DNA of 64,000 nt, taken from a virus. The translations under genes were made by a program, and so were the position numbers. Under the pieces are notes generated by a model that was given only the letters and a program-made list of their open reading frames with translations, was not told the DNA's origin and searched no databases. This document shows positions 1 through 64,000 of the stretch, piece by piece (within the stretch, counting starts at the first letter, position 1; every line of letters starts with the position of its first letter). The stretch covers positions 32,001-96,000 of IMG/VR virus record IMGVR_UViG_3300042197_003184, one strand, 5' to 3'.

Positions 1-204
1 TATATAGATGATCAGGGTAATTTTATTGATAAGTTTGGTAATAGAGTAGACGAATCGGGAGACTATGTTGTTGATCCACAACCATTTCTTGATGACGACG
101 GAAAACCAGTTGTTGTTGAGGACGAAACCGAAAATGCTGTCGCGGAAACACCAGATGAACCAACCAAAACAAACACCTCAACCGGAGCCAAGAAATCCAG
201 TTAA
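1..204 (+). CDS. 3' end of upstream gene (partial), probably a tail assembly chaperone-type protein
   Basis: Frame 1 is open from base 1 (YIDDQGNFIDKFGNRVDESGDYVVDPQPFLDDDGKP...AKKSS) to TAA at 202-204. It is missing from the ORF track because it has no start in the window. The function is inferred only from its position just upstream of the TMP. Confidence 0.6.
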   Translation, partial: YIDDQGNFIDKFGNRVDESGDYVVDPQPFLDDDGKPVVVEDETENAVAETPDEPTKTNTSTGAKKSS

Positions 205-248
205 TGGTCTTTTCCTATTAGGTTTAGTTTTTTCTAGATGTCTACCAG

Positions 249-276
249 AAATCCTCGTTAGTCGCGAGGATTTTTT
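249..276 (+). terminator. Intrinsic terminator-like hairpin upstream of the TMP gene
   Basis: AAATCCTCG (249-257) pairs with CGAGGATTT (265-273) around a 7-nt loop, running into a T tract (271-276). Confidence 0.65.
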
Positions 277-285
277 GGTTTTGAT

Positions 286-291
286 AAGGAG
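286..291 (+). promoter_or_regulatory. Ribosome binding site of the TMP gene
   Basis: AAGGAG 9 nt upstream of the ATG at 301. Confidence 0.75.
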
Positions 292-300
292 CATTAGCTA

Positions 301-3300
301 ATGGCTGGTTTTAATCTAACGGCTCAACTTAATCTACAAGGACCCTCGAATGTCAGAAAAATAGTTTCTGATATTCAGAGACAATTAGGTACTATCAAAG
401 GCACAATAGATTTCACTCTCAATCCGGGTACCGCCAGAAATGTTACTCAATTAAATTCTGCACTCAAAACACTAAACACCACTTTTACTACAACCAACAG
501 AACAGCAGTGTCTGCTGCTAATGCTATATCTCAATTTAATGCTGCCGTTAGCGGTATTAACACCAGATCCTTGACCACGAACATTGCCAGCTCTGCAACA
601 GCCACACAAAAACTGACATCGCAACAAAGACAAGCATCCAAAGCTATTGATGAGTCAGCTTATAGTATGCAGGAGTTTGGTAAGCAGTCTCAATTGGCTA
701 TCAAAAGATTTATTGCCTATAGCGCTGCTGCTGGTCCTATTTTAGCAGTAGCTAATGCTGCTCGTAAGGGTATTAGCGCATTTATAGAGTTTGACTCAGA
801 AGTTGTTAAATTACAACAGGTGACTGGCGAATCAGCAGGAGGACTAAAGGAACTAACTAATACTATCACGTCATTATCTAGTGGGTTGGGCGTTTCATCT
901 AGCGAATTGGTTAATGTTTCGTCCACATTAGCCCAGGCAGGCTTGAGTGCTAGAGATACAGAAAAAGCACTGAAAGCTTTGGCTCTTAGTTCTTTGGCTC
1001 CGTCATTCGATAATATGAATCAGACGGTAGAAGGTAGTATCGCTCTTATGAGACAGTTCGGTATTCAGGCCGGTTCTCTTGAGGGAGCATTGGGGTCGGT
1101 TAATGCCGTGGCTGCTAGATTTGCCGTAGAAGCTAGCGACATTATTGCCGCTATTCAGCGTACTGGTGGTGTGTTTGCCAGTGCCAGTAAGGGGGTTAGC
1201 GAAGGTACAGATGCTCTTAATGAATTTATTGCTGTGTTTACCAGCATTAGAGCGACTACTCGTGAAAGCGCAGAAACTATTGCTACAGGCTTGCGTACTA
1301 TTTTTACAAGAATACAAAGAGGCGGAACAATAGACGCTCTAAAGGAATATGGGGTTAACCTAACGGATTTAGACGGAAAGTTCGTTGGTGCCTACAAAGC
1401 GGTCGAGTTGCTGTCAAAAGGTTTGAATCAGCTTGACCCTAGAGATATTAGATTCTCCAAAATCGTAGAAGAGCTTGGTGGATTTAGACAGATCGGTAAG
1501 GTTATTCCTCTTATCCAGCAGTTTGCTACGGCACAGGAGGCACTCGCTGTTGCTCAACAAGGACAAGGCTCCTTAACAGAAGATGCTGCTGTAGCACAGC
1601 TTGCACTAGCAAATCAGATCTCCAAAGTTCGAGAAGAATTTTTAGCTTTATTTAGAGATATAGGAGCATCTGACACATTTCAAACATTAGCTAAGGGAGC
1701 GCTACAATTAACCAGCGCTATTATTGGCGTTGCTGATTCTGTGAAGGGGGTATTGCCAGTTTTGGCACTAATAGGTTCTATCAAGGGTACACAAGCCTTG
1801 TTGGAGTTCGGCTATGGTTTTACTGGGAGATCATCATCTGGAAGCAATAGAAAAAATACTCGTAATTTTGCTACTGGCGGTTATGTCCCCGGTGTTGGTG
1901 ATACAGATAGCATACCAGCCAATCTAACCCCGGGCGAGTATGTTATGAGTAAAAGGGCTGTTAGATCTATCGGTGTTGGAAATTTAAATAAAATGAACAA
2001 AGCTGGTGGTGGTAAAATATCAGATTATGGCGGAGCGCCTGCTGGTACAACCATCAACAACAGAGAAAATAAACCTGTTGGTATATCTAATGATACCTTT
2101 AGTTATTCAGGATTTTTTAATCCCCAAGGGATTTCTGTCACGATATCTTACGACAAAAAAAATAAAAGATATACAGCTCAAGCCCCAGCCGGATCCAAGG
2201 TTTCTTTAACCAAAAACGATATCAAAACCCTATTCAAAAACAATAAAGCTTCAGCGACAAGATTCGAAGAAATTAGTAGGGGTACTCTGGGAGGAACATT
2301 AGCCAATACCACAGACCCTAATTATCCTATCGATATTATTGATGGACAAAAACTATACGACACAAAGCTTTCTGTACCAGGAAACTATAAAGAAAAAGAA
2401 GCGGTACTAAAGGTTTTAAACTATAAACTAGATAAAGCCAATATAGGATATCAATATAACCAAGGCTCACAAGCGATCAAATTGTCTAGACCATCACCTA
2501 GACTACTAGGAGCTAATCTGACGCCAGCTTCTGATCCATTAAAAGCCCGAGAGTCTTTTTCTTTCGTATATCCAAAATTTGAAAATATACAAACCAAAGA
2601 TATCCAGGATCTACAGACCGATTTACAAAACAGATACGAGACATTCTCTGGTCTTAGTAGTCAACAGAATAGTGGTAAAAATTTATCTGATGCTGCCAAT
2701 AGGCTCAAAAACTTATCACAATCAGCCATAGAAACCTATCAATCCGATGCCAGAGGCATGAGTGCTATTGATGAAATTTCAGGCGATAAAAATATAATAA
2801 ACCTACTAAGAAATTATTCTTCTAGATCTTCTGGTGGCATAATTCAGAAATTTGCTACAGCCGGGGTGGTTAAAGAGCCCCAAAACATACCGGATAAAGT
2901 CGCTGAACTAGCTGCCAAAAAACAGCTATCTATACAGGACGTTATATTGTCTGAGTTCCAAGCTATTACAGGAGCTAGACTAAAGAGAGATCTTGGTATT
3001 CCAAACGCCGTTAGTTTACCCAGGGTTCCAGATTTACGCGCCGGTGTTGGTGTTGATAAAATCAAAGAGTTGGTCAATCGATATCTGCATATGAAAGGTA
3101 TAGAGAGCGCAGCAAAAGCAGAACAGATTGCTAAGATGAGAAAAGTAGCAATCGCAGGATTATTTCCGTTAGATTACTCTAAGGATTTTGATGACTGGAC
3201 TCTAGAAGATGGTAGACAAATCTATGGTATGGTTAGAGGATTTGGGAGTGAGTTCTTAGATGATATTCAACTAATGCAGCAGCGCACCATGGCCGCTCGC

Positions 3301-6300
3301 GACGAGTTTGCCATTAATGTACAAAACCGAAAAGCTTTGGGGTTATTGGCTGGCTCTTCAGTTCAGGGGCCTATTCAGCCTCTGGCGATAGATTTTGATG
3401 AAACACTAGCTCTTGGCACAAAAATGGTTGATGCTCAAGGAGAAGAAGACTTAGCGGCATATCGAGACCCAACAAAAGTTGCCGATAGCTTAGCCAAAGC
3501 TCGCCCAACAACTTTGGCCCAGCGCATGGCTGAGATAGAGAAAAGCAATCCAGGAGTTCTAAGAAAATACTCTAGAATCCTAACCGCCAGACCACAAGAA
3601 ACAGCCAGCATCATTGCTGCTACACTAAATAGATTTGGTTTACCATATCTAGAAAGTGACATCACTGGCCTAGCAAAAGGTCTTGGTACCAATATTCCAC
3701 TAGCAAAAGCCAATGATTTAGGTATCTTTGAAAAACTTATCGACGATAGCGAAGCTAATGTCAAAGCCGTGAGATCGTCGGGGAAAAATGCTTTTCAATA
3801 CGGAGAAGTCGAACCTCTTACCTCCGCAGCTGCTGGAAAAATCGGACAGTCAAATGTTGAAGCTAGTATTTTAGAAGGAGCTATAGGACAACAACTAGGA
3901 TACCCTATAGATATTGCGGCTCTGGAAAGAAATAGAGCAGTAGACTTTCCCCAAGGTCTTGGTAGAGCTGCCCAATATTTTGGCATACCTCCAAATATAG
4001 AAACAGAGATCAAAAGAACATTAGATGGAGACGCTTTTTTTAAAGCCAGAGGAGAGTTCAGTAGGTATTTTACAGAAAATCCTTCTTTGTTTAGCAACGG
4101 AGGTCTGGTTCAGTTTTTTGCAGATGCTGGGGAGATCAAAGATAGATCTACTAAGAATAGAAGAAGAGGAGCTTATGGAGCAAGAGGTTTTGTTCCGTTA
4201 AATAGTAGAGAATACGAAGCCTTTGCTGATAAAGCTTATGCCGAGGCCGGTCCGTATGGTGGTCCTGGATGGGGAAAATCAGCGGGCGTACCAATGCCAA
4301 AAGTTTTGGCGGATTATGCTGAAAAAATAAATAGATATGTTTTTGAAACTGGTGGTGCTGGATTATCTATAGGTAAGAAATTAGTTAGGATTCCAGACAA
4401 TATTGAGCCAGAAGCACTGGAAGCGTTAAAAGAAGACTTGATTAGACAGTATGACGGATGGTATGCTGAGATAGAAGAGGTGATGCCGTTTGGTAAGGCT
4501 ATTAACACATCAAATCCAATAACTGTCGCCAAAAATGCCAGGATGCAAGCTGCCGCTATGGCCGAGGCTGGAAATGCAGCCTATACACAAGCCGAGGATG
4601 CTATATCTGGTTTCAAGAAAACAGGAATCCTTGCTGGTTTTGATCCGTCAATAGAGAGCCATATCAAAACTTCTTTCCCAGCATATATTAAAGAGCTAGA
4701 GTCTTCTTTGAGATCCGAGACAGACCCTGATGAAAAATCTTCTATACAAAGAAAACTCAAAAAGGCTCAGGCAGCATGGCCAGATTATCAATCTTTGTTA
4801 TCTGGTACTCCGGTAGCTAATCAGGGTAGAATTACTGGGCTTTCAGAAACTCTCAATACCCTATTGGAAAGATATGGTAGTCCGGTATCTTTTGGCGAAA
4901 TAGATAATATTATCAAAGCTATGGGCTCTAAATTGCTTGGCAAAGCCTCTGGTGGTCTCATATCTTCTTTTGCTAGTGGTGGCAAAATTGGATTAGATGA
5001 TATTCGCAAAACCATAGAGGATAAATATCCCGATTATAAGTTTAGAATTAATCCAAAATCTAGTGGTTTTGGCTATAGAATGTTAGTAAGACCAGCTTCC
5101 AAAGATGCTCCTGAATCTTTGATGGCTTTTGATCTGGTGTCCAGACTATCTGATGCTCCAGCATTGGCAGAAAAACTCATAGGCAGAATACAAGAACAAC
5201 AAGGTGCTCAAAAATTTGCTTCTGGTGGTTATATTCCTGCTATGGTCAGTAATGGAGAAGCATTTGTACCCCCCGAAACCGCACAGAAGATAGGCTTTCA
5301 TACTCTAAACAGAATGAATCAAGCTGATCGTAATGGTATGGGTCAATTTGCTGGTGGAGGAGATATTAGTTTATTTAAAGGACCAGGTAGTGGGACCAGC
5401 GATAGTATAGGGCCTATTCCTTTGCCTGTTGGTGGTTTTGTTATTCGTGAAGCGGCTACCAGAGCTTTGGGTTTATCTAGAAAAGGTGGTGGTCCTATAG
5501 GACAAATCAGGTCTTTTGCTGTCGGAGGAAATAAAGGAGTTCCTGTATTGGGGACTAATAGACCCGATATTGTAAGTAGGTCAACCGTTGCCGTGTCTCC
5601 AGACACTATTCAGGGCGTTGCCACCTTGATCGATATTCTAGGAGAACTCGGTAGTGTAGCAAAAAATTCCGCAGATCTCATTAAAACCAATGGAGAGATT
5701 AGTTATAAGGTAGTAGAAAAAGCATTGGTTAAAGACATAGAAAGATTAAAAATATCTGGAGCAGGAATAGATAAAATTGCAATTGCTGAAAAATTATTAT
5801 CTGAGACTAGAAATAAAGGTAAAGCAGAAGTAGATAAACAAAAAAACCTACAAGGATTATCCTCTTTGAGAGGTAGTTCTACCACAGCCATACTTGGTGG
5901 ACAAACCGTAGGTAATCTACAAGCAGGAGCTGGCGCTGGTCAGCAAGCCATTGAAACACAAGCTCAGATGATAATAGAAGAAAAGATCAAAGCTCGTGGA
6001 GGGAAGGTATCAGATAAGCAAAGAGCTAAGATAGTTGAGTCGTCGTATGTTGATGCTGCATCTCAAATAACTGGAGTTAATAAAAAAGATTTTAAGGCTG
6101 CTGGTATAGGAGGATCAGATATACAGCAATATATTGCTGAATCGATGAGAGATCGTAAGACCCTATCCCAAATGGATAAACAGCTTATTGCCATAAAGCA
6201 AGAAGAAGTCCGTAGATCTGCAAATTTTTCTAGTTTGTCCAGAACAGAACAACAGAGGCTGTTACAACAAGCCAAACAAACAGCCGAACAAGAAATTAAA

Positions 6301-9300
6301 ACCAGAAGAGAAATCGTTAATCAATTAGCAGCCGAACAGGGTCGAGCAGGTGTGGGCGATGGTTCCGGTTCTATGGCTAGCGGACTATTTAGAAGACTAG
6401 AGAATCCTTTGGTTGCTCTTGGTCTTAGTAGTATGGGATCATTATTGGGATCCGGCACTCCTGGCAGTTCCAGCGAAGCTTCTCAAAACGCAGGTATTCA
6501 ATCTGGCATATCTACACTTAGTCAAGGATTATTTTTATCAGGACAAGTAGCTAGTATATTAGGTCCGGTAGCCGGTGGTGCTACTTTAGCAGCTTCGGCT
6601 TTGGCTTCGATAGCCAGCGCTTTCAAAGATGGGCGCAACGCATTTATAGAATTTGAGAAAAACCTAAGATCACAAAGGTTACAGAATACGCTTGAGGCAT
6701 TAGGTAACACATTTGCCCAACTAGAGAAAGACGTTAAAAATTTAGATCTACAAAATCAGGTATCTTCTCAACTAGTATCTGCTGGGTCAGAAGCGCAATC
6801 TTTAAACGATATTGTTACAGAAATACCTAAAGCGTTTTGGGTCAATATGTTTGATGCTGCTTTTAGCAGCAATCAGAGAGAAGCTTCGGATAGATCAAGA
6901 ATACTTGAAAAATTTGGAATATCAGCATATTTGTCTTCTACTTCCGCTTTTGGTTCAGAAGATAACAGAAGATTTTTCAACAGACAACTAATACCAGAAC
7001 AAGCACTAGCCAATGCAAGAAGTTTTTCTGAGGTAGGATTAAATACTCGTAGATTCATAGAAAATAGGGCAGATGCTGGAGCTAGCCTCAACGAAATAAT
7101 GAACTCGGCCGACTTTGCTCAGTTTGCTCGAAACATAGCTTTATCTAATGTTGAAGTTCAGAAACAAATATTGGCTATACAAAACTCAACATCTGCCAAT
7201 AAAGAAGCCGAACAACAGGCTATTATCACCAGATATGCAGAATCAGAAACCATAAAAATCGCACAAGCAGCTTCTAGACGTAGAAATTCCGAAGGATTAG
7301 ACAGAGAAACCAGATCATTCTCTGTTAGTATACAAAGAATTTCTCAAAATATGCAGGACGTAATTTCTGTCATAAATAGTAATCTTACTAGATTTAATGA
7401 AAAAATAGAGTACACCGTAGCAGCCATGTCTGGACAAGCCAGATCTGGACAGGTGTCTTTTGGTACTCTAGACGTTTTAAGGTCACCAAACGCCTTTTCT
7501 GGTTTCGACAGACAATCAGCCGCCGACAGAGCAGGATCTTTATTTGGTGGCGACCAAAAACTCATCAGCTCCCTCCTTGTGCTAAACAAGAACCTAGAAG
7601 AAAATATTATGAGAGCTATAGATTCTACTATAGCTAATAATCCATCTTCTAGCGATACAAAAATAGGTTTAAGTATAGACCAAGCTGTTCAAAACACTAT
7701 TAATCAATTAAACCTACCAGACGCTATAACCAAACAACTTAGCAGAGAAATAGGATTGGCCGTTGATAGACTGAGACAAAGCGGTAAAGAAAAGATAGAT
7801 TTTGAAGCATTAAAAAACGAGGTGCCTCAGCTAGAAAATATTATATCTAGCACTAGAGTTGCCCAGGAAGGGGCGATAAAGGCTTTGGAAAACTGGCAAA
7901 ATCAATTAAATGAGTTGACTCAGGCCATGAATAAAAGCTCGGATCTACAAATTTCTGCTGCTGATCGTAGAAACCAAGCCGAAGATATCGTAATTAATAG
8001 CAGTATAGAACTAGCTAAAGCGCTAGGTAGGAATTTCTCTGCTGGCTTTGGTAATAACTTAAGAGATAGACGTACCGCACGATTAACGGGAGGAGCTACT
8101 TCCCCAGAGGATATTTCAAACAGGTTAAGGAATTTAACACAACTCGGGGAAAGTCAATCAGCCAGCCTAGCTGCTCAATCAGAAAGAAGTGTTGGAGATA
8201 CCGGATCTTTGGATTCTATTGTGGCTAATCAAAGAGCTTTGAGACAAACGAATAACGAACTCAGACAAACACAACAGGCTTTGAAAAATTTAGCAGAAAA
8301 TTCCGAGGCGGCATCTCTGGCCTTATCTTCTATCCAAGAAACACAACAAAGACAGCAAGGCCGGGTTGCCTTAATAGAAAAACTAGTATCTAGTACGCCA
8401 GAAGAACTGTATAAATTCAGTGCCGCAGCAGACAGGCTTCAAAAAATAGCCAGAGGACAACCGGTTAATCAAACCTCTGACGAAAGAAGAGAAACATTAT
8501 CTGTATTTAATGATATAGCTCCTATGTTGGGTTCTTCTTTAGAAGCCAATAATATGAGAGCCAATATGCTTGAATCAATGCTTAGTGAATCTGGTGTTGG
8601 TTTAACTCCTCAGTTTCAGGCTATATTAAATGCTCTCAGAGATCCCCAAACCGACCCAGCCACACAAAAGGCGATAGAAGAATATTCTAAAGCTATTGAT
8701 ATACAATCTAGAGCTAATATAGAATTAGCAAAAATTAATACAGACCTAGCAGACCAAATAGCAGATGCTTCGGCTCGTGCCCTAAAGGATGCTTTAACAA
8801 ATCAGGTAGTTAAGTTTGAAAGCACTCAACTGGCAGATATTGCCAGAGGACTAAGATCATTAACCACCACAACACAAAACCAAGCAGCACCCCCCGTAGC
8901 CAGAGCAGATGGTGGTATAATCTATGCTGCTACAGGAACTAACGTACCAGATTTTGCTCCGAGAGGAACAGATACGGTACCTGCTATGTTGACACCAGGA
9001 GAATTTGTAGTTAATCGTTCGGCAACACAAAAAAATCTGCCACTACTTAATGCTATAAACAATGGCTATAGTAAAGGAGGCAGGGTTTCTTATTATCAAG
9101 ACGGAGGTTATGTTAGCAGTACGCTGAGAGAAGAATATCAAAACAGAGAACCATTTAAGGAATCTAAAGGCTCCTATATGGTATTGCCAGAAAATATAGG
9201 AGAGCCAGAAGATTTATATACTTGGAACAAAGTTCGCAGTGTTGCTGTTCCGTCAACAGATAATGTTGAAAAAATTAATATAAACTCTAAACCCAATGAT

Positions 9301-12300
9301 CAGCTATATATAAAAGCCAATAGACAACTAGGTTATGGTTATACGGGATTTAGGGCTCAATATGATACTTCTGCCGGAGAGTATAGTTTTTGGAGATTCA
9401 ACCCAGAGGGGTCTTTATCTCCGAGTATACTAAAGCCTTTAGGTCGCTATTATTTAAGCCCAAGACTTCTTGAGCTTGGTTCAGGTTCAGAAAAACAAAA
9501 GCTGGTCGATCAAACCGGCATACCAAACCGAACAGAAATCGAGGATTATACAGCAAGACTAAATAATATTTTGAAACATCTACCGTCAAAAGCATCCAGA
9601 TCTGCTGGACAAGGAACTATTGAAATTGATGGCTCTAAAATCATAGTAGAAGATCAAAAGTTTGCTGGTAGCACCGGACAACTAACTGCTTATACCAAAA
9701 ACCAAGAAGTTGTTGTAAAAAATCTAGCCAAGTCTCTTGATAGCAACTTAAATTATGGATTATATACATCGTCTCCTATGGTTGGTTTGACCCATAGTCT
9801 TGATTCTATAATGGATTTTTCTGGAGATCATTGGGGTCGTTTTTTCTTTGGTAGTGCTGCTCAAACCCGCAAAGAATCCTCTGGTAGTTCTGAGTCTTTA
9901 TTACGAAGCACTAGTGGCGGTAAATATGCTTTAACGTATAATCCAAAATTAGATAGCTTATTTGATCCTGATAAATTACCAGACATTATTAGTGCATTGA
10001 AATCGTCTCAGGAAGCACTAGCTAATGAGGAATTTGCAACATCAGATAAGAATACTGGTATAGACAAACAGAATACAGCACTTAGAGAGTTATATATTGG
10101 CACCATAGCTAAACAAATATTGGAGGGTAGAGCATCCTCAAATCAACAAGATGGGCAATCAACAGACAAAGAATATGCTTATAAGTTTGGACCAGAATTT
10201 GCTAATGCATCTAAATTAACAGTTTATGGTGTGACAACTGACGAATGGACTAAATCCAGAGATGGCTCTGCTTCTTATCTACAAAGATTTCAAAGCATTA
10301 TCGGCAAACAAAAAGAAGCTAAATACTGGGATCCTGATGGGACGTACAAAACTCCGTTCGATATTGCTCCTAGAAGCGATTTGAATAGTAAGAAATTTTT
10401 CCCTTGGGTAGCTGGTGACGCTCCGGATCTGGCCGTTTTGGATGCTGAATTAAAAGAACGAGCAGATGCCACCCAGGCAGAAACGTATGGTAAACAAGGA
10501 GACACTATCCTAAAAAGCGGCAGATTCAAATTTAATGAGCTGCCATTTACTGTGCCATACGCTATGTCTTATGTGTCTTTAGAAAAGCCCAAAAAATATG
10601 ACGCAGCTACGGGGACTTATACAGACGAGAACCTACTGCCCAATGGGCTACAAAAAGCAGATATTATTAGTTCAGATAACTTATTTAGGAAAGCTAAGGA
10701 TGATTTTCCTAGTGTAACGGCAATTACGGATGCTACCGGCTCCAATGATAGCTCTGGTTCGTTAGGCTATGTTGCCGGTTTGATACAGAACTTTGTGAAT
10801 CAGTCTGATAGGTTCAAAAAATATTTTGGACTAATCAAAACGTCCTACTCAGAAGATCAGCCATCTGTTGAATTACAAAAGTTAAAATCGCAATTAAAAT
10901 ATTCTACTATTAATTTGGCTGGTAGTCAAAGTCCTTTCTTTGGCTTCTTAACGGGCTCAAATAAACAGTATACAGGTTATGATTCGCTAACCAGACCACT
11001 AACTATTGGCGATGTATTATTGGACCTAATAGACAGAGAAGCCAAGAATAAAACCTCAACTTTATCTGCTATAAAAAATCAAAGATATTCGTCTAAACCA
11101 GAAGACTCTGACAACAAAACCAACTTCAAACTATCCCAGTATCCTGCACTGGCTCAGGGGTTAATATACTCAGCATATGACCTATTTGGTTCTGGTAAGA
11201 CATACGAAATGCCTAATAGTTTGGGTCGTGGCTGGTTTAGTCCTCGAATGAGCCAAAGATATAATAGTATTTTTGAGATTCAGCCTGAACTTATTCAGGA
11301 TTATATGAAACAGCTATCTATTATTTTTGGAAATCAATATGCTAATCTAGAATCGAACTTATCTAGATTTGTTGGAACACCAGAATATGACAAAGCTATA
11401 GAGACCATGAGCTACTTACAAGGTGCTCAAAAGGCTTTCTTTATGATTGGTGATCCGGCGACTGGTACGTCGGTACTAGGAGGCTTGCTGGATAGATCAA
11501 TGTTTGATGATAGGGTTTTTGACCAAGCCGAAAAAGAAGCAATAACCAATGTTTTCAAATCGTTAGGCGCTTCTGGTAAAGACTCCAGAATTCGCAGTCG
11601 TTTATTGGATACTATATCGGAGGATGAGAAAGTAGATTGGGAAAGACAATTAACTGGGTCTAGAATTAATGATCCCAAAACAAAAAACTCAGCAACACAA
11701 GAATTTGGCGAAGTGAATGTTCCACAAACATTCAATGATCTTTTTGATTTAGGTATTAATCCATATAATCAATTTACTAATCGAAATATTAGAAAATCTA
11801 TTTTTGATAGATTTTTAAGCAATATTGCAACAGCTCAAGACAGAAGAGGCAGACCACTATTCTCTACTAGTGGCGGTAAAGAGTTTGGAGATGCTTTAAG
11901 CAATCTGCGTTTGTGGTATGGTGGAAATGACGAAGATTGGCAGGGCTTAGATTATTTATATGATAAAAACATCAAACCCATAGAGAATACCGATACTGTC
12001 CCATCATATAATGATAGATGGAACGAACTCAATAGCTTTAATAGAAAAGATAATCTCTATAAAGATGCTGAAACCTCTCACTCATTAGTGGGCGGTAGAG
12101 AAAAATTTGGAGAGCTTCCTCCATTAGATTTTTATAAAGACAGAGGAGACGAGATCCAATATCGACGTACTGGTGGTATTATTTATGCTTCTCAAGGATC
12201 ATTAGTTAACTTTGAGCCTAGAGGCACAGATACTGTTCCTGCGATGTTGACTCCAGGAGAATTTGTCGTAAATCGATCTGCTACGCAAAAACACTTGCCG

Positions 12301-15300
12301 CTATTGAGAGCGATCAACGACGGAGCAAAGGGTTATAGTAGCGGCGGTGTGGTATACCTCAGTAGCGGAGGTTTAACACCAGCACAAGAAACTAGATTTA
12401 ATGAACTTAGTGGTATGTCTTCTAGAAATAGAGAAGAAGAAAATGAGTACATTGATCTGAAAAATAAAAGAATGTCTGGAGGGGCACAATCGAGTTCTAC
12501 AACAACGCAATCTAATATTCAACAGTCACGCAGAACCGCTGTAAGAGAGCGTAATCAGAGAATGGCGCTAATGGCCATACCTCCCAACGAAAGAACTCCA
12601 GAGCAGCAAGAAAGATATAATGCTCTGATAGCTAAGAGAGATAAAGATAGACCAGAAATAGCTAAACGCAATGCTAATTATAGAGCTTCACAAGCTTATA
12701 ATGCAGAAGCTGAAAGACGCAGTAACGAAAGACTAGTGAATCAATATGCCGATGAATACAGATCGTCTGGTAGCGAATTATCCCCAGAAGAGTGGGCAGC
12801 ACAAAACAAACCAGGAATGAGGGGTCAGAGACTGGACGGCTTCTTAGCTAGAGTATCTGGTTCAGACTATGATTATGGTCGTAAAATGACTGACCAGGAA
12901 TTTGCTGACGCTGGTACAGCTAATAGAGCAAGGCTAGATGCTTCAACACAACAAAAGGCTCAACAATACACCTCAGGGTCTTCACCTGCTCAACAGCCAG
13001 CCGCACAAACCGGCTCCAAACCAATGTTACCGCCTAGTGAGCAAGAACAAGAACCAGCAGATTCCACAGTCCCTTCTATACCTGCGCCTCCGGCACCGGC
13101 GGCAGAACCACCAAAACCAGCGCCAGCACCAGCGGTTGAGCCACCCAAACCAGCGCCAGCACCAGCGGTTGAGCCACCCAAACCAGCGCCAGCACCAGCA
13201 CCAGCACCAGCGGTTGAGCCACCCAAACCAGCTACAGTACCAGCACCAGTTTGGGCAAGAGGAGGAACAGACGAGGATCCGTTTGCTGAACGAGCCAAAC
13301 CATCACCAGCAGACGCCGCTAAAACAAGAGCAGAAGAAAGAAGAACAGCTTCTGAGGAGCAACAAACAGAAGCAAGAAAAGAAAGAAGAGAGCTAAGACG
13401 AGCAGCTGCTCAACAAAGAGAAGATATTATAGCAGAAACTCGTAGACGACTAGAAATGACTATTAGTCGTGAAGAAGCAACAATTAAAGATAAAGCCAAG
13501 AACAGAGAAGAGTCCGGTTGGTGGGCTGCGTCTATGAGAGGTATGGGATTAATGTCTGATCCTTACGAAGCAGAAATGGCCGCTTCTCGACAAAGAATCA
13601 CAGCAGCTAGAATGGGTTTGTCAGAATTAAAGACTGCTACTGTAGACGTTTCTCCGTCAGGATATGTGCGAGATACGTTCAAAGTTGAAAACTTTAATGC
13701 TGCTAGAAGATTAGCTGGATTAGACGAGGTAACTACCGGAGTTGACTCTGCTGGAAATATGACAGTATCTCGCGTGGAAAAAGATGAGACAGAAAAAGCT
13801 AATGATGCTGCAAGAAGAGCTGCTGATACGGCCTATAGCAGACAGTTGATGGATAATGAGCAGTCACAGATTACAGCAGCTAGAGACATTAGTATAGATA
13901 GTGTTTTGGCTGTTGGTGGAGTAGCTACAGGAGTTGCTGGTATGGCTACTCGTGGTGGCACAATGGCTCTTCAACAAGCAGGCAAAATAGGACTTAGACA
14001 AGTAGCTAAAACAGCAGCCTTGGAAGGCGCTGCTGAAGGTTTAGCTGGAGGAACCACAAGAGCAATTGATGACGTAACTAGAGGAGCTAAAACAACTCAA
14101 GAAGGCATATCTTCCGCACTATTAGAATCTACTATAGGAGGTGTTGCAGGTAGTGTGTTGGGTCCTGCTTTTTCTGTAGGAATACCGGCTGCTGGCAGAG
14201 TATTAAGTGGTATGGGTTCGTTTGTTGGAGATATGGCGAGTCCTATTACCAAGCCAATAGGCGACTTAATGTCATCTACATATGATTCAATTTCTCGCGG
14301 CTTATCAGGAATGTCAGATTATTTGGATTTACCCACCCAGTCCAGATACTCAGCATTACTACCGTCCGATCCTAAGCAAGCAAAACAATACAGGGCTCTT
14401 GTGTCTGCTGGCCGTGGACCTAGAGAAGCTATCGAAGAACTAGATGAAATCCTAAGAACCGGCTCTAACAGGTTTGACAAACAAGAAGAAGCTTTCGCCC
14501 AATGGACATCTAAGAATCTCTTTGATTTTGTTGGTATGCAGCCCGGTAGTTTGGTAAGTAGACTACGAAGCAATCCTCTCGACGGGTTATTTGATAATAT
14601 TAACTCGGGACCAGGAATAGGCAGACCAAGAGGGTCTTTATCGGAAATTGCTGGGGTAGATAAGTATAGAATACCCAATTTATCAGACGAAGCTGCCCGA
14701 CCAGTACAGAAAATGAAAGTAACAGCAGCTCAAGTCACAGAATATCAAAAATTAATAGATTCTGGAATGAACCCGGCATCGGCTCAACAACAGGCACTAA
14801 GACAAACTTCAACAACAGAAACAGCGCCCGCCACGGCCGCTCAAATCTATAGACAAAATTTACCAAGAGCGATAGACGATCCATCTCGTATGGAACAGGG
14901 TTTGTATAGAACGCAAGTGCGTAAGGGCTCATATGACAATCCCGATAATATGAACAGGTGGTTTTATCCAAAAAATCCTGGTATAGATATGATCGGAGAC
15001 TCTATAAATACCGGATATAAACCCAGATTTGCTGTAAAAGAAGGTAAAATGAACGAAATGATTGAGCGCATGGCAGCCGACGAACGGTTGTCTTGGATGC
15101 TTGGTCCGAGCGGTTTTAAACAGCAGCCGTTTGGAGAAGAGGTATTATCAGGTAGAGACAACAGATTTTTAGTTCTGTATAGCAGTAGAGGTACGTCCGA
15201 CGAAGCTTTAGCTATCACTCAACGTATGGAAGAGATTGGAGAAGATCTTCTTTTTGCAGGAGGGGCGAAGGATTATGGCGACAGAATGGCGCTAGGAAAA

Positions 15301-17502
15301 TTCGGCAGTACCAGATATGATCCAGATCTCACAACGCTTACCAATCCCCCAGGACTACAAAAAACACTATTAGACTTAAGACAAAGATGGCTGTCAGAGC
15401 GTGGCTCTTCTTCATACGATCCTGATTTCGCTGCTTTTGACCAAGCATTAGTCAAACAACAAGACTACAGACTAGCTCTTTATGAGGCCGGTAAAAGAGC
15501 ACCAGGCACAATGATGGATAAATTTTATAAGGATTATCCCGACTTATTCCCGAGTTATGCTGGAGATATCAGCTACTCACCAGCCTCTACTTCGGCACTA
15601 TCGGATGCTGTACCAGTAGCAGCTAAACAACCTAACACATCAACGTCTACTGCTCCGACTGACAAGATTACAATAACCCCTCCCAATGACATAGCACAAC
15701 CAACCGCGATTTTCAACAGAATAAGAGCAACAAGACAACTACAGTCTTCAGCAGAAAATTCAGCTGGTATCAATCTATCAGCACCTGAACAATTGTCTTT
15801 GACAGAAGATGCTTTGTCCAGACTACAAGAAATTCAACTAGATAGCGACTACGTCAGCAATCGCGCCCTTGGTAATTTTCGCGGTGATATCAAACAGGGT
15901 GAATCCAAAACAGGATTGTTTAGTGGTACTATACAGATTGGAAAAAAGAGCATAGGCAATCTAGAAGTTTTAGGACACGAGAGACTACACGCCGCATCCT
16001 TTATCATGCAACAATTAGATAATATTACTGGAGGAAATATAGCTCCAGAAGTTTTAGATTTAATGGCGAACAAATTAAATTTAAATTTAAAATCGGTAGA
16101 GATAATAAGATCTGGCGCTGGTAAAAGAAGTCTAAATTTTGCAAAAAACACAACCGATCCAGAAAAGCTTTCCGCTTTACAAAACATGGATATTTTACCA
16201 GCATCACTACCGGATCAAAAAATACTAAAAGCCTCCGTTCTTGCAGAAAGATTCCTAGAAGAGTACCAGGTTGCTCAAGCATTAAAATTTGGAGAAAATA
16301 TATCTAATATAAATTTACGTAGTGTTGATACTACAAGAAAAGCCCTTCTAAAAGAACTATCACAATTTACAACAGCAGACAGTATAGCTCCAATTAAAAA
16401 GAGACTGTCAGAAGTTATTCCAACAAACAAATTAGATACACTACTTGATTCTGGTGCTGGTCCTTTTACTCCTAAAGATATATACCCACTTCCCACCAAT
16501 AAATCAGGAATACTAGATAATATCTTGTCTATTATACAGTCTCCTGGAAATCTGAGTGAAAATCTAGGTTCCAAACTAATGCAACAACCTGGCCTAAAAG
16601 ACTTTATCGACAAGATAGCGTCTGATAATCCTCAGGTAGCAAGCCTAGCAAAATCAGCTAAAACCCCATTAAAATTCTTAACTAATCTATCAACATTTGG
16701 ATTGGGGTTCTCTGCTGCTGGCATTGCTCTAAGAAATCTAATGTCAACAGATCCCAATCGGCCGAATGTTGTAGAGGCTCGAACCAGATCTTTGATGCCC
16801 GGAGAAAATCCAGAAGACCCAAATACTAAACCCTTAAGATCTTATTATTCTGACGGTACCCCAGTACCAGAAGACGAACAACCCAAAGAAACAAAAAGAA
16901 TGAGCACCGGAGGTATTGTTTATGCCAATAATGGTGCTTTTATAGCTGCTACCAGAGGATCTGACAGTGTTCCGGCAATGCTAACTCCGGGCGAGTTTGT
17001 GGTAAATAGACAAGCAGCAGCTAATAATATGACATTATTACATGCTATTAATAGTGGTCATTATACTCACGGAGGATTAGTTAAATATTTAGCTAATGGC
17101 GGGGTGGTACAGCCCAAATATTTGGAGTATGGCTCTCAAAACCCAGTAAATTCTATTAACAATCAGGCTGCTAATAGTGGTGTATTATCTAGTAGAGTTA
17201 GCCAGAATATGGTATCGCAACAGGTTCAGGCACCATCTTTTGACTACTCAAAAATGGAGCAATTATTTAATAGGTTTGAACAAGCTATGGATAGGAGCGC
17301 CAGCGCCATTAAAGACGGAGGCACAATCGAACACAAACTCACAGGAGAAGTCAAAACAGCATACGACCAGAAATCTATCCAAGATATTATTGGTAGATCT
17401 GTTGGTATCAGTAATTCCAACACTAACGCCCAAGTCAATAATGCTCAAGCAAATACAAATAGAACATTATTCAACAATACTGACGGAGCAATAGACCCCT
17501 AG
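301..17502 (+). CDS. Giant tail tape measure protein (5733 aa) with embedded enzymatic cargo domains
   Basis: The N-terminal ~500 aa read as a TP901-type TMP core (FIEFDSEVVKLQQVTG...LAQAG...TRESAETIATGLRTIFTRI...GGFRQ). There are long helical Ala/Gln/Leu-rich stretches, hydrophobic segments and repeated FAxGG/DSVPAMLTPGEFV modules. It lies upstream of tail/baseplate genes. Confidence 0.9.
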   Translation: MAGFNLTAQLNLQGPSNVRKIVSDIQRQLGTIKGTIDFTLNPGTARNVTQLNSALKTLNTTFTTTNRTAVSAANAISQFNAAVSGINTRSLTTNIASSATATQKLTSQQRQASKAIDESAYSMQEFGKQSQLAIKRFIAYSAAAGPILAVANAARKGISAFIEFDSEVVKLQQVTGESAGGLKELTNTITSLSSGLGVSSSELVNVSSTLAQAGLSARDTEKALKALALSSLAPSFDNMNQTVEGSIALMRQFGIQAGSLEGALGSVNAVAARFAVEASDIIAAIQRTGGVFASASKGVSEGTDALNEFIAVFTSIRATTRESAETIATGLRTIFTRIQRGGTIDALKEYGVNLTDLDGKFVGAYKAVELLSKGLNQLDPRDIRFSKIVEELGGFRQIGKVIPLIQQFATAQEALAVAQQGQGSLTEDAAVAQLALANQISKVREEFLALFRDIGASDTFQTLAKGALQLTSAIIGVADSVKGVLPVLALIGSIKGTQALLEFGYGFTGRSSSGSNRKNTRNFATGGYVPGVGDTDSIPANLTPGEYVMSKRAVRSIGVGNLNKMNKAGGGKISDYGGAPAGTTINNRENKPVGISNDTFSYSGFFNPQGISVTISYDKKNKRYTAQAPAGSKVSLTKNDIKTLFKNNKASATRFEEISRGTLGGTLANTTDPNYPIDIIDGQKLYDTKLSVPGNYKEKEAVLKVLNYKLDKANIGYQYNQGSQAIKLSRPSPRLLGANLTPASDPLKARESFSFVYPKFENIQTKDIQDLQTDLQNRYETFSGLSSQQNSGKNLSDAANRLKNLSQSAIETYQSDARGMSAIDEISGDKNIINLLRNYSSRSSGGIIQKFATAGVVKEPQNIPDKVAELAAKKQLSIQDVILSEFQAITGARLKRDLGIPNAVSLPRVPDLRAGVGVDKIKELVNRYLHMKGIESAAKAEQIAKMRKVAIAGLFPLDYSKDFDDWTLEDGRQIYGMVRGFGSEFLDDIQLMQQRTMAARDEFAINVQNRKALGLLAGSSVQGPIQPLAIDFDETLALGTKMVDAQGEEDLAAYRDPTKVADSLAKARPTTLAQRMAEIEKSNPGVLRKYSRILTARPQETASIIAATLNRFGLPYLESDITGLAKGLGTNIPLAKANDLGIFEKLIDDSEANVKAVRSSGKNAFQYGEVEPLTSAAAGKIGQSNVEASILEGAIGQQLGYPIDIAALERNRAVDFPQGLGRAAQYFGIPPNIETEIKRTLDGDAFFKARGEFSRYFTENPSLFSNGGLVQFFADAGEIKDRSTKNRRRGAYGARGFVPLNSREYEAFADKAYAEAGPYGGPGWGKSAGVPMPKVLADYAEKINRYVFETGGAGLSIGKKLVRIPDNIEPEALEALKEDLIRQYDGWYAEIEEVMPFGKAINTSNPITVAKNARMQAAAMAEAGNAAYTQAEDAISGFKKTGILAGFDPSIESHIKTSFPAYIKELESSLRSETDPDEKSSIQRKLKKAQAAWPDYQSLLSGTPVANQGRITGLSETLNTLLERYGSPVSFGEIDNIIKAMGSKLLGKASGGLISSFASGGKIGLDDIRKTIEDKYPDYKFRINPKSSGFGYRMLVRPASKDAPESLMAFDLVSRLSDAPALAEKLIGRIQEQQGAQKFASGGYIPAMVSNGEAFVPPETAQKIGFHTLNRMNQADRNGMGQFAGGGDISLFKGPGSGTSDSIGPIPLPVGGFVIREAATRALGLSRKGGGPIGQIRSFAVGGNKGVPVLGTNRPDIVSRSTVAVSPDTIQGVATLIDILGELGSVAKNSADLIKTNGEISYKVVEKALVKDIERLKISGAGIDKIAIAEKLLSETRNKGKAEVDKQKNLQGLSSLRGSSTTAILGGQTVGNLQAGAGAGQQAIETQAQMIIEEKIKARGGKVSDKQRAKIVESSYVDAASQITGVNKKDFKAAGIGGSDIQQYIAESMRDRKTLSQMDKQLIAIKQEEVRRSANFSSLSRTEQQRLLQQAKQTAEQEIKTRREIVNQLAAEQGRAGVGDGSGSMASGLFRRLENPLVALGLSSMGSLLGSGTPGSSSEASQNAGIQSGISTLSQGLFLSGQVASILGPVAGGATLAASALASIASAFKDGRNAFIEFEKNLRSQRLQNTLEALGNTFAQLEKDVKNLDLQNQVSSQLVSAGSEAQSLNDIVTEIPKAFWVNMFDAAFSSNQREASDRSRILEKFGISAYLSSTSAFGSEDNRRFFNRQLIPEQALANARSFSEVGLNTRRFIENRADAGASLNEIMNSADFAQFARNIALSNVEVQKQILAIQNSTSANKEAEQQAIITRYAESETIKIAQAASRRRNSEGLDRETRSFSVSIQRISQNMQDVISVINSNLTRFNEKIEYTVAAMSGQARSGQVSFGTLDVLRSPNAFSGFDRQSAADRAGSLFGGDQKLISSLLVLNKNLEENIMRAIDSTIANNPSSSDTKIGLSIDQAVQNTINQLNLPDAITKQLSREIGLAVDRLRQSGKEKIDFEALKNEVPQLENIISSTRVAQEGAIKALENWQNQLNELTQAMNKSSDLQISAADRRNQAEDIVINSSIELAKALGRNFSAGFGNNLRDRRTARLTGGATSPEDISNRLRNLTQLGESQSASLAAQSERSVGDTGSLDSIVANQRALRQTNNELRQTQQALKNLAENSEAASLALSSIQETQQRQQGRVALIEKLVSSTPEELYKFSAAADRLQKIARGQPVNQTSDERRETLSVFNDIAPMLGSSLEANNMRANMLESMLSESGVGLTPQFQAILNALRDPQTDPATQKAIEEYSKAIDIQSRANIELAKINTDLADQIADASARALKDALTNQVVKFESTQLADIARGLRSLTTTTQNQAAPPVARADGGIIYAATGTNVPDFAPRGTDTVPAMLTPGEFVVNRSATQKNLPLLNAINNGYSKGGRVSYYQDGGYVSSTLREEYQNREPFKESKGSYMVLPENIGEPEDLYTWNKVRSVAVPSTDNVEKININSKPNDQLYIKANRQLGYGYTGFRAQYDTSAGEYSFWRFNPEGSLSPSILKPLGRYYLSPRLLELGSGSEKQKLVDQTGIPNRTEIEDYTARLNNILKHLPSKASRSAGQGTIEIDGSKIIVEDQKFAGSTGQLTAYTKNQEVVVKNLAKSLDSNLNYGLYTSSPMVGLTHSLDSIMDFSGDHWGRFFFGSAAQTRKESSGSSESLLRSTSGGKYALTYNPKLDSLFDPDKLPDIISALKSSQEALANEEFATSDKNTGIDKQNTALRELYIGTIAKQILEGRASSNQQDGQSTDKEYAYKFGPEFANASKLTVYGVTTDEWTKSRDGSASYLQRFQSIIGKQKEAKYWDPDGTYKTPFDIAPRSDLNSKKFFPWVAGDAPDLAVLDAELKERADATQAETYGKQGDTILKSGRFKFNELPFTVPYAMSYVSLEKPKKYDAATGTYTDENLLPNGLQKADIISSDNLFRKAKDDFPSVTAITDATGSNDSSGSLGYVAGLIQNFVNQSDRFKKYFGLIKTSYSEDQPSVELQKLKSQLKYSTINLAGSQSPFFGFLTGSNKQYTGYDSLTRPLTIGDVLLDLIDREAKNKTSTLSAIKNQRYSSKPEDSDNKTNFKLSQYPALAQGLIYSAYDLFGSGKTYEMPNSLGRGWFSPRMSQRYNSIFEIQPELIQDYMKQLSIIFGNQYANLESNLSRFVGTPEYDKAIETMSYLQGAQKAFFMIGDPATGTSVLGGLLDRSMFDDRVFDQAEKEAITNVFKSLGASGKDSRIRSRLLDTISEDEKVDWERQLTGSRINDPKTKNSATQEFGEVNVPQTFNDLFDLGINPYNQFTNRNIRKSIFDRFLSNIATAQDRRGRPLFSTSGGKEFGDALSNLRLWYGGNDEDWQGLDYLYDKNIKPIENTDTVPSYNDRWNELNSFNRKDNLYKDAETSHSLVGGREKFGELPPLDFYKDRGDEIQYRRTGGIIYASQGSLVNFEPRGTDTVPAMLTPGEFVVNRSATQKHLPLLRAINDGAKGYSSGGVVYLSSGGLTPAQETRFNELSGMSSRNREEENEYIDLKNKRMSGGAQSSSTTTQSNIQQSRRTAVRERNQRMALMAIPPNERTPEQQERYNALIAKRDKDRPEIAKRNANYRASQAYNAEAERRSNERLVNQYADEYRSSGSELSPEEWAAQNKPGMRGQRLDGFLARVSGSDYDYGRKMTDQEFADAGTANRARLDASTQQKAQQYTSGSSPAQQPAAQTGSKPMLPPSEQEQEPADSTVPSIPAPPAPAAEPPKPAPAPAVEPPKPAPAPAVEPPKPAPAPAPAPAVEPPKPATVPAPVWARGGTDEDPFAERAKPSPADAAKTRAEERRTASEEQQTEARKERRELRRAAAQQREDIIAETRRRLEMTISREEATIKDKAKNREESGWWAASMRGMGLMSDPYEAEMAASRQRITAARMGLSELKTATVDVSPSGYVRDTFKVENFNAARRLAGLDEVTTGVDSAGNMTVSRVEKDETEKANDAARRAADTAYSRQLMDNEQSQITAARDISIDSVLAVGGVATGVAGMATRGGTMALQQAGKIGLRQVAKTAALEGAAEGLAGGTTRAIDDVTRGAKTTQEGISSALLESTIGGVAGSVLGPAFSVGIPAAGRVLSGMGSFVGDMASPITKPIGDLMSSTYDSISRGLSGMSDYLDLPTQSRYSALLPSDPKQAKQYRALVSAGRGPREAIEELDEILRTGSNRFDKQEEAFAQWTSKNLFDFVGMQPGSLVSRLRSNPLDGLFDNINSGPGIGRPRGSLSEIAGVDKYRIPNLSDEAARPVQKMKVTAAQVTEYQKLIDSGMNPASAQQQALRQTSTTETAPATAAQIYRQNLPRAIDDPSRMEQGLYRTQVRKGSYDNPDNMNRWFYPKNPGIDMIGDSINTGYKPRFAVKEGKMNEMIERMAADERLSWMLGPSGFKQQPFGEEVLSGRDNRFLVLYSSRGTSDEALAITQRMEEIGEDLLFAGGAKDYGDRMALGKFGSTRYDPDLTTLTNPPGLQKTLLDLRQRWLSERGSSSYDPDFAAFDQALVKQQDYRLALYEAGKRAPGTMMDKFYKDYPDLFPSYAGDISYSPASTSALSDAVPVAAKQPNTSTSTAPTDKITITPPNDIAQPTAIFNRIRATRQLQSSAENSAGINLSAPEQLSLTEDALSRLQEIQLDSDYVSNRALGNFRGDIKQGESKTGLFSGTIQIGKKSIGNLEVLGHERLHAASFIMQQLDNITGGNIAPEVLDLMANKLNLNLKSVEIIRSGAGKRSLNFAKNTTDPEKLSALQNMDILPASLPDQKILKASVLAERFLEEYQVAQALKFGENISNINLRSVDTTRKALLKELSQFTTADSIAPIKKRLSEVIPTNKLDTLLDSGAGPFTPKDIYPLPTNKSGILDNILSIIQSPGNLSENLGSKLMQQPGLKDFIDKIASDNPQVASLAKSAKTPLKFLTNLSTFGLGFSAAGIALRNLMSTDPNRPNVVEARTRSLMPGENPEDPNTKPLRSYYSDGTPVPEDEQPKETKRMSTGGIVYANNGAFIAATRGSDSVPAMLTPGEFVVNRQAAANNMTLLHAINSGHYTHGGLVKYLANGGVVQPKYLEYGSQNPVNSINNQAANSGVLSSRVSQNMVSQQVQAPSFDYSKMEQLFNRFEQAMDRSASAIKDGGTIEHKLTGEVKTAYDQKSIQDIIGRSVGISNSNTNAQVNNAQANTNRTLFNNTDGAIDP
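13081..13250 (+). repeat. Coding tandem repeat PAPAPAVEPPK (33-nt unit) within the TMP
   Basis: ccagcgccagcaccagcggttgagccacccaaa occurs about 3 times plus degenerate flanks, forming a Pro/Ala-rich linker. Confidence 0.9.
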
Positions 17503-17532
17503 AAGCAATTCTTAAACACATAGAGATTAATT

Positions 17533-19215
17533 ATGATAAATAAATCAATAAAAATTATCGACGGAGTTTGCTGTTCTTTTGCCATAAAGGATGGAATGTT
17601 AGCTCTGGGGCCTTCTGTATCTGGGTTTAAAACCCTAAGTATACATGATGAAAGTAAAATAATTCCTTATTTATGTCGAAACACTATCAGCACAGGAGTC
17701 GAATGGGAGGTTGGAATTGGCGAAGTTGTAGTGGTTGACGGGGTGGTTTGTGTAAGCAGAATTAGAGTGCTGTCTTCTTCTAATAATAATAACGTAGTAT
17801 CATTTACTGACCTTAAAGATCCAACATTTTTTATTGTGGCTAATGAGTACAGCTTTGATACCGCATTCAATAATTTGGTTAGTAAAAATACTGATTTTAA
17901 TGTTGATAATGTTAGAACCACTTATTTCGTAGACTCATCCAACCGAACGGTGACAGCAACACTTCCATCTGCTAAGAATAATCCCAATTTAGTTGTTGAG
18001 TTTAAATTATCTACTAGCAATAATTATTGTTATATTGTAACTAGTAACAAAGAATCCATAGATGGATTATCTACTGTAGTTCTAGATGGTAATAAAAAAT
18101 ATACCAAATTAATATCAACGGGTTATGATTGGACAGAACTTGTTAACCATATGATTGTTCCGCCAATGATAGCATCATTGCCTGAGCCAGAACTTTCTAC
18201 GCAGAACTTTGCTATGCTATCCTCCGTACCCGGTTCTGGTTTACCAAACGGACCACTAAACTCCGTACAGTTCAATAACAACGGACTATTCGATGGCGCA
18301 GACATCTATACTGCTCCAGGTTTTGTCTACTTTGGTGGTTCCGGTAGTACAGACTCTCACGCACAAATTGCCACTACCGGTAATCAACCAAATATTTTTA
18401 ATACTAAGTATACCGTATCAGATTTTATTGTAAGAGGCAGTTCTGTTCATAAGAATTTAATTTTTACTCACGACGGTAAACTTGGTATTAATATGCCATC
18501 CGGACTCAAGCCTAATACAGCTTTACATATTAATAACAATGGTTGTATAGACGGTATACGTTTAGAGAACAACAACAACTGCCACCCAGCATCACTGACC
18601 CTATATCATAAACCATCCACTGTTCCGCCAACAGGCACCATTGCTGCTCAAATCAATCTATCTGGTAAAAACAGTAATAACTACCAAACCAATTATGTAC
18701 AGTTAAAATCTAGAATTCTTAATAATATACTGGGAAGTACCGCTGGTGAATTCGTTTTATCTGTTGATAATTCTGGATCCATGAGAGACGTTTTGGTTGC
18801 CAATAAAGACTTTATGAGCATTAACTACGGCAATAATTCTATTAGAGTATCGACTTCCGGCACATTCATATCCGGACCAGTAGATATTTCTACTTTTAAT
18901 ATCGATGGTGGTGTGGTTGTATTTGGGGGTTTGTCTTCTGACAATAGTCCAAGTACAACGGTCACGCCGACCCCAACAGCTACCGAAACTCCTACTCCCA
19001 CACCGAGCGTTACTCCATTTAATACTCCAACAAATACCACAACTCCCACACCAACACCGACCCCAACGGCGACCCCAACCGAAACACCAACTAATACTCC
19101 ATCAGTAACCCCAACTGAAACTCCCACAGTAACGCCGACCGAAACACCAACGGTTACCCCAACTGAAACCCCAACACCGACCCCAACAGCAACTCCAATA
19201 GAAACTTCAGAATAA
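17533..19215 (+). CDS. Tail fibre/virion appendage protein with C-terminal Thr-Pro tract
   Basis: 560 aa with phage fibre-type motifs (WEVGIG...[42 protein letters not shown]). It ends in ~80 aa of TPT(E/N/V). Confidence 0.65.
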
Positions 19216-19231
19216 ACATCGGAGCTAAACA

Positions 19232-19732
19232 ATGAGCTTTATATTCAAAAGAGATTTAACTACTACAAATGCACCGCTAGATAGTCAATTAGATATTGGT
19301 GAGTTTGGCTTTAATGCCAAAACAGGTATTCTATATGGTAGAAGATTAGACGGTAAGATTATTAAGTTTATGTCCGTAGCTATAGATGATACTTCGCCAG
19401 CTAGTGATATGTTGCGATTTGTTCCTATCATAAAGTTTTCGGATGTTTCCGGCTTCTGTTGTAATGGAGATTCTGTTATTGTAACAGTAGACAATCTTTT
19501 GGTTAACGAGTCGTACACTTATTTGGTTACAGACATGGTAGCCGGTTCAACAAGTTATCTTAGCGTTAGTAGTGGTATTATGAGTCCTATCACAAGCTCT
19601 CGAAGAGAAGTATCTATTAATATAGGTATTAGTAATATTCAAAACAATGCTCTAATCAAGTTTAGTGTGCTAAAAGATGGCGTAATCTTATCAGAAAATA
19701 TTCTCCCAATTTGTTGCACCACCTGCTCATAG
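19232..19732 (+). CDS. Small virion protein with a fibre N-terminal-like motif and a Cys-terminated domain
   Basis: [23 protein letters not shown] resembles the L..GE.G....TG.L motif at the N-termini of hyaluronidase/Mtd-type fibres. It ends ICCTTCS. Confidence 0.55.
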
Positions 19733-19745
19733 GATATCCAATCAA

Positions 19746-22019
19746 ATGCCAAAAACGTTTAAGGTTCAGTATCCTGCTAATGTTTGCGAAAGCGGAGCAT
19801 TAATATCTTTTACCGGTATTAATGTTTTAAAACCTAACAATAATTATTTAATTTTCTTTTACCAGGTTAATAGCATACCTTTCGGATATGTACAATTCAA
19901 TCCATCATATTACTACCTGAAGCCTATCAACGAAGACCCTGTATCAATCCATACTTATGCTAAAATTTTAACAAATAACAGTCCAAATAATTCTAGTAGT
20001 AGCATTATTGAATTATCTATTTGGGATGCCAATACAAAATTAGTTTTTGATGACAATGACACCCCCGTTTATAGAGAAAGATGTAATATCAAATGCGGTA
20101 GTTTATGTGATCCCAGCGGCGTACCTGTCTATTCCTCAGAAGTTGCTGCTAGACTGCCGTCTCCTACGCCCACATTAACCGCTACCATAACCCCCACTAT
20201 TAGTATAACCCCAACCGTTAGTTCTAGTCCCACCCAAACACCAACCAACACTCCCACACCGACACTGACTCCCACAGTAACTCCTACTGTTACCGAGACA
20301 CCAACCAATACCCCGACATCTTCACCAACCAATACTCCCAGTATTACTCCTAGCGTTACTCCGACCATTACACCAACCATTACCGAAACCCCAACTCATA
20401 CACCCACACCAACAGAAACTCCCACCAACACACCCACTCCAACCGAAACCCCGACTAACACTCCGACTCCAACAGAAACCCCAACCAATACTCCGACACC
20501 CACAGAAACCCCCACCAATACCCCTACTCCTAGTATAACCCCCACAGAGACGCCTACTGTAACACCAACAGAAACACCTACGCCTACTGTAACTATAACA
20601 CCTACCGAAACACCTACGGTTACTCCTACTGACACTCCTACGCCAACACCAACCGAGACGCCAACCAACACACCTACTGAGACACCAACGGTAACACCTA
20701 CTGAAACGCCTACACCAACACCAACGGTGACTCCGACAGAAACACCAACACTCACTCCTACTGAAACTCCCACAGAAACACCAACCAATACTCCGTCGGT
20801 TACCCCAACCGAAACACCAACGGTCACCCCAACCGAAACACCAACAGCTACCCCAACCGAAACACCAACTTCTACACCAACCGAAACCCCAACCAATACC
20901 CCGACCTCTACGCCAACACCTACTGTTACTCCAACAGTGACCGAAACTCCAACCAACACCCCTACTCCTTCTAATATAGCATTAGACTGGAAGCTTCTTG
21001 GTTCTTATTATTGGCCCAGAACGAAACTAAGTATTGATCAAACTATCAGCACTGCCAGTGTCAATAATGTTTCTACTAATGTTAGTGGTTTTAATGGAGG
21101 ATTTATAGGCGGAGTCTTGCTCGAAGACGGTAGAGTGTTTTGTGTTCCTTCCGACGGTACCGTTGCAAATATTTATAATCCCAACACAAATAGTATTACC
21201 GTTCCCAATGGCAGCTATGCTGGTAACAACGCCTATAGAGGCGGAGTATTAATGCATGACGGCAGAGTATTTATGGTCCCACACAATAGTACATCTGCCC
21301 TGATATATAATTCCTCAACTAACACCACTAGTACACCTATTGGTACATATCCAGGAAATGCGGCATTTTTTGGTGGAGTGGTTTTACCGGACGGTAGAGT
21401 ATTCTGCATTCCACACAACAGCACTTCTGCAATAATTTACAATCCAATTACTAATACAACCTCAAATGCTATCGGATCATTCCCTGGTGCAGAAGGCTTT
21501 GCCGGAGGAGTATTAATGTCTGACGGCAGGGTATTCTGCGTACCATATTCTTCCTCGACAGCTAGAATATATGATCCAAATACCAATGCTGTTACTGTAG
21601 CAGGTGGGACTTATTCTGGTAAATATAATGGCGGAGTTTTATTGCCAGACGGTAAGATTTTCTGTGTACCATATGGCGCTACCCAAGCAGTAGTATATAA
21701 TCCTTCTAATAATACTGTATCTACTGTAGGCGGTATATCATATACAGGAGCTAGTTCAGCTCACTTTGGGGGAGTTTTATTACCAGACGGTAGGGTATTA
21801 TGTGTGCCGTTTGGTTCTAGTAATTTGCGCATATATAATCCTGCCAATAATACTACACTAGAGTTGTCAGGCTATTCCACATATGCATATTCCGGTGCTG
21901 TTGTGATGTTGGATGGTAGGGTATTATTAATACCAAAAACCAGTAATGGTCGCTTATACGGAGGAAATACTGGTTTTGATAGAAATGTTAGCTTGTCTTC
22001 TTACTATAATAAATTATAA
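19746..22019 (+). CDS. Virion appendage protein: N-terminal domain, Thr-Pro stalk, C-terminal kelch-like beta-propeller
   Basis: ~270 aa of TPT repeats, then 6-7 copies of a ~44-aa repeat [14 protein letters not shown]...A.IYNP.TNT typical of kelch/galactose-oxidase propellers. Confidence 0.75.
20158..20971 (+). repeat. Coding Thr-Pro ([12 protein letters not shown]) low-complexity tract
   Basis: Visible directly in the translation. Codons are diversified and the DNA is C/A-rich. Confidence 0.9.
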
Positions 22020-22030
22020 GGAATAGAGTA

Positions 22031-22255
22031 ATGATTGTTTATGAAAAAGATAATCAAATTGCATTGGTAACATTAATACACGACAATGGCTATATTGTTT
22101 CGGTATATAATTCTTTCGAGGATTTTGTGTCTGGATCTTCTCCTACTCAAAGCTATGAATTAAATGGCACTGTTAATCAGGATAATATCCTAACTATTTT
22201 ACCAAACTGGCAAATATCTCATAGAGATGATAATACATGGGAAAAAATTAATTAG
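22031..22255 (+). CDS. Hypothetical protein (74 aa), possible fibre chaperone
   Basis: Fills the gap between two fibre genes, with AGGA upstream. The function is inferred from position only. Confidence 0.55.
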   Translation: MIVYEKDNQIALVTLIHDNGYIVSVYNSFEDFVSGSSPTQSYELNGTVNQDNILTILPNWQISHRDDNTWEKIN

Positions 22256-22282
22256 ATAATTTAATATAAGGAATTTGCTAGT

Positions 22283-25200
22283 ATGCCGTTTAAGAAAGTA
22301 GTAGACCCATCAGTAGCATACAAAGGATTTACTCTTAGTTTTTTAAAACTACCAGTAGAAACGGGTAAAAACTATCAGGTAGTAGTTACAGAAATATCTA
22401 AGATACCTAAGCGTACTACCGTAGCTATTAATCCTAGAAATCAAACAATCATGTCTGATGATGAATTTCTAGATATTAGTATATTTGTTAGAATACGTAC
22501 TAATTATACATTAGATAATTCTAGTGAGTGTATTTTTGGTATAACATTAATAGATATAGATACAGAAACAGAGGTTTATACAGACTATGCTGTGGTTCAG
22601 TGTGGGGATTTGTGTTCCGTCGATGGACAGCCTAGAGTCTCCGCTGTGCCAACAAAAACTCCTACTCCAACACCCACTCAGACACCAACAGCTACGCTAG
22701 TTATATATGGTATAACCAAGGATTCTATTACTCTTGTTGATGGTGGTCAAAACTATAAAGTTGGTGATACTTTTAATGTTTCTGATAATCAAGGAGGTAG
22801 TGGTGGGCAAATTACGGTTACACAGGTTGATCAAAATGGGAAGATTTTAGATTTTACCGTCTCCAATCAGGGTTCTAATTTTAAGGACACTCCTCAAGTA
22901 ACAGATGGGAATTTGCAGAACAACGGGTCTGGGGCTGTTTTTCAAGGGAATACCGGTAATTTTGCTCCCGTTGGCGGAGGCGGTGCTCCTCCGGGACCGC
23001 CACCCGGACCACCGCCCCCACCTCCTCCGGGACCACCACCTGGACCTCCTCCGGGACCACCACCTGGACCTCCTCCGCCCGGACCTCCTCCGGGACCACC
23101 ACCCGGACCTCCTCCGGGACCGCCGCCCGGCCCTCCTCCTCCTCCGCCTGGCCCACCTCCTCCACCCGGACCTCCGCCTGGCCCACCTCCTCCTCCACCC
23201 GGACCACCACCCGGACCTCCACCCGGACCACCACCCGGACCTCCTCCGGGACCACCACCCGGCCCACCTCCGGGACCGCCACCCGGCCCACCTCCGGGAC
23301 CGCCACCCGGCCCACCTCCGGGACCGCCACCCGGCCCACCTCCGGGACCGCCACCCGGCCCACCGCCCCCACCTCCTCCGGGACAACAAGACCTTACTCA
23401 GTCTATTCTGTTGTATGCTTGTGAAATCCCCAACACATACAATGCCACCACAAGAAGGAAAAAGGGACGCCTACATTGGACCAATGTTCCTGGAGGATTT
23501 ACATACATAGTCATCGAAGCCAGCTATGATAATGGTGCTTATAGTAGACTATCTAGCTTTAGAGCAACCGGCTCCGGATTTATTATTGTAGATTTATTTG
23601 CTAGATATGGTAGTCAACAATACAAAATTTATTTAGAAAATAGAAGCACTAACAATTATTCTAAATCAGAAATATACGCACTATCTAATATCGTGTCATT
23701 CTCTAAGGGACCCATCTGTCCTGCTAAACTACCTTGGGAAACCGGGTCTGGCGGACCACCTCCGCCGCCACCAGGACCACCTGGACCACCGCCCGGACCA
23801 CCGCCCGGACCATCATCTGAGGATTCAGATTGGCCTTGGGAAGCATTACCTCCTCCACCAAGACAACCTAATACCCCAACGCCTACCAAAACACCCACCG
23901 TTACTCCAACCAATACCACTACGCCTACTACTACGCCAACAAATAGTCCGTCTCCTTCTATCACTCCGACGGAAACACCAACCAATACCCCCACTACTTC
24001 TGAGACACCAACTAACACACCAACGAACAGTCAGACACCAACGCCGACTGTAACTTTCGGTTTTGTGCCATCACCAACACCTACGCCTACGGAAACCCCA
24101 ACCAATACTCCAACCCCAGACACCCCAACTCCAACACCAACAGAAAGTCTTACGCCAACCCCCACGGTTTCTCCCTCAGAAACTCCTACAAACACCCCTT
24201 CCAATACCTGTACGCCATCTATCACCCCCTCTATTACTCCAACGATTTCTCTCACCCCAACTAACACCCCAACCGTTACTCCAACAGCGAGCGTACCGTG
24301 CTGTAATTTCCAGTGCTACTATTCTTTAGTTGCTCCATCGAATTGGTCTGTTACCAATGAAAACACCAACGGATATCTTCAATTACAGGATGAATTCGGG
24401 GACAATACATTGCCTTGGGAGTGTCGTCTATATGGTGGTAATGACGAGCAATATACTGATCAGTATGGTATTACTAAACTTTCTATCAAAATACCAGAAG
24501 ATACCTATCTTTTCTTTTCGTGGGCCTATATCACACAAGACGCAGCTAGATGGGATGCTTGTGGATATTTTATTAATGAAGAATATACAGAATTAGACAA
24601 CGGAGACCCTTACGAAACACTACCTCATTCTGGTAGTATTCAGATGATTAGGGTTTATCCGGATGATATATTTGGTTTTTACATATCTACTGAAGATAAT
24701 TCCAATGGTAGGGGTATTTTAAAGATCAGAGACTTCAATACATACGCTTGCGATCTTATAAATCCCAATAGAGAGACTGTTGGGGGTGAAGGTGCGGGGC
24801 CAGGACCGGGGCCAGGACCGGGGCCAGGACCGGGGCCAGGACCGGGACCAGGACCAGGACCGGGGCCAGGACCGGGGCCAGGACCAGGACCGGGGCCAGG
24901 ACCGGGGCCAGGACCGGGTGGTAGACCACTATCTCCATTTGAAGACGATTTCTCTGGACAGGTTATTTGTTTAGCAGAAAATATCAATGTTTCTGTGTCT
25001 AGTGATAGTCAGTATTATTTATTTGAGATGGTCGATTCTCATCAGGTGTTTGATCCTACTGACTCCAATCAAAAATTAGGATTTAGCACTGGGGTATATA
25101 TTTTTAATAATATTCCAGCCAGTTTCCCGATGGCTATATTGAACGGGAATGAAGCCTTTAATTACTTTGTAGAGTATACAGGAACAAACGTAGTAAATGC

Positions 25201-27538
25201 AACAACAGAGGACGGAGATTATGCCTTCTATCATGGACAGTTAACAATGACTGTTTATGGATATGATTATATCTTTGACGAGAATGGTAATCCTCCAGCC
25301 ACTGTCTTTAGTTATAGTTCTTCTAACAACGGCTACATGGGAGGTTTACAGAGATTGGTTTATCGTCCAGAACACTGTAACTGGCCGACCCCAACACCTA
25401 CGCAAACAAATATAGACTGGAACAGTCCAACTCCAACTACGACACTAACTCCGACGCCGACAGTAACTTTTGGCTATGACCCAACGCCAACAGCTACACG
25501 TACTCAGCCACCCACTAGGACACCAACTAAGACTCCTACCAACACCCCAACACCGGGCTTATCCCCCACCCTAACATCTACTCCAACACCAACGCCAGTT
25601 ACCCCAACACCCACAAAAACACCAACAAGAACCCCGACCGTTACACCAACTAAGGGACTAACACAAACCCCCACCACTACGCCTACAACTACTCCAACGT
25701 CTTCGATAACGAGAACGGTTACTCCCTCCATAACCCCAACTCAAACTGTTACCCCGACCGTAACTAAATCTCAAACCCCAACACCCACGGTTACTGCTAC
25801 CAACACCCCGACCCCAAGTATTACGCCTACCACCAGCAGAATACCCAACAATTTATTATCTACTTATTTAAGTGATGAGGTTTTTGGTACAGACACGGGT
25901 TCGTACGTTATAAATAACTATTTAGAACAGCACTCTTTATTTATTAATAATTATGGTCAGTTGTTAAATAATTATCTGGTCCCCGAAGCCCTAAACATTA
26001 CCAACGTTTCATCTGTTTTAAATACATATCTAGACTTTGATACCCTATCGGTGAGAACCGCCCCATATGAGTATTTCAGATTTTCTTCTGTACGTAGCGA
26101 AACTTTGGTAGAGAAAATAGACACCCCGTCCGACGTTATACTCTCAGAGGCTGATCAACAACCCTTTAGATTAAAGTTGTCTGATACAGATATAGTGTCA
26201 TCGTTATCAGACCAACAACCGTTCAATCTCAGGGTGTTGGATACGGACGTATTGGTTGGACAATCTATCGCCCACGCCTTGGATGCGAAAATTAATGAAA
26301 CAACAGTTATTCAGGGTGCGATAGACGATGCGGTTGTTTATATTAGAGATAATCCCGAAAATATTGTTAATCAAAGTATTATTAATACGGAAATAGCTTT
26401 TAATAGAATAATTTTTGATTATTTAACTATCTATGACCATATAAGTTCGGAAGTGTTTTACAATAAGCCAACTGTTGGTACCAAAGACAATTTATTAACA
26501 TCAATAGTAAGCGATGAAGCTATGCTGCTGCGTAACAGCGTTTTGAACTTCTTTATTGGTGATCATATTAGTCACGAGCTACTATTTAGTAGAAATACTA
26601 GTGAAATACAACTAGTGGATGAAAATCTAAACATAGAGATTCCACGATACTTATTAATCACTAATGACTACATTCATATCGATCATACATCATGTGAAAT
26701 CGTTAATATATACAAAACATCATCAGAAAAGGCTATGTCTAGTAGCTCTTTTGGTTTTGATGTTATTTCTAAGTTACAGAACACCGATATAGAGTACGAC
26801 AGTATAAGGTTCTCTAAAAACTCCAGCATAGTATTGAGACAAAAGATATCTGATGAGCAATTTATATCTCAATATCACCACCAAGAGGTTTTAAATATTG
26901 CAGAACCCGACGCTCTTATAGGATCTAATCAGGACCAACAAGTACTGGTAATAATACCCACACCAGAAATTTCTATCATAGATCAGTCTTCGGATCAATT
27001 AGCTACTCTATTGTATTTACAAAACGTATCCGTTATGTTGTCTGTAACGGCACAGGTTACTTTTGACCAGGCTTTGTCGTATCAGTGGCAAAAACTAATC
27101 AATAATGAATATCAAGATATTATTGGTGCCATCAATAATACGTTATTAATTAGTAATTTAGTTTTATCTGATAATAATAGTAGATACAGAGTAAGAATTG
27201 ACGCAACCGGAGGTGCAACGTCTATCTATAGCAATAGTATATTGTTAACTGTTGATCCTATGACGCCTACACCAACCCCAACAGTTACCGCTACCGTCAC
27301 CCCAACTCCTTCTTTCACCCCAACACCTAATAGAATATCTGAGCCTGATGCTCCTAGGAACCTTGTGGCATATGGAGCGAACGAACAGATAGTTATGTTC
27401 TGGTCACCTCCGGCTTACGATGGTCGTCGAGAAATTATAGACCACATTATTGAATATACTCCAGTACCCAGTCAAACCCCCACGGAAACACCCACTAACA
27501 CACCAACACCCACACCCTCAGTAACGCCTTCTTTATGA
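22283..27538 (+). CDS. Large multidomain virion fibre/adhesin (1751 aa) with GPPP, GP and TP tracts plus Ig-like and FN3-like domains
   Basis: RBS AAGGA. It contains a GGQNYKVGD...G.I.V...G.I....V...GS.F tail-type beta module, Pro/Gly tracts and three TP stalks. There is an Ig-like domain ([16 protein letters not shown]...L....SRYRV) and an FN3 start (PDAPRNLVA...[10 protein letters not shown]). Confidence 0.75.
22981..23383 (+). repeat. Coding (GPPP)n repeat, very GC-rich
   Basis: ~130 aa of almost only P and G. It includes tandem copies of the 24-nt unit ccgggaccgccacccggcccacct at 23270, 23294, 23318 and 23342. Confidence 0.95.
24796..24918 (+). repeat. Coding (GP)n repeat
   Basis: About 20 GP dipeptides, built mostly from the 12-nt unit gggccaggaccg. 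Confidence 0.95.
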
Positions 27539-27573
27539 AAAATTGGTTATATTTTTTAGTATAAGTTGGTGTA

Positions 27574-27602
27574 TTGCTTATATAGGAAATCTAGACTATA
27601 AT
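27574..27602 (+). promoter_or_regulatory. Sigma70-like promoter upstream of the 27647 gene
   Basis: TTGCTT (27574-27579), 17-nt spacer, TATAAT (27597-27602), in the longest intergenic gap of the tail block. RBS AGGAG at 27631-27635. Confidence 0.5.
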
Positions 27603-27646
27603 CAATTAGACCCTCAATTTATCTCTTAATAGGAGTTAACATACAC

Positions 27647-29296
27647 ATGGTATCTACAATCTTTTTTGATGGTTTCGGACCCCACGGCGGCGAGCACATA
27701 GGACAGATTGACCCTGTGTATTGGAATTATAATAGTGGAGCTTCTCTAAGCGGTTATCGTAATGATAGAGCCCAAAGCACAATAAACGGAACATCTAATG
27801 GTCTTGACTTTATGGGACACACATTTGGTTCTGTGGTTAGGCTTGATAACCATGTTGCAACAAGTAATAGGTCCTACCTTAAGGCGTCTAATTTTCCAGC
27901 AGTATTTTCTGCACAAGACACAGCCTTTGGTATGGGTTTCTTTATCAATAAAATAGCTACGGACTCTGTAGCCAGACCAGACTCCACAAGCGGAACCAAT
28001 TATGCATCTGCTTTATTGAACTTAATTAATAGAGATAATAGTGTTGATAATAATATTCTAAAACTAGAGGCTGTTCATTTGGGATCGCTTGGCTATCCCA
28101 ACAACAACCCCAAAATGGGACTGAAGGTATATCAAACGGTTGATGGTTTGGATGAGGCGATGGGGACCTTTACTTTTGATGTTTGGGGTGCTCCATGGTA
28201 TACAGAACAAAATCCTAATAATGTATCCACTAATTATCAACGCACAATAGGTGCCTATAATTATAAGTATGGTGGTTTGTATACAGAAATTTGTGTGATG
28301 AAAGACGCTAGTACGGTTGCCGATGTGACGGCCACAGTAAGCGGTTCGGTTTCATCTGGATCGACTGTTGTGGTATTGAATTCTGTGACGGGCTTATCTG
28401 TTGGTATGGCTGTTGTATCAGGAACTTCTGGAATTCCCAACAATACCTCCATCCAGTCAATAGACACCAACAATGTCTCTATAACCCTCAGTTCTGCTAC
28501 AACATCAACACTAGCCGATGCTTCTTCGCTAGGCTTTACTAAAAAAACATACTCTTTGCAAATCAAAGTTAACGGTATGAATTTATTGGTTGATGGAACC
28601 ACCAATGACAAAAAGATTTATCTCAAAAATAACTGGAGTACTTTTTCTAATAAGTATTTCAACAGTTGCGTGTTTTATGGAGCAAGAGTTCCGACGGACC
28701 CCAATGGAGGCACCCCTAATCCATTGGCTTATTCTTATATTCATAACGGACAAGTAATTAATCAAGGATATATGTACGAAACATATATTGATAATATCTA
28801 TATTGTTGGTGGTCTGAACGATCAAGACTGCTTCTTAGGTCCTACCACCAAGGTATTCAATATTGCACCAGTTGCTGGATCAACAGTTAATACCAACAAC
28901 GAATGGCAAGCCTTTAATCTGCAATGGGATACCAATACCAGTATCGAAGAAAATCTTAAAGATAGCAATGGTGATAGGTCATATGTTTATACAGAGATTA
29001 ACGGAGCAGTATTGGCTATGGACATGGCAAATATTCCTGATAATCCTAATTATGCTGTTGGGGGTATTAAAATCACTAATAGTGTAAGAAAGTCCAACAA
29101 AGACACATCATTCACGAATGTTTGGGGATCTGGTAATACTCTAGCAGATATTACTCCTATTGGTACTAATTTTGCGGTTAACAACAATCATTACGAATAC
29201 AAAAACCAGTATTTCTTAAATAATCCAGTAACCAATCAACCATGGACATTTACTGATATCAATGGGGGTAAATTTGGTATTAAGAAAACACAGTAA
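27647..29296 (+). CDS. Virion structural protein (549 aa), beta-rich, possibly receptor-binding
   Basis: Strong RBS. N-terminal FFDGF and C-terminal NPVTNQPWT..DIN...FGIK resemble phage virion proteins. It has an internal SVTGLSVGMAV..SGIP..T.I.SI...ITLS module. Confidence 0.6.
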   Translation: MVSTIFFDGFGPHGGEHIGQIDPVYWNYNSGASLSGYRNDRAQSTINGTSNGLDFMGHTFGSVVRLDNHVATSNRSYLKASNFPAVFSAQDTAFGMGFFINKIATDSVARPDSTSGTNYASALLNLINRDNSVDNNILKLEAVHLGSLGYPNNNPKMGLKVYQTVDGLDEAMGTFTFDVWGAPWYTEQNPNNVSTNYQRTIGAYNYKYGGLYTEICVMKDASTVADVTATVSGSVSSGSTVVVLNSVTGLSVGMAVVSGTSGIPNNTSIQSIDTNNVSITLSSATTSTLADASSLGFTKKTYSLQIKVNGMNLLVDGTTNDKKIYLKNNWSTFSNKYFNSCVFYGARVPTDPNGGTPNPLAYSYIHNGQVINQGYMYETYIDNIYIVGGLNDQDCFLGPTTKVFNIAPVAGSTVNTNNEWQAFNLQWDTNTSIEENLKDSNGDRSYVYTEINGAVLAMDMANIPDNPNYAVGGIKITNSVRKSNKDTSFTNVWGSGNTLADITPIGTNFAVNNNHYEYKNQYFLNNPVTNQPWTFTDINGGKFGIKKTQ

Positions 29297-29327
29297 GTTT
29301 TAATTTTTATCAAGGACATACGATACC

Positions 29328-31184
29328 ATGGTGTATTCTGGACCATTTATTAATTCTATCTTTCAGATAGGAGAGGATAATCAAGAGCCTGTCTCCGTTC
29401 AGTCCGGCTCTGTACCTGTTACTGTGACCTACAATGGCACATCAATAGGCTCAATTGTTGGGGCCACACCCCTAGTGGTGCTTTCTCATCAGTTTAATAG
29501 AGCCGATAACGGTATTCTTAATAGTATTACAAATAGAATTTCTTTAACTGGGAAAATATATGACCGATCAGCTACTGCCACAGATATACAAAATATATTA
29601 TCTAAAGAGGTTCAACTAAAAGATTTATTTAAGAATTGCCCAATAGGCAAACTAGAAATCAAATGTGGCTCTACTGTAGCTCTAGCTGCGACAGGTGTTA
29701 AGTTACTATCTTATACTACTGATCCTAGTCCGGACTTTCTAACCAGGAGCTTGGGTTACAATATAGATTTAGAATACCACGAGAAACAGAGTAGTAATTC
29801 TCATATGGTGGTTAGTACCTCCGATTCTTGGAGTATAGAACCAATAGAAGAATATACCTACGAAGACTTTACTACAAGTATAGCAGCACGTACAGAAAAC
29901 GACAACCCTAATGATGGAAGCGCATCAACAGGCAGCATAACAACAAGAACCATTCCTCAGTTTAGGGTTTCTCACAGGGTATCAGCAAAAGGAGCTATGC
30001 CTAACGAAGATTGCAATAATAAAGACGCTTATTTTGCGGCATATAGAGAGGCACAAAAATGGGTTAAAGATAGATTAGATGTACCATGGGCTAATACTAC
30101 CAATGAAAAAGGACCATTTGTGGGATCTTACAACGTTCCTCCAAATGCGGGTTTGTGGTTATTTAACCATGTGAGATCCACCAATTTTAGTATTACTGAT
30201 GCGACATACGAGGTTGTGGATACCTGGCTCGCTATGCCCAGTGGTGTTTCTTATGTGGAAGATTATACTATAGAAATTAGTGGTGATGAAAAAAATATTA
30301 AAAGCATTAAAGTACAGGGTACTATCAAAGGCTTAGATATTAAAGCAGACTCTTTGATTAAGGGAGATTCTAGCCTAGTTCCGGACACAGTTGGAAAAAT
30401 AGACCTAGCCTCGACCTTAACTTCCAACAAGTCTGGTGGCTCTGTTTCTTTTCCCGACACCAATAATACCTCATCAGTTCAGCCCAATAAATATACCAAT
30501 GCTCTTAATGCTTGGCATAGTGGAGTTAAACCACTATTATACAGACGAGCTAGTGCTGGTCTAAACAGAATCAGATATACTGGCGCTATTAATCCTAAAA
30601 ATTATTTAAGAGAAAGTCCACCAGAGCAGCCCATTTATAGGATGGATTCATTCCTTAACATAAACCCAGTCTCATCATCAGAGAGCCACGACCCAAAAAG
30701 AGGCGTGATTACATACGGTTATGAATTTAATAATAAATATACGGTATTGAGTGGGGTCTTATCTGAAAGCGTTTCGATCAACGATACCGGACCGGCCGAT
30801 GTTGTGGCAGAAATTTTTGTATTAGGACGTAAATTAGGGCCGGTGTTACAGTCTTTAGGAGCGAAAACATCCTCCAAGAAAGAAATAAATATAGAGGTTA
30901 CAGTTATACCGCCAACGTCCATAGCACAGTACCACATGAACTCTGCTGAATGCCCACTATATTTTAAAGGCACCATTTATTCTCAGATAGACTCATTGGT
31001 AGAGGGGTTGAAACCCTTTGGAATTAACGATACCTCTGTGGTAGTAGCTGCTGGGCCAACGCAGGGACAAGTTTATGTGGAAAGAGATAGTCAATCATGG
31101 AACCCCGTGGAAGGAAGATATACCAGAAGCGTAGCCTGGGTATACCAACACTGCAATAATAATAATTTCTATTTAGACCACTAG
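29328..31184 (+). CDS. Tail/baseplate protein (618 aa)
   Basis: RBS AAGGA. Beta-rich with tail-tube/distal-tail-like strand patterns (SDSWSIE, SHRVSAKG, G.ITY.YEF, SQSWNP.EGRYTRSVAW). It lies in the tail block. Confidence 0.55.
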   Translation: MVYSGPFINSIFQIGEDNQEPVSVQSGSVPVTVTYNGTSIGSIVGATPLVVLSHQFNRADNGILNSITNRISLTGKIYDRSATATDIQNILSKEVQLKDLFKNCPIGKLEIKCGSTVALAATGVKLLSYTTDPSPDFLTRSLGYNIDLEYHEKQSSNSHMVVSTSDSWSIEPIEEYTYEDFTTSIAARTENDNPNDGSASTGSITTRTIPQFRVSHRVSAKGAMPNEDCNNKDAYFAAYREAQKWVKDRLDVPWANTTNEKGPFVGSYNVPPNAGLWLFNHVRSTNFSITDATYEVVDTWLAMPSGVSYVEDYTIEISGDEKNIKSIKVQGTIKGLDIKADSLIKGDSSLVPDTVGKIDLASTLTSNKSGGSVSFPDTNNTSSVQPNKYTNALNAWHSGVKPLLYRRASAGLNRIRYTGAINPKNYLRESPPEQPIYRMDSFLNINPVSSSESHDPKRGVITYGYEFNNKYTVLSGVLSESVSINDTGPADVVAEIFVLGRKLGPVLQSLGAKTSSKKEINIEVTVIPPTSIAQYHMNSAECPLYFKGTIYSQIDSLVEGLKPFGINDTSVVVAAGPTQGQVYVERDSQSWNPVEGRYTRSVAWVYQHCNNNNFYLDH

Positions 31185-31185
31185 T

Positions 31186-34100
31186 ATGAATACTTGTACA
31201 ACTAATACTAAAGACATTGCACAAACATTGTTTCTAGGAGCTAGTGTAACTAGCTTTTTTTCTAATATGGGATGGTCAGGACAGCCGTCTCAGTTAACGG
31301 TTAATCTGGTTACAGATCAGACCCCGACCGTTTTTTGCTCTAACGACAATCAGTTTGTTGCTCCTGCTGGTTATGATGCGGACAACTATTACTATACGTG
31401 TTCTGGAGACGCTTGTTACGTGGATAGAGATGGTTCCACATGGAACAGTAGTGCCGCTAGTCGAGCACAACTCAGAGCTGATGGTACTACTATTCGTATG
31501 GATGACAAAATGATCCCTGGTAAATTAAGATATAAATTTGTTACCACGAACGGTATTGATCCTTTTGTTTCCAACTATTGGTACAGACAAGATCCTGGTT
31601 TCTTGGGTAGTCCCAATCTAATAAATACTGCTGGTTCTGTGATAGCAACTAAAAATAGTGGCTATGATATTATTGGCACTCCTGTATTTTTTAAAATGGG
31701 CAACTTTTCTTTTGGTGGAATTGTTCAGTCATGGGAGGAAAATCTTGGTAGTGGAGGCAATCAATATAAGGTCGTGATTGATGGTATGCACAGCGTATTG
31801 AGTAGTTGTTATTTGATTGTAGGAAACTATTCCGGAACCATTTTTAGTAAGCTCAATAGTGGTTCGGCATACGGATCTCCCAGAAATTATGTTGGTACAG
31901 GTAATGTTCATGCCGGTTCCATATCTCAGGGTAATATTCCTAATTTATTTAATGTTTATGGTTTTTTAGAGGCTTGTGGTCCAGAGAATTTTGGTGGGTC
32001 TAATTCCAATGACGATGGTTTGTCTGCTGCCAGTATTATGTTGGCTCTTAGAGCGCTAACGTCAACTATCGCTGGTGGTTCAAGGCTCTCTGCCGCTGCT
32101 AGTACTGGAAGTTTTTTGTCCGGACCCAAAACGGCCTTCTCTCCCTATGGACGTATTTTAGTAAAAAAGGCACAGACCTATGATTTTACCCCGATATCAA
32201 CCTCTTTTAATACATGGGGGGTTATCCCGCCACAAGTCAATGCTGAAAACGGAGGAGAATATTGTGAATTTTTGCTGGACTTGTCGGATTTACCAACACC
32301 TCCAGAAGATTTCAGAATAAGGGGTCCGGTAGTTAGTATCACTGATTTTCTTAATAGTGTTTCCGAAGCCACAGGGTATGATTATGGAGTAGACCTGATA
32401 CCCTTATGTTATAATTCTACAATTTATAATGTTATCAAAGTTAGACATTACTCTCGTTTAAAACAACCATCCACCAACGCCATAGCATCTACTGTTAAAA
32501 GCCTATACGACAGCGGATATAACGTATCATCTAGCACAATAGGAAAAGAAAAAAACGAAAGTCCAGCTAGATGTGTTTTGGTTGGCGGACCACAGCAAAG
32601 ACTATACCAAGCCAAAGCCTATAGACTGGCCTTTACACAAACAAATTTCATATACGATCCCAATAATGGTCGATTTGTAGACTACTTAGCTCTGGGTAAG
32701 ATAACTGCTAGCTATAGCTGTACCCCAGGTAGTAATAGTCTGACCAGAAACACATCGTCATCACCATTTAGGTTCGGGAAGATTAAATTTCCATCATGGC
32801 TATCCACAAGAAATCCATCACTATCTTCCTCAATAAACGGAGGACTAAGTGCTTTATTTGCCGATGATGAGACTATAAAAAATAATGTAGATGGTATTAA
32901 GTTTTCGGATATGGACACGAACTGGTCCGATTCAGAGATTGCCCCCGCTGGATACGCTCGTATAGCTGGTAACTATGAAAAATCCAGAAAATTTACATAT
33001 ACTTACGCATCAACATGGGGAACATCTGTTCCGCCAGCCAAGCTGAGTGTTCAAACAGACGGTAATGTCTCTTATATCTCAAAACCCCACACGCAAAGAT
33101 TCTTCCCTTTGTATAAAGACACCATATGTCCATTTTTTGGTTTTATGATGGACAAAGATGTTGATATTTCTACGTCTGCTGGTAATCGAGACCTTAGACG
33201 AGTTAGACCAGTCTTTTTGGATACATGGACCGGTCAAATCTGTGTGCTTTTTAGAGCTTCTGAGCTACCTTTGACCAGAGCTAATCTGAACGGACTATAC
33301 GGCGGGTACGGTTTATTCACCAGAGTTGCCAATCAAGTTAATGGCGCTGGTTTGTCTAGCACCTCGGGCAGTGGGTCTGGTGGTTCTGGAACAACATCAT
33401 CGACGAATATAGCTTCTGACAGAAAGGATTGGTTTTTTGTTATTACAGAATCAGAGATGAGAGCCGCTATGGTCGGGTCTGATGAGTTTTTGGTTTATTC
33501 ACTGGCCAAGCAATACAAAACAGACCTCTTCATCATGTTGAATTATGCTTACTATGCTAGTAAAGTTTTGGAATATCAACAAGCAGGAGTTGCCAATCCT
33601 CAAGCTAAAGCCAGAGCAGATACCAACTGGGAGTTTAGTCCAGCTAGAACAAACGTTTCTAATCCAGTATTAGGTGACCAGCCCATACATAATGATAGGG
33701 GTGACGGTTACGGAACAACCGACGAAAGCGCAAGACAAGACTTTGAAATTTTGCATGGATTTGTGAAAAATATAGCAGAAACCTATTATGGCAAAAAATA
33801 TATGGTGGCCGCTCCCTATGTTTCTGCTAGAAAAGACCAGTCGTACTCTAGTACTTTATCTACGGCGGTTGGTACTGCTTATGTGTACAGAGGCGGAGCG
33901 AGACTGACATATAATTATCAGCCTACCAATGACGGGGCATGGGAGGAATATGGAAATATTATAGATGACAGCATAGCTGTTGGAGCCAAAGAATGGCTTA
34001 GCTTAACCAATGAGCAAGGATTAATACAGCCTATTTTGGGATACAATGCATCCGACAGTTTTGACAATGCCAGATACCAGATGTGCAGAAGTGCTAACAC

Positions 34101-37100
34101 AGCCAATATTGACAATGCTCTTAATCCTTATTTTAATTACTATTCGTGGGAAAGATTAAAATTAGCAAAGCTCGGTAATTGTACCAGAAGTGATTTTATA
34201 TATCCTTCTTTGAATACTTCAAAATTAGATGCTTCTAGTTATGTTTTAATCAATACCGGACAAACAACAAATGACGCTTTCGGTGACGGCTCGGTGTCTT
34301 TATCTAAAAGAAAATTATATGTACAAACCCAAGTTTCAGATAAGTTTGTGTTCTTGGATCCCGAACAATTAAGAGATCCTAGAATAATAGTTGATGCTCC
34401 GTCTTTGACGCTTAATTCTTCTAGCGAAAGCTTTCAAGAGGATCCTAGCAAAAGCATGGTGTCTAACATAGCTGCTGAAGATTTGGCTATATATTTACGC
34501 TCCAAACCACCAGCCGATTGGGACTGTGAATTTATTAATTTGCAAACACAACGTATCGCTAAAGTTTTTACTAAGTATGGTTACGGTAGAGATAGCGGTC
34601 TAGACCGCAACACATCTGCTCGCAATGTTCGACTCGGCCCAAAGATGGCTCATCCGTTTTTTGCTGGTATACCCATTAAGTCTAATCAGTTTAATTATGG
34701 TCCATGGACTAATTATCCTGCTATTGATATTAATAATGAGGGTATTTTTCCTGATCATAACAATAGTCAGGCTATTAGCGCTATTAATAATTGGGTATTA
34801 CCAACAAACGTAGAGGTGGTTCCTGATTTTGTGCCCTGGAACTATGGAGGAATGAGCTTTCTAGATAGGGTCGCTTATAAAGAAGTAAAAAGTAGAATTA
34901 ATTATCAGTCTATCATCGAGACCGCTAATATTGAGATGGCCGGATTACCAATCTTTAATATTGGGGGAGCCTTCAATGATCAGGCTTTAAATAATGTTTT
35001 TCCTGTGACTGTCAGTACAGAAAATTTATATTACTCAGAAATTAAACGAACACTACCGGCCGGAGATTTTTCTGGATCTATAACAGAATTCAATCAGCTA
35101 TTAGATATAGATAACTGGACATACTCATCTATATCTACGCTAACATATAGCACATTAAAAACAACATATAATCACGGCTCCAATAGTCCTATTATTACTC
35201 ATATTAATATAGATATAGGATCCAATGGCATAAAAAGCTCGTATGGATTTAGAACCTATACTAGAAAACTTAGCTTATTTAATAAGGAATATTCTGATAG
35301 ACTAAAAAAGACAAGACAAGAGGCCATAGCACGAGATAGACAATTAGCTAAAATTAATCAACAGTTAATAAGTTCCAGATTTGCTCAAAGTAGCGACTTG
35401 GAAGCTCAAAGAAAAAGACAAGATACTAATTTGTCATCTATGAGGAGCAAATTAGCTGATTGGAGTCCTGTTGAAGTTATAGTAGCCTCTGCTGCTCCAT
35501 ATATCAAAGAACCCATAAGAAGTCCTAAATACGAAGCTGAGCAAAATAGTGTTATAGCACCAAAAGATTCTACTGGATCGTCGTCTTCTGTGTCCTATAG
35601 CGTACCATCAGATAATGATATCGGAACCAATGGTATTGTGAGTGATGGATTAGGTGAAGACGCTACTCGTATACCATATATGAGCAGTCGAGGACGAATG
35701 AAAACCCTAGCTCAAATCTATCAAATATCCGAATTGGATAACTTTTTACAGCAAGATTATGGAAGCAAATCGGCTATGAGTTTGGATGGTTTGTTTTCTC
35801 CTATATCTTTTTATCCTACAGATAATTTGTCTACTTTTAGTTTATCTAAATATGAAAGAAACACTTGTCCTGTTTGCAAAGGTACTGGTCAACGCACTTT
35901 GGATTTCAAAAAATTTAGTTCAACCGCGACCCTTAACGGAGGAACAACAGGAACCTACATTATTCCATGTAATGCTTGTTGTGATCCGTCTGATAAATTG
36001 CACTCTAAACTATATGCTAATAATTTTAAAAAGATATCCTCTCAGGCTTTACCTCCATATATTGTAACCAATGACACAGACATAAATGCTATTACTAATC
36101 TTAAAAATCTGACCGGTAGCGATTCTTACAATGGCTCGAATATTCCCATAAATCTGATTAGTTTACAGCCAATAGTTGTGCCTTATAGCGAATTTAAAAA
36201 TCCCAATATACAAAACTATGAGGGATCTCATCCAGAAGGGTACCACGGAGATCTTAAGGTCGGAACAAAAACTAGAATTTTTAAGGATCGATCTAGACAC
36301 AGTATATCTATTGTTGCTAGATCTGCTGTGCCACAAAAGGTATTGCAAATTTACAATACTATCGATGATCCTAAGTATATTGTTGAGTATGGTTCTGGTG
36401 GAGCAAAATATAATCCGGCTTTTTTTCATAAAGACTTAGCAGCAATAAAAAATCTTAAAGAAATAGACGCAACTAATTATGCCTCTACTGATGCAGAAAA
36501 TAACCAAAGATTTATAGGCTTTAGGGGGCCTCTGGTGGTTCATGGTTGGGGCTACGACACAGAAGGATACCCTGTGCCTAATGCAGCCGATGAGCCATTA
36601 GACATTGATCAGTATAATAGACCAAAAAGATTTAAAACAAAAATAACTCTTGGCAGCATGGTACAATACAAAGACCTGATGGTGGGTGATGTTTTTAGGA
36701 TAGCTATGGGTACTCAAGACTTAATTAAAGCTAAAAATTTAGAGATTCAAAACACCATAGGATACGGTCCAGGTGGCATAACCTCAACTACTTCTGTACA
36801 GAGAGTAACATACGAAGATGACCTAAAGGATCCCGGCGGTTTTGATGAAAATTATAAAGGTAGTATTATTAGTAAAACTCAGAGATACGATGCTACTAGT
36901 GGCATGTGGACAGAAAAACGCAAACTCAAAGAGTTTTATCTCAATTGGGCAGAACATCCAGAAAGTTGGCCCGTTGGTCCGGTTGATCTTAGATGGGACG
37001 AGAATAGGAAAGTTTGGACAGCCCAAAACCCAATCCCACAATACAAGCTCGTATACGTTACGCTTGAAGAAGACCTGCTAATAGGACCTAACACCACAGA

Positions 37101-37485
37101 GACATATTCTGCTAAAGGGTTTTTGGATGATGTAGAATATTCGGCTATTCCTTTAAATAACGGGTATCGTAGGATGGTTTTTGTCAGAGATAGAGCGGCT
37201 TATACCGCACCCAGAGGAGCTAAATTATTATGCAGATATGATTCGGATTCTGGTTATTACGAGCCAGTAAGCAAACCTTCTTTTTCTGTTATGGGCTTTA
37301 TAGGACAAGGTTCTGCCACAATCAGTATGTCTTATTTGGAGGGTATCAAAAAAGGGGAGAATGCGCCAACGATGCAAGTGGTTTACGACAATCCTCTGGG
37401 TTTTGAAATATCTTCGGACAACGAACAAAAGGGTATTTTTACTTTTATGGGTGGCAAATGGGCTTTAACAGCTACTAAGGGATAA
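31186..37485 (+). CDS. Large baseplate hub/central tail protein (2099 aa)
   Basis: N-terminal FLGASV..F..NMGW..QPSQLTVNLV and FGGIVQSW resemble hub-protein starts. There is a later INIDIGSNGIKSSY.FRTY segment and a coiled coil. It starts 1 nt after the upstream stop. Confidence 0.55.
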   Translation: MNTCTTNTKDIAQTLFLGASVTSFFSNMGWSGQPSQLTVNLVTDQTPTVFCSNDNQFVAPAGYDADNYYYTCSGDACYVDRDGSTWNSSAASRAQLRADGTTIRMDDKMIPGKLRYKFVTTNGIDPFVSNYWYRQDPGFLGSPNLINTAGSVIATKNSGYDIIGTPVFFKMGNFSFGGIVQSWEENLGSGGNQYKVVIDGMHSVLSSCYLIVGNYSGTIFSKLNSGSAYGSPRNYVGTGNVHAGSISQGNIPNLFNVYGFLEACGPENFGGSNSNDDGLSAASIMLALRALTSTIAGGSRLSAAASTGSFLSGPKTAFSPYGRILVKKAQTYDFTPISTSFNTWGVIPPQVNAENGGEYCEFLLDLSDLPTPPEDFRIRGPVVSITDFLNSVSEATGYDYGVDLIPLCYNSTIYNVIKVRHYSRLKQPSTNAIASTVKSLYDSGYNVSSSTIGKEKNESPARCVLVGGPQQRLYQAKAYRLAFTQTNFIYDPNNGRFVDYLALGKITASYSCTPGSNSLTRNTSSSPFRFGKIKFPSWLSTRNPSLSSSINGGLSALFADDETIKNNVDGIKFSDMDTNWSDSEIAPAGYARIAGNYEKSRKFTYTYASTWGTSVPPAKLSVQTDGNVSYISKPHTQRFFPLYKDTICPFFGFMMDKDVDISTSAGNRDLRRVRPVFLDTWTGQICVLFRASELPLTRANLNGLYGGYGLFTRVANQVNGAGLSSTSGSGSGGSGTTSSTNIASDRKDWFFVITESEMRAAMVGSDEFLVYSLAKQYKTDLFIMLNYAYYASKVLEYQQAGVANPQAKARADTNWEFSPARTNVSNPVLGDQPIHNDRGDGYGTTDESARQDFEILHGFVKNIAETYYGKKYMVAAPYVSARKDQSYSSTLSTAVGTAYVYRGGARLTYNYQPTNDGAWEEYGNIIDDSIAVGAKEWLSLTNEQGLIQPILGYNASDSFDNARYQMCRSANTANIDNALNPYFNYYSWERLKLAKLGNCTRSDFIYPSLNTSKLDASSYVLINTGQTTNDAFGDGSVSLSKRKLYVQTQVSDKFVFLDPEQLRDPRIIVDAPSLTLNSSSESFQEDPSKSMVSNIAAEDLAIYLRSKPPADWDCEFINLQTQRIAKVFTKYGYGRDSGLDRNTSARNVRLGPKMAHPFFAGIPIKSNQFNYGPWTNYPAIDINNEGIFPDHNNSQAISAINNWVLPTNVEVVPDFVPWNYGGMSFLDRVAYKEVKSRINYQSIIETANIEMAGLPIFNIGGAFNDQALNNVFPVTVSTENLYYSEIKRTLPAGDFSGSITEFNQLLDIDNWTYSSISTLTYSTLKTTYNHGSNSPIITHINIDIGSNGIKSSYGFRTYTRKLSLFNKEYSDRLKKTRQEAIARDRQLAKINQQLISSRFAQSSDLEAQRKRQDTNLSSMRSKLADWSPVEVIVASAAPYIKEPIRSPKYEAEQNSVIAPKDSTGSSSSVSYSVPSDNDIGTNGIVSDGLGEDATRIPYMSSRGRMKTLAQIYQISELDNFLQQDYGSKSAMSLDGLFSPISFYPTDNLSTFSLSKYERNTCPVCKGTGQRTLDFKKFSSTATLNGGTTGTYIIPCNACCDPSDKLHSKLYANNFKKISSQALPPYIVTNDTDINAITNLKNLTGSDSYNGSNIPINLISLQPIVVPYSEFKNPNIQNYEGSHPEGYHGDLKVGTKTRIFKDRSRHSISIVARSAVPQKVLQIYNTIDDPKYIVEYGSGGAKYNPAFFHKDLAAIKNLKEIDATNYASTDAENNQRFIGFRGPLVVHGWGYDTEGYPVPNAADEPLDIDQYNRPKRFKTKITLGSMVQYKDLMVGDVFRIAMGTQDLIKAKNLEIQNTIGYGPGGITSTTSVQRVTYEDDLKDPGGFDENYKGSIISKTQRYDATSGMWTEKRKLKEFYLNWAEHPESWPVGPVDLRWDENRKVWTAQNPIPQYKLVYVTLEEDLLIGPNTTETYSAKGFLDDVEYSAIPLNNGYRRMVFVRDRAAYTAPRGAKLLCRYDSDSGYYEPVSKPSFSVMGFIGQGSATISMSYLEGIKKGENAPTMQVVYDNPLGFEISSDNEQKGIFTFMGGKWALTATKG

Positions 37486-37490
37486 TACCA

Positions 37491-40400
37491 GTGTATGCAG
37501 ACAGAAACGACAACTCTTGTAATATATATGATTCTTCTTTTTTAGGAGACCTGAAACCATATACGTTTTTTGAAGATGATGCGTCTTTTGGATTCAAATA
37601 CGAAGACGGATCTCAGTCTACTGGCTTAGGTAGTAGATTATCATACATAAAAACCATAATAGATTCCAATACTCCTGCTTCTACTGATATTGACGATATT
37701 TGGTTGCCAGCTATAATAGACACTGGATCCTATGTCAATAATAAACAGGTTCTGATGGGTACTGTTATAGGTAATAGTGTTTTTGGGATAGAAAATGTCT
37801 TATCGTTTAGTAATCTTAAATTCAAAAATTGGAATATGCCTTCTGATGTTCAGCTTTCAATAGATTGGTTTATTAATACAGACCTATCTCCTATTGATAT
37901 AGATTATGGATTATTGTGTTGGTATAAAAAAAACACCAATCATGATCAAACCCATACTATCGAGAATGTGCCATCTAATATACCGCTTAAGTGTACAGTG
38001 GCCGTTAGTTATACCGAAAATGGTCAAACATATGAAATTCCAAAAGATACTATTGTTATTAAAATCGATAACTATAAACTAGAAAGAAAAGACACAAACG
38101 CCGTTATTGTATCCGACACAGTACGACCAAATCCCAATAGAATATTTCAATTTTCTAAGGTCACAAATTTTACATCACTAAGTATTTTTAAGATAGTAGA
38201 TAAGACTAACACCGTCGCCAGTAGTCTTAGTTCGTATAGTCTCTGGATACCAGACGGGGATGTGAATAGTTTCTATAATTCGTCTAAAGATAAAGCCAAA
38301 AGAATTTCAAAAAATATAGTATCTCAGACATATCTTTCCCCATCACTATATCACATATATAGATCTTTGTACCAAGCTCTTACCGTTAAAAAAATCAGAC
38401 CCTCGGTACCCGGATCGTCTCCATTAGATAAATCACAGTCTGGCAGACTTCGTAAGCTGTGTTCTTTTTTGGCAACATCACCGCTTATAGATAAGGTGTC
38501 TATTAATAGGCTCATAGATTCTTCTTTATATGATCAAATTTATAGTACCTATATATATGGTACTAACCCTAATACAGAAAAACAAGACCTAGTAAATGTT
38601 TTGTGTACCATATTTCAAAAATACCGCAATGAATCAATTAATTGGGGTAAAAAAAACCTATCAAATAACTACGTGTCTTCTAAACAAGAGCTATTCAATA
38701 AATTAACACAGAAATACGGCGCGTTCCTATCTATTAGCGGATCTAAAAATATAGACTTTGTACCTCCTTTATCTAATGGCGCCCACGCTCTTATCAATAT
38801 GGGTATTAGAACTTTTGTATCTAAAGCTGGATCTGGACCGTTTTATAACAACTGCTCTATTACATTGGGCAATATCAAAGCCCATACTAATATGTCTACA
38901 ACAAAATCTGAATGTCAATTTGCTTATATCAAAGAAAACAATACAGAAGAACCTTTGAAAACCCTTCCTCTAGCAGATATATCGATCAAGAGAAAAGATA
39001 AGCTCAAATTAGATATCGGTCCTGATCTGATATTACCGACTAATAGCAGTTACGATTTTAGTGTTTCAGATCTAGATAGTACAACAGCTACGGCTTATTG
39101 GTTTTTGCCGGATGGCCCTGACTGTATAAGATTTTCAGACTACAATATTACTCCAGCCCAAAGAGGAGGTAGACTATGGAGATTTAAGTCTTCCACTCAA
39201 ACAAATCCTACTATTTATACGAAAGATAGGGGGTGTTATACCCTGAGTTGTGTAGCCACAGAATCAGGAGCATTAAGAAAAAGCGATAGTATTAATGTAT
39301 ATGTTGTAGATGGTAATGGTGAGTATGCCCCAGGCAAAACCCCAACAGTCTTTGGTGGTTCAGACAATACTGTGTCTACTGAATATAAATGTATGTGCCC
39401 TAATTGGAGACAAATAGCAATCAACAAAAGAGGCATGGTTTGGTTCATTGATACCGATATGTATGTTACCCTTCAAGGGGCAGTGAGTTGGCTCAGAACT
39501 CCCGAACGATGTATAAATAAACAGATTCCTTTAGAGTATTTTACAGAATTAGACAGTGGTGGCTCATTAAAAGCTTCTATTGTGAATGCCAATGCTAATT
39601 TATCTATTAACCTTAACGCCAATAGTACTGTCATTAAGTTAAGTTATATTAGTTTACAAAACATGAGAGATAAAGATACTATTAATAGTGATAACTCAAT
39701 TACCAAATATAATGCTTGTGGTAGTTTTCATGAAGACAGAATATATCGCAAAAGAGAAACATTTTCTTCTAGTCAAGGAGCCATTACCGGAGCTATGCGA
39801 TATTATCGAAAATTTGACCATAGAGAATCATATTATAAATATACTACAGACAATAATATTGATTGGTTTATTTCTAATGAAACTGTTGAATTTAATTTTC
39901 CTCCACTATCTACTGTTTTTTCTCCTTCTGTACCTAGTTATGGAGGATATTCTCAACAAGTAATAAAAGATCTTGGCATAGACATCCCGTATCACCCGAT
40001 AAGAATTAATGATCAAGATGAGGTTTATGCCTCCGCTTCTAATCTTACCTGGGATTGTCCAGTGGGTTTAATGTGCGACGAACCAGCACACATGCCAGCT
40101 CTTTCCGACCACAATGATATGGGAGGTTCAGACCCAAACATTCGGTGTCATCTCAAAGAAATACCTATTAGTAATAGCTTAACATTCACAAAAGGATATT
40201 TTCATCCGGGATCGGGATGGATATATAATAATGATTCCAGATATGCTGAATTCAATAATAAAACATCGGTACAAAAATATCGTACAGAAGATTATGGATC
40301 TTATATCTTTTCTGGCACTAGCATTACGGATCTCAAGTCGTCTTATAACGACAAAGATAATATTTCTAATTTTATAGGCTCAAAAATCAGATTCAATGGA

Positions 40401-43400
40401 TCTATACCTTACAGCTCGACTTACGGCCTAGCCAGATACTATGGGTATCGATTGCCGAATGGTTATCTAAGAGGTATGATGCCCTATCAAGACGATATGT
40501 ATGTTGATGGAGAAGGTTTTTCGTATGTAGATTTTGTTTGTCCTTACGGAGATTATAGCAAATACTACAGTCTTATAGACCATCCGGACACTAGTAGTCT
40601 GACCATAGAAGACATAGAAGTGCGTGTTAATTTTTTGAATTATCCTAATCCCAAAAATCTAGTTATGTATTTGGAGGTTACCGGTAATAGTATGCCAAAT
40701 CCACAACCAGACTACACTAAGTTTTATAGAGAATACAAGGACGCTAGTACTCTTGGTCCAGTAGAATTACAAAACTATATTGGTGCCCTAAATACGATGA
40801 ATAGCGGCAATAGACTATATTTATTAAATGGAGACAATATAGATAATTATGGCTACTTTTTTTCCCTCAAGTTTTCCGATAACTATGGGAATAACGTAGT
40901 TCTAGATGATAAAAATAAAAAAACGACCAATATTTATGGAGACCAGGATATAGCTGATAGTTCCGTTCCGGTTAGACCCACCCTGTCTGCTCCAGGATAT
41001 AATGATTTAGATGTATCAAGATATGTTAACATCATTAATAATAATAACATGGTTATTCCTTCCTGTTCTTTTAGCAAATTTCGTGGCATGAATTTAACAG
41101 GTACGACATTTACGCTTTATGTTGGTACGACAGAAGAAACGGAACAAAGCTCTGCAAAAGATTATACAAGTGGCAATAATAATCTTTCTGGTTTGAGTAC
41201 TATTTATAATAGTCCTAACTCTAATAGTATAGTCAATAATATTTGTAGTTGGGAAATTATAGTACACACCAAGAAGAATAAACAATTTAATACTGCGGAT
41301 ATTTTAGGATTAATAAGTTATAGTGATCACAAAACCTACGATGGATATAATTTTATATGTGACATGACCAATAAGGAGTATATGATACCTTTTGTGAATA
41401 TGAATGCTCCTTTTAATTATTTAGCCAACATCAACTCTTGCTCATCTTCTGATCCGGACGACGCTTCTAAATCATTAACGTACAGAAAAATTGAATTTCC
41501 TTTCTTTTACTTACCGTTTACTCCATTCTTTACTCTTGTAGGCGCTTTGGTCGCCACCTTTGAGTTGCAACAAATTTTTGGGGCTGGAGGAAGATCTGAT
41601 CCTGTTGTAAATATGTTACTGGATCTTAGTTTTCAAAGGAGACAAGCAGAAGTGGAGAGCGCTGTTTTTCAGCCAATCTATACTAATTATGGCTATCCCT
41701 ACAAGGCTCCCGTTCAGATTAGTACAGACAACACTAACTGGGTACACTCTGACGTATCTATTTTCAAATATGACCACTGCCCTATTCTGACACAAAACAA
41801 ATACAAGTATATTAAATTAACTAGTAATTTTGGTATGGCTAAATTTATAGCTAAAAAAATTAAGTCTCTAAGAGAACTTATTGATCCAAAAACCATATGC
41901 GCTTCAATAACAGTCGCAACAGTACCACCAGCAGGATTGTCCGTAAGCGACACAGCAGGTAATCAGCATACATTTTATCAGGACGATATGGTAGAAGTTA
42001 ATGGAACGGTCTATGTTGTCAAATCTCAAAACTGGGTCGTGGCCCCAGACACCGCGTCTTTGCAATACTTGGCGACCAATAAAGTTGCTGGCAACACCAC
42101 ATTTACACAAGCTTATATTAGCGCTAAACAATTAGTTATGATAGATGGCGCTAGGGCATACTATTATTTTAGTGAAAATGATAATATAAAACACACAGAT
42201 GGTTCTACTAAGATAAATAAAAAAGCATTAATTAATATAGGTGGTCAATACAAAACGATACTAACCTTATCAGATCCGATACCCAACGATATACTAGAGA
42301 TATATAAAAACGATAATGACTCAAATGTTATTTTAGTTTATAAAGACTACATCACAGACAAAGACCTTGCACCAATCAGCAAATGGTCTTTTGCTAAAAC
42401 AGCACAACAAAGATCGGTTAACTTTCCAGTATTTCACTACCACTCGGCCCTTGGAGAAGGGTCATGGAGTTACGGTACTAATTTTTTGGAACCAGAAATT
42501 TTCCAGAAACTCTATCTATATGATAATGAGATATTAGATGCACCTGAAATGCTAGATTGTAAATATAATAATAAATATAAACCATATGATATTTCTGTTA
42601 TAGATGCTAGTAATGGAAATATTACTAAACTTATATTTGACCCTAAAAACGACGATGCAAAAAACAGCCTAACTGGTTATGCTTTTTCTACTAATGATTT
42701 TGGTTTAAATATACACGATAATTTTCTAGTCAACCATAAAATAATATCTCCCGTTAAATTTCAGGAAATAGAAAAAATTCTTAAACAGAATGTCGTGCTT
42801 GAATCTTCCAATGGTGCTCCGTTTTTTATGGACTTGAAATCCGATAAGTTTAAGTCTATACCAGCTTCAGGAGAGATTATTATAGAAGATGATTTTATAT
42901 CCAAAACACCACTCCCCAAACTGACAACAAGCGAACTTACTATGATTAGCGACAGACTCGCTACTCTAGAAAGCAGTATAAAAACTAGACTAACAGAATA
43001 CCATAAAACTCCGGAGGATCCTATAGACTGCCTTGCCTCTGAGCCAACTTCGGATTGTCCCAAGAAAGAATTATTGTCCACAATAAATAACTTAACAGAC
43101 GAGAGAAATAGCCTAAGAACGGTTTTATCGCAGAATGATAACGCCATAGATGGGCTGTCTTCTGTTTCTAGGACCATAACCCAGGATTCTACAACTAAGA
43201 AAATAAATATTCAATACGACTATAAAAACTACTATTGGATTAATATAGATAAAAATCAAGAATTTTTCCAATCGCAGGACGCTATACCAAAAATCTTATA
43301 TAAGATCAGATATAATTGTGTTCCAGTTGTAGAATTTTACACCCCACCGGCTTGTGATAGTATTTGCGGATCTTCTAGGCAGGGAAGTTTAAATACCAAT

Positions 43401-44060
43401 ATAGATGAAATCATGCAAAACTCTATAGAGTATACATTACCAGAGGATCAAATTGCCAAAGAAAAAGCCAAATACCCATCCGTAACAGATTGGGCTAAGG
43501 AAGGAAATAATAAGTATGCTATTTATGAAAAGAAATTCTTTCTTGTTTGTAACGACGCAGAAGCTGGTTATGGTAACTCTCCTGATGTTTTGGTATATGT
43601 TACAGAGGAGTATTTGTATCCTGTTGGCACTAATATGTTTGATTACGCTACCAACAAGAACTTAAATTTGGATAATAAAAATTCTATCAACTTAAGATTT
43701 AGAAATATACCCAGAAAATTAAAAACTATAGATCCTATATATTGGGTTTATAGGTATGATTATAATGGTAATCTTGGTAGAGACGTTACTCCTTCTCCCG
43801 GAGGTTTTATGTCAAGCAACCTTGCCTTTTGGCACTGTTTCGGTCATAATGATATTGGGGCTGAGATTCAGTCTGGCAATAATTTTTATGGTAAATTAGT
43901 TGAGCCTCCTGATTTCTATAAAATGCAAAATGAAATGATTTTTAGGGCATTTTTTGGTAGTGTAGATGGTGTGGAACACAAGAATAGCGATATTAGTAGC
44001 ACCAAGGAAATGTGGGAATGGATACCGTATGAATACTACAATAAGCCCTTTATAGAATAA
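37491..44060 (+). CDS. Large virion/baseplate-associated protein (2189 aa) with PKD-like and proprotein-convertase P-domain-like segments
   Basis: GTG start after AAGGGA. PKD-like motif (W...DGP...GCYTLS..AT...D.INVYV) and P-domain-like motif (IEDIEVRVNF....KNLVMYL...FSKF.G....G.FTL.V...SWEI). Confidence 0.55.
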   Translation: MYADRNDNSCNIYDSSFLGDLKPYTFFEDDASFGFKYEDGSQSTGLGSRLSYIKTIIDSNTPASTDIDDIWLPAIIDTGSYVNNKQVLMGTVIGNSVFGIENVLSFSNLKFKNWNMPSDVQLSIDWFINTDLSPIDIDYGLLCWYKKNTNHDQTHTIENVPSNIPLKCTVAVSYTENGQTYEIPKDTIVIKIDNYKLERKDTNAVIVSDTVRPNPNRIFQFSKVTNFTSLSIFKIVDKTNTVASSLSSYSLWIPDGDVNSFYNSSKDKAKRISKNIVSQTYLSPSLYHIYRSLYQALTVKKIRPSVPGSSPLDKSQSGRLRKLCSFLATSPLIDKVSINRLIDSSLYDQIYSTYIYGTNPNTEKQDLVNVLCTIFQKYRNESINWGKKNLSNNYVSSKQELFNKLTQKYGAFLSISGSKNIDFVPPLSNGAHALINMGIRTFVSKAGSGPFYNNCSITLGNIKAHTNMSTTKSECQFAYIKENNTEEPLKTLPLADISIKRKDKLKLDIGPDLILPTNSSYDFSVSDLDSTTATAYWFLPDGPDCIRFSDYNITPAQRGGRLWRFKSSTQTNPTIYTKDRGCYTLSCVATESGALRKSDSINVYVVDGNGEYAPGKTPTVFGGSDNTVSTEYKCMCPNWRQIAINKRGMVWFIDTDMYVTLQGAVSWLRTPERCINKQIPLEYFTELDSGGSLKASIVNANANLSINLNANSTVIKLSYISLQNMRDKDTINSDNSITKYNACGSFHEDRIYRKRETFSSSQGAITGAMRYYRKFDHRESYYKYTTDNNIDWFISNETVEFNFPPLSTVFSPSVPSYGGYSQQVIKDLGIDIPYHPIRINDQDEVYASASNLTWDCPVGLMCDEPAHMPALSDHNDMGGSDPNIRCHLKEIPISNSLTFTKGYFHPGSGWIYNNDSRYAEFNNKTSVQKYRTEDYGSYIFSGTSITDLKSSYNDKDNISNFIGSKIRFNGSIPYSSTYGLARYYGYRLPNGYLRGMMPYQDDMYVDGEGFSYVDFVCPYGDYSKYYSLIDHPDTSSLTIEDIEVRVNFLNYPNPKNLVMYLEVTGNSMPNPQPDYTKFYREYKDASTLGPVELQNYIGALNTMNSGNRLYLLNGDNIDNYGYFFSLKFSDNYGNNVVLDDKNKKTTNIYGDQDIADSSVPVRPTLSAPGYNDLDVSRYVNIINNNNMVIPSCSFSKFRGMNLTGTTFTLYVGTTEETEQSSAKDYTSGNNNLSGLSTIYNSPNSNSIVNNICSWEIIVHTKKNKQFNTADILGLISYSDHKTYDGYNFICDMTNKEYMIPFVNMNAPFNYLANINSCSSSDPDDASKSLTYRKIEFPFFYLPFTPFFTLVGALVATFELQQIFGAGGRSDPVVNMLLDLSFQRRQAEVESAVFQPIYTNYGYPYKAPVQISTDNTNWVHSDVSIFKYDHCPILTQNKYKYIKLTSNFGMAKFIAKKIKSLRELIDPKTICASITVATVPPAGLSVSDTAGNQHTFYQDDMVEVNGTVYVVKSQNWVVAPDTASLQYLATNKVAGNTTFTQAYISAKQLVMIDGARAYYYFSENDNIKHTDGSTKINKKALINIGGQYKTILTLSDPIPNDILEIYKNDNDSNVILVYKDYITDKDLAPISKWSFAKTAQQRSVNFPVFHYHSALGEGSWSYGTNFLEPEIFQKLYLYDNEILDAPEMLDCKYNNKYKPYDISVIDASNGNITKLIFDPKNDDAKNSLTGYAFSTNDFGLNIHDNFLVNHKIISPVKFQEIEKILKQNVVLESSNGAPFFMDLKSDKFKSIPASGEIIIEDDFISKTPLPKLTTSELTMISDRLATLESSIKTRLTEYHKTPEDPIDCLASEPTSDCPKKELLSTINNLTDERNSLRTVLSQNDNAIDGLSSVSRTITQDSTTKKINIQYDYKNYYWINIDKNQEFFQSQDAIPKILYKIRYNCVPVVEFYTPPACDSICGSSRQGSLNTNIDEIMQNSIEYTLPEDQIAKEKAKYPSVTDWAKEGNNKYAIYEKKFFLVCNDAEAGYGNSPDVLVYVTEEYLYPVGTNMFDYATNKNLNLDNKNSINLRFRNIPRKLKTIDPIYWVYRYDYNGNLGRDVTPSPGGFMSSNLAFWHCFGHNDIGAEIQSGNNFYGKLVEPPDFYKMQNEMIFRAFFGSVDGVEHKNSDISSTKEMWEWIPYEYYNKPFIE

Positions 44061-44101
44061 ACAATAGGCTGGACTGCTAATATTTAGATTAACTAATCAT
44101 T

Positions 44102-47017
44102 ATGAATGATCCTTTATTTTTAATACGTTTTAGTGCTGATGTTGGTGCCTACGACAGTTCTTATCCGCAAAAGGATTTGAGTAGTTATAATCTTGCTTTT
44201 AATGTAGGGCTCGGCAGATTCACCGAGGCTGCATCATTTAATGGACAAGACAGTCATGTTTTGATTCATGATTCATTGCCCGCTAACGATTACACTATAG
44301 AGATATGGTTCTATACTATAAGCAGTAACAATAAACACGTATTATATCAATATAATAATCAAAATAATTCTAAAACAGTTATTGTTTATGCTTATAATCA
44401 AAATTTATATGTTAGCATTAATAATGTAACTAAATTAATTTTACCTATTACCTATAATCAATGGACACACTTTGCGTTAGTTAAAAAGCCTGACCTTATT
44501 AAGTGTTACATACAGGGAATACCCGGTGACAATACCATACCGGACATCATTAATGATACCGAAATTAACATGATCATAGGTAATACTTTCGGGTTGGGCA
44601 ATACAGCCAATAGCGATTTGTTTGGTTGGTACGGCTATATAGACGAAATCAGAGGAATGCCAGAAATAGTATACATAAATGGAGGATTTCCTGTACCAAC
44701 CGCCCCTTTTCCGGATGTGACCCCAAGTCCCATTCCAACGCCAACCAATAGCGAGACTCCAACTAACACCCCCACCATTACGCCCACTGAAACTCCAACA
44801 GAAACTCCAACAGAAACTCCAACAGTAACGCCAACCGAGACCCCAACGGCAACGCCAACAGCAACTACGACAGTTACTCCGACTGAAACGCCAACTACTA
44901 CTCCCACAGTAACTCCTACCACAACCCCAACCAATACTCCATCGATAACCCCAACCGAAACACCGACCAATACTCCAACAATAACGCCAACTGAGACCCC
45001 AACGGTTACGCCGACCAATACTCCAACAATAACGCCAACTGAGACCCCAACGGTTACGCCGACTAATACTCCAACAATAACGCCAACTGAGACCCCAACG
45101 GTTACGCCGACTAATACTCCAACAGTAACGCCAACTGAGACCCCAACGGTTACGCCGACTAATACTCCAACAATAACGCCAACTGAGACCCCAACGGTTA
45201 CGCCGACTAATACTCCAACAGTAACGCCAACCAAGACACCCACAAATACACCAACAACAACACCCACTACGACCCCCACAAATACTTCTACTCAAACACC
45301 GTGGTACACGCCGAGCACAACCCCCACAAACAGTCCGACTAACACCACGACTCCAACACCAACTGTTTCTTCTACAGCTACAGCTACCCCAACAGTATCG
45401 GTGTCGGTATCGTGTTCTGCGACCCCTTCTGCAACAGTTACTCCAACAGAAACCCCGACACCTACGGCTACTCATACCCCTGTTGTTTCCGTAACTCCTA
45501 CCCAGACTCCTTCCCCAACAGCAACAGCAACAAATACTCCTCAACCAACAGCAACACCAACAAAAACAGTCACCGCCACACCAACCAATACGCGTACACA
45601 GCCCATATCTGGTACTCCAACACAAACTCCAAACCCAACATCCACACCCACATCGACTCCCACTGTTTCTCCTACAGCTACTAGCACGCCCACTAAGACA
45701 GCCACACCCACCAGAACGCCATCAAGAACACCCAAACCCACCAGGGCTATTGTCACGAAACCCAAACTAAAGGGCTTGGGCACTAAAAACAACCCTGTTA
45801 TTGTTAATACCTTAAATAAAGACGAAATTATTACATTCTTTCCTAATCTCAATGGAGAAATCAAATATACTTCTGATATTTCTGGGGCTGTCATTGCTGC
45901 CAAAAAGAATGGCTTGGTTATAGCTTTAACAACCCCCACTCCTACGCCAACATCCACAAAAACACCGACACCAACCGCGACACCGACCAGAACAGCCACT
46001 TCTACTGTTACTCGTACGGTAACGCCAACAGTTTCTTCCACCCCTTCCAATACCCCAACAACATCCGTAACTGCGACCCCAACAACTACAGTAACCAACA
46101 CACCGTCTACCACTAATACCCCCACTGTAACCCCATCATTAACATCAACAGCTACGCCAACACCGTCTATTAGTCCGACAACAACAGTCACGGCAACACC
46201 AACATCCACAACATTTCGGACACCTACACCAACAACAACGGTCACTGTATCTAGTACTCCCACCACCACAGTTAGCGCTACGCCTACCGTAACACCCACC
46301 CCAACTACCACCGCCACCCCCACCTGTTCCGTAAGTCAATCAATAGGATATATACCTTCCCCCCAAAACATACCACCTACGGCAACTATAACTCCCACCA
46401 CTACGGTTACAGAAACCATAACACCCACCGTTACTACAACACTTACTGTCACGCCAACAGTTAGTATTACAACCAGTAATACAGAAACGCCATACCCAAC
46501 CGCCACACCAACGCCTACTATTACCACAACCAATACAACAACCCCAACAAGAACCGCTATTGCTACACCCACCCCAACCGGCACCGCATACGAAACGCCA
46601 ACCCCCACCCAGACAGTATCCTCAACCCCAACCGCTACCCTAACCTCAACAGCAACAATTACGCCGACACCCAGTATCACAGAATCTCAAACCCCAACTC
46701 CTTCGCCGACCAATACTCGCACCGCAACTCCCACCCCAACAAGCACCACTACCGGATCAACGACTCCCACGCCGACCAAAACACCAAGACCAGGAACAAA
46801 TACAGGTCCTGGATGTGCATTATTTGTTACAACAAGAGATCAGATACAGATTTATTTAGATGAGTCATTCACAGGAGAAAGCTCTAGCGGAGAGATTAAG
46901 ATATGGATAGAACCAAAAGTTAGTTGCAATTCTATTCCTAACAGAAGGGGTTTTTCTCCGCCACCCACCCCAACATCACAATCTTCTCAAACTAATTCAT
47001 CACCATCTACGAGTTGA
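44102..47017 (+). CDS. LamG/concanavalin-A-like lectin domain protein with a very long Thr-Pro stalk
   Basis: The N-terminal ~200 aa show LamG hallmarks ([29 protein letters not shown]...GYIDEIR, F.VPTAPF). About 650 aa of TP repeats follow, split by a short spacer. Confidence 0.8.
44969..45231 (+). repeat. 48-nt near-perfect tandem repeat ([16 protein letters not shown]), ~5.5 copies
   Basis: Units start at 44969, 45017, 45065, 45113, 45161 and 45209 and differ by only 1-2 nt. Confidence 0.95.
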
Positions 47018-47019
47018 TT

Positions 47020-47412
47020 ATGCAGCATATTGTTCTGGATCAGTTTATATTTTGTAATTTTATTACTAACAATATGATAGACTTTACGTGCTCTATCTGT
47101 GGAAGAAAGATAAAAGCCCAAGAAATACAAACAGAGATACCAAAATTTATATGTTTGGGCTCTAAGAACGGAGAAGACATTATCGACAAAATTAAAACAA
47201 TATCTGCTATGTCTAATCAAAAGTCTTCGGGGTCATTATGTAATGATCAAGAGATACAAAAAAGATACAATATATGCCAATCATGTATACACTTCAACCA
47301 CAGCACATGCTCGTTGTGTGGGTGTCCATTGAGCAGAGAGAGGGATTTTGTCAATAAGTTAGCATTTAAAAAAGAAAAGTGTCCGGAAGGAAAATGGGAC
47401 CAAGAATCTTAG
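47020..47412 (+). CDS. Cys-rich hypothetical protein (DUF6171-like C-terminus)
   Basis: ATG at 47020, 2 nt after the upstream stop. Contains CSICG plus R..IC..C......C..CGC......K......CP.GKW. Confidence 0.6.
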   Translation: MQHIVLDQFIFCNFITNNMIDFTCSICGRKIKAQEIQTEIPKFICLGSKNGEDIIDKIKTISAMSNQKSSGSLCNDQEIQKRYNICQSCIHFNHSTCSLCGCPLSRERDFVNKLAFKKEKCPEGKWDQES

Positions 47413-47744
47413 TTCTTGTCCTTGGTCCATTTATGCCAACCCTTATTTTGCAAATAATTACCGTCGTCGTCTTTGCGTTTTGGAAAAAGAGTTCCTCCCT
47501 TTTTGTGTTGGCCAAAGGATAAAACACCCCCGCAACCATTACATCTGAGTTCGTAATAGTCGTTGCCATCAACATTCCTAACCACAAATCTCAGATTATC
47601 CTTATCGCACAATCCACAAGATTCTTCCGAGAAAATCTCTTGTATAAGAGCCAACTCCTTAAAAATTTCTTTTTGGCCCGAACCCTCTAATTCAAAAGAC
47701 AACCTATCATTTGCTTTAAAAAATACTTTCATGATTACTTCCAT
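47409..47744 (-). CDS. Hypothetical zinc-ribbon protein
   Basis: CGLC...CNGC pairs. It overlaps the upstream - strand gene and is the last gene of the - strand block. Confidence 0.65.
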   Translation of the reverse strand: MEVIMKVFFKANDRLSFELEGSGQKEIFKELALIQEIFSEESCGLCDKDNLRFVVRNVDGNDYYELRCNGCGGVLSFGQHKKGGTLFPKRKDDDGNYLQNKGWHKWTKDKN

Positions 47745-48481
47745 TCGTTGTGATAGCCAATAATATTTTCTGATATATTGGTCATATCTTGTTGGTATGA
47801 AGACAATAACCTAATAACCGTTACTGCATCATCATGGGACAGAGCATAGATATTCTGATTTTCCATGTTGTTTTCTTGCAGTAATTTGGTCACATTTATA
47901 TTAAGTCTTTTTGACAATACGTCAATGAAGTTAATCTGATTATTTGTAATTTTTGATACAGAATTGTGGTCAGGATGATCTTCGATATCTTTGGCCAATT
48001 CTTCAGCAGCCACCACTTTTCGTAACTTAAGAGCCCTTCTCAGAGCCCTACCTTCTGCTCTGGTTTCTGCTACGGCCACTGGATGATTACGATACACCTT
48101 ATCACAGTTACCCCAATAAACGTCTGCTGAGCCATCTATAGACACGGTATTTAATTCTGGTCTCTCCGGATTACCAGTATTTAAACAGTACGTTATGGAG
48201 TGAACCACAGTGGCTCTTTTTTCATTATCCGGACTAGGAGACTGAACCACAGAACTAGTAGACATAATAATCTTACAATCCAGAGCCTTCTCAAATACTC
48301 TCCTTAAACCATCCGTAGTAGGATTGCCACTAATTTTTTCATCATCGCTCAATAAGCTTAGAACATGATCTGTCCACTCCAGATCATTAGGTGTGACAGA
48401 TACCTGACTCGGTGTTGATATATTTTGTTCTTCTGTATTGACAACATCTTGCTGGGTTTCTTTCTTAGTAGCTTTAGCCAT
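47735..48481 (-). CDS. Probable ssDNA-annealing protein (Rad52/Sak-like)
   Basis: G.AD...N......P.AVAETRAEGRALRRAL helix typical of Rad52-fold annealases, plus a C-terminal IT..QI..I motif. RBS GAGGA. Confidence 0.45.
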   Translation of the reverse strand: MAKATKKETQQDVVNTEEQNISTPSQVSVTPNDLEWTDHVLSLLSDDEKISGNPTTDGLRRVFEKALDCKIIMSTSSVVQSPSPDNEKRATVVHSITYCLNTGNPERPELNTVSIDGSADVYWGNCDKVYRNHPVAVAETRAEGRALRRALKLRKVVAAEELAKDIEDHPDHNSVSKITNNQINFIDVLSKRLNINVTKLLQENNMENQNIYALSHDDAVTVIRLLSSYQQDMTNISENIIGYHNEWK

Positions 48482-48486
48482 ATAAT

Positions 48487-49293
48487 TTAATCCTCTATTA
48501 AAAACTTTCTATTGTCTGCTGTTGGAAATTGAGATGAAATTTGTTTGATAATATCCACTAAACGATTATAAATAATTGTGGCTCTGGTTTTTGAGAAGTC
48601 CTTGGTCTGCTTGATCCTGATTAAAACCATTCCTCTACCCAAGATCAGACCTTCTTTTTTTTGATCATATGCTATATTTTTTTGCAGAGCATCCTCTCCC
48701 CAAACTGGTAAAAAGTGAGACGGACCATCCACTTCTATAGCTGTAGATATGCTAGGAACAAACAGATCTATTTGCAACTTGGTATTTGATAGGGTTTGCT
48801 CTTTATGAAATTCAATCTTATAGCCGTCCTCCAATAACCTATTAAGCAAAAAACTCTCCAGTTTCGATCCTGTTTTACTGGCTTTTCTAACCGCGTTATT
48901 GGCTGATTTAGTAATGTTTTGTTTCACATTGTCGTCTAGGTTTTCCCAAGCCTCCTTGCATTTTCTTTTTCTATCGGCCAGCTCTTTTGACGTTAGATTT
49001 TCCCATGATGTCATAACGCCCATACCTATTTTTTGCTTGGTTAGTTCGTTCCTTTTTGATCCTTTGGTTGGATGTTTATGTTTACCTGTTTTCAAAGCAT
49101 TTTTTTGAGCATCAGATTTGTCTCTGATTGGTATTTTGAGAGATATAGCGTCTCTTCTGATTTTATTAGGGTATGTATTGTATTCGTGGGCTATATCGGC
49201 AAAGCTCTTATTCTGATTTATATACATACCTTGAATAAGGTCTTTTTTTTGATCCTTAGATAATTTATCATAGGATTTTGATAATTGATTCAT
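48487..49293 (-). CDS. HTH plus basic repeats plus Vsr/DUF559-type (EDxHD) endonuclease, homing-endonuclease-like
   Basis: N-terminal HTH (Y....KSFADIA.EY.T....IRR), NUMOD-like KGSKR.E.TK.KI, and C-terminal SKLE...IDLF...AIEVDG.SH...D..K...G..LIRI. Confidence 0.7.
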   Translation of the reverse strand: MNQLSKSYDKLSKDQKKDLIQGMYINQNKSFADIAHEYNTYPNKIRRDAISLKIPIRDKSDAQKNALKTGKHKHPTKGSKRNELTKQKIGMGVMTSWENLTSKELADRKRKCKEAWENLDDNVKQNITKSANNAVRKASKTGSKLESFLLNRLLEDGYKIEFHKEQTLSNTKLQIDLFVPSISTAIEVDGPSHFLPVWGEDALQKNIAYDQKKEGLILGRGMVLIRIKQTKDFSKTRATIIYNRLVDIIKQISSQFPTADNRKFLIED

Positions 49294-49762
49294 GATTAAA
49301 TTCCTCCATAATACCTACCGGTGTTTTCCAGCATATGCTGTATATGTCATTAATTTCTTTATTTTTTGCTATTATACTCAAATTGTCTTTCATAAAAATA
49401 TCATACCATTCCTGATATGATCCGCTGATGTGTTCTGTCCATGGAATGTTTTCAGCATACCAATATCTAGCATGTATATTGGGACAATTTTGAGTGAGTA
49501 CGATAGATGTTATATCGAATAAAAAAAGATTTCCATAGAAGAATTTAGATTCATTTAAGTGCAATATTGGAACGTTATGCGTCGATATGCGTTCATTATA
49601 ACTAGCAAAAACACAAATATGTCTGTCTATTTCGGCGTCTATCAAAGACTTAACAGATCTTAGTATGTGATCATGGGCATTATTGTTTAATAGTTTTGGT
49701 ATTACAAATCCGATATCTTTTATGCTTGGATCGATTTTTCTTTTTTTTGTTTTAAGTGTCAT
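49268..49762 (-). CDS. Hypothetical protein in the glycosyltransferase cluster
   Basis: 164 aa, overlaps both neighbours, alpha/beta pattern resembling a GT-B N-terminal lobe. Confidence 0.55.
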   Translation of the reverse strand: MTLKTKKRKIDPSIKDIGFVIPKLLNNNAHDHILRSVKSLIDAEIDRHICVFASYNERISTHNVPILHLNESKFFYGNLFLFDITSIVLTQNCPNIHARYWYAENIPWTEHISGSYQEWYDIFMKDNLSIIAKNKEINDIYSICWKTPVGIMEEFNHESIIKIL

Positions 49763-50517
49763 GGTAATATATTTTTGGTTATGAAATCTGCATAAGATAC
49801 TGCCGAGGATAGTTTTTGTTTCCAGTATTTATTTTTATTGGTGTCTATTAAAAAATTCTTAGTTTTTGTGTTTTTCGATACGTTAGCAGAACTAACGAGG
49901 CTACAGCCGCACGACACAGCCTCTAATGAATAGTAATCATTGATATCTACAAAAAAACTACTTTTCTTCAATATGTTGGCCTTATGGAATTCATTTAATA
50001 AGCCTAAATTTTGTTTATGCTTGATATTGATGTTATTAAACATTTTTATAGGCAATTGACTATTAGGGTATAGGTATTTGGTCAAGGTGTCTGGAATCTC
50101 ATTACCACATTGATCCAAAAATACTGTAGCAAAATTTTCTTTAGTGGTTGTTTTGTCGGCTATAAACAACGATGTATTTAAAATATTTTCTGGGATAACT
50201 ATATTAGTATTATCGATAGCAGACCAATGAAAGGTTTTACAAACTCTATTAAAATCCATAAGTTCAGTATATTGACTATTATTAGGATAGTACAACATAA
50301 ATGTTTTGTTTTTATTATGATATTCTGATATGAATTGTGCTATTTCGTTTGAAAATAAATCTGATATAAAAACATATGCATCAAACTTATACAAATAGTC
50401 TAGCTTATAAAGAGTATTGTTTATATTGGCGGATATAGTTTCAGTAGATAATTGACGTAAAGATATAATTAGATTATTAATAAATTTATCATTAAATTGT
50501 TGTACAAATATTTTCAT
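49759..50517 (-). CDS. Divergent glycosyltransferase-like protein
   Basis: C-terminal NLG.L.E..KA.IL.KS..F.....Y.LEAVSCGC.LV resembles the GT-B donor-binding lobe. Confidence 0.5.
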   Translation of the reverse strand: MKIFVQQFNDKFINNLIISLRQLSTETISANINNTLYKLDYLYKFDAYVFISDLFSNEIAQFISEYHNKNKTFMLYYPNNSQYTELMDFNRVCKTFHWSAIDNTNIVIPENILNTSLFIADKTTTKENFATVFLDQCGNEIPDTLTKYLYPNSQLPIKMFNNINIKHKQNLGLLNEFHKANILKKSSFFVDINDYYSLEAVSCGCSLVSSANVSKNTKTKNFLIDTNKNKYWKQKLSSAVSYADFITKNILP

Positions 50518-50572
50518 ATAAATGCCTTGGCTTTGGATATGTCCTTAAGACCAGTTACTTTCATAATTTTTT

Positions 50573-51233
50573 GCTTAGGTATGATACAGCTATCAAAACC
50601 ATGACCAGAGTCTATCAAAAGATTAATAATCTCGAACAGATATAGCTGATCCATATTGTGTTTGTCCAACAGGGATTTTAGTCTGGTTATTGCAGAACTA
50701 TTGAGATATACGCATTCTGACCATTTTTGGGGAAGATCATAAAATAGATAATCCACCGTTGTTGTGTCATGACACCCAACATCAAAATAGTTTTTAGGTT
50801 TACTGAGTATATAAATTCTAGAATGTTTTTTATTGATCGTAAAAACATGCTTAAACATAATTCCACTACTTAATATTAAAGCATTGTCGAGCTTGCCAGA
50901 AACTATACACTGCACAATACCCTTGCCCTGATTACTGTTTTTATAGTCCTGATTATACATTATTTCTATATTTTTATACTGTTGTGCTATTTTATGTATT
51001 TTTTCAGACTCAAACCCTGTAGAAATGTATATTTTACTACCAGGATAAAATTTTTGTAGTGATATGATTTGGTGTTCTATTAAAGATGTTGAGTTCTTAA
51101 GTTTTAGCAAAGACTTGGAACCAACCGACTTCATGCCTTTGGTGATCTCGGCTGCTGTAATAATAATATTAAGTTGTTCTTTTTTATGTTCCATATTCAT
51201 ATGAAATAATTTCTGGCGTACTATTAATAGCAT
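50573..51233 (-). CDS. Nucleotidyltransferase-like (LicC/MobA fold) protein, divergent; full ORF 50514-51233
   Basis: NIIITAAE.TKGMKS.GSKSLL.L....LIEHQI..L....I.I.TGF...KI...N.DY..SN matches the sugar-phosphate NTP-transferase N-terminus, but the GxGxR motif is degenerate. The ORF runs to the stop at 50514, and the true start is probably 51200 or 51194. Confidence 0.6.
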
Positions 51234-51945
51234 TCAAAATATTTTCTTCTGCTCTCCGTGCCGTAAAATAGTTTGTATAAGATATTAATAAGCCAGTAAA
51301 GTCAGTATTATCATGGCCTCTTTTTTTCATAACATGGAAATCTCTTTGTTCTATAATACAAATGGTATTGATTTCGTTAATGTCTTGTTCTAGTTCTGAT
51401 GATTTATCAATATTGTAAATCAGGACAAACTTAGCGCCATTAGCGTTTTTATTTCCACCGATTATAGAATGTAATGCTTCGGTGTATGAAGTGCCTTCTA
51501 AAAATACATGAGTCTTCCATGGAATGTCCAATGCTAGTGTTTTACGTATAGTTTCTATTTTTTCTTGATTGTGTTTACTATGAGAAAATAAACAGAACGA
51601 TATAAATTTGGGGAGTATAGACCCACCACTGATGGTTTGACAGTGTTTTGTCAGAGTTTCTGTATTAATATCTGTAATATCTAAGACGAGATGTATTTGA
51701 ATAGCAGCATTATTTAATATAGATCTTTTAATATCTTCTATAGAAATAGAGTCTTTGTTAGTTTCGAAAGTCTCTTTGGAGAAACCCATTCTACACTGGT
51801 AGTCTTCTATTTCGTAGTATTCATCTACTACTGATAGTTTTTTATGGTTTGTAGACAGCAGATGTTCGACAACTCCGTGCTCGCAGGCTTCGTTTTGTAA
51901 CGCTGGGTGTGCAAAAAGACATTTTCTACATGATGTTTTTTTCAT
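51184..51945 (-). CDS. Hypothetical protein with an N-terminal Cys cluster (CxxC..C..C)
   Basis: 253 aa, with a 4-nt ATGA-type overlap with the upstream gene. Confidence 0.6.
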   Translation of the reverse strand: MKKTSCRKCLFAHPALQNEACEHGVVEHLLSTNHKKLSVVDEYYEIEDYQCRMGFSKETFETNKDSISIEDIKRSILNNAAIQIHLVLDITDINTETLTKHCQTISGGSILPKFISFCLFSHSKHNQEKIETIRKTLALDIPWKTHVFLEGTSYTEALHSIIGGNKNANGAKFVLIYNIDKSSELEQDINEINTICIIEQRDFHVMKKRGHDNTDFTGLLISYTNYFTARRAEENILNAINSTPEIISYEYGT

Positions 51946-52355
51946 ATAAGATTGATTCTAGTAATAGTTGCTAATATATGATAGTCTTGATATTCTATTC
52001 TTGAAATAATAAAATTATCATCAATTAAAGCGTTTAATTTATCAATACTGAGTAATGACTTGTTATCCTGAAAAAATAACACAATATCATCATCTGATAT
52101 GCTATTATCATAGTAGGCTTTAGTAATAATTTTCGCATTAATAAATTTGAATACGGCAGTACCCCCAACCCTAATTTTAGACATAATGGATGATACTAGG
52201 TTTTGTCTTTGCTCGTTATTTAATTCATTAATATTATCGCAATATAAAGTATCTACGGAATGATTGATTATTCTATCGACCATACCAACAGAGATACTAT
52301 CGAAATTAGCAATTGATCCTTGTTTATTCCCATAAAGATAAATATTTCTACTCAT
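51942..52355 (-). CDS. Truncated/degenerate SAM-methyltransferase-like protein
   Basis: SVD.LY......L.......L...I.SK.R.GG...F resembles the middle of class I MTases. No glycine-rich motif I is present. Confidence 0.4.
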   Translation of the reverse strand: MSRNIYLYGNKQGSIANFDSISVGMVDRIINHSVDTLYCDNINELNNEQRQNLVSSIMSKIRVGGTAVFKFINAKIITKAYYDNSISDDDIVLFFQDNKSLLSIDKLNALIDDNFIISRIEYQDYHILATITRINLI

Positions 52356-53197
52356 ATTGTAAATGGCTCCCCTGCTTGTTTAATAAAAATCTCCGATATA
52401 GCTCCATCAAATACCTCAAAGCTATGAGACTGTAAAAGGCGGTTTCTTATATCTAGGTTTCTTTTTTTATCGTAATTTTTTATGGATTTCTGTATACTGT
52501 CATTCAGGCTATTACTGTCTTTAAAGGTTAGTATATGATCATGATCATAGGTATGATTAGATATAATAGAACATCCACAAACAGAGGCAAACAAAGTATT
52601 AACATAACCATCAAATATCAGAGCAACTTTATATTGATTCAGATTGTCCGCTATACTGTCTAAATTATTAAATTCCGTTATTATACCCGCATCTGGTAGT
52701 ATATCTAAAATTTGCTGATGAATAATTCTGCATTGTCTTATATTCTGATTGGATACTAATACTATAGATTTTCTGTTCTGTTCATTGATAGGGTATTCTG
52801 GAATACCAATTTTCATAGTATCTATTTTTATGGGCCAAGCTTTAGCTACAGACTCATTGAAACATATCTTGGTTATGTTTTTAAGAGAGTTATTCAATAT
52901 AATGAGGTCTTCTTTTTTTAAATAGGTCGCCGGTAAATTATCTATAAATACTAGACCATTAATATATTCTTGAAACATAATGGTTTTGATACTTTGATGA
53001 TCTAAGTAGTTGGTAGATACGCACAGTGACCAGTCTGTGCTTACTCCGCAACTAGAGTGTAGTATGTTAGCTTTTTTTATTTTGTATAATATTAGGTCTA
53101 TAATAGAACTATTTGAGTTGCTAATAATATTCAAACCATGATTGTGTTTAATCTTGGCTGCTGTATTAATAATATTGGCTGTGGCTGAGTGTTGCAT
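52352..53197 (-). CDS. Divergent glycosyltransferase-like protein
   Basis: GIP after the N-lobe and L..YKV.L......L.ASVCGC.IIS in the C-lobe. Confidence 0.45.
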   Translation of the reverse strand: MQHSATANIINTAAKIKHNHGLNIISNSNSSIIDLILYKIKKANILHSSCGVSTDWSLCVSTNYLDHQSIKTIMFQEYINGLVFIDNLPATYLKKEDLIILNNSLKNITKICFNESVAKAWPIKIDTMKIGIPEYPINEQNRKSIVLVSNQNIRQCRIIHQQILDILPDAGIITEFNNLDSIADNLNQYKVALIFDGYVNTLFASVCGCSIISNHTYDHDHILTFKDSNSLNDSIQKSIKNYDKKRNLDIRNRLLQSHSFEVFDGAISEIFIKQAGEPFTI

Positions 53198-53198
53198 A

Positions 53199-54206
53199 TT
53201 ATATTAATCTAGATATCGGTATAGTATTTTTTTGACGAGGTTTTTCTGGTTGTTTATAGACAAATTCTCTCATATTGTTAATCAAAGAGTTGGTGAGAAC
53301 AGAAGCGTGATTATCATCTGGTAAATATTTTCTATGTTCGTTAGAGTAGCACGGAACGTCAACAATAACGGTATTATCTTCATCCATAATATGATTATTC
53401 ACAACTTCTGCAATTTCTTTGTGAAGAACTGTCGTACTACGAGAAAAACAAAGCAGGGTTTCACAAGTTTTATGTAAGGCAATTTGGTCTTGTATGCTCA
53501 TAGGGGTGAATAAGAACAGCTCTACTAGACTCTTATTAGATACATTAATATTGAGTTCTTGTTTGGTTTGTTGAATAAATCTGGTCAGATCCTTCTGGTC
53601 CTCAGAGTCTCCGGTAATTGACAGAATAATACTCTGTCCATCTCTGCATCTAAAAGCTATGTAGAAAGATAGTAGTATTTTTTTTATTAAGTCGTGTTCA
53701 CGCTTATAGTGAAAAAAACCATAGAATTTATGGTTGTAGTTGTGTGCCCCAAAATTAAATCTTTTATCTCCTATCGCAGATATTGTTTCAGATAAATCCA
53801 CGTCTGTTTTAAGTATTTTAGACTTGATCTCCGACTTTAGCAATAGGCTTATATCCTGATCTGTATTAACTATAACTTTATCAAACCTATTTAAATTTTC
53901 GATAATACGATCATCTGTTATATTAGAGTAGCCTCCAAATATTGGTATCGCAACGTGTTGTGGAAAAAAACCAGAATAAGCTAGTTTATCTATTGGGAGA
54001 TGCTGTATGCAGCAATCATATTTCTCAGACCCGGACGTTTTTTCTAGTTTAGAGATTGATTCGTTAATGGGACTATATGGGTTATTTTCCAAATAAAATG
54101 GTCTTAAATGTAACATATGACTATCTTGTAACGTTTTTATATACCGACGACTAATTTCGCCATAGTGCGTGTCGTCCCTATATGGTCCCAGATATAAAAT
54201 ATTCAT
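53199..54206 (-). CDS. Glycosyltransferase-like protein (GT-B fold, divergent)
   Basis: MNILYLGPYRD.T.YG...R.YI..L...YD.CIQH.P...FD.VIV...LHKTC..L. It lacks the E-x7-E motif. Confidence 0.6.
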   Translation of the reverse strand: MNILYLGPYRDDTHYGEISRRYIKTLQDSHMLHLRPFYLENNPYSPINESISKLEKTSGSEKYDCCIQHLPIDKLAYSGFFPQHVAIPIFGGYSNITDDRIIENLNRFDKVIVNTDQDISLLLKSEIKSKILKTDVDLSETISAIGDKRFNFGAHNYNHKFYGFFHYKREHDLIKKILLSFYIAFRCRDGQSIILSITGDSEDQKDLTRFIQQTKQELNINVSNKSLVELFLFTPMSIQDQIALHKTCETLLCFSRSTTVLHKEIAEVVNNHIMDEDNTVIVDVPCYSNEHRKYLPDDNHASVLTNSLINNMREFVYKQPEKPRQKNTIPISRLI

Positions 54207-55873
54207 GAAGACCCCTTGATTCTAGCATACTCTAAGTAGTCATCATTGAATACAACCTTACCATGCCTTACTCTCTCCGAATTATTGATGTTATCTATAT
54301 AAGTAGAGATAGTTTCTTCCATATTGTTGAGGCCGTATGAATCGATAGTGGTTCCGCTTTGAACGAATCCATAATCTAAATCCTTAAGCATATCTAGAAA
54401 AAACATAGAAGACATTAGTTGATAGTTGTGTAGATGGTTATTGCATATGTTTATTAGAAGATCAAAATATTGACCATTAATTTGTTGTTTATCTAGGGAT
54501 TGGATAGGTACCAAATGTCTGGGATCAATATCCCAATTTGATCTGAAACCTTTGGCATCTAATTTATCTAGATACGCCTCCCACTTTTTTGCAACATCAT
54601 CCCAGTTATAATATTTTTCTGTGAGTTTTCTGGTTTTAGTTTTGATCTTATCGAGTTCCTCCGAAGACATAGCCAACAAACACAATAACTTATCTGCTAA
54701 ATCGTCGTTATCGGGGTAGGCCCTAAAGGCTTTAGTTTCTAGCTCTTTGAATTTTGTCTGTACTTTAATTTTTTGAGCCCCTAACTTTTCTATAATATCC
54801 ACCATAGCGCTATAATCAACAGTTAGAATTGGTAATCCACTAGCACCAGCTTCTACTTGTGGCATACCGGCTCCTTCGCATATGGCATATTGTACATAAT
54901 AGTCGAATATGTTATATATAGAAGCTAGTTGTTTGCTACTAATTCCTCTGGTCACAGTGGGAAAAGCACATGAAACCTCCATACAATTTTGGCAACCCGT
55001 AGCTGGACCACAAAATGTTTTGGCTATAATGTCATTACATTTTTTACAAGAATAGGTAAAAAAGACCCTATTAGATAGTCTATTAGATTTCAGTAGTTCT
55101 GGTATATCCCATCCGATATCTGGATAGCTTGTATGTAGATATAGAAAAGTTTTATTATATAGTGGGGAATTTTGTTTCTTTAGGTTGTCAAGTACTTTGC
55201 GAAAAGATATCAATAGATCTGGGATGAGTTTTCTTTTTTGGTTCCTCATAACGGACCCAACGATTACAGAATCTTCTGGTAACCCAAGATTTTGTTTAAT
55301 AGTGCGCTTTATAGAATCATTAACGGGTTTAAATGTCTCAAGATCCACACCCGGGGCTGCTGTATCAATATAATTTATTTGATTCGATGTTTGGTCTAAT
55401 AAAACCTTCGCACCCCAGTCCGAATATGTAAAGACGGCATCCGCGGAGAGATACGTGTCTAGCCATGATTCTTGTTGAGGGGCCGAATCAACTGTTGGCA
55501 TTAGTATCCAATGAAAATATTTTCTCAGAGGAGATGTTGCCTGATAATGGCTCATCCAGTAGTCTCTTACGTCTATTACTACATCTGGTTTAAAGTCCAA
55601 CAGAACCTTTTCGAATCTCCATCTACCAAATTGGTTATCTGGTCTAGATGTATATTCCTTATGTCTGGGGTCGTCGTTACCGACAGCATTGGCATAATAT
55701 CTCCATTTGATGGTTACGTCCTTGGGATCATTCACCAAGCCATACGAAGCAAATTCAGCTATTTCATATTTGTTGGTGGAGTGTAGCCGAGATAAAAGCT
55801 CTTTTGCATAGATTGCGAATCCGGAACTCAGGAAGCTTGCTTCGGAGCACATCAAAATTTTCATCTTAGACAT
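54203..55873 (-). CDS. GT4-family glycosyltransferase
   Basis: MKIL.CSEA..L.SGFA, PGVD..TF.P, VMRNQ.RK, YN.FD.YV and EGAGMPQVEAGASGLP (E-x7-E). The start is moved to the ATG at 55873 because the longer start lies inside the ssb terminator hairpin. Confidence 0.85.
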   Translation of the reverse strand: MSKMKILMCSEASFLSSGFAIYAKELLSRLHSTNKYEIAEFASYGLVNDPKDVTIKWRYYANAVGNDDPRHKEYTSRPDNQFGRWRFEKVLLDFKPDVVIDVRDYWMSHYQATSPLRKYFHWILMPTVDSAPQQESWLDTYLSADAVFTYSDWGAKVLLDQTSNQINYIDTAAPGVDLETFKPVNDSIKRTIKQNLGLPEDSVIVGSVMRNQKRKLIPDLLISFRKVLDNLKKQNSPLYNKTFLYLHTSYPDIGWDIPELLKSNRLSNRVFFTYSCKKCNDIIAKTFCGPATGCQNCMEVSCAFPTVTRGISSKQLASIYNIFDYYVQYAICEGAGMPQVEAGASGLPILTVDYSAMVDIIEKLGAQKIKVQTKFKELETKAFRAYPDNDDLADKLLCLLAMSSEELDKIKTKTRKLTEKYYNWDDVAKKWEAYLDKLDAKGFRSNWDIDPRHLVPIQSLDKQQINGQYFDLLINICNNHLHNYQLMSSMFFLDMLKDLDYGFVQSGTTIDSYGLNNMEETISTYIDNINNSERVRHGKVVFNDDYLEYARIKGSS

Positions 55874-55890
55874 AATTAGCTCTCTATACG

Positions 55891-55916
55891 AATAAGGGGG
55901 CGCGTGATACGCCCCC
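55891..55916 (-). terminator. Terminator-like hairpin downstream of ssb
   Basis: On the - strand GGGGGCG-TATCACG-CGCCCCC is followed by TTATT: a 7-bp pure GC stem with a weak U tract. Confidence 0.6.
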
Positions 55917-55939
55917 ATATCGCTTCATCTTTTTAGATA

Positions 55940-56314
55940 TTAGAAACTAACAGGTTCCTCTTCAGCAGAAGCCTTCGATGGCTTGCTTAGCTTAGTAATC
56001 TTAGAGAAATTATTTACTCTAACCTTGAGACTACTATGCTTAACTCCGTCCTTTTCCCAGGAATCATTCCTTAAAGAACCCTCTACCAATACCAAGTCGC
56101 CCTTCTTAAAGGATGAACCTATAATCTCTGCTCCAGTATCCCATGCTTCGCAGTTAATAAAAGAAGCAACCTTATCCTTTTCTCCGTTGGACTTAGTATA
56201 CTCTCTAGACACTGCAACTGTGAAATTAACCACAGATGTCTGCTTACCGCCGGTATTAACCACTCTTAGTTCTGGATCACGAGCTAGGTTACCTCTCAGA
56301 ATTGTAATATTCAT
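55940..56314 (-). CDS. ssb: Single-stranded DNA-binding protein
   Basis: MN...L.GNL.RDPELR...V.NF.VAV...FI.C.AW...AE......KG..V.VEG.L....W with an acidic EEEPVSF tail. RBS AAGGAG. Confidence 0.95.
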   Translation of the reverse strand: MNITILRGNLARDPELRVVNTGGKQTSVVNFTVAVSREYTKSNGEKDKVASFINCEAWDTGAEIIGSSFKKGDLVLVEGSLRNDSWEKDGVKHSSLKVRVNNFSKITKLSKPSKASAEEEPVSF

Positions 56315-56355
56315 ATCTATCTCCTTGAATCAAAAATTAAAAAACACAACACTCT

Positions 56356-56383
56356 ATCATAAAACGCCGCGCACGGGTGTCAA
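56356..56383 (-). promoter_or_regulatory. Sigma70-like promoter for ssb
   Basis: On the - strand, TTGACA (56383-56378), 16-nt spacer, TATGAT (56361-56356). The -35 box overlaps the dnaE-C stop codon. Confidence 0.65.
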
Positions 56384-58005
56384 GACGATGGAATAAAACA
56401 CTTATCTACAACGAAAGCGTCTTTATTCTTGGTTTTGCTACCAATAAAAACCAGCACATTACCACTAAAGATATGGTGCTTATATTCTATCCACTTTTCT
56501 GGAAACAGTACAACAGAATCCACAATACCCGTATTATCCTCTATGGTTGTGAAAGCCATTTCTTGACCTGGATTTTTCCCCTTTTTTGTTTTCACTATAT
56601 TAACATTTGTAACTTCTCCAGCAATAATTATATTCTGTGATACTGTAGAGTTTTTTAGTTCTTTGCAATTAGCATTGGTCATACTAATGTCGTACGTATC
56701 CAATTTTGAACAGGTTATGGCTGCACCAAGTAGGGAACTTTCCGAATCGGATAGCCATTCTATCTTGTCAATTAAGGAATATGGCGGCTTCTTTATAAGG
56801 TTTACTAAATTAGATATAACGTCTTTTCTGTTCTTGTTGATCTTTCCATACTGTATAATATGTTCTAATGAGTGTATAATGTTTGTATTATTAGTCGCGT
56901 ATGCTGTAGAGAATTGTTCGAGTTCTTTTTTTGTAAGAGTTGATAGTATGTCGAAGTCGAATAACATCTCAGTTCTGTTTTTCTTAAAATAGTCAAAAGC
57001 CCCACACGATATTAGTGCTTTAGCTGCTGTGGATGTTATATTCATTAATACTTTAGTTAGAATATCTAACCAGCTATATGTATTGATATCTTGATTTTTG
57101 ACCAAATCTGTTAACTTGGCATATACAGAATCCCCCACACCTTTAATGTCTGTGAGACCAAAGTATATTTTATTGTCTTTGATCAGAAATAATTTATTCA
57201 TATTTCTAATATCTGGAATATGAATATCAATATTCATCTCATTAGCATTACGTACCAATTCTTTGATTTCTTGCTGAGGATCTATTTTATCTTTAGCAAA
57301 TCTTAAATACGAAGCAAAGAAAACTTTTGGAAAGTGGGCTTTGGTATATGCAGATAAATATGCATTGATAGCGTACGATACAGCATGGCTTTTATTAAAT
57401 GAATATCTCTGGCTTTTTTCGATCCAGCTAAAAATCTCATCGGCCTGATCGTCGGTTACCACTCCTTGTGTTTTGGCTCCTACTATAAACTTCTGTTTGA
57501 TCTTGGCCATTTCTTCTGGTTTCTTTTTACCAATGGCCTTTCTTAACATGTCTGCCTCTTTAAGATCGAATCCTGCTATGTTTTGTGCTATTTCCATAGC
57601 TTGTTCCTGATAAATCATCTCCCCGTATGTTGCACCAAGGGTGGTTTCCAAAGATGCATGAAAATGGTCTATGCTTTCTTGTCCATTTTTTCTGTCTATG
57701 TAGTGATTGGACACGCTTTTGCCATCTCTGATAGCCTCTAAGCACCCAGGTCTTAATATACTAATAAGAGCAGATAGTTGTTCTATATTTTCTGGACGTA
57801 ATTTTTTTGCCATAGATTGCCCAAGTCTGCTCTCCAGCTGAAAACACCCTTTGGTATTACCGCTAGATATTAAATCCCATGTTCTGTGACAATCCAAATT
57901 TATTGCTTCGATTCTAGGATCGAAATCCAAACTAACAGTACCGTCTTGTTTTTTTTCCAAAACTTTAAATTTACAACCACAATCAAATGACAAAAAATCA
58001 GGCAT
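56380..58005 (-). CDS. dnaE: DNA polymerase III alpha subunit, C-terminal part (fingers, HhH, OB)
   Basis: G.FQLES, RPG, TYG.MIYQEQ.M, AD.LRKA.GKK, YSFNKSHA..YA, FGL..IKGVG, LI..GAFD, and OB-fold MAF.T.ED. Confidence 0.92.
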   Translation of the reverse strand: MPDFLSFDCGCKFKVLEKKQDGTVSLDFDPRIEAINLDCHRTWDLISSGNTKGCFQLESRLGQSMAKKLRPENIEQLSALISILRPGCLEAIRDGKSVSNHYIDRKNGQESIDHFHASLETTLGATYGEMIYQEQAMEIAQNIAGFDLKEADMLRKAIGKKKPEEMAKIKQKFIVGAKTQGVVTDDQADEIFSWIEKSQRYSFNKSHAVSYAINAYLSAYTKAHFPKVFFASYLRFAKDKIDPQQEIKELVRNANEMNIDIHIPDIRNMNKLFLIKDNKIYFGLTDIKGVGDSVYAKLTDLVKNQDINTYSWLDILTKVLMNITSTAAKALISCGAFDYFKKNRTEMLFDFDILSTLTKKELEQFSTAYATNNTNIIHSLEHIIQYGKINKNRKDVISNLVNLIKKPPYSLIDKIEWLSDSESSLLGAAITCSKLDTYDISMTNANCKELKNSTVSQNIIIAGEVTNVNIVKTKKGKNPGQEMAFTTIEDNTGIVDSVVLFPEKWIEYKHHIFSGNVLVFIGSKTKNKDAFVVDKCFIPSS

Positions 58006-58693
58006 TTACAAAAGATCCTTTAAATTTTACCTTTTTGGACATGTTACGATGTAATTTAAGAAATCTAATCAACAAGTTTGCTGTATCCTTAACGTCTTTT
58101 AAAGCGTCGTGAGAACCTTCGGCACTTAAGCCAAAATATTCTCTTACATGATCCAGAGTATAGTTCTTAAGTTCGTTGTTTCCTTCAAACCAATAAAACA
58201 TCATGTTCATAAGATCTATAACGTCTCTAGGATAAAAAAGAGAACTTCTGCCTTCTTTATTAAGGTTATTATATTTGATACTAAGTCTTTCTACAATTCT
58301 TAGATCGAATCTGTTTATGTTGTAACCAGCAGCTATAGGAGCAGTAAAGCAAGATTTTTTATCGGATCTTGTATGATACATGCTCAGATAAGAAACAAAC
58401 ATTTGCCATCCCTGATCCTGTTTTTGGAATTCTTTCCAGCTGTCCAGAATAGCAGCCTTAGTAGAGTTACGAACCTTGGCATGAAAGTCTAGCACATCAC
58501 TATCGGCGTAGTCATAGTCTGGATTGTCTTGTAGAGCAGACGGTTTGAGACTTATATTGAATTCTGAGTCTTTTACTATCTCTAACTTGAGAGGGTCCAC
58601 AATCACAGCAGCTATTTGAACTGGACTACAAATATCCGGATTCGCCCCGTCTGTTTCGAGATCGAAAACGCACAGTTTTTGAAAATTAGCCAT
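57998..58693 (-). CDS. dnaQ: DEDDh 3'-5' exonuclease (DnaQ/epsilon-like)
   Basis: ExoI VFDLETDG, ExoII GYN..FD, ExoIII HDALKD. Confidence 0.85.
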   Translation of the reverse strand: MANFQKLCVFDLETDGANPDICSPVQIAAVIVDPLKLEIVKDSEFNISLKPSALQDNPDYDYADSDVLDFHAKVRNSTKAAILDSWKEFQKQDQGWQMFVSYLSMYHTRSDKKSCFTAPIAAGYNINRFDLRIVERLSIKYNNLNKEGRSSLFYPRDVIDLMNMMFYWFEGNNELKNYTLDHVREYFGLSAEGSHDALKDVKDTANLLIRFLKLHRNMSKKVKFKGSFVNA

Positions 58694-58865
58694 TAAATGT
58701 TACCTTTGTGTCGTCTGAAAAATATGTCTGATTATTTGGGTTGGTAACCGCCTGAGCATTGGTCACCTTACAACAGCTAATTCTGTTATCTTGCGTTCTG
58801 ATATACTCGATATCGTTATACAGGAAGCGCTGTCCAACCCCGATATCCCTAAAGTTTTTCTCCAT
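58686..58865 (-). CDS. Small hypothetical protein (59 aa), absent from the ORF track
   Basis: Translated by hand: MEKNFRDIGVGQRFLYNDIEYIRTQDNRISCCKVTNAQAVTNPNNQTYFSDDTKVTFNG. It starts 2 nt after the dnaE-N stop, has GGAG upstream, and its stop overlaps the dnaQ start. Confidence 0.75.
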   Translation of the reverse strand: MEKNFRDIGVGQRFLYNDIEYIRTQDNRISCCKVTNAQAVTNPNNQTYFSDDTKVTFNG

Positions 58866-58867
58866 AA

Positions 58868-60736
58868 TTAAATTGCTCCAGTTTTTAAAATATCTGATAT
58901 GGCCATAATTTTATCTAACATTGCTATACCCAATACGTCAAATTTAATAATACCCAAAGCTTCCAGGTCTTGCATTTCCATCCCGGCTATAGGTTGTTTG
59001 TTTTTGGTATCGTAGACCATTGGACATAGATCGCTTAATTTATCATTACTAATAACTATGCCAGCGGCATGTTTAGACTGGTTGGACTTGGTGCCCTCCA
59101 ATCTTATTGCTTGCTCAAACCTTTTAGATAACGGTCCCGAAAGCTGGCCTTCACTATCAATATAACACCACTCCTTTAGTTTGTCAACGTTGTTTTCCAA
59201 CGCCCATCTGATAATGGAAGCTTCTCCGGTATCTTCTTTCATTTCCTGAAGTTCGTCAGCAATCTTGGCTTCGTCCGGTATGCATTTGGTAATACGATTC
59301 ATCTCTTCAAAGGATATATTTCCGTAAACCCTTAAAACCTCTTTTAATGCTCCTCTCCCTTTCATAGTATTAAAAGTGATCATCTGAGATACTTTATCTG
59401 ATCCGTATTTATTTTTTATATACTCTATGATTTCTTCTCTTTTGTTAATAGGAACATCTACGTCAATATCTGGCATAGAAATTCTATCTGTTGTGTTTCT
59501 ACCAGCATTATAAAATCTCTCAAAAATTAAGTTATATTTTATGGGATCTATAGATGTAATACCTACTAAATATGAGACCAAACACCCTGCTGCCGAACCT
59601 CTTCCTGGGCCCGGTAGCCAACCCTCTTTTCTGACTTTATCCAGAATATCACCAACTATTAAAAAGTAACTAGATAAACCCGCACCTTGTAAAACTTCTA
59701 GCTCATATTTTATTCTGTCGGTATAGGTGTTTTGTTGGTCTTTATCTATGATGTTGGATATTTTTTCTCTCCATCCTTTGCGACAAAGTTCTCTTAGATA
59801 TTCATCTGGATTTGTATTATTAGGACACGAAAATGGAGGTAGGACTGGTTTGCTTAATATGTCATATTCTTCGCATAAACTATCTACGTATATAGTATTT
59901 TCTATTTCTTCCGAAGTATGAAGTTCTTGTATTTCCTCAGGCGATAGAATATGGAAATTCTCTGATCTAAAAAAACATTCCATCGGTATTTTTTCATTAT
60001 TTAGCATCTTTTTGTTAATATCTACCAACGTGGTTTTTAGATTATTACAAAGTAATATACGTTGGTCTATTGCGTCTTCTTTCTCGCAATAGTGGGCATC
60101 TGGCGTACAGATAACCTTAGTGTTGGTATTTTTTCCCAGCCTGCGAATCATGTCTGTGACTTCTTGTTGTATTGGGGTGTGGACAACATCCATTAGCTGG
60201 GACTCTAAGAAGAAATTATCTTTGCCAAAAATCTCTTTCATTTTATCAACATAGCTAGTGCCTATGTTCATAGCGTCGTCTTTGTTTTGTAGCATAAGGT
60301 CCGTAATATGGGATCCCAAGTGCCCGGCTATGCCTATCATATTACCGTCTAGCAGGCCGGATAAGGTTTCGATATCGAGTCTAGGCTTATGGTAAAAGTT
60401 ACCAGCTTCGTTGGATGCTGATACTATGCGTATCAGGGTTTTCCATCCTTCATGGTTTTTGGCCAGTACGATAAAATGACTTAGATCGCTATTGTCGCTA
60501 TTTTTTATAGTACAATTCTGGTGCGAAACATAAATTTCGCAACCCAAAATAGGCTTGATACCGGCAGATTTCATTACTTGGTAAAACTGTACAGTGCCAG
60601 AGATAGTACCATGGTCTGTTAATGCACAAGACTTAACTCCTATTTTTTTGCACCTATCAGCAATTTGTTGCGGTTTACTAAGCCCATCCAATAAAGAATA
60701 ATGAGAATGTACATGCAAAGGAATATATGGTTTCAT
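58868..60736 (-). CDS. dnaE: DNA polymerase III alpha subunit, N-terminal part (PHP plus palm/thumb)
   Basis: LHVHSHYSLLDG, ALTDHG, KPILGCE, DAHY, GPGRGSAAG, FERF, MPDIDVD, HAAG, KFDVLG. Confidence 0.93.
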   Translation of the reverse strand: MKPYIPLHVHSHYSLLDGLSKPQQIADRCKKIGVKSCALTDHGTISGTVQFYQVMKSAGIKPILGCEIYVSHQNCTIKNSDNSDLSHFIVLAKNHEGWKTLIRIVSASNEAGNFYHKPRLDIETLSGLLDGNMIGIAGHLGSHITDLMLQNKDDAMNIGTSYVDKMKEIFGKDNFFLESQLMDVVHTPIQQEVTDMIRRLGKNTNTKVICTPDAHYCEKEDAIDQRILLCNNLKTTLVDINKKMLNNEKIPMECFFRSENFHILSPEEIQELHTSEEIENTIYVDSLCEEYDILSKPVLPPFSCPNNTNPDEYLRELCRKGWREKISNIIDKDQQNTYTDRIKYELEVLQGAGLSSYFLIVGDILDKVRKEGWLPGPGRGSAAGCLVSYLVGITSIDPIKYNLIFERFYNAGRNTTDRISMPDIDVDVPINKREEIIEYIKNKYGSDKVSQMITFNTMKGRGALKEVLRVYGNISFEEMNRITKCIPDEAKIADELQEMKEDTGEASIIRWALENNVDKLKEWCYIDSEGQLSGPLSKRFEQAIRLEGTKSNQSKHAAGIVISNDKLSDLCPMVYDTKNKQPIAGMEMQDLEALGIIKFDVLGIAMLDKIMAISDILKTGAI

Positions 60737-61776
60737 TCTGTGCTTCCTGGGGCTTTATATTTTCCAAATGAGTGAGACGGATTCTTATATTGTTGTACCA
60801 CAAAATCCATGCCGTGCAAGTCCATATCGTGTTTGACTTGTTCGCATTTGGTCATAGAGGAACCCATATTGCATATTTGTTTTTCTCTATATTCGATTTG
60901 TGGAGAAATGTGAGAGTTTTCAAATGTGGTCTTTCCAAAATGACACAATTTGGTACACATCCAGCTTTTGTTGAGTCTGGGTTTTCTGGTGTTTTTTACT
61001 ATTTCAAATTTTTGTCTTAACATTTCCTCCGTAGCCTTAAGGTCAGATTTGTCAAAACATATAGAAAAAGGACCGCCATCATTAATAAAATATATTGAGA
61101 ATATAATATGGTTTATATGAGGGTATAAATGATTTATGGCATAGTGATATATTCTTAACTGAGGGTCTTTCTCTAGTTTCTCTTGGGTTTTTTCTTGACC
61201 CGTTGCCCAATCAAGCCTTCTTCCTGTTTTCCAGTCTATTATCTCTATCGTGTCTTCGTTGACTAATGTAATTAAGTCTATAGTACCTTTAATAGCCAGA
61301 TTACCTTCTAGTTTGCCTTCATTGGTATCATAAGAATACGCAGACCAAGGTTTTTTGATTTCTATATCAAAATGTTGTTCAGGACATAGTATAAGTCTGT
61401 TTCTTGGATCGAACATACCCCCATTAAAATTGATAGCCTTATAAACCCAACTATGACAATCTTTGTAATCTTTTAGTGACCACTTGTGATGTGTTGTGGC
61501 GTCTGTATAGTGTTTATATACTTTTTCTATTAGGGTGTCCAAACTATACTTATCGCAATTGATGTTACCAACCACATCGTCGGTAACCTCATTTATATTG
61601 TCTTGCTGTGCTTTTTTTATTACCGCCAGAATCTCTAATACTTTATGTACAATGGTTCCTTTGTCTGCCTTTTGACCCGAAGGCCCACGATAGCCAAGAA
61701 CGTACTCAAGAAAATACTGTTGTTCGCACATGGAGTGCGTGTTATAAGAACTACTCCTAAAATATGTGACTATAAT
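60733..61776 (-). CDS. PD-(D/E)XK exonuclease (RecB/AddB/Cas4-like)
   Basis: RSSS...C..QY, GT.VH..LE, E..F, KGTIDL...IIDWKTG, QL..Y, and C-terminal Cys residues (WMC..LC...C). The start is uncertain: ATG at 61815 or ATT at 61776. Confidence 0.8.
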   Translation of the reverse strand: MIVTYFRSSSYNTHSMCEQQYFLEYVLGYRGPSGQKADKGTIVHKVLEILAVIKKAQQDNINEVTDDVVGNINCDKYSLDTLIEKVYKHYTDATTHHKWSLKDYKDCHSWVYKAINFNGGMFDPRNRLILCPEQHFDIEIKKPWSAYSYDTNEGKLEGNLAIKGTIDLITLVNEDTIEIIDWKTGRRLDWATGQEKTQEKLEKDPQLRIYHYAINHLYPHINHIIFSIYFINDGGPFSICFDKSDLKATEEMLRQKFEIVKNTRKPRLNKSWMCTKLCHFGKTTFENSHISPQIEYREKQICNMGSSMTKCEQVKHDMDLHGMDFVVQQYKNPSHSFGKYKAPGSTE

Positions 61777-62513
61777 GATAAGGTCTCCTGTAAAAACTTT
61801 TGAATATCCATGCATTGATCATATATTGTCATGTTTTCATTATTGATAATATAATCAAAATTAGTCCAATCATAATTGTAAGAGTCTAGTGCTGCTTCGG
61901 CTGTAGCAGACGAATTGAATGGGTTTCTTGTCAAACGTATAATTTTACCACCGTGGGTCTTAATACTATCTACTTCATTCGGAAACCTACAATCAACTAT
62001 CACAGCAATCTCTGCTTTATCTTGCTGTATTTTACGTAAAGTTGTGGATACCCATACATCGCCTTTTATTTTGCGAAACAGGTCCGTTCCAACAACCTCC
62101 ATAACTTCTCTGGCTGTCATAGGTCCTTGTTTGGATATATTTCCTGGTATGTTTTCCCAAAAGATATCTGTTATACTGTTTTTGTCGTCGTCCGAACCAT
62201 AACACTGATCATATGATAGTCCTAGCATATTCATGCATATGTCCTGTTTAAGAGGATCAGCAAAGCTATATACTTTGATATATGGATCAAGAAGATTATA
62301 CAGCTTATTTAGCATAAAATCATTATTTCTTACTGATATGTCTAGTATACCCGAATAATTTTTATCACCAAATAAATCCGACACTACTATGCGTCCACAG
62401 TGGTCAATGTCTATTTTCTCACAAATGCCGAGTTCGGCCAATTTGAGTGATACAATAAAATTACCTGTGGTTGTTTTTCCCGATTGTTTACGTCCAGAAA
62501 TACCAATTATCAC
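61770..62513 (-). CDS. Deoxynucleoside monophosphate kinase
   Basis: IIGISGRKQSGKTT P-loop, SFADPLK, RE.M..VGT..FR, DCRFPNE. GTG start after GAGGT. Confidence 0.85.
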   Translation of the reverse strand: MIIGISGRKQSGKTTTGNFIVSLKLAELGICEKIDIDHCGRIVVSDLFGDKNYSGILDISVRNNDFMLNKLYNLLDPYIKVYSFADPLKQDICMNMLGLSYDQCYGSDDDKNSITDIFWENIPGNISKQGPMTAREVMEVVGTDLFRKIKGDVWVSTTLRKIQQDKAEIAVIVDCRFPNEVDSIKTHGGKIIRLTRNPFNSSATAEAALDSYNYDWTNFDYIINNENMTIYDQCMDIQKFLQETLSL

Positions 62514-62520
62514 AAATACC

Positions 62521-63660
62521 TCATCTGATTAGAGAAATAATATTATTACGAATATAATCCACACTGAGTTCTCCAACATCATCAGCAGGAATTTCTATGT
62601 TTTTAACGTTGTATGTTTTGTGGCACTTTTGCCTGATTTGTTCTGTGGCTTTGTGACCAGCAGTATCGTTGTCCATCATAGTAATGATAGTCATGGCTCC
62701 TGATGCATCAAGTATCATTTTTTGTCTATCGCTCAACGAAGAACCGAATATCGCTACGCTGTTTTGTATACCTGCCTCTGCCAAGCGCCATACATTACCA
62801 GGGCTCTCTACAAGAATTACGACGCCAGTTTCCAAAATAGATTGCTTAGCGAACCATATGTTATATAGGTGGTTCTGAGACTGAAAATTAAAACTATGCT
62901 TCCATTTCGAGTAGAACCTTTGATTTTCCGCAGATGGGCACGATTCGGGCTCTGGATGATAGGCAGAGCACTTAGGACACTTATCAAATATGCTTCTGCC
63001 TGTGCATCCGACCATATATTGGTATTTATGATCATAAATAGGAACCACTATTCTATTGCTCATTTCTTTATTTGGTTTATCACATAGTCCCACGTCATAT
63101 CTGTCTAGTATTTCTTGCGAATACCCCCTATCGAGATAATATTGTGCTGGTATTTTGAGATTTTGTCTAATTTTGACTCTAGTGATTTTATTATTATCTT
63201 CTGGTGTTTTGGTCACAGACATATGTTTTATAGCACCAATAAAAGACTTCTTATTGCGTTCAGTATGAGATATACGAATCTTACTAAGATCCTTATTAAT
63301 AAAGCTTAGACAAAAAGCCAGAGCTTCCTGAAAAGAACACTGATTGTCTCCTGGCTTTGTCCATCCATACTTAACGTTGGATATAACACCCCTAATGAAG
63401 CCTATGATAGATCCTTTAAAATGCTTTTCACACCCGTGTGTTCGGCATTTCCAATTACCTCTATATACTTCTCCATCCGGATATATATTTAATGCTGATT
63501 GGTTATCTCCTCCATGTATAGGACATGGCATTATAATCATTTTACCATTGGAATTGTATTCCAAATTAAAATGATCCAAAATCGGCTCTATTTGATCACA
63601 AATGTCATCGCAAACAACTTTTAGTTTTGCTTGATCATTCGAAGAGTATTTCTTCTTCAT
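62521..63660 (-). CDS. DNA primase (DnaG-like, zinc-binding plus Toprim)
   Basis: CPIH..DN...WKC...C zinc-binding domain, Y...RG, RIVVPI.D....VG..GR, and Toprim LVES...D.D.AG. The start is placed at the ATG at 63660 (the ORF track begins at 63678). Confidence 0.85.
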   Translation of the reverse strand: MKKKYSSNDQAKLKVVCDDICDQIEPILDHFNLEYNSNGKMIIMPCPIHGGDNQSALNIYPDGEVYRGNWKCRTHGCEKHFKGSIIGFIRGVISNVKYGWTKPGDNQCSFQEALAFCLSFINKDLSKIRISHTERNKKSFIGAIKHMSVTKTPEDNNKITRVKIRQNLKIPAQYYLDRGYSQEILDRYDVGLCDKPNKEMSNRIVVPIYDHKYQYMVGCTGRSIFDKCPKCSAYHPEPESCPSAENQRFYSKWKHSFNFQSQNHLYNIWFAKQSILETGVVILVESPGNVWRLAEAGIQNSVAIFGSSLSDRQKMILDASGAMTIITMMDNDTAGHKATEQIRQKCHKTYNVKNIEIPADDVGELSVDYIRNNIISLIR

Positions 63661-64000
63661 CGCTAGTGTCTGTTTCATTGACTAAAAATCCACCTTTATC
63701 TTGTTTATTATTGTGCATTAGTTCCAGTCGTGTTTGACCTTCTGTAATTTTAGCACACCAACCCTTCATATGACAATTAATATAATCGTTATCGTCCAAA
63801 CCTCCGCCATGACGACTAATTAAGGGAACCAATTTACGATTACCATGATTAGGTCCGTCTTCAGCTATTTCCTCGTCCGATTTTCTTTTGAAAATAGAGA
63901 AGTTGCTACATAACCAAATAATCCTGTCCGAACCGCTTGCCGTATCAGTGCTTTCTTTGGTGATGCCGTCTCGATTTAATTGTATGAATGCCACTATTGG
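63635..64000 (-). CDS. dnaB: Replicative DnaB-like helicase, C-terminal part (partial)
   Basis: P.VAF.QLNR......SGSD.I........F..K...RHG (SF4 helicase motifs H3/H4). It runs off the window edge, upstream of the primase. Confidence 0.8.
   Translation of the reverse strand, partial: PIVAFIQLNRDGITKESTDTASGSDRIIWLCSNFSIFKRKSDEEIAEDGPNHGNRKLVPLISRHGGGLDDNDYINCHMKGWCAKITEGQTRLELMHNNKQDKGGFLVNETDTSDEEEILFE

Follow-up and report, generated by a model that had tools for sequence, protein, structure and literature searches.

The open reading frame at positions 301..17502 on the plus strand of the window, the 64,000-nt stretch of viral DNA analyzed here, encodes a protein of 5,733 aa (621 kDa) in a frame that stays open for 17.2 kb. 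It is the tail tape measure gene of an uncultured phage of ~140 kb and a member of a large environmental family. The explanation that we favor as a whole, and that we consider more likely than not, is that an array within this protein carries host-directed cassettes through the tail lumen, to be delivered at infection. Tape measure proteins (TMPs) are usually seen as rulers, sometimes with one cell-wall enzyme. Here, blocks of the protein are delimited by a ~69-aa module with the pattern xxGG…D[ST]VPAMLTPGEFV…GG…GG, which is present in six copies, together with three solo double-GG motifs. The features are as follows.

301..17502, plus strand: whole tape measure ORF, 3' of the terminase large subunit and portal genes
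301..1854 (aa 1-518), plus strand: CORE, a TP901-type tape measure core with a hydrophobic Gly-rich stretch at its end (PF10145, TIGR01760, PHROG)
1855..2037 (aa 519-579), plus strand: Module 1, type A, lambda-like (FATGG...GEYV...IGVGNL; HMM i-E 2e-20)
2038..5181 (aa 580-1627), plus strand: V5, a variable region (cluster V5) with four sub-blocks split by solo double-GG motifs
2824-2868, 4090-4134 and 4942-4986, plus strand: the solo double-GG motifs that divide V5 into its four sub-blocks
3367..3807 (aa 1023-1169), plus strand: predicted HAD-superfamily phosphatase domain (AF2 fold, catalytic motifs)
5182..5535, plus strand: two variant modules in tandem, B at aa 1628-1689 and B', of GPGSGTSDSI type, at aa 1690-1745 (HMM i-E 1e-14 and 4e-7, respectively)
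5536..8910 (aa 1746-2870), plus strand: HEL2, a second helix-former-rich, aromatic-poor block with a Gly/Ser/Ala hydrophobic stretch (composition, clustering)
8911..9114 (aa 2871-2938), plus strand: Module 2, type C (HMM i-E 1.6e-29)
9115..12171 (aa 2939-3957), plus strand: block G, aromatic-rich and fast-evolving (cluster G)
12172..12378 (aa 3958-4026), plus strand: Module 3, type C (HMM i-E 2.1e-28)
12379..16908 (aa 4027-5536), plus strand: lineage-specific cassette (singleton cluster)
15976-15990 (aa 5226), plus strand: HERLH, an HExxH motif in the lineage-specific cassette
16909..17109 (aa 5537-5603), plus strand: Module 4, type C (HMM i-E 3.3e-26)
17110..17499 (aa 5604-5733), plus strand: C-terminal tail T6, presumed tail-tip anchor (cluster T6)

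Upstream of the TMP gene, the terminase large subunit and portal genes were recognized in the expected order, and two small overlapping ORFs immediately precede it. Tube, chaperone and tip genes were not recognizable near the TMP gene, and no sheath was detected in this phage genome. When we searched the phage collection with the core using blastn and tblastn, no match was found, so the phage has no cultured close relative there. When the genome collection was scanned, just five MAG contigs came up, and their taxonomic labels disagreed with one another, so that no host can be assigned.

The six module copies were scored by a family-iterated HMM with i-E values from 4e-7 to 2e-29. The full modules begin at aa 523, 2868, 3955 and 5534 (nt 1867, 8902, 12163 and 16900), and the variant modules read FASGGYIPAMVSNGE at nt 5215 and FAGGG...GPGSGTSDSI at nt 5347. 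The segment boundaries drawn in the original prediction, which was made from the letters alone, agree with the HMM boundaries to ~20 aa. Short paired GG motifs are located at aa 842, 1264, 1548, ~1727, 2923, 4012 and 5588, no more than 3-6 nt away from the positions predicted for them, the last three being the C-terminal ends of full modules. In 2,000 shuffles, xxxGG-hydrophobic motifs occurred 0.23 times against the 14 seen, and strict double-GG motifs 0.05 times against 5. A chance origin of the GG motifs is excluded.

Across 420 full copies the near-invariant GTDTVPAMLTPGEFV is common to all, with 15 or more near-invariant residues retained, and the flanks are unconserved. Modules 2 and 3 are identical at 31 of 33 core residues, only 15 of which use the same codon, and among the module copies identical residues differ in codon in half to two-thirds of cases. 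Codon comparison shows that the modules are under purifying selection at the protein level. Their position-specific subtypes (A, B/B', and C) are conserved family-wide. AlphaFold modelled the modules with low confidence (pLDDT under 50), and the prediction of a module homotrimer scored 0.03 against a mark of 0.42, a value that counts neither for nor against oligomerization.

The module is homologous to a single element in gpH of phage lambda. As the original prediction had correctly stated, this 853-aa protein contains FATGG (733-737), GEFV (753-756), IGVGNL, and YATGG (779-783) within the homologous region 733-790. BLASTP aligned Module 1 with gpH residues 747-813 at 35% identity over 69 aa (pairwise E 6e-6), a profile matched residues 750-787 of 8iyk_H (E 0.007), and the family HMM reached gpH with an i-E of 7e-10. 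A profile built of the type-C modules alone no longer reached lambda gpH or T5 pb2, and no module match was detected in T5 pb2. In addition, the B' variant matches residues 1016-1052 of the JBD30 TMP (gp46, 8rk3_A), and cultured phages of Mycobacterium, Gordonia, Nodularia, and Brevundimonas have one copy of the module in their TMPs. In lambda gpH, as here, a hydrophobic Gly-rich stretch precedes the module and a short tip-anchoring C-terminus follows it. However, gpH has one module and no inserted domains, whereas here six modules separate ~5,000 extra residues.

We then compared the protein with 120 giant metagenomic relatives (121 proteins including this one) and with IMG/VR relatives. The same ordered architecture recurred across independent samples, in 285 database proteins and in 175 stretches of IMG/VR, and the family layout can be written as CORE = V = HEL2 = (G or another block) = 0-6 cassettes = tail anchor. 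The modules are iterated 3-11 times in each of the 120 giant relatives, and they are iterated in the IMG/VR relatives too. Multiplication of the module is ancestral to a large environmental family; contrary to the original proposal, it did not originate in this phage. Full-length genes of the family range from 1,962 to nearly 7,900 aa, a four-fold variation in TMP length among relatives whose cores are 60-90% identical. Modules were split over two frames in none of 80 loci, showing that the whole array is always kept as one ORF.

The homology coverage profile along the protein is mosaic, and 70% of the homology-block ends against the 120 relatives lie no more than 25 aa away from a module or a GG pair, in zones that make up 14.6% of the length. 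This agrees with the earlier reading of the module as a junction. Segments fell into 142 clusters across the 121 proteins, and their orders are combinatorial. For example, the relatives P0023 and P0018 share cores, G, and c7 at 90-92% identity, but their V blocks are of different classes and one cassette has been inserted. Mapping the modules by HMM in the relatives had been suggested as a check of this idea; it revealed inter-module segments swapped, inserted or reordered, while the core, HEL2, and modules stay in place. It is thus well supported by these alignments that the modules mark sites of cassette insertion, replacement, and reordering among relatives.

The backbone of the array begins with CORE, which scored 78.4 bits against PF10145 (cut-off 33.2) and 91.8 bits against TIGR01760 (cut-off 28.8), and which matched eleven PHROG families, ten of them annotated as tape measure. 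CORE was found in all 121 relatives at 60-90% identity. HEL2 is common to 115 of the 121; it gave no match in Pfam or PHROG, and its Atlas feature neighbours include TMP_2/TMP_3 clusters at 0.89-0.90, which we take as a lead only. Cluster G is present at the same position in 103 of the 121 giant relatives, and other blocks replace it in many IMG/VR relatives. For this reason G is near-backbone and not free cargo, in disagreement with the proposal that aa ~2940-3950 form a free insert. Being conserved and positionally fixed, HEL2 and G both behave as backbone. The AF2 model of G is confident only over the last ~290 aa (aa ~3660-3950), which are helical, the remainder being mostly at pLDDT under 50. 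Foldseek with the G model (E up to 0.001) gave no PDB fold match, a PDB sequence search with G returned nothing meaningful, and a search for related loci with block G alone found nothing.

The V5 cluster is present in 47 of the 121 relatives, wide sharing being limited to its middle sub-block; in the V5 alignments, G845/G846 and G1267/G1268 do not vary. The original prediction had described this region as four globular inserts. AlphaFold modelled one domain of it confidently and placed most of V5 at pLDDT under 50, so that the other globular inserts are putative. The confident part is aa 1023-1169, with pLDDT values of 70-91. Fold comparison gave VIA Z scores of 11.3 to 5uj0_B, 10.4 to 1ltq_A, and 10.1 to 4xrp_A, and the model superposed on 5uj0_B (T4 Pnkp) with an rmsd of 3.3 Å and 125 of 142 residues aligned; nearly all of the ~45 entries that follow 5uj0_B are HAD enzymes. 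The HAD motifs occur in order: D1031-x-D1033-x-T1035 (DxDxT), T1095-A-R-P, K1136, and D1148-D1149. In three alignments of 12, 8, and 10 relatives, D1031, D1033, T1035, A1096-R1097-P1098, and D1148-D1149 are invariant in at least one (T1035 not in the third), and K1136 is invariant in two of the three. No Pfam or NCBIfam HAD model reached E 0.1 against aa 1023-1169, so membership in the superfamily rests on the motifs and the fold. Based on the model and the motifs, aa 1023-1169 have a bona fide enzyme fold of the Rossmannoid HAD type, and the domain is a predicted phosphatase whose nearest structural neighbour is the 3'-phosphatase of T4 Pnkp. A candidate PD-(D/E)xK motif at aa ~650-700 lies at pLDDT 23-49, and its residues are not invariant in the alignments. 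A PDB sequence search with V5 returned nothing meaningful.

In the lineage-specific cassette we recognize a Pro/Ala repeat, a helical part that is charged, a hydrophobic stretch of Gly/Ala, and a part of globular appearance that bears the HERLH motif, and GC rises from ~0.36 to ~0.43 at module 3. Among 1.84 billion representatives the cassette had only 16 matches, the single specific one being a fragment of another TMP, and PDB sequence searches with the cassette and with the C-terminal 201 aa gave nothing meaningful. The HExxH of the HERLH sub-block is conserved in two relatives, P0002 and L045, and is absent from another, P0122. This 5,733-aa protein contains only 14 His, and 0.002 HExxH motifs are expected in it by chance. 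Across the family there are 65 occurrences where 0.55 would be expected, and they fall into at least 8 conserved contexts; the recurrent HExxH regions are candidate zincin-like domains as judged by sequence. Pfam gave no match in seven HExxH windows. HExxH domains are present in 47 of the 121 relatives, so an embedded HExxH cannot be the universal processing enzyme, and we rejected this candidate.

Most cassettes are orphans with no Pfam, PHROG, or PDB relative. Pfam, PHROG, and NCBIfam searches of the inserts, two whole relatives, nine cassettes, and the seven HExxH windows gave only EF-hands, which occur in two cassettes, and sub-threshold noise. Two relatives longer than 5,000 aa have Pfam records of ADP-ribosyltransferase and SNase domains at the whole-protein level, and an SHD1 domain is likewise on record for relatives of that size. 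Since most cassettes have no recognizable function, we infer rather than observe that they are effectors. The "string of effectors" proposed earlier finds partial support in the HAD/Pnkp-like fold of one segment, but HEL2 is a family backbone block and G is nearly so. The array ends in T6, whose cluster contains 17 relatives and which is 76% identical to that of P0002. Its position is that of the lambda gpH C-terminus, which binds gpI (PMC12617516), and by this analogy T6 is inferred to anchor in the tail tip.

We compared this architecture with other systems in which tail proteins carry additional domains. TMPs of mycobacteriophage TM4 and of the TP901-1 type contain small enzymatic inserts (peptidoglycan hydrolase motifs) that are used during entry. 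These proteins have the same module in single copy, with one or two small motifs in ~1,000-2,000 aa, and unlike the protein here they have no combinatorial array. In Thermus phage P23-45, the 5,002-aa TMP gp96 is fused to a virion RNA polymerase that is functional and works in the host as soon as it has been ejected, an established case of enzyme delivery by a TMP (PMC10770324). However, gp96 has one N-terminal enzyme with no reported iterated module or cassette array, and its sequence is unrelated to the core here (no phage-collection match). Polyvalent proteins (Iyer et al. 2017, PMC5512222) are very large single polypeptides with many unrelated enzymatic domains; the proposal is that they enter together with the injected DNA and that zincin-like peptidases within them separate the parts. 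The array resembles them in that many unrelated domains are combined in one polypeptide, combinatorially, and HExxH recurs. Yet the survey never mentions tape measures (PMC5512222), and here the scaffold is a TMP and the delimiter is a conserved TMP module. Pfam polyvalent-protein domains were not detected in this protein or in the sampled cassettes, and Atlas leads to LPD23/PBECR5 were weak (0.81). Since the protein here joins ruler blocks and exchangeable domains by six junction modules, the tail probably carries enzymes into the host.

That the module may be a processing site is suggested by analogy with lambda, T5, and JBD30. Lambda gpH is processed to gpH* and gpHC by a cut in a Gly-rich region near its module, and the C-terminal fragment stays bound to gpI in the tip, the exact cleavage site and the protease not being known (PMC12617516). 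In T5 pb2 the cut follows R1127 and separates a segment of 43 residues, which later anchors in the opened hub, from a domain with muralytic activity; the two pieces remain in the tail until they are expelled (PMC10038345). For JBD30 gp46, the authors predict a "hook" beside a speculated cleavage site, in the region that matches B' (PMC11445458). Unlike the array here, T5 pb2 and JBD30 gp46 have just one junction and one small domain at the C-terminus each. Because masses place the lambda cut before the module, and the T5/JBD30 model places it after the anchor, the analogy fixes no site. JAB and NlpC/P60, the protease families of lambda gpK type, gave 0 matches in this genome at E up to 1, leaving them without support as a GG-directed processing enzyme; a divergent or host enzyme might take this role. 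By analogy, each module probably works as a hook for docking, as a point of cleavage between units, or as both, and cleavage at the modules, taken by itself, seems possible and somewhat doubtful.

Based on these observations, we suggest the following mechanism. The C-terminal unit of a canonical TMP is a ~69-aa module plus a tip anchor; here the module has been reiterated, with backbone blocks and exchangeable cassettes placed on one polypeptide. Each cassette would be covalently tied to the tip-anchored TMP during tail assembly. Because of this tie, the cassettes would be threaded into the tail lumen. At infection they would be expelled with the C-terminal end first, ahead of the DNA, and would therefore act as virion-delivered, host-directed proteins, with helical or hydrophobic blocks forming a conduit. 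By our estimate, three or six copies of the 621-kDa chain in a lumen of ~4 nm would need a tail of at least ~350 nm. A more elaborate version, which we put forward tentatively and as clearly less probable than delivery itself, takes the module as a combined cut-and-dock signal, with a cut at all modules and ordered, tip-first release of hook-ended proteins. Cleavage would then take place after assembly by embedded zincin-like cassettes, or else by a protease of other origin or the module itself, and the separate proteins would be stacked in the tail lumen. The fixed order of exit would be the anchor, the lineage-specific cassettes, G, and then the channel-forming HEL2 and core, both docking in the opened hub. 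Here, we need to consider that many segments may be extended or disordered rather than folded enzymes, because pLDDT is under 50 in the modules and in most of V5 and of G.

These same low-confidence segments, most of them with no known domain, would also be expected if all 5,733 aa simply measured a tail of 0.5-0.9 micrometres, the segments being length stuffers without host-directed function and the modules periodic sites that bind the assembly chaperone, the tube wall, or sister chains and so hold a very long metastable chain in register. The conserved position-specific subtypes would fit such registration marks, and in the Thermus phages P23-45 and P74-26 a TMP of 5,002 aa goes with a tail that is almost 1 micrometre long (PMC10770324, PMC10034513). 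We consider this unlikely, as a pure ruler explains neither the invariant catalytic residues and confident fold of the HAD domain nor the 100-fold enrichment of HExxH. Cassette content is combinatorial and not length-conserving; with a four-fold range of TMP length over similar cores, tail length would shift with every cassette swap. A somewhat less probable reading is that the blocks after HEL2 fold outside or below the tube, in a baseplate or central-fibre complex, with modules as inter-domain joints. The conservation of G (~1,000 aa) with its confidently predicted helical C-terminal domain fits this reading, and so does the finding that no gene downstream of the TMP is recognizable as a distal tail, hub, or tip protein. 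On the contrary, the TMP C-terminus lies inside the hub lumen in every solved siphophage (PMC12617516, PMC10038345, PMC11445458), minimal relatives without G or any cassette keep CORE = V = HEL2, and free gain and loss of cassettes would be unusual for load-bearing baseplate parts.

The coincidence of homology breakpoints with modules, and the 79% DNA identity of modules 2 and 3 over 99 nt, might instead indicate that the modules are DNA-level homology patches that promote recombination and have no peptide function. This appears very improbable: synonymous sites have diverged while the near-invariant residues persist over 420 copies, distant TMPs in which no cassettes are exchanged have also conserved one copy of the peptide, and 63-79% identity over ~100 nt, the range among the module copies, makes a poor substrate for homologous recombination. 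Finally, the gene has internal repeats and comes from a metagenomic assembly, so that contigs mis-joined at the repeated module could have produced a chimeric ORF. The chance of this is close to negligible, given the recurrence of the same ordered architecture in independent samples, repeats that are short and diverged in DNA, and a frame open over its whole length.

Taken as delivery through the tail lumen, the family would represent a general architecture by which a non-contractile tail could bring a changeable protein set into the host, and the conserved junction element is common to its hundreds of members. The module, defined by 700+ copies with clear invariant residues, provides a handle on lambda-type questions, such as the role of the gpH C-terminal module and where and how gpH is cut. 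The polyvalent-protein idea would be extended to tail-lumen delivery, and a large pool of probably host-directed domains is bracketed by an easily recognized marker. Among these, the Pnkp-like phosphatase might, speculatively, act against defences that are based on RNA or nucleotides. Should cleavage and ordered release prove true, the module may be usable for loading chosen proteins into phage tails, and if it is indeed a combined cut-and-dock signal, these phages would own a plug-and-play, order-encoding injection scaffold, in which any domain placed between modules would be delivered ahead of the DNA.

The large open frame lies in an IMG/VR virus record of 139,964 bp (completeness estimate, 94%; bases 32001-96000 are the window). 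Its residues 1-518 (CORE) matched the TP901-type tape measure core far over the curated cut-offs (PF10145, 78.4 bits; TIGR01760, 91.8 bits) and also ten PHROG tape measure families. Upstream, genes for the terminase large subunit and the portal and further unrecognised structural genes follow the usual order. A pair of small overlapping ORFs lies immediately 5' of the gene, and no tail sheath family was detectable. Judged from these sequence matches and the lack of a sheath family, the ORF is a phage tail tape measure gene, and the tail is probably non-contractile. Ten consecutive plus-strand genes follow on the 3' side (window 17533-47412), including those for products of 1,751, 2,099 and 2,189 aa. 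They are almost without recognisable family, with phrog_15511 (an unknown domain) in four and Laminin_G_3 in one, and family searches identified none of them as a distal tail, hub or fibre protein.

When we scanned the tape measure protein (TMP) with regular expressions and a 69-position module HMM trained on the family, all elements of the original prediction were recovered within a few nt.

Features of the TMP gene (nucleotide positions in the window)
301..17502, + strand, tape measure ORF, 17.2 kb single open frame, 5,733 aa, 621 kDa
1867, 8902, 12163 and 16900 (starts), + strand, full modules (junction elements of ~69 aa), motif scan
5215 and 5347, + strand, variant modules, motif scan
2824, 4090, 4942, ~5479, 9067, 12334 and 17062, + strand, paired GG motifs, motif scan

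The HMM delimited six module copies (1, B, B', 2, 3 and 4) at aa 519-579, 1628-1689, 1690-1745, 2871-2938, 3958-4026 and 5537-5603. Since the GG pairs at nt 9067, 12334 and 17062 are the C-terminal ends of full modules, the short motif is the module's terminal dozen residues used alone. The TMP contains 14 xxxGG-hydrophobic motifs and 5 strict double-GG motifs, compared with 0.23 and 0.05, respectively, in shuffled sequence. Among 420 full module copies, conservation reaches 80-99% in GTDTVPAMLTPGEFV, in the GG pairs on either side and at several hydrophobic positions, and it falls to background immediately outside the module. Of 33 core residues, 31 are common to modules 2 and 3, but only 15 of these use the same codon; module 4 has 23-24 residues and 7-8 codons in common with them. 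Shared residues with differing codons indicate that the copies are old and are maintained by peptide-level selection rather than by gene conversion or duplication in the recent past. Three subtypes, each with its own position, are kept family-wide: a lambda-like form after CORE, the tandem B/B' before the HEL2 block (aa 1746-2870) and type C after HEL2 and every cassette, which suggests that they play position-specific roles.

A database search placed 285 proteins of 3,300-7,900 aa in the family, and a pattern scan gave 175 confirmed IMG/VR stretches, from which 80 loci were fetched for frame analysis; no cultured relatives were found. In species genomes the TMP core occurs only on apparently mis-binned MAG contigs, and therefore no host was assigned. 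Five such GTDB loci bear the labels Alphaproteobacteria, Thermoplasmatales archaeon, Chitinophagia, Proteobacteria and 'bacterium' (L085-L089); they most likely represent phage contigs placed in freshwater MAGs by binning error, and give no reliable indication of the host. Each of 120 giant relatives carries 3-11 modules (mode 5), so the multiplication that had been ascribed to this phage is not specific to it. When these proteins and the present TMP (121 in all) were cut at the modules, clustering of the 769 pieces revealed a common layout, CORE = V = HEL2 = G = 0-6 further cassettes = tail of 100-280 aa, where '=' is a module. CORE occurs in 121/121, HEL2 in 115/121 and G (aa 2939-3957 here) in 103/121, V falls into two main classes, and the remaining pieces gave 142 clusters, with 89 singletons. 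Complete IMG/VR genes range from 1,962 aa (CORE = V = HEL2) up to more than 7,500 aa, and G is swapped for other blocks in many mid-sized members. Complete short members of 1,962 and 2,606 aa (L029/L030 and L067/L069) have CORE = V = HEL2 and lack G and most cassettes. In 80/80 loci all modules are in a single open frame, and thus the array is never divided into separate genes but is maintained as one polypeptide.

Coverage of the TMP by relatives is sharply mosaic: near-universal at aa 1-560, 2100-2950, 3800-4040 and 5530-5620, intermediate in the sub-block containing a HAD domain, and near zero at aa 600-850, 1300-1600, 3000-3600 and 4100-5500. For homology blocks (minimum length, 80 aa), the zones reaching 25 aa from each module or GG pair cover 14.6% of the TMP and capture 70% of the 1,650 block ends; the module thus marks junction sites, as predicted. 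Cassettes reappear across relatives in varied orders and combinations. In the clearest case, relatives P0023 and P0018 are 90-92% identical in CORE, G and cassette c7, their V regions are of different class, and an extra cassette stands between two shared ones. In another relative (P0017), the core is 93% identical, G only 34%, and the cassette set is different. Comparison of the segments between HMM-mapped modules in the 120 relatives likewise agreed with the expectation that inter-module segments are exchanged while modules are conserved. Conserved and under selection, the module is a junction element that bounds exchangeable cassettes in a large family; we consider this architectural description very probably correct.

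A profile of the four full copies matched residues 750-787 of the lambda tape measure (PDB 8iyk_H). On the lambda gpH sequence, the family HMM scored i-E 7e-10, with FATGG at 733-737 and YATGG at 779-783, and module 1 showed 35% identity over 69 aligned aa, confirming the lambda module described beforehand. The tape measure of Pseudomonas phage JBD30 (8rk3_A) was matched by the GPGSGTSDSI-type variant at residues 1016-1052. In cultured phages, including those of Mycobacterium, Gordonia, Nodularia, Brevundimonas and Paracoccus, the module is found at one place per genome, always in an annotated tape measure (or a TMP mislabelled 'endolysin'); in PHROG profiles it is near the C-terminus of ordinary tape measures and internal in longer ones. 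After lambda tail assembly, a ~14-kDa C-terminal part of gpH is cut off from a glycine-rich region, leaving gpH* of ~78 kDa (about residues 1-710), and residues 818-849 of the removed fragment remain bound to gpI in the tip (PMC12617516). By mass calculation, a 78-79-kDa product would end at residues ~710-727, a short way before FATGG 733. In T5, cleavage of pb2 after R1127 separates the muralytic domain from the preceding segment, of which the final 43 residues later become anchored in the opened hub; the small fragment stays in the tail and is the first to be expelled (PMC10038345). For JBD30, residues 1022-1066 were predicted as a 'hook', and cleavage at 1066 was speculated to enable this hook to anchor the tape measure in the baseplate (PMC11445458); this is the stretch matched by the module variant of the present TMP.

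AlphaFold models with family alignments of module 2 + G + module 3 and of V5 (aa 580-1627) + B/B' were poor overall (mean pLDDT 49 and 45), and the modules were modelled as coil plus one short helix (pLDDT 30-45). Within G, confidence extends only to an all-helical domain formed by the last ~290 aa, and G matched no PDB fold. The confidently modelled part of V5 is limited to aa ~999-1169, a HAD fold whose best matches were the T4 polynucleotide kinase 3'-phosphatase domain (5uj0_B, Z 11.3; 1ltq_A, Z 10.4), followed by the Pnkp1 RNA-repair enzyme (4xrp_A, Z 10.1) and then almost all HAD enzymes. Three independent alignments show no variation in the DxDxT, (T)ARP and DD motifs of this domain; the lysine of motif III (K1136) is invariant in two of them. 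HEL2 has many helix formers, few aromatics and a Gly/Ser/Ala hydrophobic stretch resembling other tape measures; among named Atlas clusters it lies closest to tape measure families, a lead only. An E...PID...DxK pattern at window 2250-2370 (aa ~650-690) is a candidate PD-(D/E)xK nuclease, with pLDDT below 50 and residues not invariant. Across the 121 proteins, 65 HExxH motifs were observed against 0.55 expected, with at least one in 47/121; they occur in at least eight conserved contexts resembling zincin active-site helices, none recognised by Pfam. Two other cassette families carry EF-hands, and precomputed whole-protein annotations place ADP-ribosyltransferase and staphylococcal-nuclease domains in two relatives. 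Models and motifs together show that the array holds at least one intact-looking predicted enzyme and many zincin-like motifs. The proposed effector cargo is thereby partly supported, through a predicted HAD enzyme and the HExxH enrichment.

The lineage-specific cassette (aa 4027-5536) stands nearly alone, with one specific relative among 1.84 billion representatives, a C-terminal fragment of another tape measure carrying its own module. Histidine is extremely scarce in the TMP (window 301-17499; 14/5,733 residues), and two belong to its sole HExxH, HERLH at aa 5226. Because of this scarcity only 0.002 such motifs are expected by chance, and the motif is retained in both relatives of its sub-block. 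At module 3, the start of the cassette, GC rises from ~0.36 to ~0.43, and it drops from 0.43 to 0.32-0.39 at ~nt 15,800 (window 15750-16700, aa ~5150-5470), exactly at the end of homology to P0122, the only relative of that part. No GG motif marks this boundary, and thus punctuation is missing from some sub-cassette junctions. A Pro/Ala-rich repeat (window 12900-13200, aa ~4200-4300; about four copies of units like PAPAPAVEPPK, GC 0.54-0.56) yields spurious alternative-frame ORFs at 12938-13396 (+) and 12990-13298 (-). A Gly/Ala-rich hydrophobic stretch (window 13860-14250, aa ~4520-4650) resembles those preceding modules in lambda gpH and CORE, and has only low-identity database matches to unrelated proteins.

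The main rival explanation, that the chain is purely a ruler for a very long tail, is disfavoured because catalytic residues are conserved, HExxH motifs are enriched and length varies four-fold between close relatives. With lambda-like packing, three 621-kDa chains would need an estimated ~350 nm or more of 4-nm lumen, so predicted tail lengths of ~250 nm (CORE + HEL2) and ~860 nm (whole chain) are still discriminating, and the short members are natural minimal forms suited to such a comparison. As for cassette delivery, the tape measure would be taken into the tail through its C-terminal anchor and then enclosed by the growing tube, so that anything covalently inserted upstream of the anchor would travel in the lumen and be the first part to leave at infection. 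Such carriage agrees with the finding that 0/80 loci have a split array, and we lean slightly towards delivery of host-directed cassettes. Processing of the chain at modules, suggested by analogy with known tape measures, seems less likely than not; the lambda analogy would place the cut near the module, and the T5/JBD30 model would place it just after a hook. Embedded zincin-like domains could cut the chain in some members, although most lack them, and no gpK-like JAB or NlpC/P60 protease was found in the genome.

A literature search found no published description of an iterated-module cassette array, and a survey of polyvalent proteins never mentions tape measures (PMC5512222). In P23-45, the 5,002-aa tape measure carries a fused virion RNA polymerase that is functional (PMC10770324). 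We see the present array as a variant of two kinds already described, the enzyme-bearing tape measure and the polyvalent protein.

What the first reader, a model, noticed from the sequence alone, without database searches (positions are those of the whole stretch)
3376..3800. TMP cargo 2: a complete HAD-superfamily phosphatase domain inside a tail protein
The HAD motifs appear in order: motif I LAIDFDETL (DxDxT, 3391), motif II ILTARP, a candidate motif III Lys (LAKA) and motif IV LIDDSEAN (3742). This pattern is typical of cap-less phage HADs such as the phosphatase module of polynucleotide kinase/RNA-repair enzymes. A HAD in a TMP is unexpected. It could heal RNA ends or dephosphorylate nucleotides or signalling molecules immediately after injection, as counter-defence (inference).
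Basis: partly seen in the sequence, partly recalled or inferred. Interest (0 to 1): 0.78.

Follow-up and report, generated by a model that had tools for sequence, protein, structure and literature searches.

The report
Phosphatase domain inside phage tape measure
A 5,733-residue tail tape-measure protein of an uncultured 140-kb phage carries an apparently intact HAD-type phosphatase domain, closest to phage T5's dNMP phosphatase and T4's polynucleotide 3'-phosphatase, so the enzyme is probably delivered to the host ready-made at infection.

Summary
Window 3367-3813 (aa 1023-1171 of the ORF at 301-17502) is a real HAD-fold phosphatase domain.

- **Motifs:** They are essentially invariant in 79 homologous domains with a median identity of 38%.
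- **Closest family by sequence:** the phage T5 Dmp family, a 5'-dNMP phosphatase (hhalign 91.7%). The T4 Pnkp family scores 27% and shuffled controls at most 1.2%.
- **Context:** the domain is nested in a conserved about 410-aa module of a tape-measure protein. In relatives it is optional, duplicated or moved. No kinase or ligase partner is conserved.

It is most likely an active Mg-dependent phosphomonoesterase acting on nucleotides or nucleic-acid ends and delivered with the tape measure. Substrate and site of action are inferred, not shown. The RNA-healing idea is not supported beyond fold likeness.

I found no published report of a phosphatase in a tape measure. This scan had already reached the same reading on a related 231-kb phage (e1-5468403).

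The parts
301..17502 (+). Giant tape-measure-like ORF, 5,733 aa
   Evidence: Uninterrupted ORF. Tape-measure PHROG families match the N-terminus, for example phrog_28 at E 2e-29.
862..1443 (+). Tape-measure core domain (PF10145 PhageMin_Tail), aa 188-381
   Evidence: E 9.4e-22, 78.3 bits against a cut-off of 33.2. The same domain lies at the same place in homologues P0011, P0025, P0044 and P0037.
2833..2865 (+). GG linker motif (GGIIQKFATAG) that opens the module
   Evidence: Regular-expression scan. The same motif type bounds modules in homologues.
2881..4110 (+). Conserved about 410-aa module (aa 861-1270) holding the HAD
   Evidence: AlphaFold2 on alignment A8: mean pLDDT 91.9, pTM 0.77. 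It is conserved in 30 aligned loci.
3139..3351 (+). N-terminal half of the flanking domain: three strands and a long helix (aa 947-1017)
   Evidence: Secondary structure of the model. In relatives without a HAD it joins directly to the C-terminal half.
3367..3813 (+). HAD-fold phosphatase domain (aa 1023-1171)
   Evidence: pLDDT about 90 or more. Aligned range 163-311 of the second model and 3-149 of the first. All top PDB matches are HADs.
3391..3405 (+). Motif I, D1031-F-D1033-E-T1035 (nucleophile and acid/base Asp)
   Evidence: Invariant in 79 of 79 homologous domains. Aligns with the DxDGT of T5 Dmp and T4 Pnkp.
3583..3591 (+). Motif II, T1095-A-R1097
   Evidence: T or S in 79/79, A in 79/79, R in 79/79. 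Aligns with the invariant T86-A87-R88 of the T5 Dmp family and with S211-G212-R213 of T4 Pnkp.
3706..3708 (+). Motif III, K1136
   Evidence: 78/79. Aligns near the T5 Dmp family's invariant K140 in a low-confidence stretch of the alignment.
3742..3747 (+). Motif IV, D1148-D1149
   Evidence: 78/79 and 79/79. Aligns with DD of T5 Dmp (D160-D161) and of T4 Pnkp (D277-D278).
3823..4077 (+). C-terminal half of the flanking domain (aa 1175-1259) with conserved E1187, E1192, R1212, D1215, E1236-x-K1238 and E1252
   Evidence: D1215 and K1238 are invariant in alignments A5 and A8; the other residues are 90% or more conserved or less. It is confident only when folded together with the N-terminal half: pLDDT about 50 and 85-95. 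The fold is not identified.
4099..4131 (+). GG linker motif (GGLVQFFADAG) that closes the module
   Evidence: Regular-expression scan. The GG pair is nearly invariant at the end of alignment A4.

Best explanation
Residues 1023-1171 form a genuine and very probably active Mg-dependent HAD phosphomonoesterase. It belongs to the phage nucleotidase and polynucleotide-phosphatase branch. Its closest known family by sequence profile is T5 Dmp, a 5'-dNMP phosphatase. Its closest solved structure is the T4 Pnkp 3'-phosphatase.

The domain is nested between the two halves of a conserved flanking domain, in a GG-bounded module of a giant tape-measure protein.

**Shown:** the motifs, their conservation, the fold, the family relations and the nested, movable architecture.

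**Inferred:**
- D1031 forms the aspartyl-phosphate intermediate, D1033 acts as acid/base, and T1095, R1097 and K1136 hold the phosphate.
- The domain travels with the tape measure, which leaves the tail first at infection, and so works before any phage gene is expressed.
- The substrate carries a nucleotide-type phosphate. My odds are about 0.45 for free (d)NMPs, 0.2 for 3'-phosphate nucleic-acid ends and 0.25 for something else.

The confidence of 0.55 is for the whole statement, with free nucleotides as the favoured substrate. That it is a real and intact HAD domain I put at about 0.9.
For: - **Motifs:** present in order, and chance is excluded.
- **Conservation:** catalytic residues are invariant in 79 domains of median 38% identity.
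- **Fold:** pLDDT is about 90 or more over the HAD in two models.
- **Foldseek on PDB:** the listed matches are almost all annotated HAD-family proteins.
- **ESM Atlas:** by features and by shape the nearest clusters are small viral HADs of the Phage_T5_dNMPase, HAD_PNKP, Acid_phosphat_B and NT5C families.
- **BFVD:** after two giant proteins of uncultured viruses, most named matches are phage polynucleotide kinase/phosphatases.
- **hhalign:** T5 Dmp family 91.7%, E 7.6e-7, 135 columns. These include DxDxT, a shared D..G..D(L/I)..Y stretch in the cap, T-A-R, K and DD. Reversed and shuffled controls reach at most 1.2%.
- **PHROGs:** of 25 members, 13 hit phrog_415 (named polynucleotide kinase), 9 hit a 5'-3' deoxyribonucleotidase family and 6 hit a nucleotidase family. 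Best E-values are about 2e-5 to 9e-5.
- **Host protein:** it has a tape-measure core, as its homologues do.
- **T5 Dmp background:** Dmp is a pre-early dNMP phosphatase that raises virulence (bioRxiv 10.64898/2026.04.02.716235).
Against: - **Curated models:** no HAD model in Pfam or NCBIfam matches the window's own domain at E up to 1 to 10. The window's own PHROG hit is weak (E 0.082). PF25109 finds nothing in this genome.
- **No functional data:** there is no activity, virion-proteomic or localisation evidence.
- **Copy number:** tape measures are present in only a few copies per virion (general knowledge). That makes bulk depletion of nucleotide pools doubtful.
- **Space:** a folded 150-aa domain, let alone a 410-aa module, fits poorly in a tail-tube lumen. 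Where it sits in the virion is unclear.
- **Dispensability:** the HAD is absent from many relatives that keep the flanking domain, so it is not needed for tail assembly.
Confidence: 0.55

Rival explanations
1. Polynucleotide end-healing enzyme. The domain removes 3'-phosphates (or 2',3'-cyclic phosphates after opening) from RNA or DNA ends cut by host anti-phage nucleases, or trims the ends of the incoming phage DNA. A few copies per cell would be enough.
Against: - The profile match to the T4 Pnkp family is weak (27%) compared with T5 Dmp (91.7%).
- PF25109 HAD_PNKP gives no match.
- No conserved 5'-kinase or ligase module lies beside it. The only Walker-A-like string in the protein, at aa 1320, is missing from the homologous module of L040, and the next module differs from phage to phage.
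- No T5 Dmp relative is in the PDB, so the PDB ranking cannot choose between the two families.
Confidence: 0.2
2. Phosphatase for a substrate that is not a nucleic acid or nucleotide. Candidates are a phosphoprotein of a host signalling or defence pathway, as with the Legionella HAD effector Lem4, or an envelope or periplasmic phosphate ester met while the tape measure crosses the cell wall, as with the periplasmic class B and C acid phosphatases.
Against: These matches score below the nucleotide and polynucleotide phosphatases. The acid phosphatases among them are themselves nucleotide phosphatases. The sequence-profile and PHROG evidence points to nucleotidases.
Confidence: 0.17
3. The HAD fold is kept for a non-catalytic role, for example as a plug, a spacer or an assembly or folding unit of the tape measure, or it acts only during virion assembly inside the producing cell.
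For: It lies in a structural protein. It can be lost without loss of the module.
Against: Every catalytic residue is invariant or nearly so across 79 diverged domains, while average columns vary freely. That is the pattern of a working active site. The domain is duplicated or moved as a unit in some phages, as expected of selected cargo.
Confidence: 0.07
4. A chance run of short motifs in a very long protein, with no domain behind it.
For: The motifs are short and the protein has 5,733 residues. The curated Pfam and NCBIfam models are silent.
Against: 0 of 2,000 shuffles carry the pattern. The fold is confident and is that of a HAD. The profile match stands far above controls.
Confidence: 0.01

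Closest known systems
Phage T5 Dmp, deoxynucleoside-5'-monophosphatase (Pfam PF26880 Phage_T5_dNMPase)
   Same: HAD with DxDxT, T-A-R, K and DD, plus a shared D..G..D(L/I)..Y stretch after motif I. hhalign gives 91.7% over 135 columns. It is the nearest family in the ESM Atlas by features and by shape. In T5 the enzyme acts at the very start of infection.
   Different: T5 Dmp is a free-standing pre-early gene product made after first-step DNA transfer. Here the domain is part of a virion protein. A four-residue insert of the T5 family holding invariant S30 and R33 has no counterpart. PF26880 is not in the local library, so it could not be scored. The substrate is untested.
Phage T4 Pnkp (PseT) 3'-phosphatase domain and bacterial Pnkp1 (Pfam PF25109 HAD_PNKP)
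   Different: No PF25109 match. hhalign gives only 27%. There is no fused or conserved 5'-kinase and no ligase.
Class B and C bacterial acid phosphatases (AphA, e(P4), plant VSP)
   Different: They are secreted or periplasmic free-standing oligomeric enzymes. No significant sequence match was found.
Enzymatic inserts in tape-measure proteins (mycobacteriophage TM4 peptidoglycan-hydrolase motif; T5 pb2 C-terminal peptidase)
   Same: A catalytic unit carried inside the tape measure and brought to the host at ejection (PMC1796659; bioRxiv 10.1101/2022.09.20.507954, both listed).
   Different: Those act on peptidoglycan. A phosphatase insert was not found in the literature searches.

Membership tests
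HAD superfamily | Motif I, hhhDxDx(T/V), after a hydrophobic strand | tested here: met
   LAIDFDETL at aa 1028-1036. D, D and T are each 79/79 in homologues.
HAD superfamily | Motif II, Ser/Thr at the end of strand 2 | tested here: met
   ILT1095. T or S in 79/79. It lies at the end of strand 71-75 of the model.
HAD superfamily | Motif III, Lys | tested here: met
   K1136, 78/79. It lies in helix 112-119 of the model, before strand 4.
HAD superfamily | Motif IV, acidic pair (DD or DxxxD) at the end of strand 4 | tested here: met
   LID1148D1149. 78/79 and 79/79.
HAD superfamily | Rossmann-like alpha/beta core fold | tested here: met
HAD superfamily | Squiggle and flap elements after strand 1 | not testable with these tools
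HAD superfamily | Match to a curated HAD-clan sequence model | tested here: inconclusive
   The window's domain has no Pfam or NCBIfam hit. Single members give weak hits to HAD_2 and 5-nucleotidase. PHROG HAD families are hit by 6 to 13 of 25 members, best E about 2e-5.
HAD superfamily | Mg-dependent phosphoryl transfer through an aspartyl-phosphate | not testable with these tools
   Needs an enzyme assay.
Phage T5 Dmp family (PF26880) | Profile similarity over the whole domain | tested here: met
   hhalign of A6 against A7: 91.7%, E 7.6e-7, 135 columns. Controls reach at most 1.2%.
Phage T5 Dmp family (PF26880) | Score above the PF26880 gathering threshold | not testable with these tools
   PF26880 is absent from the local Pfam copy.
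Phage T5 Dmp family (PF26880) | The family's own invariant residues outside the general HAD motifs | tested here: inconclusive
   T-A-R and the aromatic residue at Y49 (Y or F in 76 of 79 here) are shared. S30 and R33 fall in a gap, and other invariant residues are not matched.
Phage T5 Dmp family (PF26880) | 5'-dNMP phosphatase activity | not testable with these tools
   Needs an enzyme assay.
T4 Pnkp-type phosphatase (PF25109 HAD_PNKP) | Match to PF25109 | tested here: not met
   No match at E up to 10 anywhere in the 139,964-base genome. No Pfam hit on the domain.
T4 Pnkp-type phosphatase (PF25109 HAD_PNKP) | Structural similarity to the Pnkp phosphatase domain | tested here: met
T4 Pnkp-type phosphatase (PF25109 HAD_PNKP) | Partner P-loop 5'-kinase domain | tested here: not met
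   Only one Walker-A-like string (aa 1320), which is not conserved in L040. Neighbouring modules vary between phages.
Phage tail tape-measure protein | Tape-measure core domain above the curated threshold | tested here: met
   PF10145 scores 78.3 bits against 33.2. phrog_28 matches at E 2e-29.
Phage tail tape-measure protein | Position among tail genes and length matched to tail length | tested here: inconclusive
   The large ORFs downstream carry only weak tail-like hits. The tail length of this uncultured phage is unknown.

The most novel reading that the evidence does not exclude
The module is a ready-made host-takeover unit carried in the virion. The flanking domain, with its conserved E..D..ExK residues, would be a nuclease and the nested HAD a dNMP phosphatase. 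Together they would do at the protein level, before any transcription, what T5 does with its pre-early A1 and Dmp genes. Alternatively the HAD destroys a phosphorylated nucleotide needed by a host defence. Either way tape measures would be vehicles for cytoplasmic enzymes, not only for wall-cutting ones.
Probability: 0.15. Interest if true: 0.85.

Novelty: new variant of a known kind. Interest (0 to 1): 0.6.

Why it matters
Tape measures are known to carry wall-degrading inserts. A conserved, catalytically intact nucleotide-type phosphatase in at least 78 diverged giant tape-measure proteins would widen that picture to enzymes likely to act on cytoplasmic substrates, delivered as protein ahead of the DNA.

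It offers a concrete, assayable domain for testing whether tape-measure segments reach the cytoplasm in an active form. It also shows how a 'cargo train' of modules is gained, lost and shuffled in uncultured phages with 17-kb tape-measure genes.

Tried and rejected
- **Curated models:** Pfam, NCBIfam and phmmer or profile searches of PDB sequences gave nothing significant for the domain. The only PDB profile hit was a HAD (3cnh) at E 1.4, aligned on motif IV.
- **GenBank phages:** tblastn of the domain and of the whole module found no match.
- **Species genomes:** no relative in the collection of one genome per species, so no prophage copies were seen.
- **First locus scan:** the single-sequence scan of viral contigs failed and alignment A1 was too loose to use. 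Alignment-based scans then worked.
- **Flanking domain fold:** attempts failed. The PDB profile search gave only chance-level hits. The ESM features gave a weak 0.76 hit. In the structure searches the HAD filled every list. Its PD-(D/E)xK reading is therefore untested, not rejected.
- **Neighbouring modules:** Pfam found nothing in the modules after the HAD module here or in L049 and L098.

Full report
**What is at the site**

The window holds one uninterrupted ORF at 301-17502 (+) of 5,733 aa. Its N-terminus carries the tape-measure core domain PF10145 at aa 188-381 (78.3 bits, cut-off 33.2) and several tape-measure PHROG families. The genome is an IMG/VR virus record of 139,964 bases, estimated 94% complete. 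This one gene is therefore about 12% of the genome.

- D1031-F-D1033-E-T1035
- I-L-T1095-A-R1097-P
- K1136 in PLAKAN
- L-I-D1148-D1149

An ordered four-motif pattern occurs once in the protein and in none of 2,000 shuffles.

**Relatives**

An exhaustive HMMER search with aa 1001-1270 found 105 cluster representatives. Nearly all are proteins of 2,000-7,800 aa. Four that I checked have the same N-terminal tape-measure core.

Scans of IMG/VR and metagenome contigs gave dozens of loci on phage contigs of up to 238 kb. None turned up in bacterial species genomes or in GenBank phages.

An HMM built from my alignment recovered 79 near-full-length HAD domains in 78 of those proteins; one protein carries two copies. 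At a median of 38% identity to the window, the catalytic residues are invariant or nearly so: D1031, D1033, T1035, T/S1095, R1097 and D1149 in 79 of 79, and K1136 and D1148 in 78 of 79. The average column keeps its commonest residue in only 54% of sequences. That is the signature of a working active site.

**Fold**

AlphaFold2 on a 25-sequence alignment gave pLDDT of about 90 for residues 5-150 of the query. The strand-helix order is that expected of a HAD core, with about 55 residues of short helices between motifs I and II.

- Foldseek against the PDB returned almost only annotated HAD-family proteins.
- The ESM Atlas, by sequence features and by shape, points to small viral HADs of the Phage_T5_dNMPase, HAD_PNKP, Acid_phosphat_B and NT5C families.
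- BFVD lists two giant proteins of uncultured viruses first, then mostly phage polynucleotide kinase/phosphatases among the named matches.

**Which HAD family**

Curated models are nearly silent on the window's own sequence (phrog_415 at E 0.082). Two facts qualify that silence. The local Pfam copy lacks PF26880. PF25109 is present and finds nothing in this genome.

I built family alignments from T5 dmp and T4 pseT, taken from their GenBank records, and their homologues, and compared profiles.

| Comparison | hhalign probability | Details |
|---|---|---|
| T5 Dmp family | 91.7% | E 7.6e-7, 135 columns |
| T4 Pnkp family | 27% | 126 columns, motifs aligned correctly |
| Reversed or column-shuffled controls | at most 1.2% | |

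The match to T5 Dmp covers all four motifs and the T-A-R triplet. It also covers a D..G..D(L/I)..Y stretch in the region after motif I, which in HADs shapes substrate choice (general knowledge of the superfamily). Among the 25 aligned members, 13 hit phrog_415, 9 hit a 5'-3' deoxyribonucleotidase family and 6 hit a nucleotidase family.

No relative of T5 Dmp is in the PDB. The first rank of T4 Pnkp among solved structures therefore does not contradict this.

**Architecture**

The C-terminal neighbour of the HAD was poorly modelled on its own (pLDDT about 50). It became confident when the 160 residues upstream were added (mean pLDDT 91.9, pTM 0.77).

In many relatives the HAD is missing, and the upstream three-strand part joins straight to the downstream part. 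In L097 and L107 the HAD lies after the downstream part, behind a GG linker. The HAD is thus a self-contained unit nested in, or placed next to, a conserved flanking domain.

That flanking domain has strongly conserved E, R, D, ExK and E residues. Its fold could not be identified. The restriction-endonuclease-like reading is open.

The module after the HAD module differs from phage to phage. The single Walker-A-like string of this protein (aa 1320) is not conserved. No kinase or ligase accompanies the HAD.

**How it most likely works**

By the established HAD mechanism, D1031 would take the phosphoryl group and D1033 would act as acid/base. T1095, R1097 and K1136 would hold the phosphate, and D1148 and D1149 would hold Mg. 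This is inference from conserved residues, not shown here.

All near relatives by profile, PHROG, Atlas and structure act on nucleotides or nucleic-acid ends, so I favour such a substrate. Free (d)NMPs come first because of the T5 Dmp profile match and the conserved aromatic residue at position 1054 (Y or F in 76 of 79).

T5 Dmp is a pre-early enzyme that turns dNMPs from degraded host DNA into nucleosides and raises virulence. Carrying a similar enzyme on the tape measure would move that step ahead of transcription.

Against bulk pool depletion stands the small number of tape-measure copies per virion (general knowledge). That keeps the end-healing reading and other low-copy targets alive. 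Whether the module is folded in the virion, is cut out at the GG linkers, or reaches the cytoplasm is unknown.

**Novelty**

Literature searches for a phosphatase or nucleotidase in a tape measure found nothing. The known inserts are wall hydrolases.

The scan's own notes show the same domain in tape measures of other genomes. One earlier follow-up on a 231-kb phage reached the same conclusion. My results agree with it and were derived independently here.

Noticed in passing
window 3139-3351 and 3823-4077: The flanking domain is split by the HAD. It has conserved E1187, E1192, R1212, D1215, E1236-x-K1238 and E1252 (D1215 and K1238 invariant). It models confidently only when both halves are present. 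Its fold is unidentified, and a restriction-endonuclease-like site is possible.
   Followed up: partly
window 1915, 5236, 8980, 12238, 16972 (aa 539, 1646, 2894, 3980, 5558): Five copies of a P(A/G)xL(T/S)PGE(F/Y)V-type motif that is typical of tape-measure C-termini (phrog_35029, phrog_37649). About ten short GG..(F/Y)..G linkers also occur. The ORF reads like several tape-measure units and cargo modules strung together.
   Followed up: partly
window 13093-13249: Tandem 33- and 45-base repeats that encode PAPAVEPPKPA-type proline-rich units inside the tape measure.
   Followed up: no
L097:3331-3774, L107:3331-3774; P0009: In L097 and L107 the HAD lies after the flanking domain's C-terminal half, behind a GG linker. 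P0009 (7,122 aa) carries two HAD copies. Many loci (L098-L109, L112, L100, L091) lack the HAD altogether.
   Followed up: yes
L049:2239-3732: In this relative a true-looking P-loop (GVAGSGKSS) follows the HAD module by about 100 residues. Pfam gives no family for it.
   Followed up: partly
L053, L064, L066, L067, L094, L098 (downstream of the module): A conserved AHE(T/S)FHDIQGYL stretch (HExxH, zincin-like) forms the next module in several relatives. The window has HERLH at aa 5226 (nt 15976-15990).
   Followed up: no
window 4258-4281: A Walker-A-like string, GGPGWGKS, at aa 1320 in the next module. The homologous module in L040 lacks it, so it is probably chance.
   Followed up: yes
window 56380-60736 (-): The family A DNA polymerase is split into two ORFs that match the two halves of phrog_405. 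Between them lies a 231-aa RNase_T-type exonuclease ORF at 57998-58693.
   Followed up: partly
window 60733-61815 (-): A PD-(D/E)XK nuclease (PF12705, E 1.9e-17) lies next to the polymerase genes.
   Followed up: no
window 31186-44060 (+): Two further very large ORFs (2,099 and 2,189 aa) downstream of the tape measure have no Pfam match.
   Followed up: no
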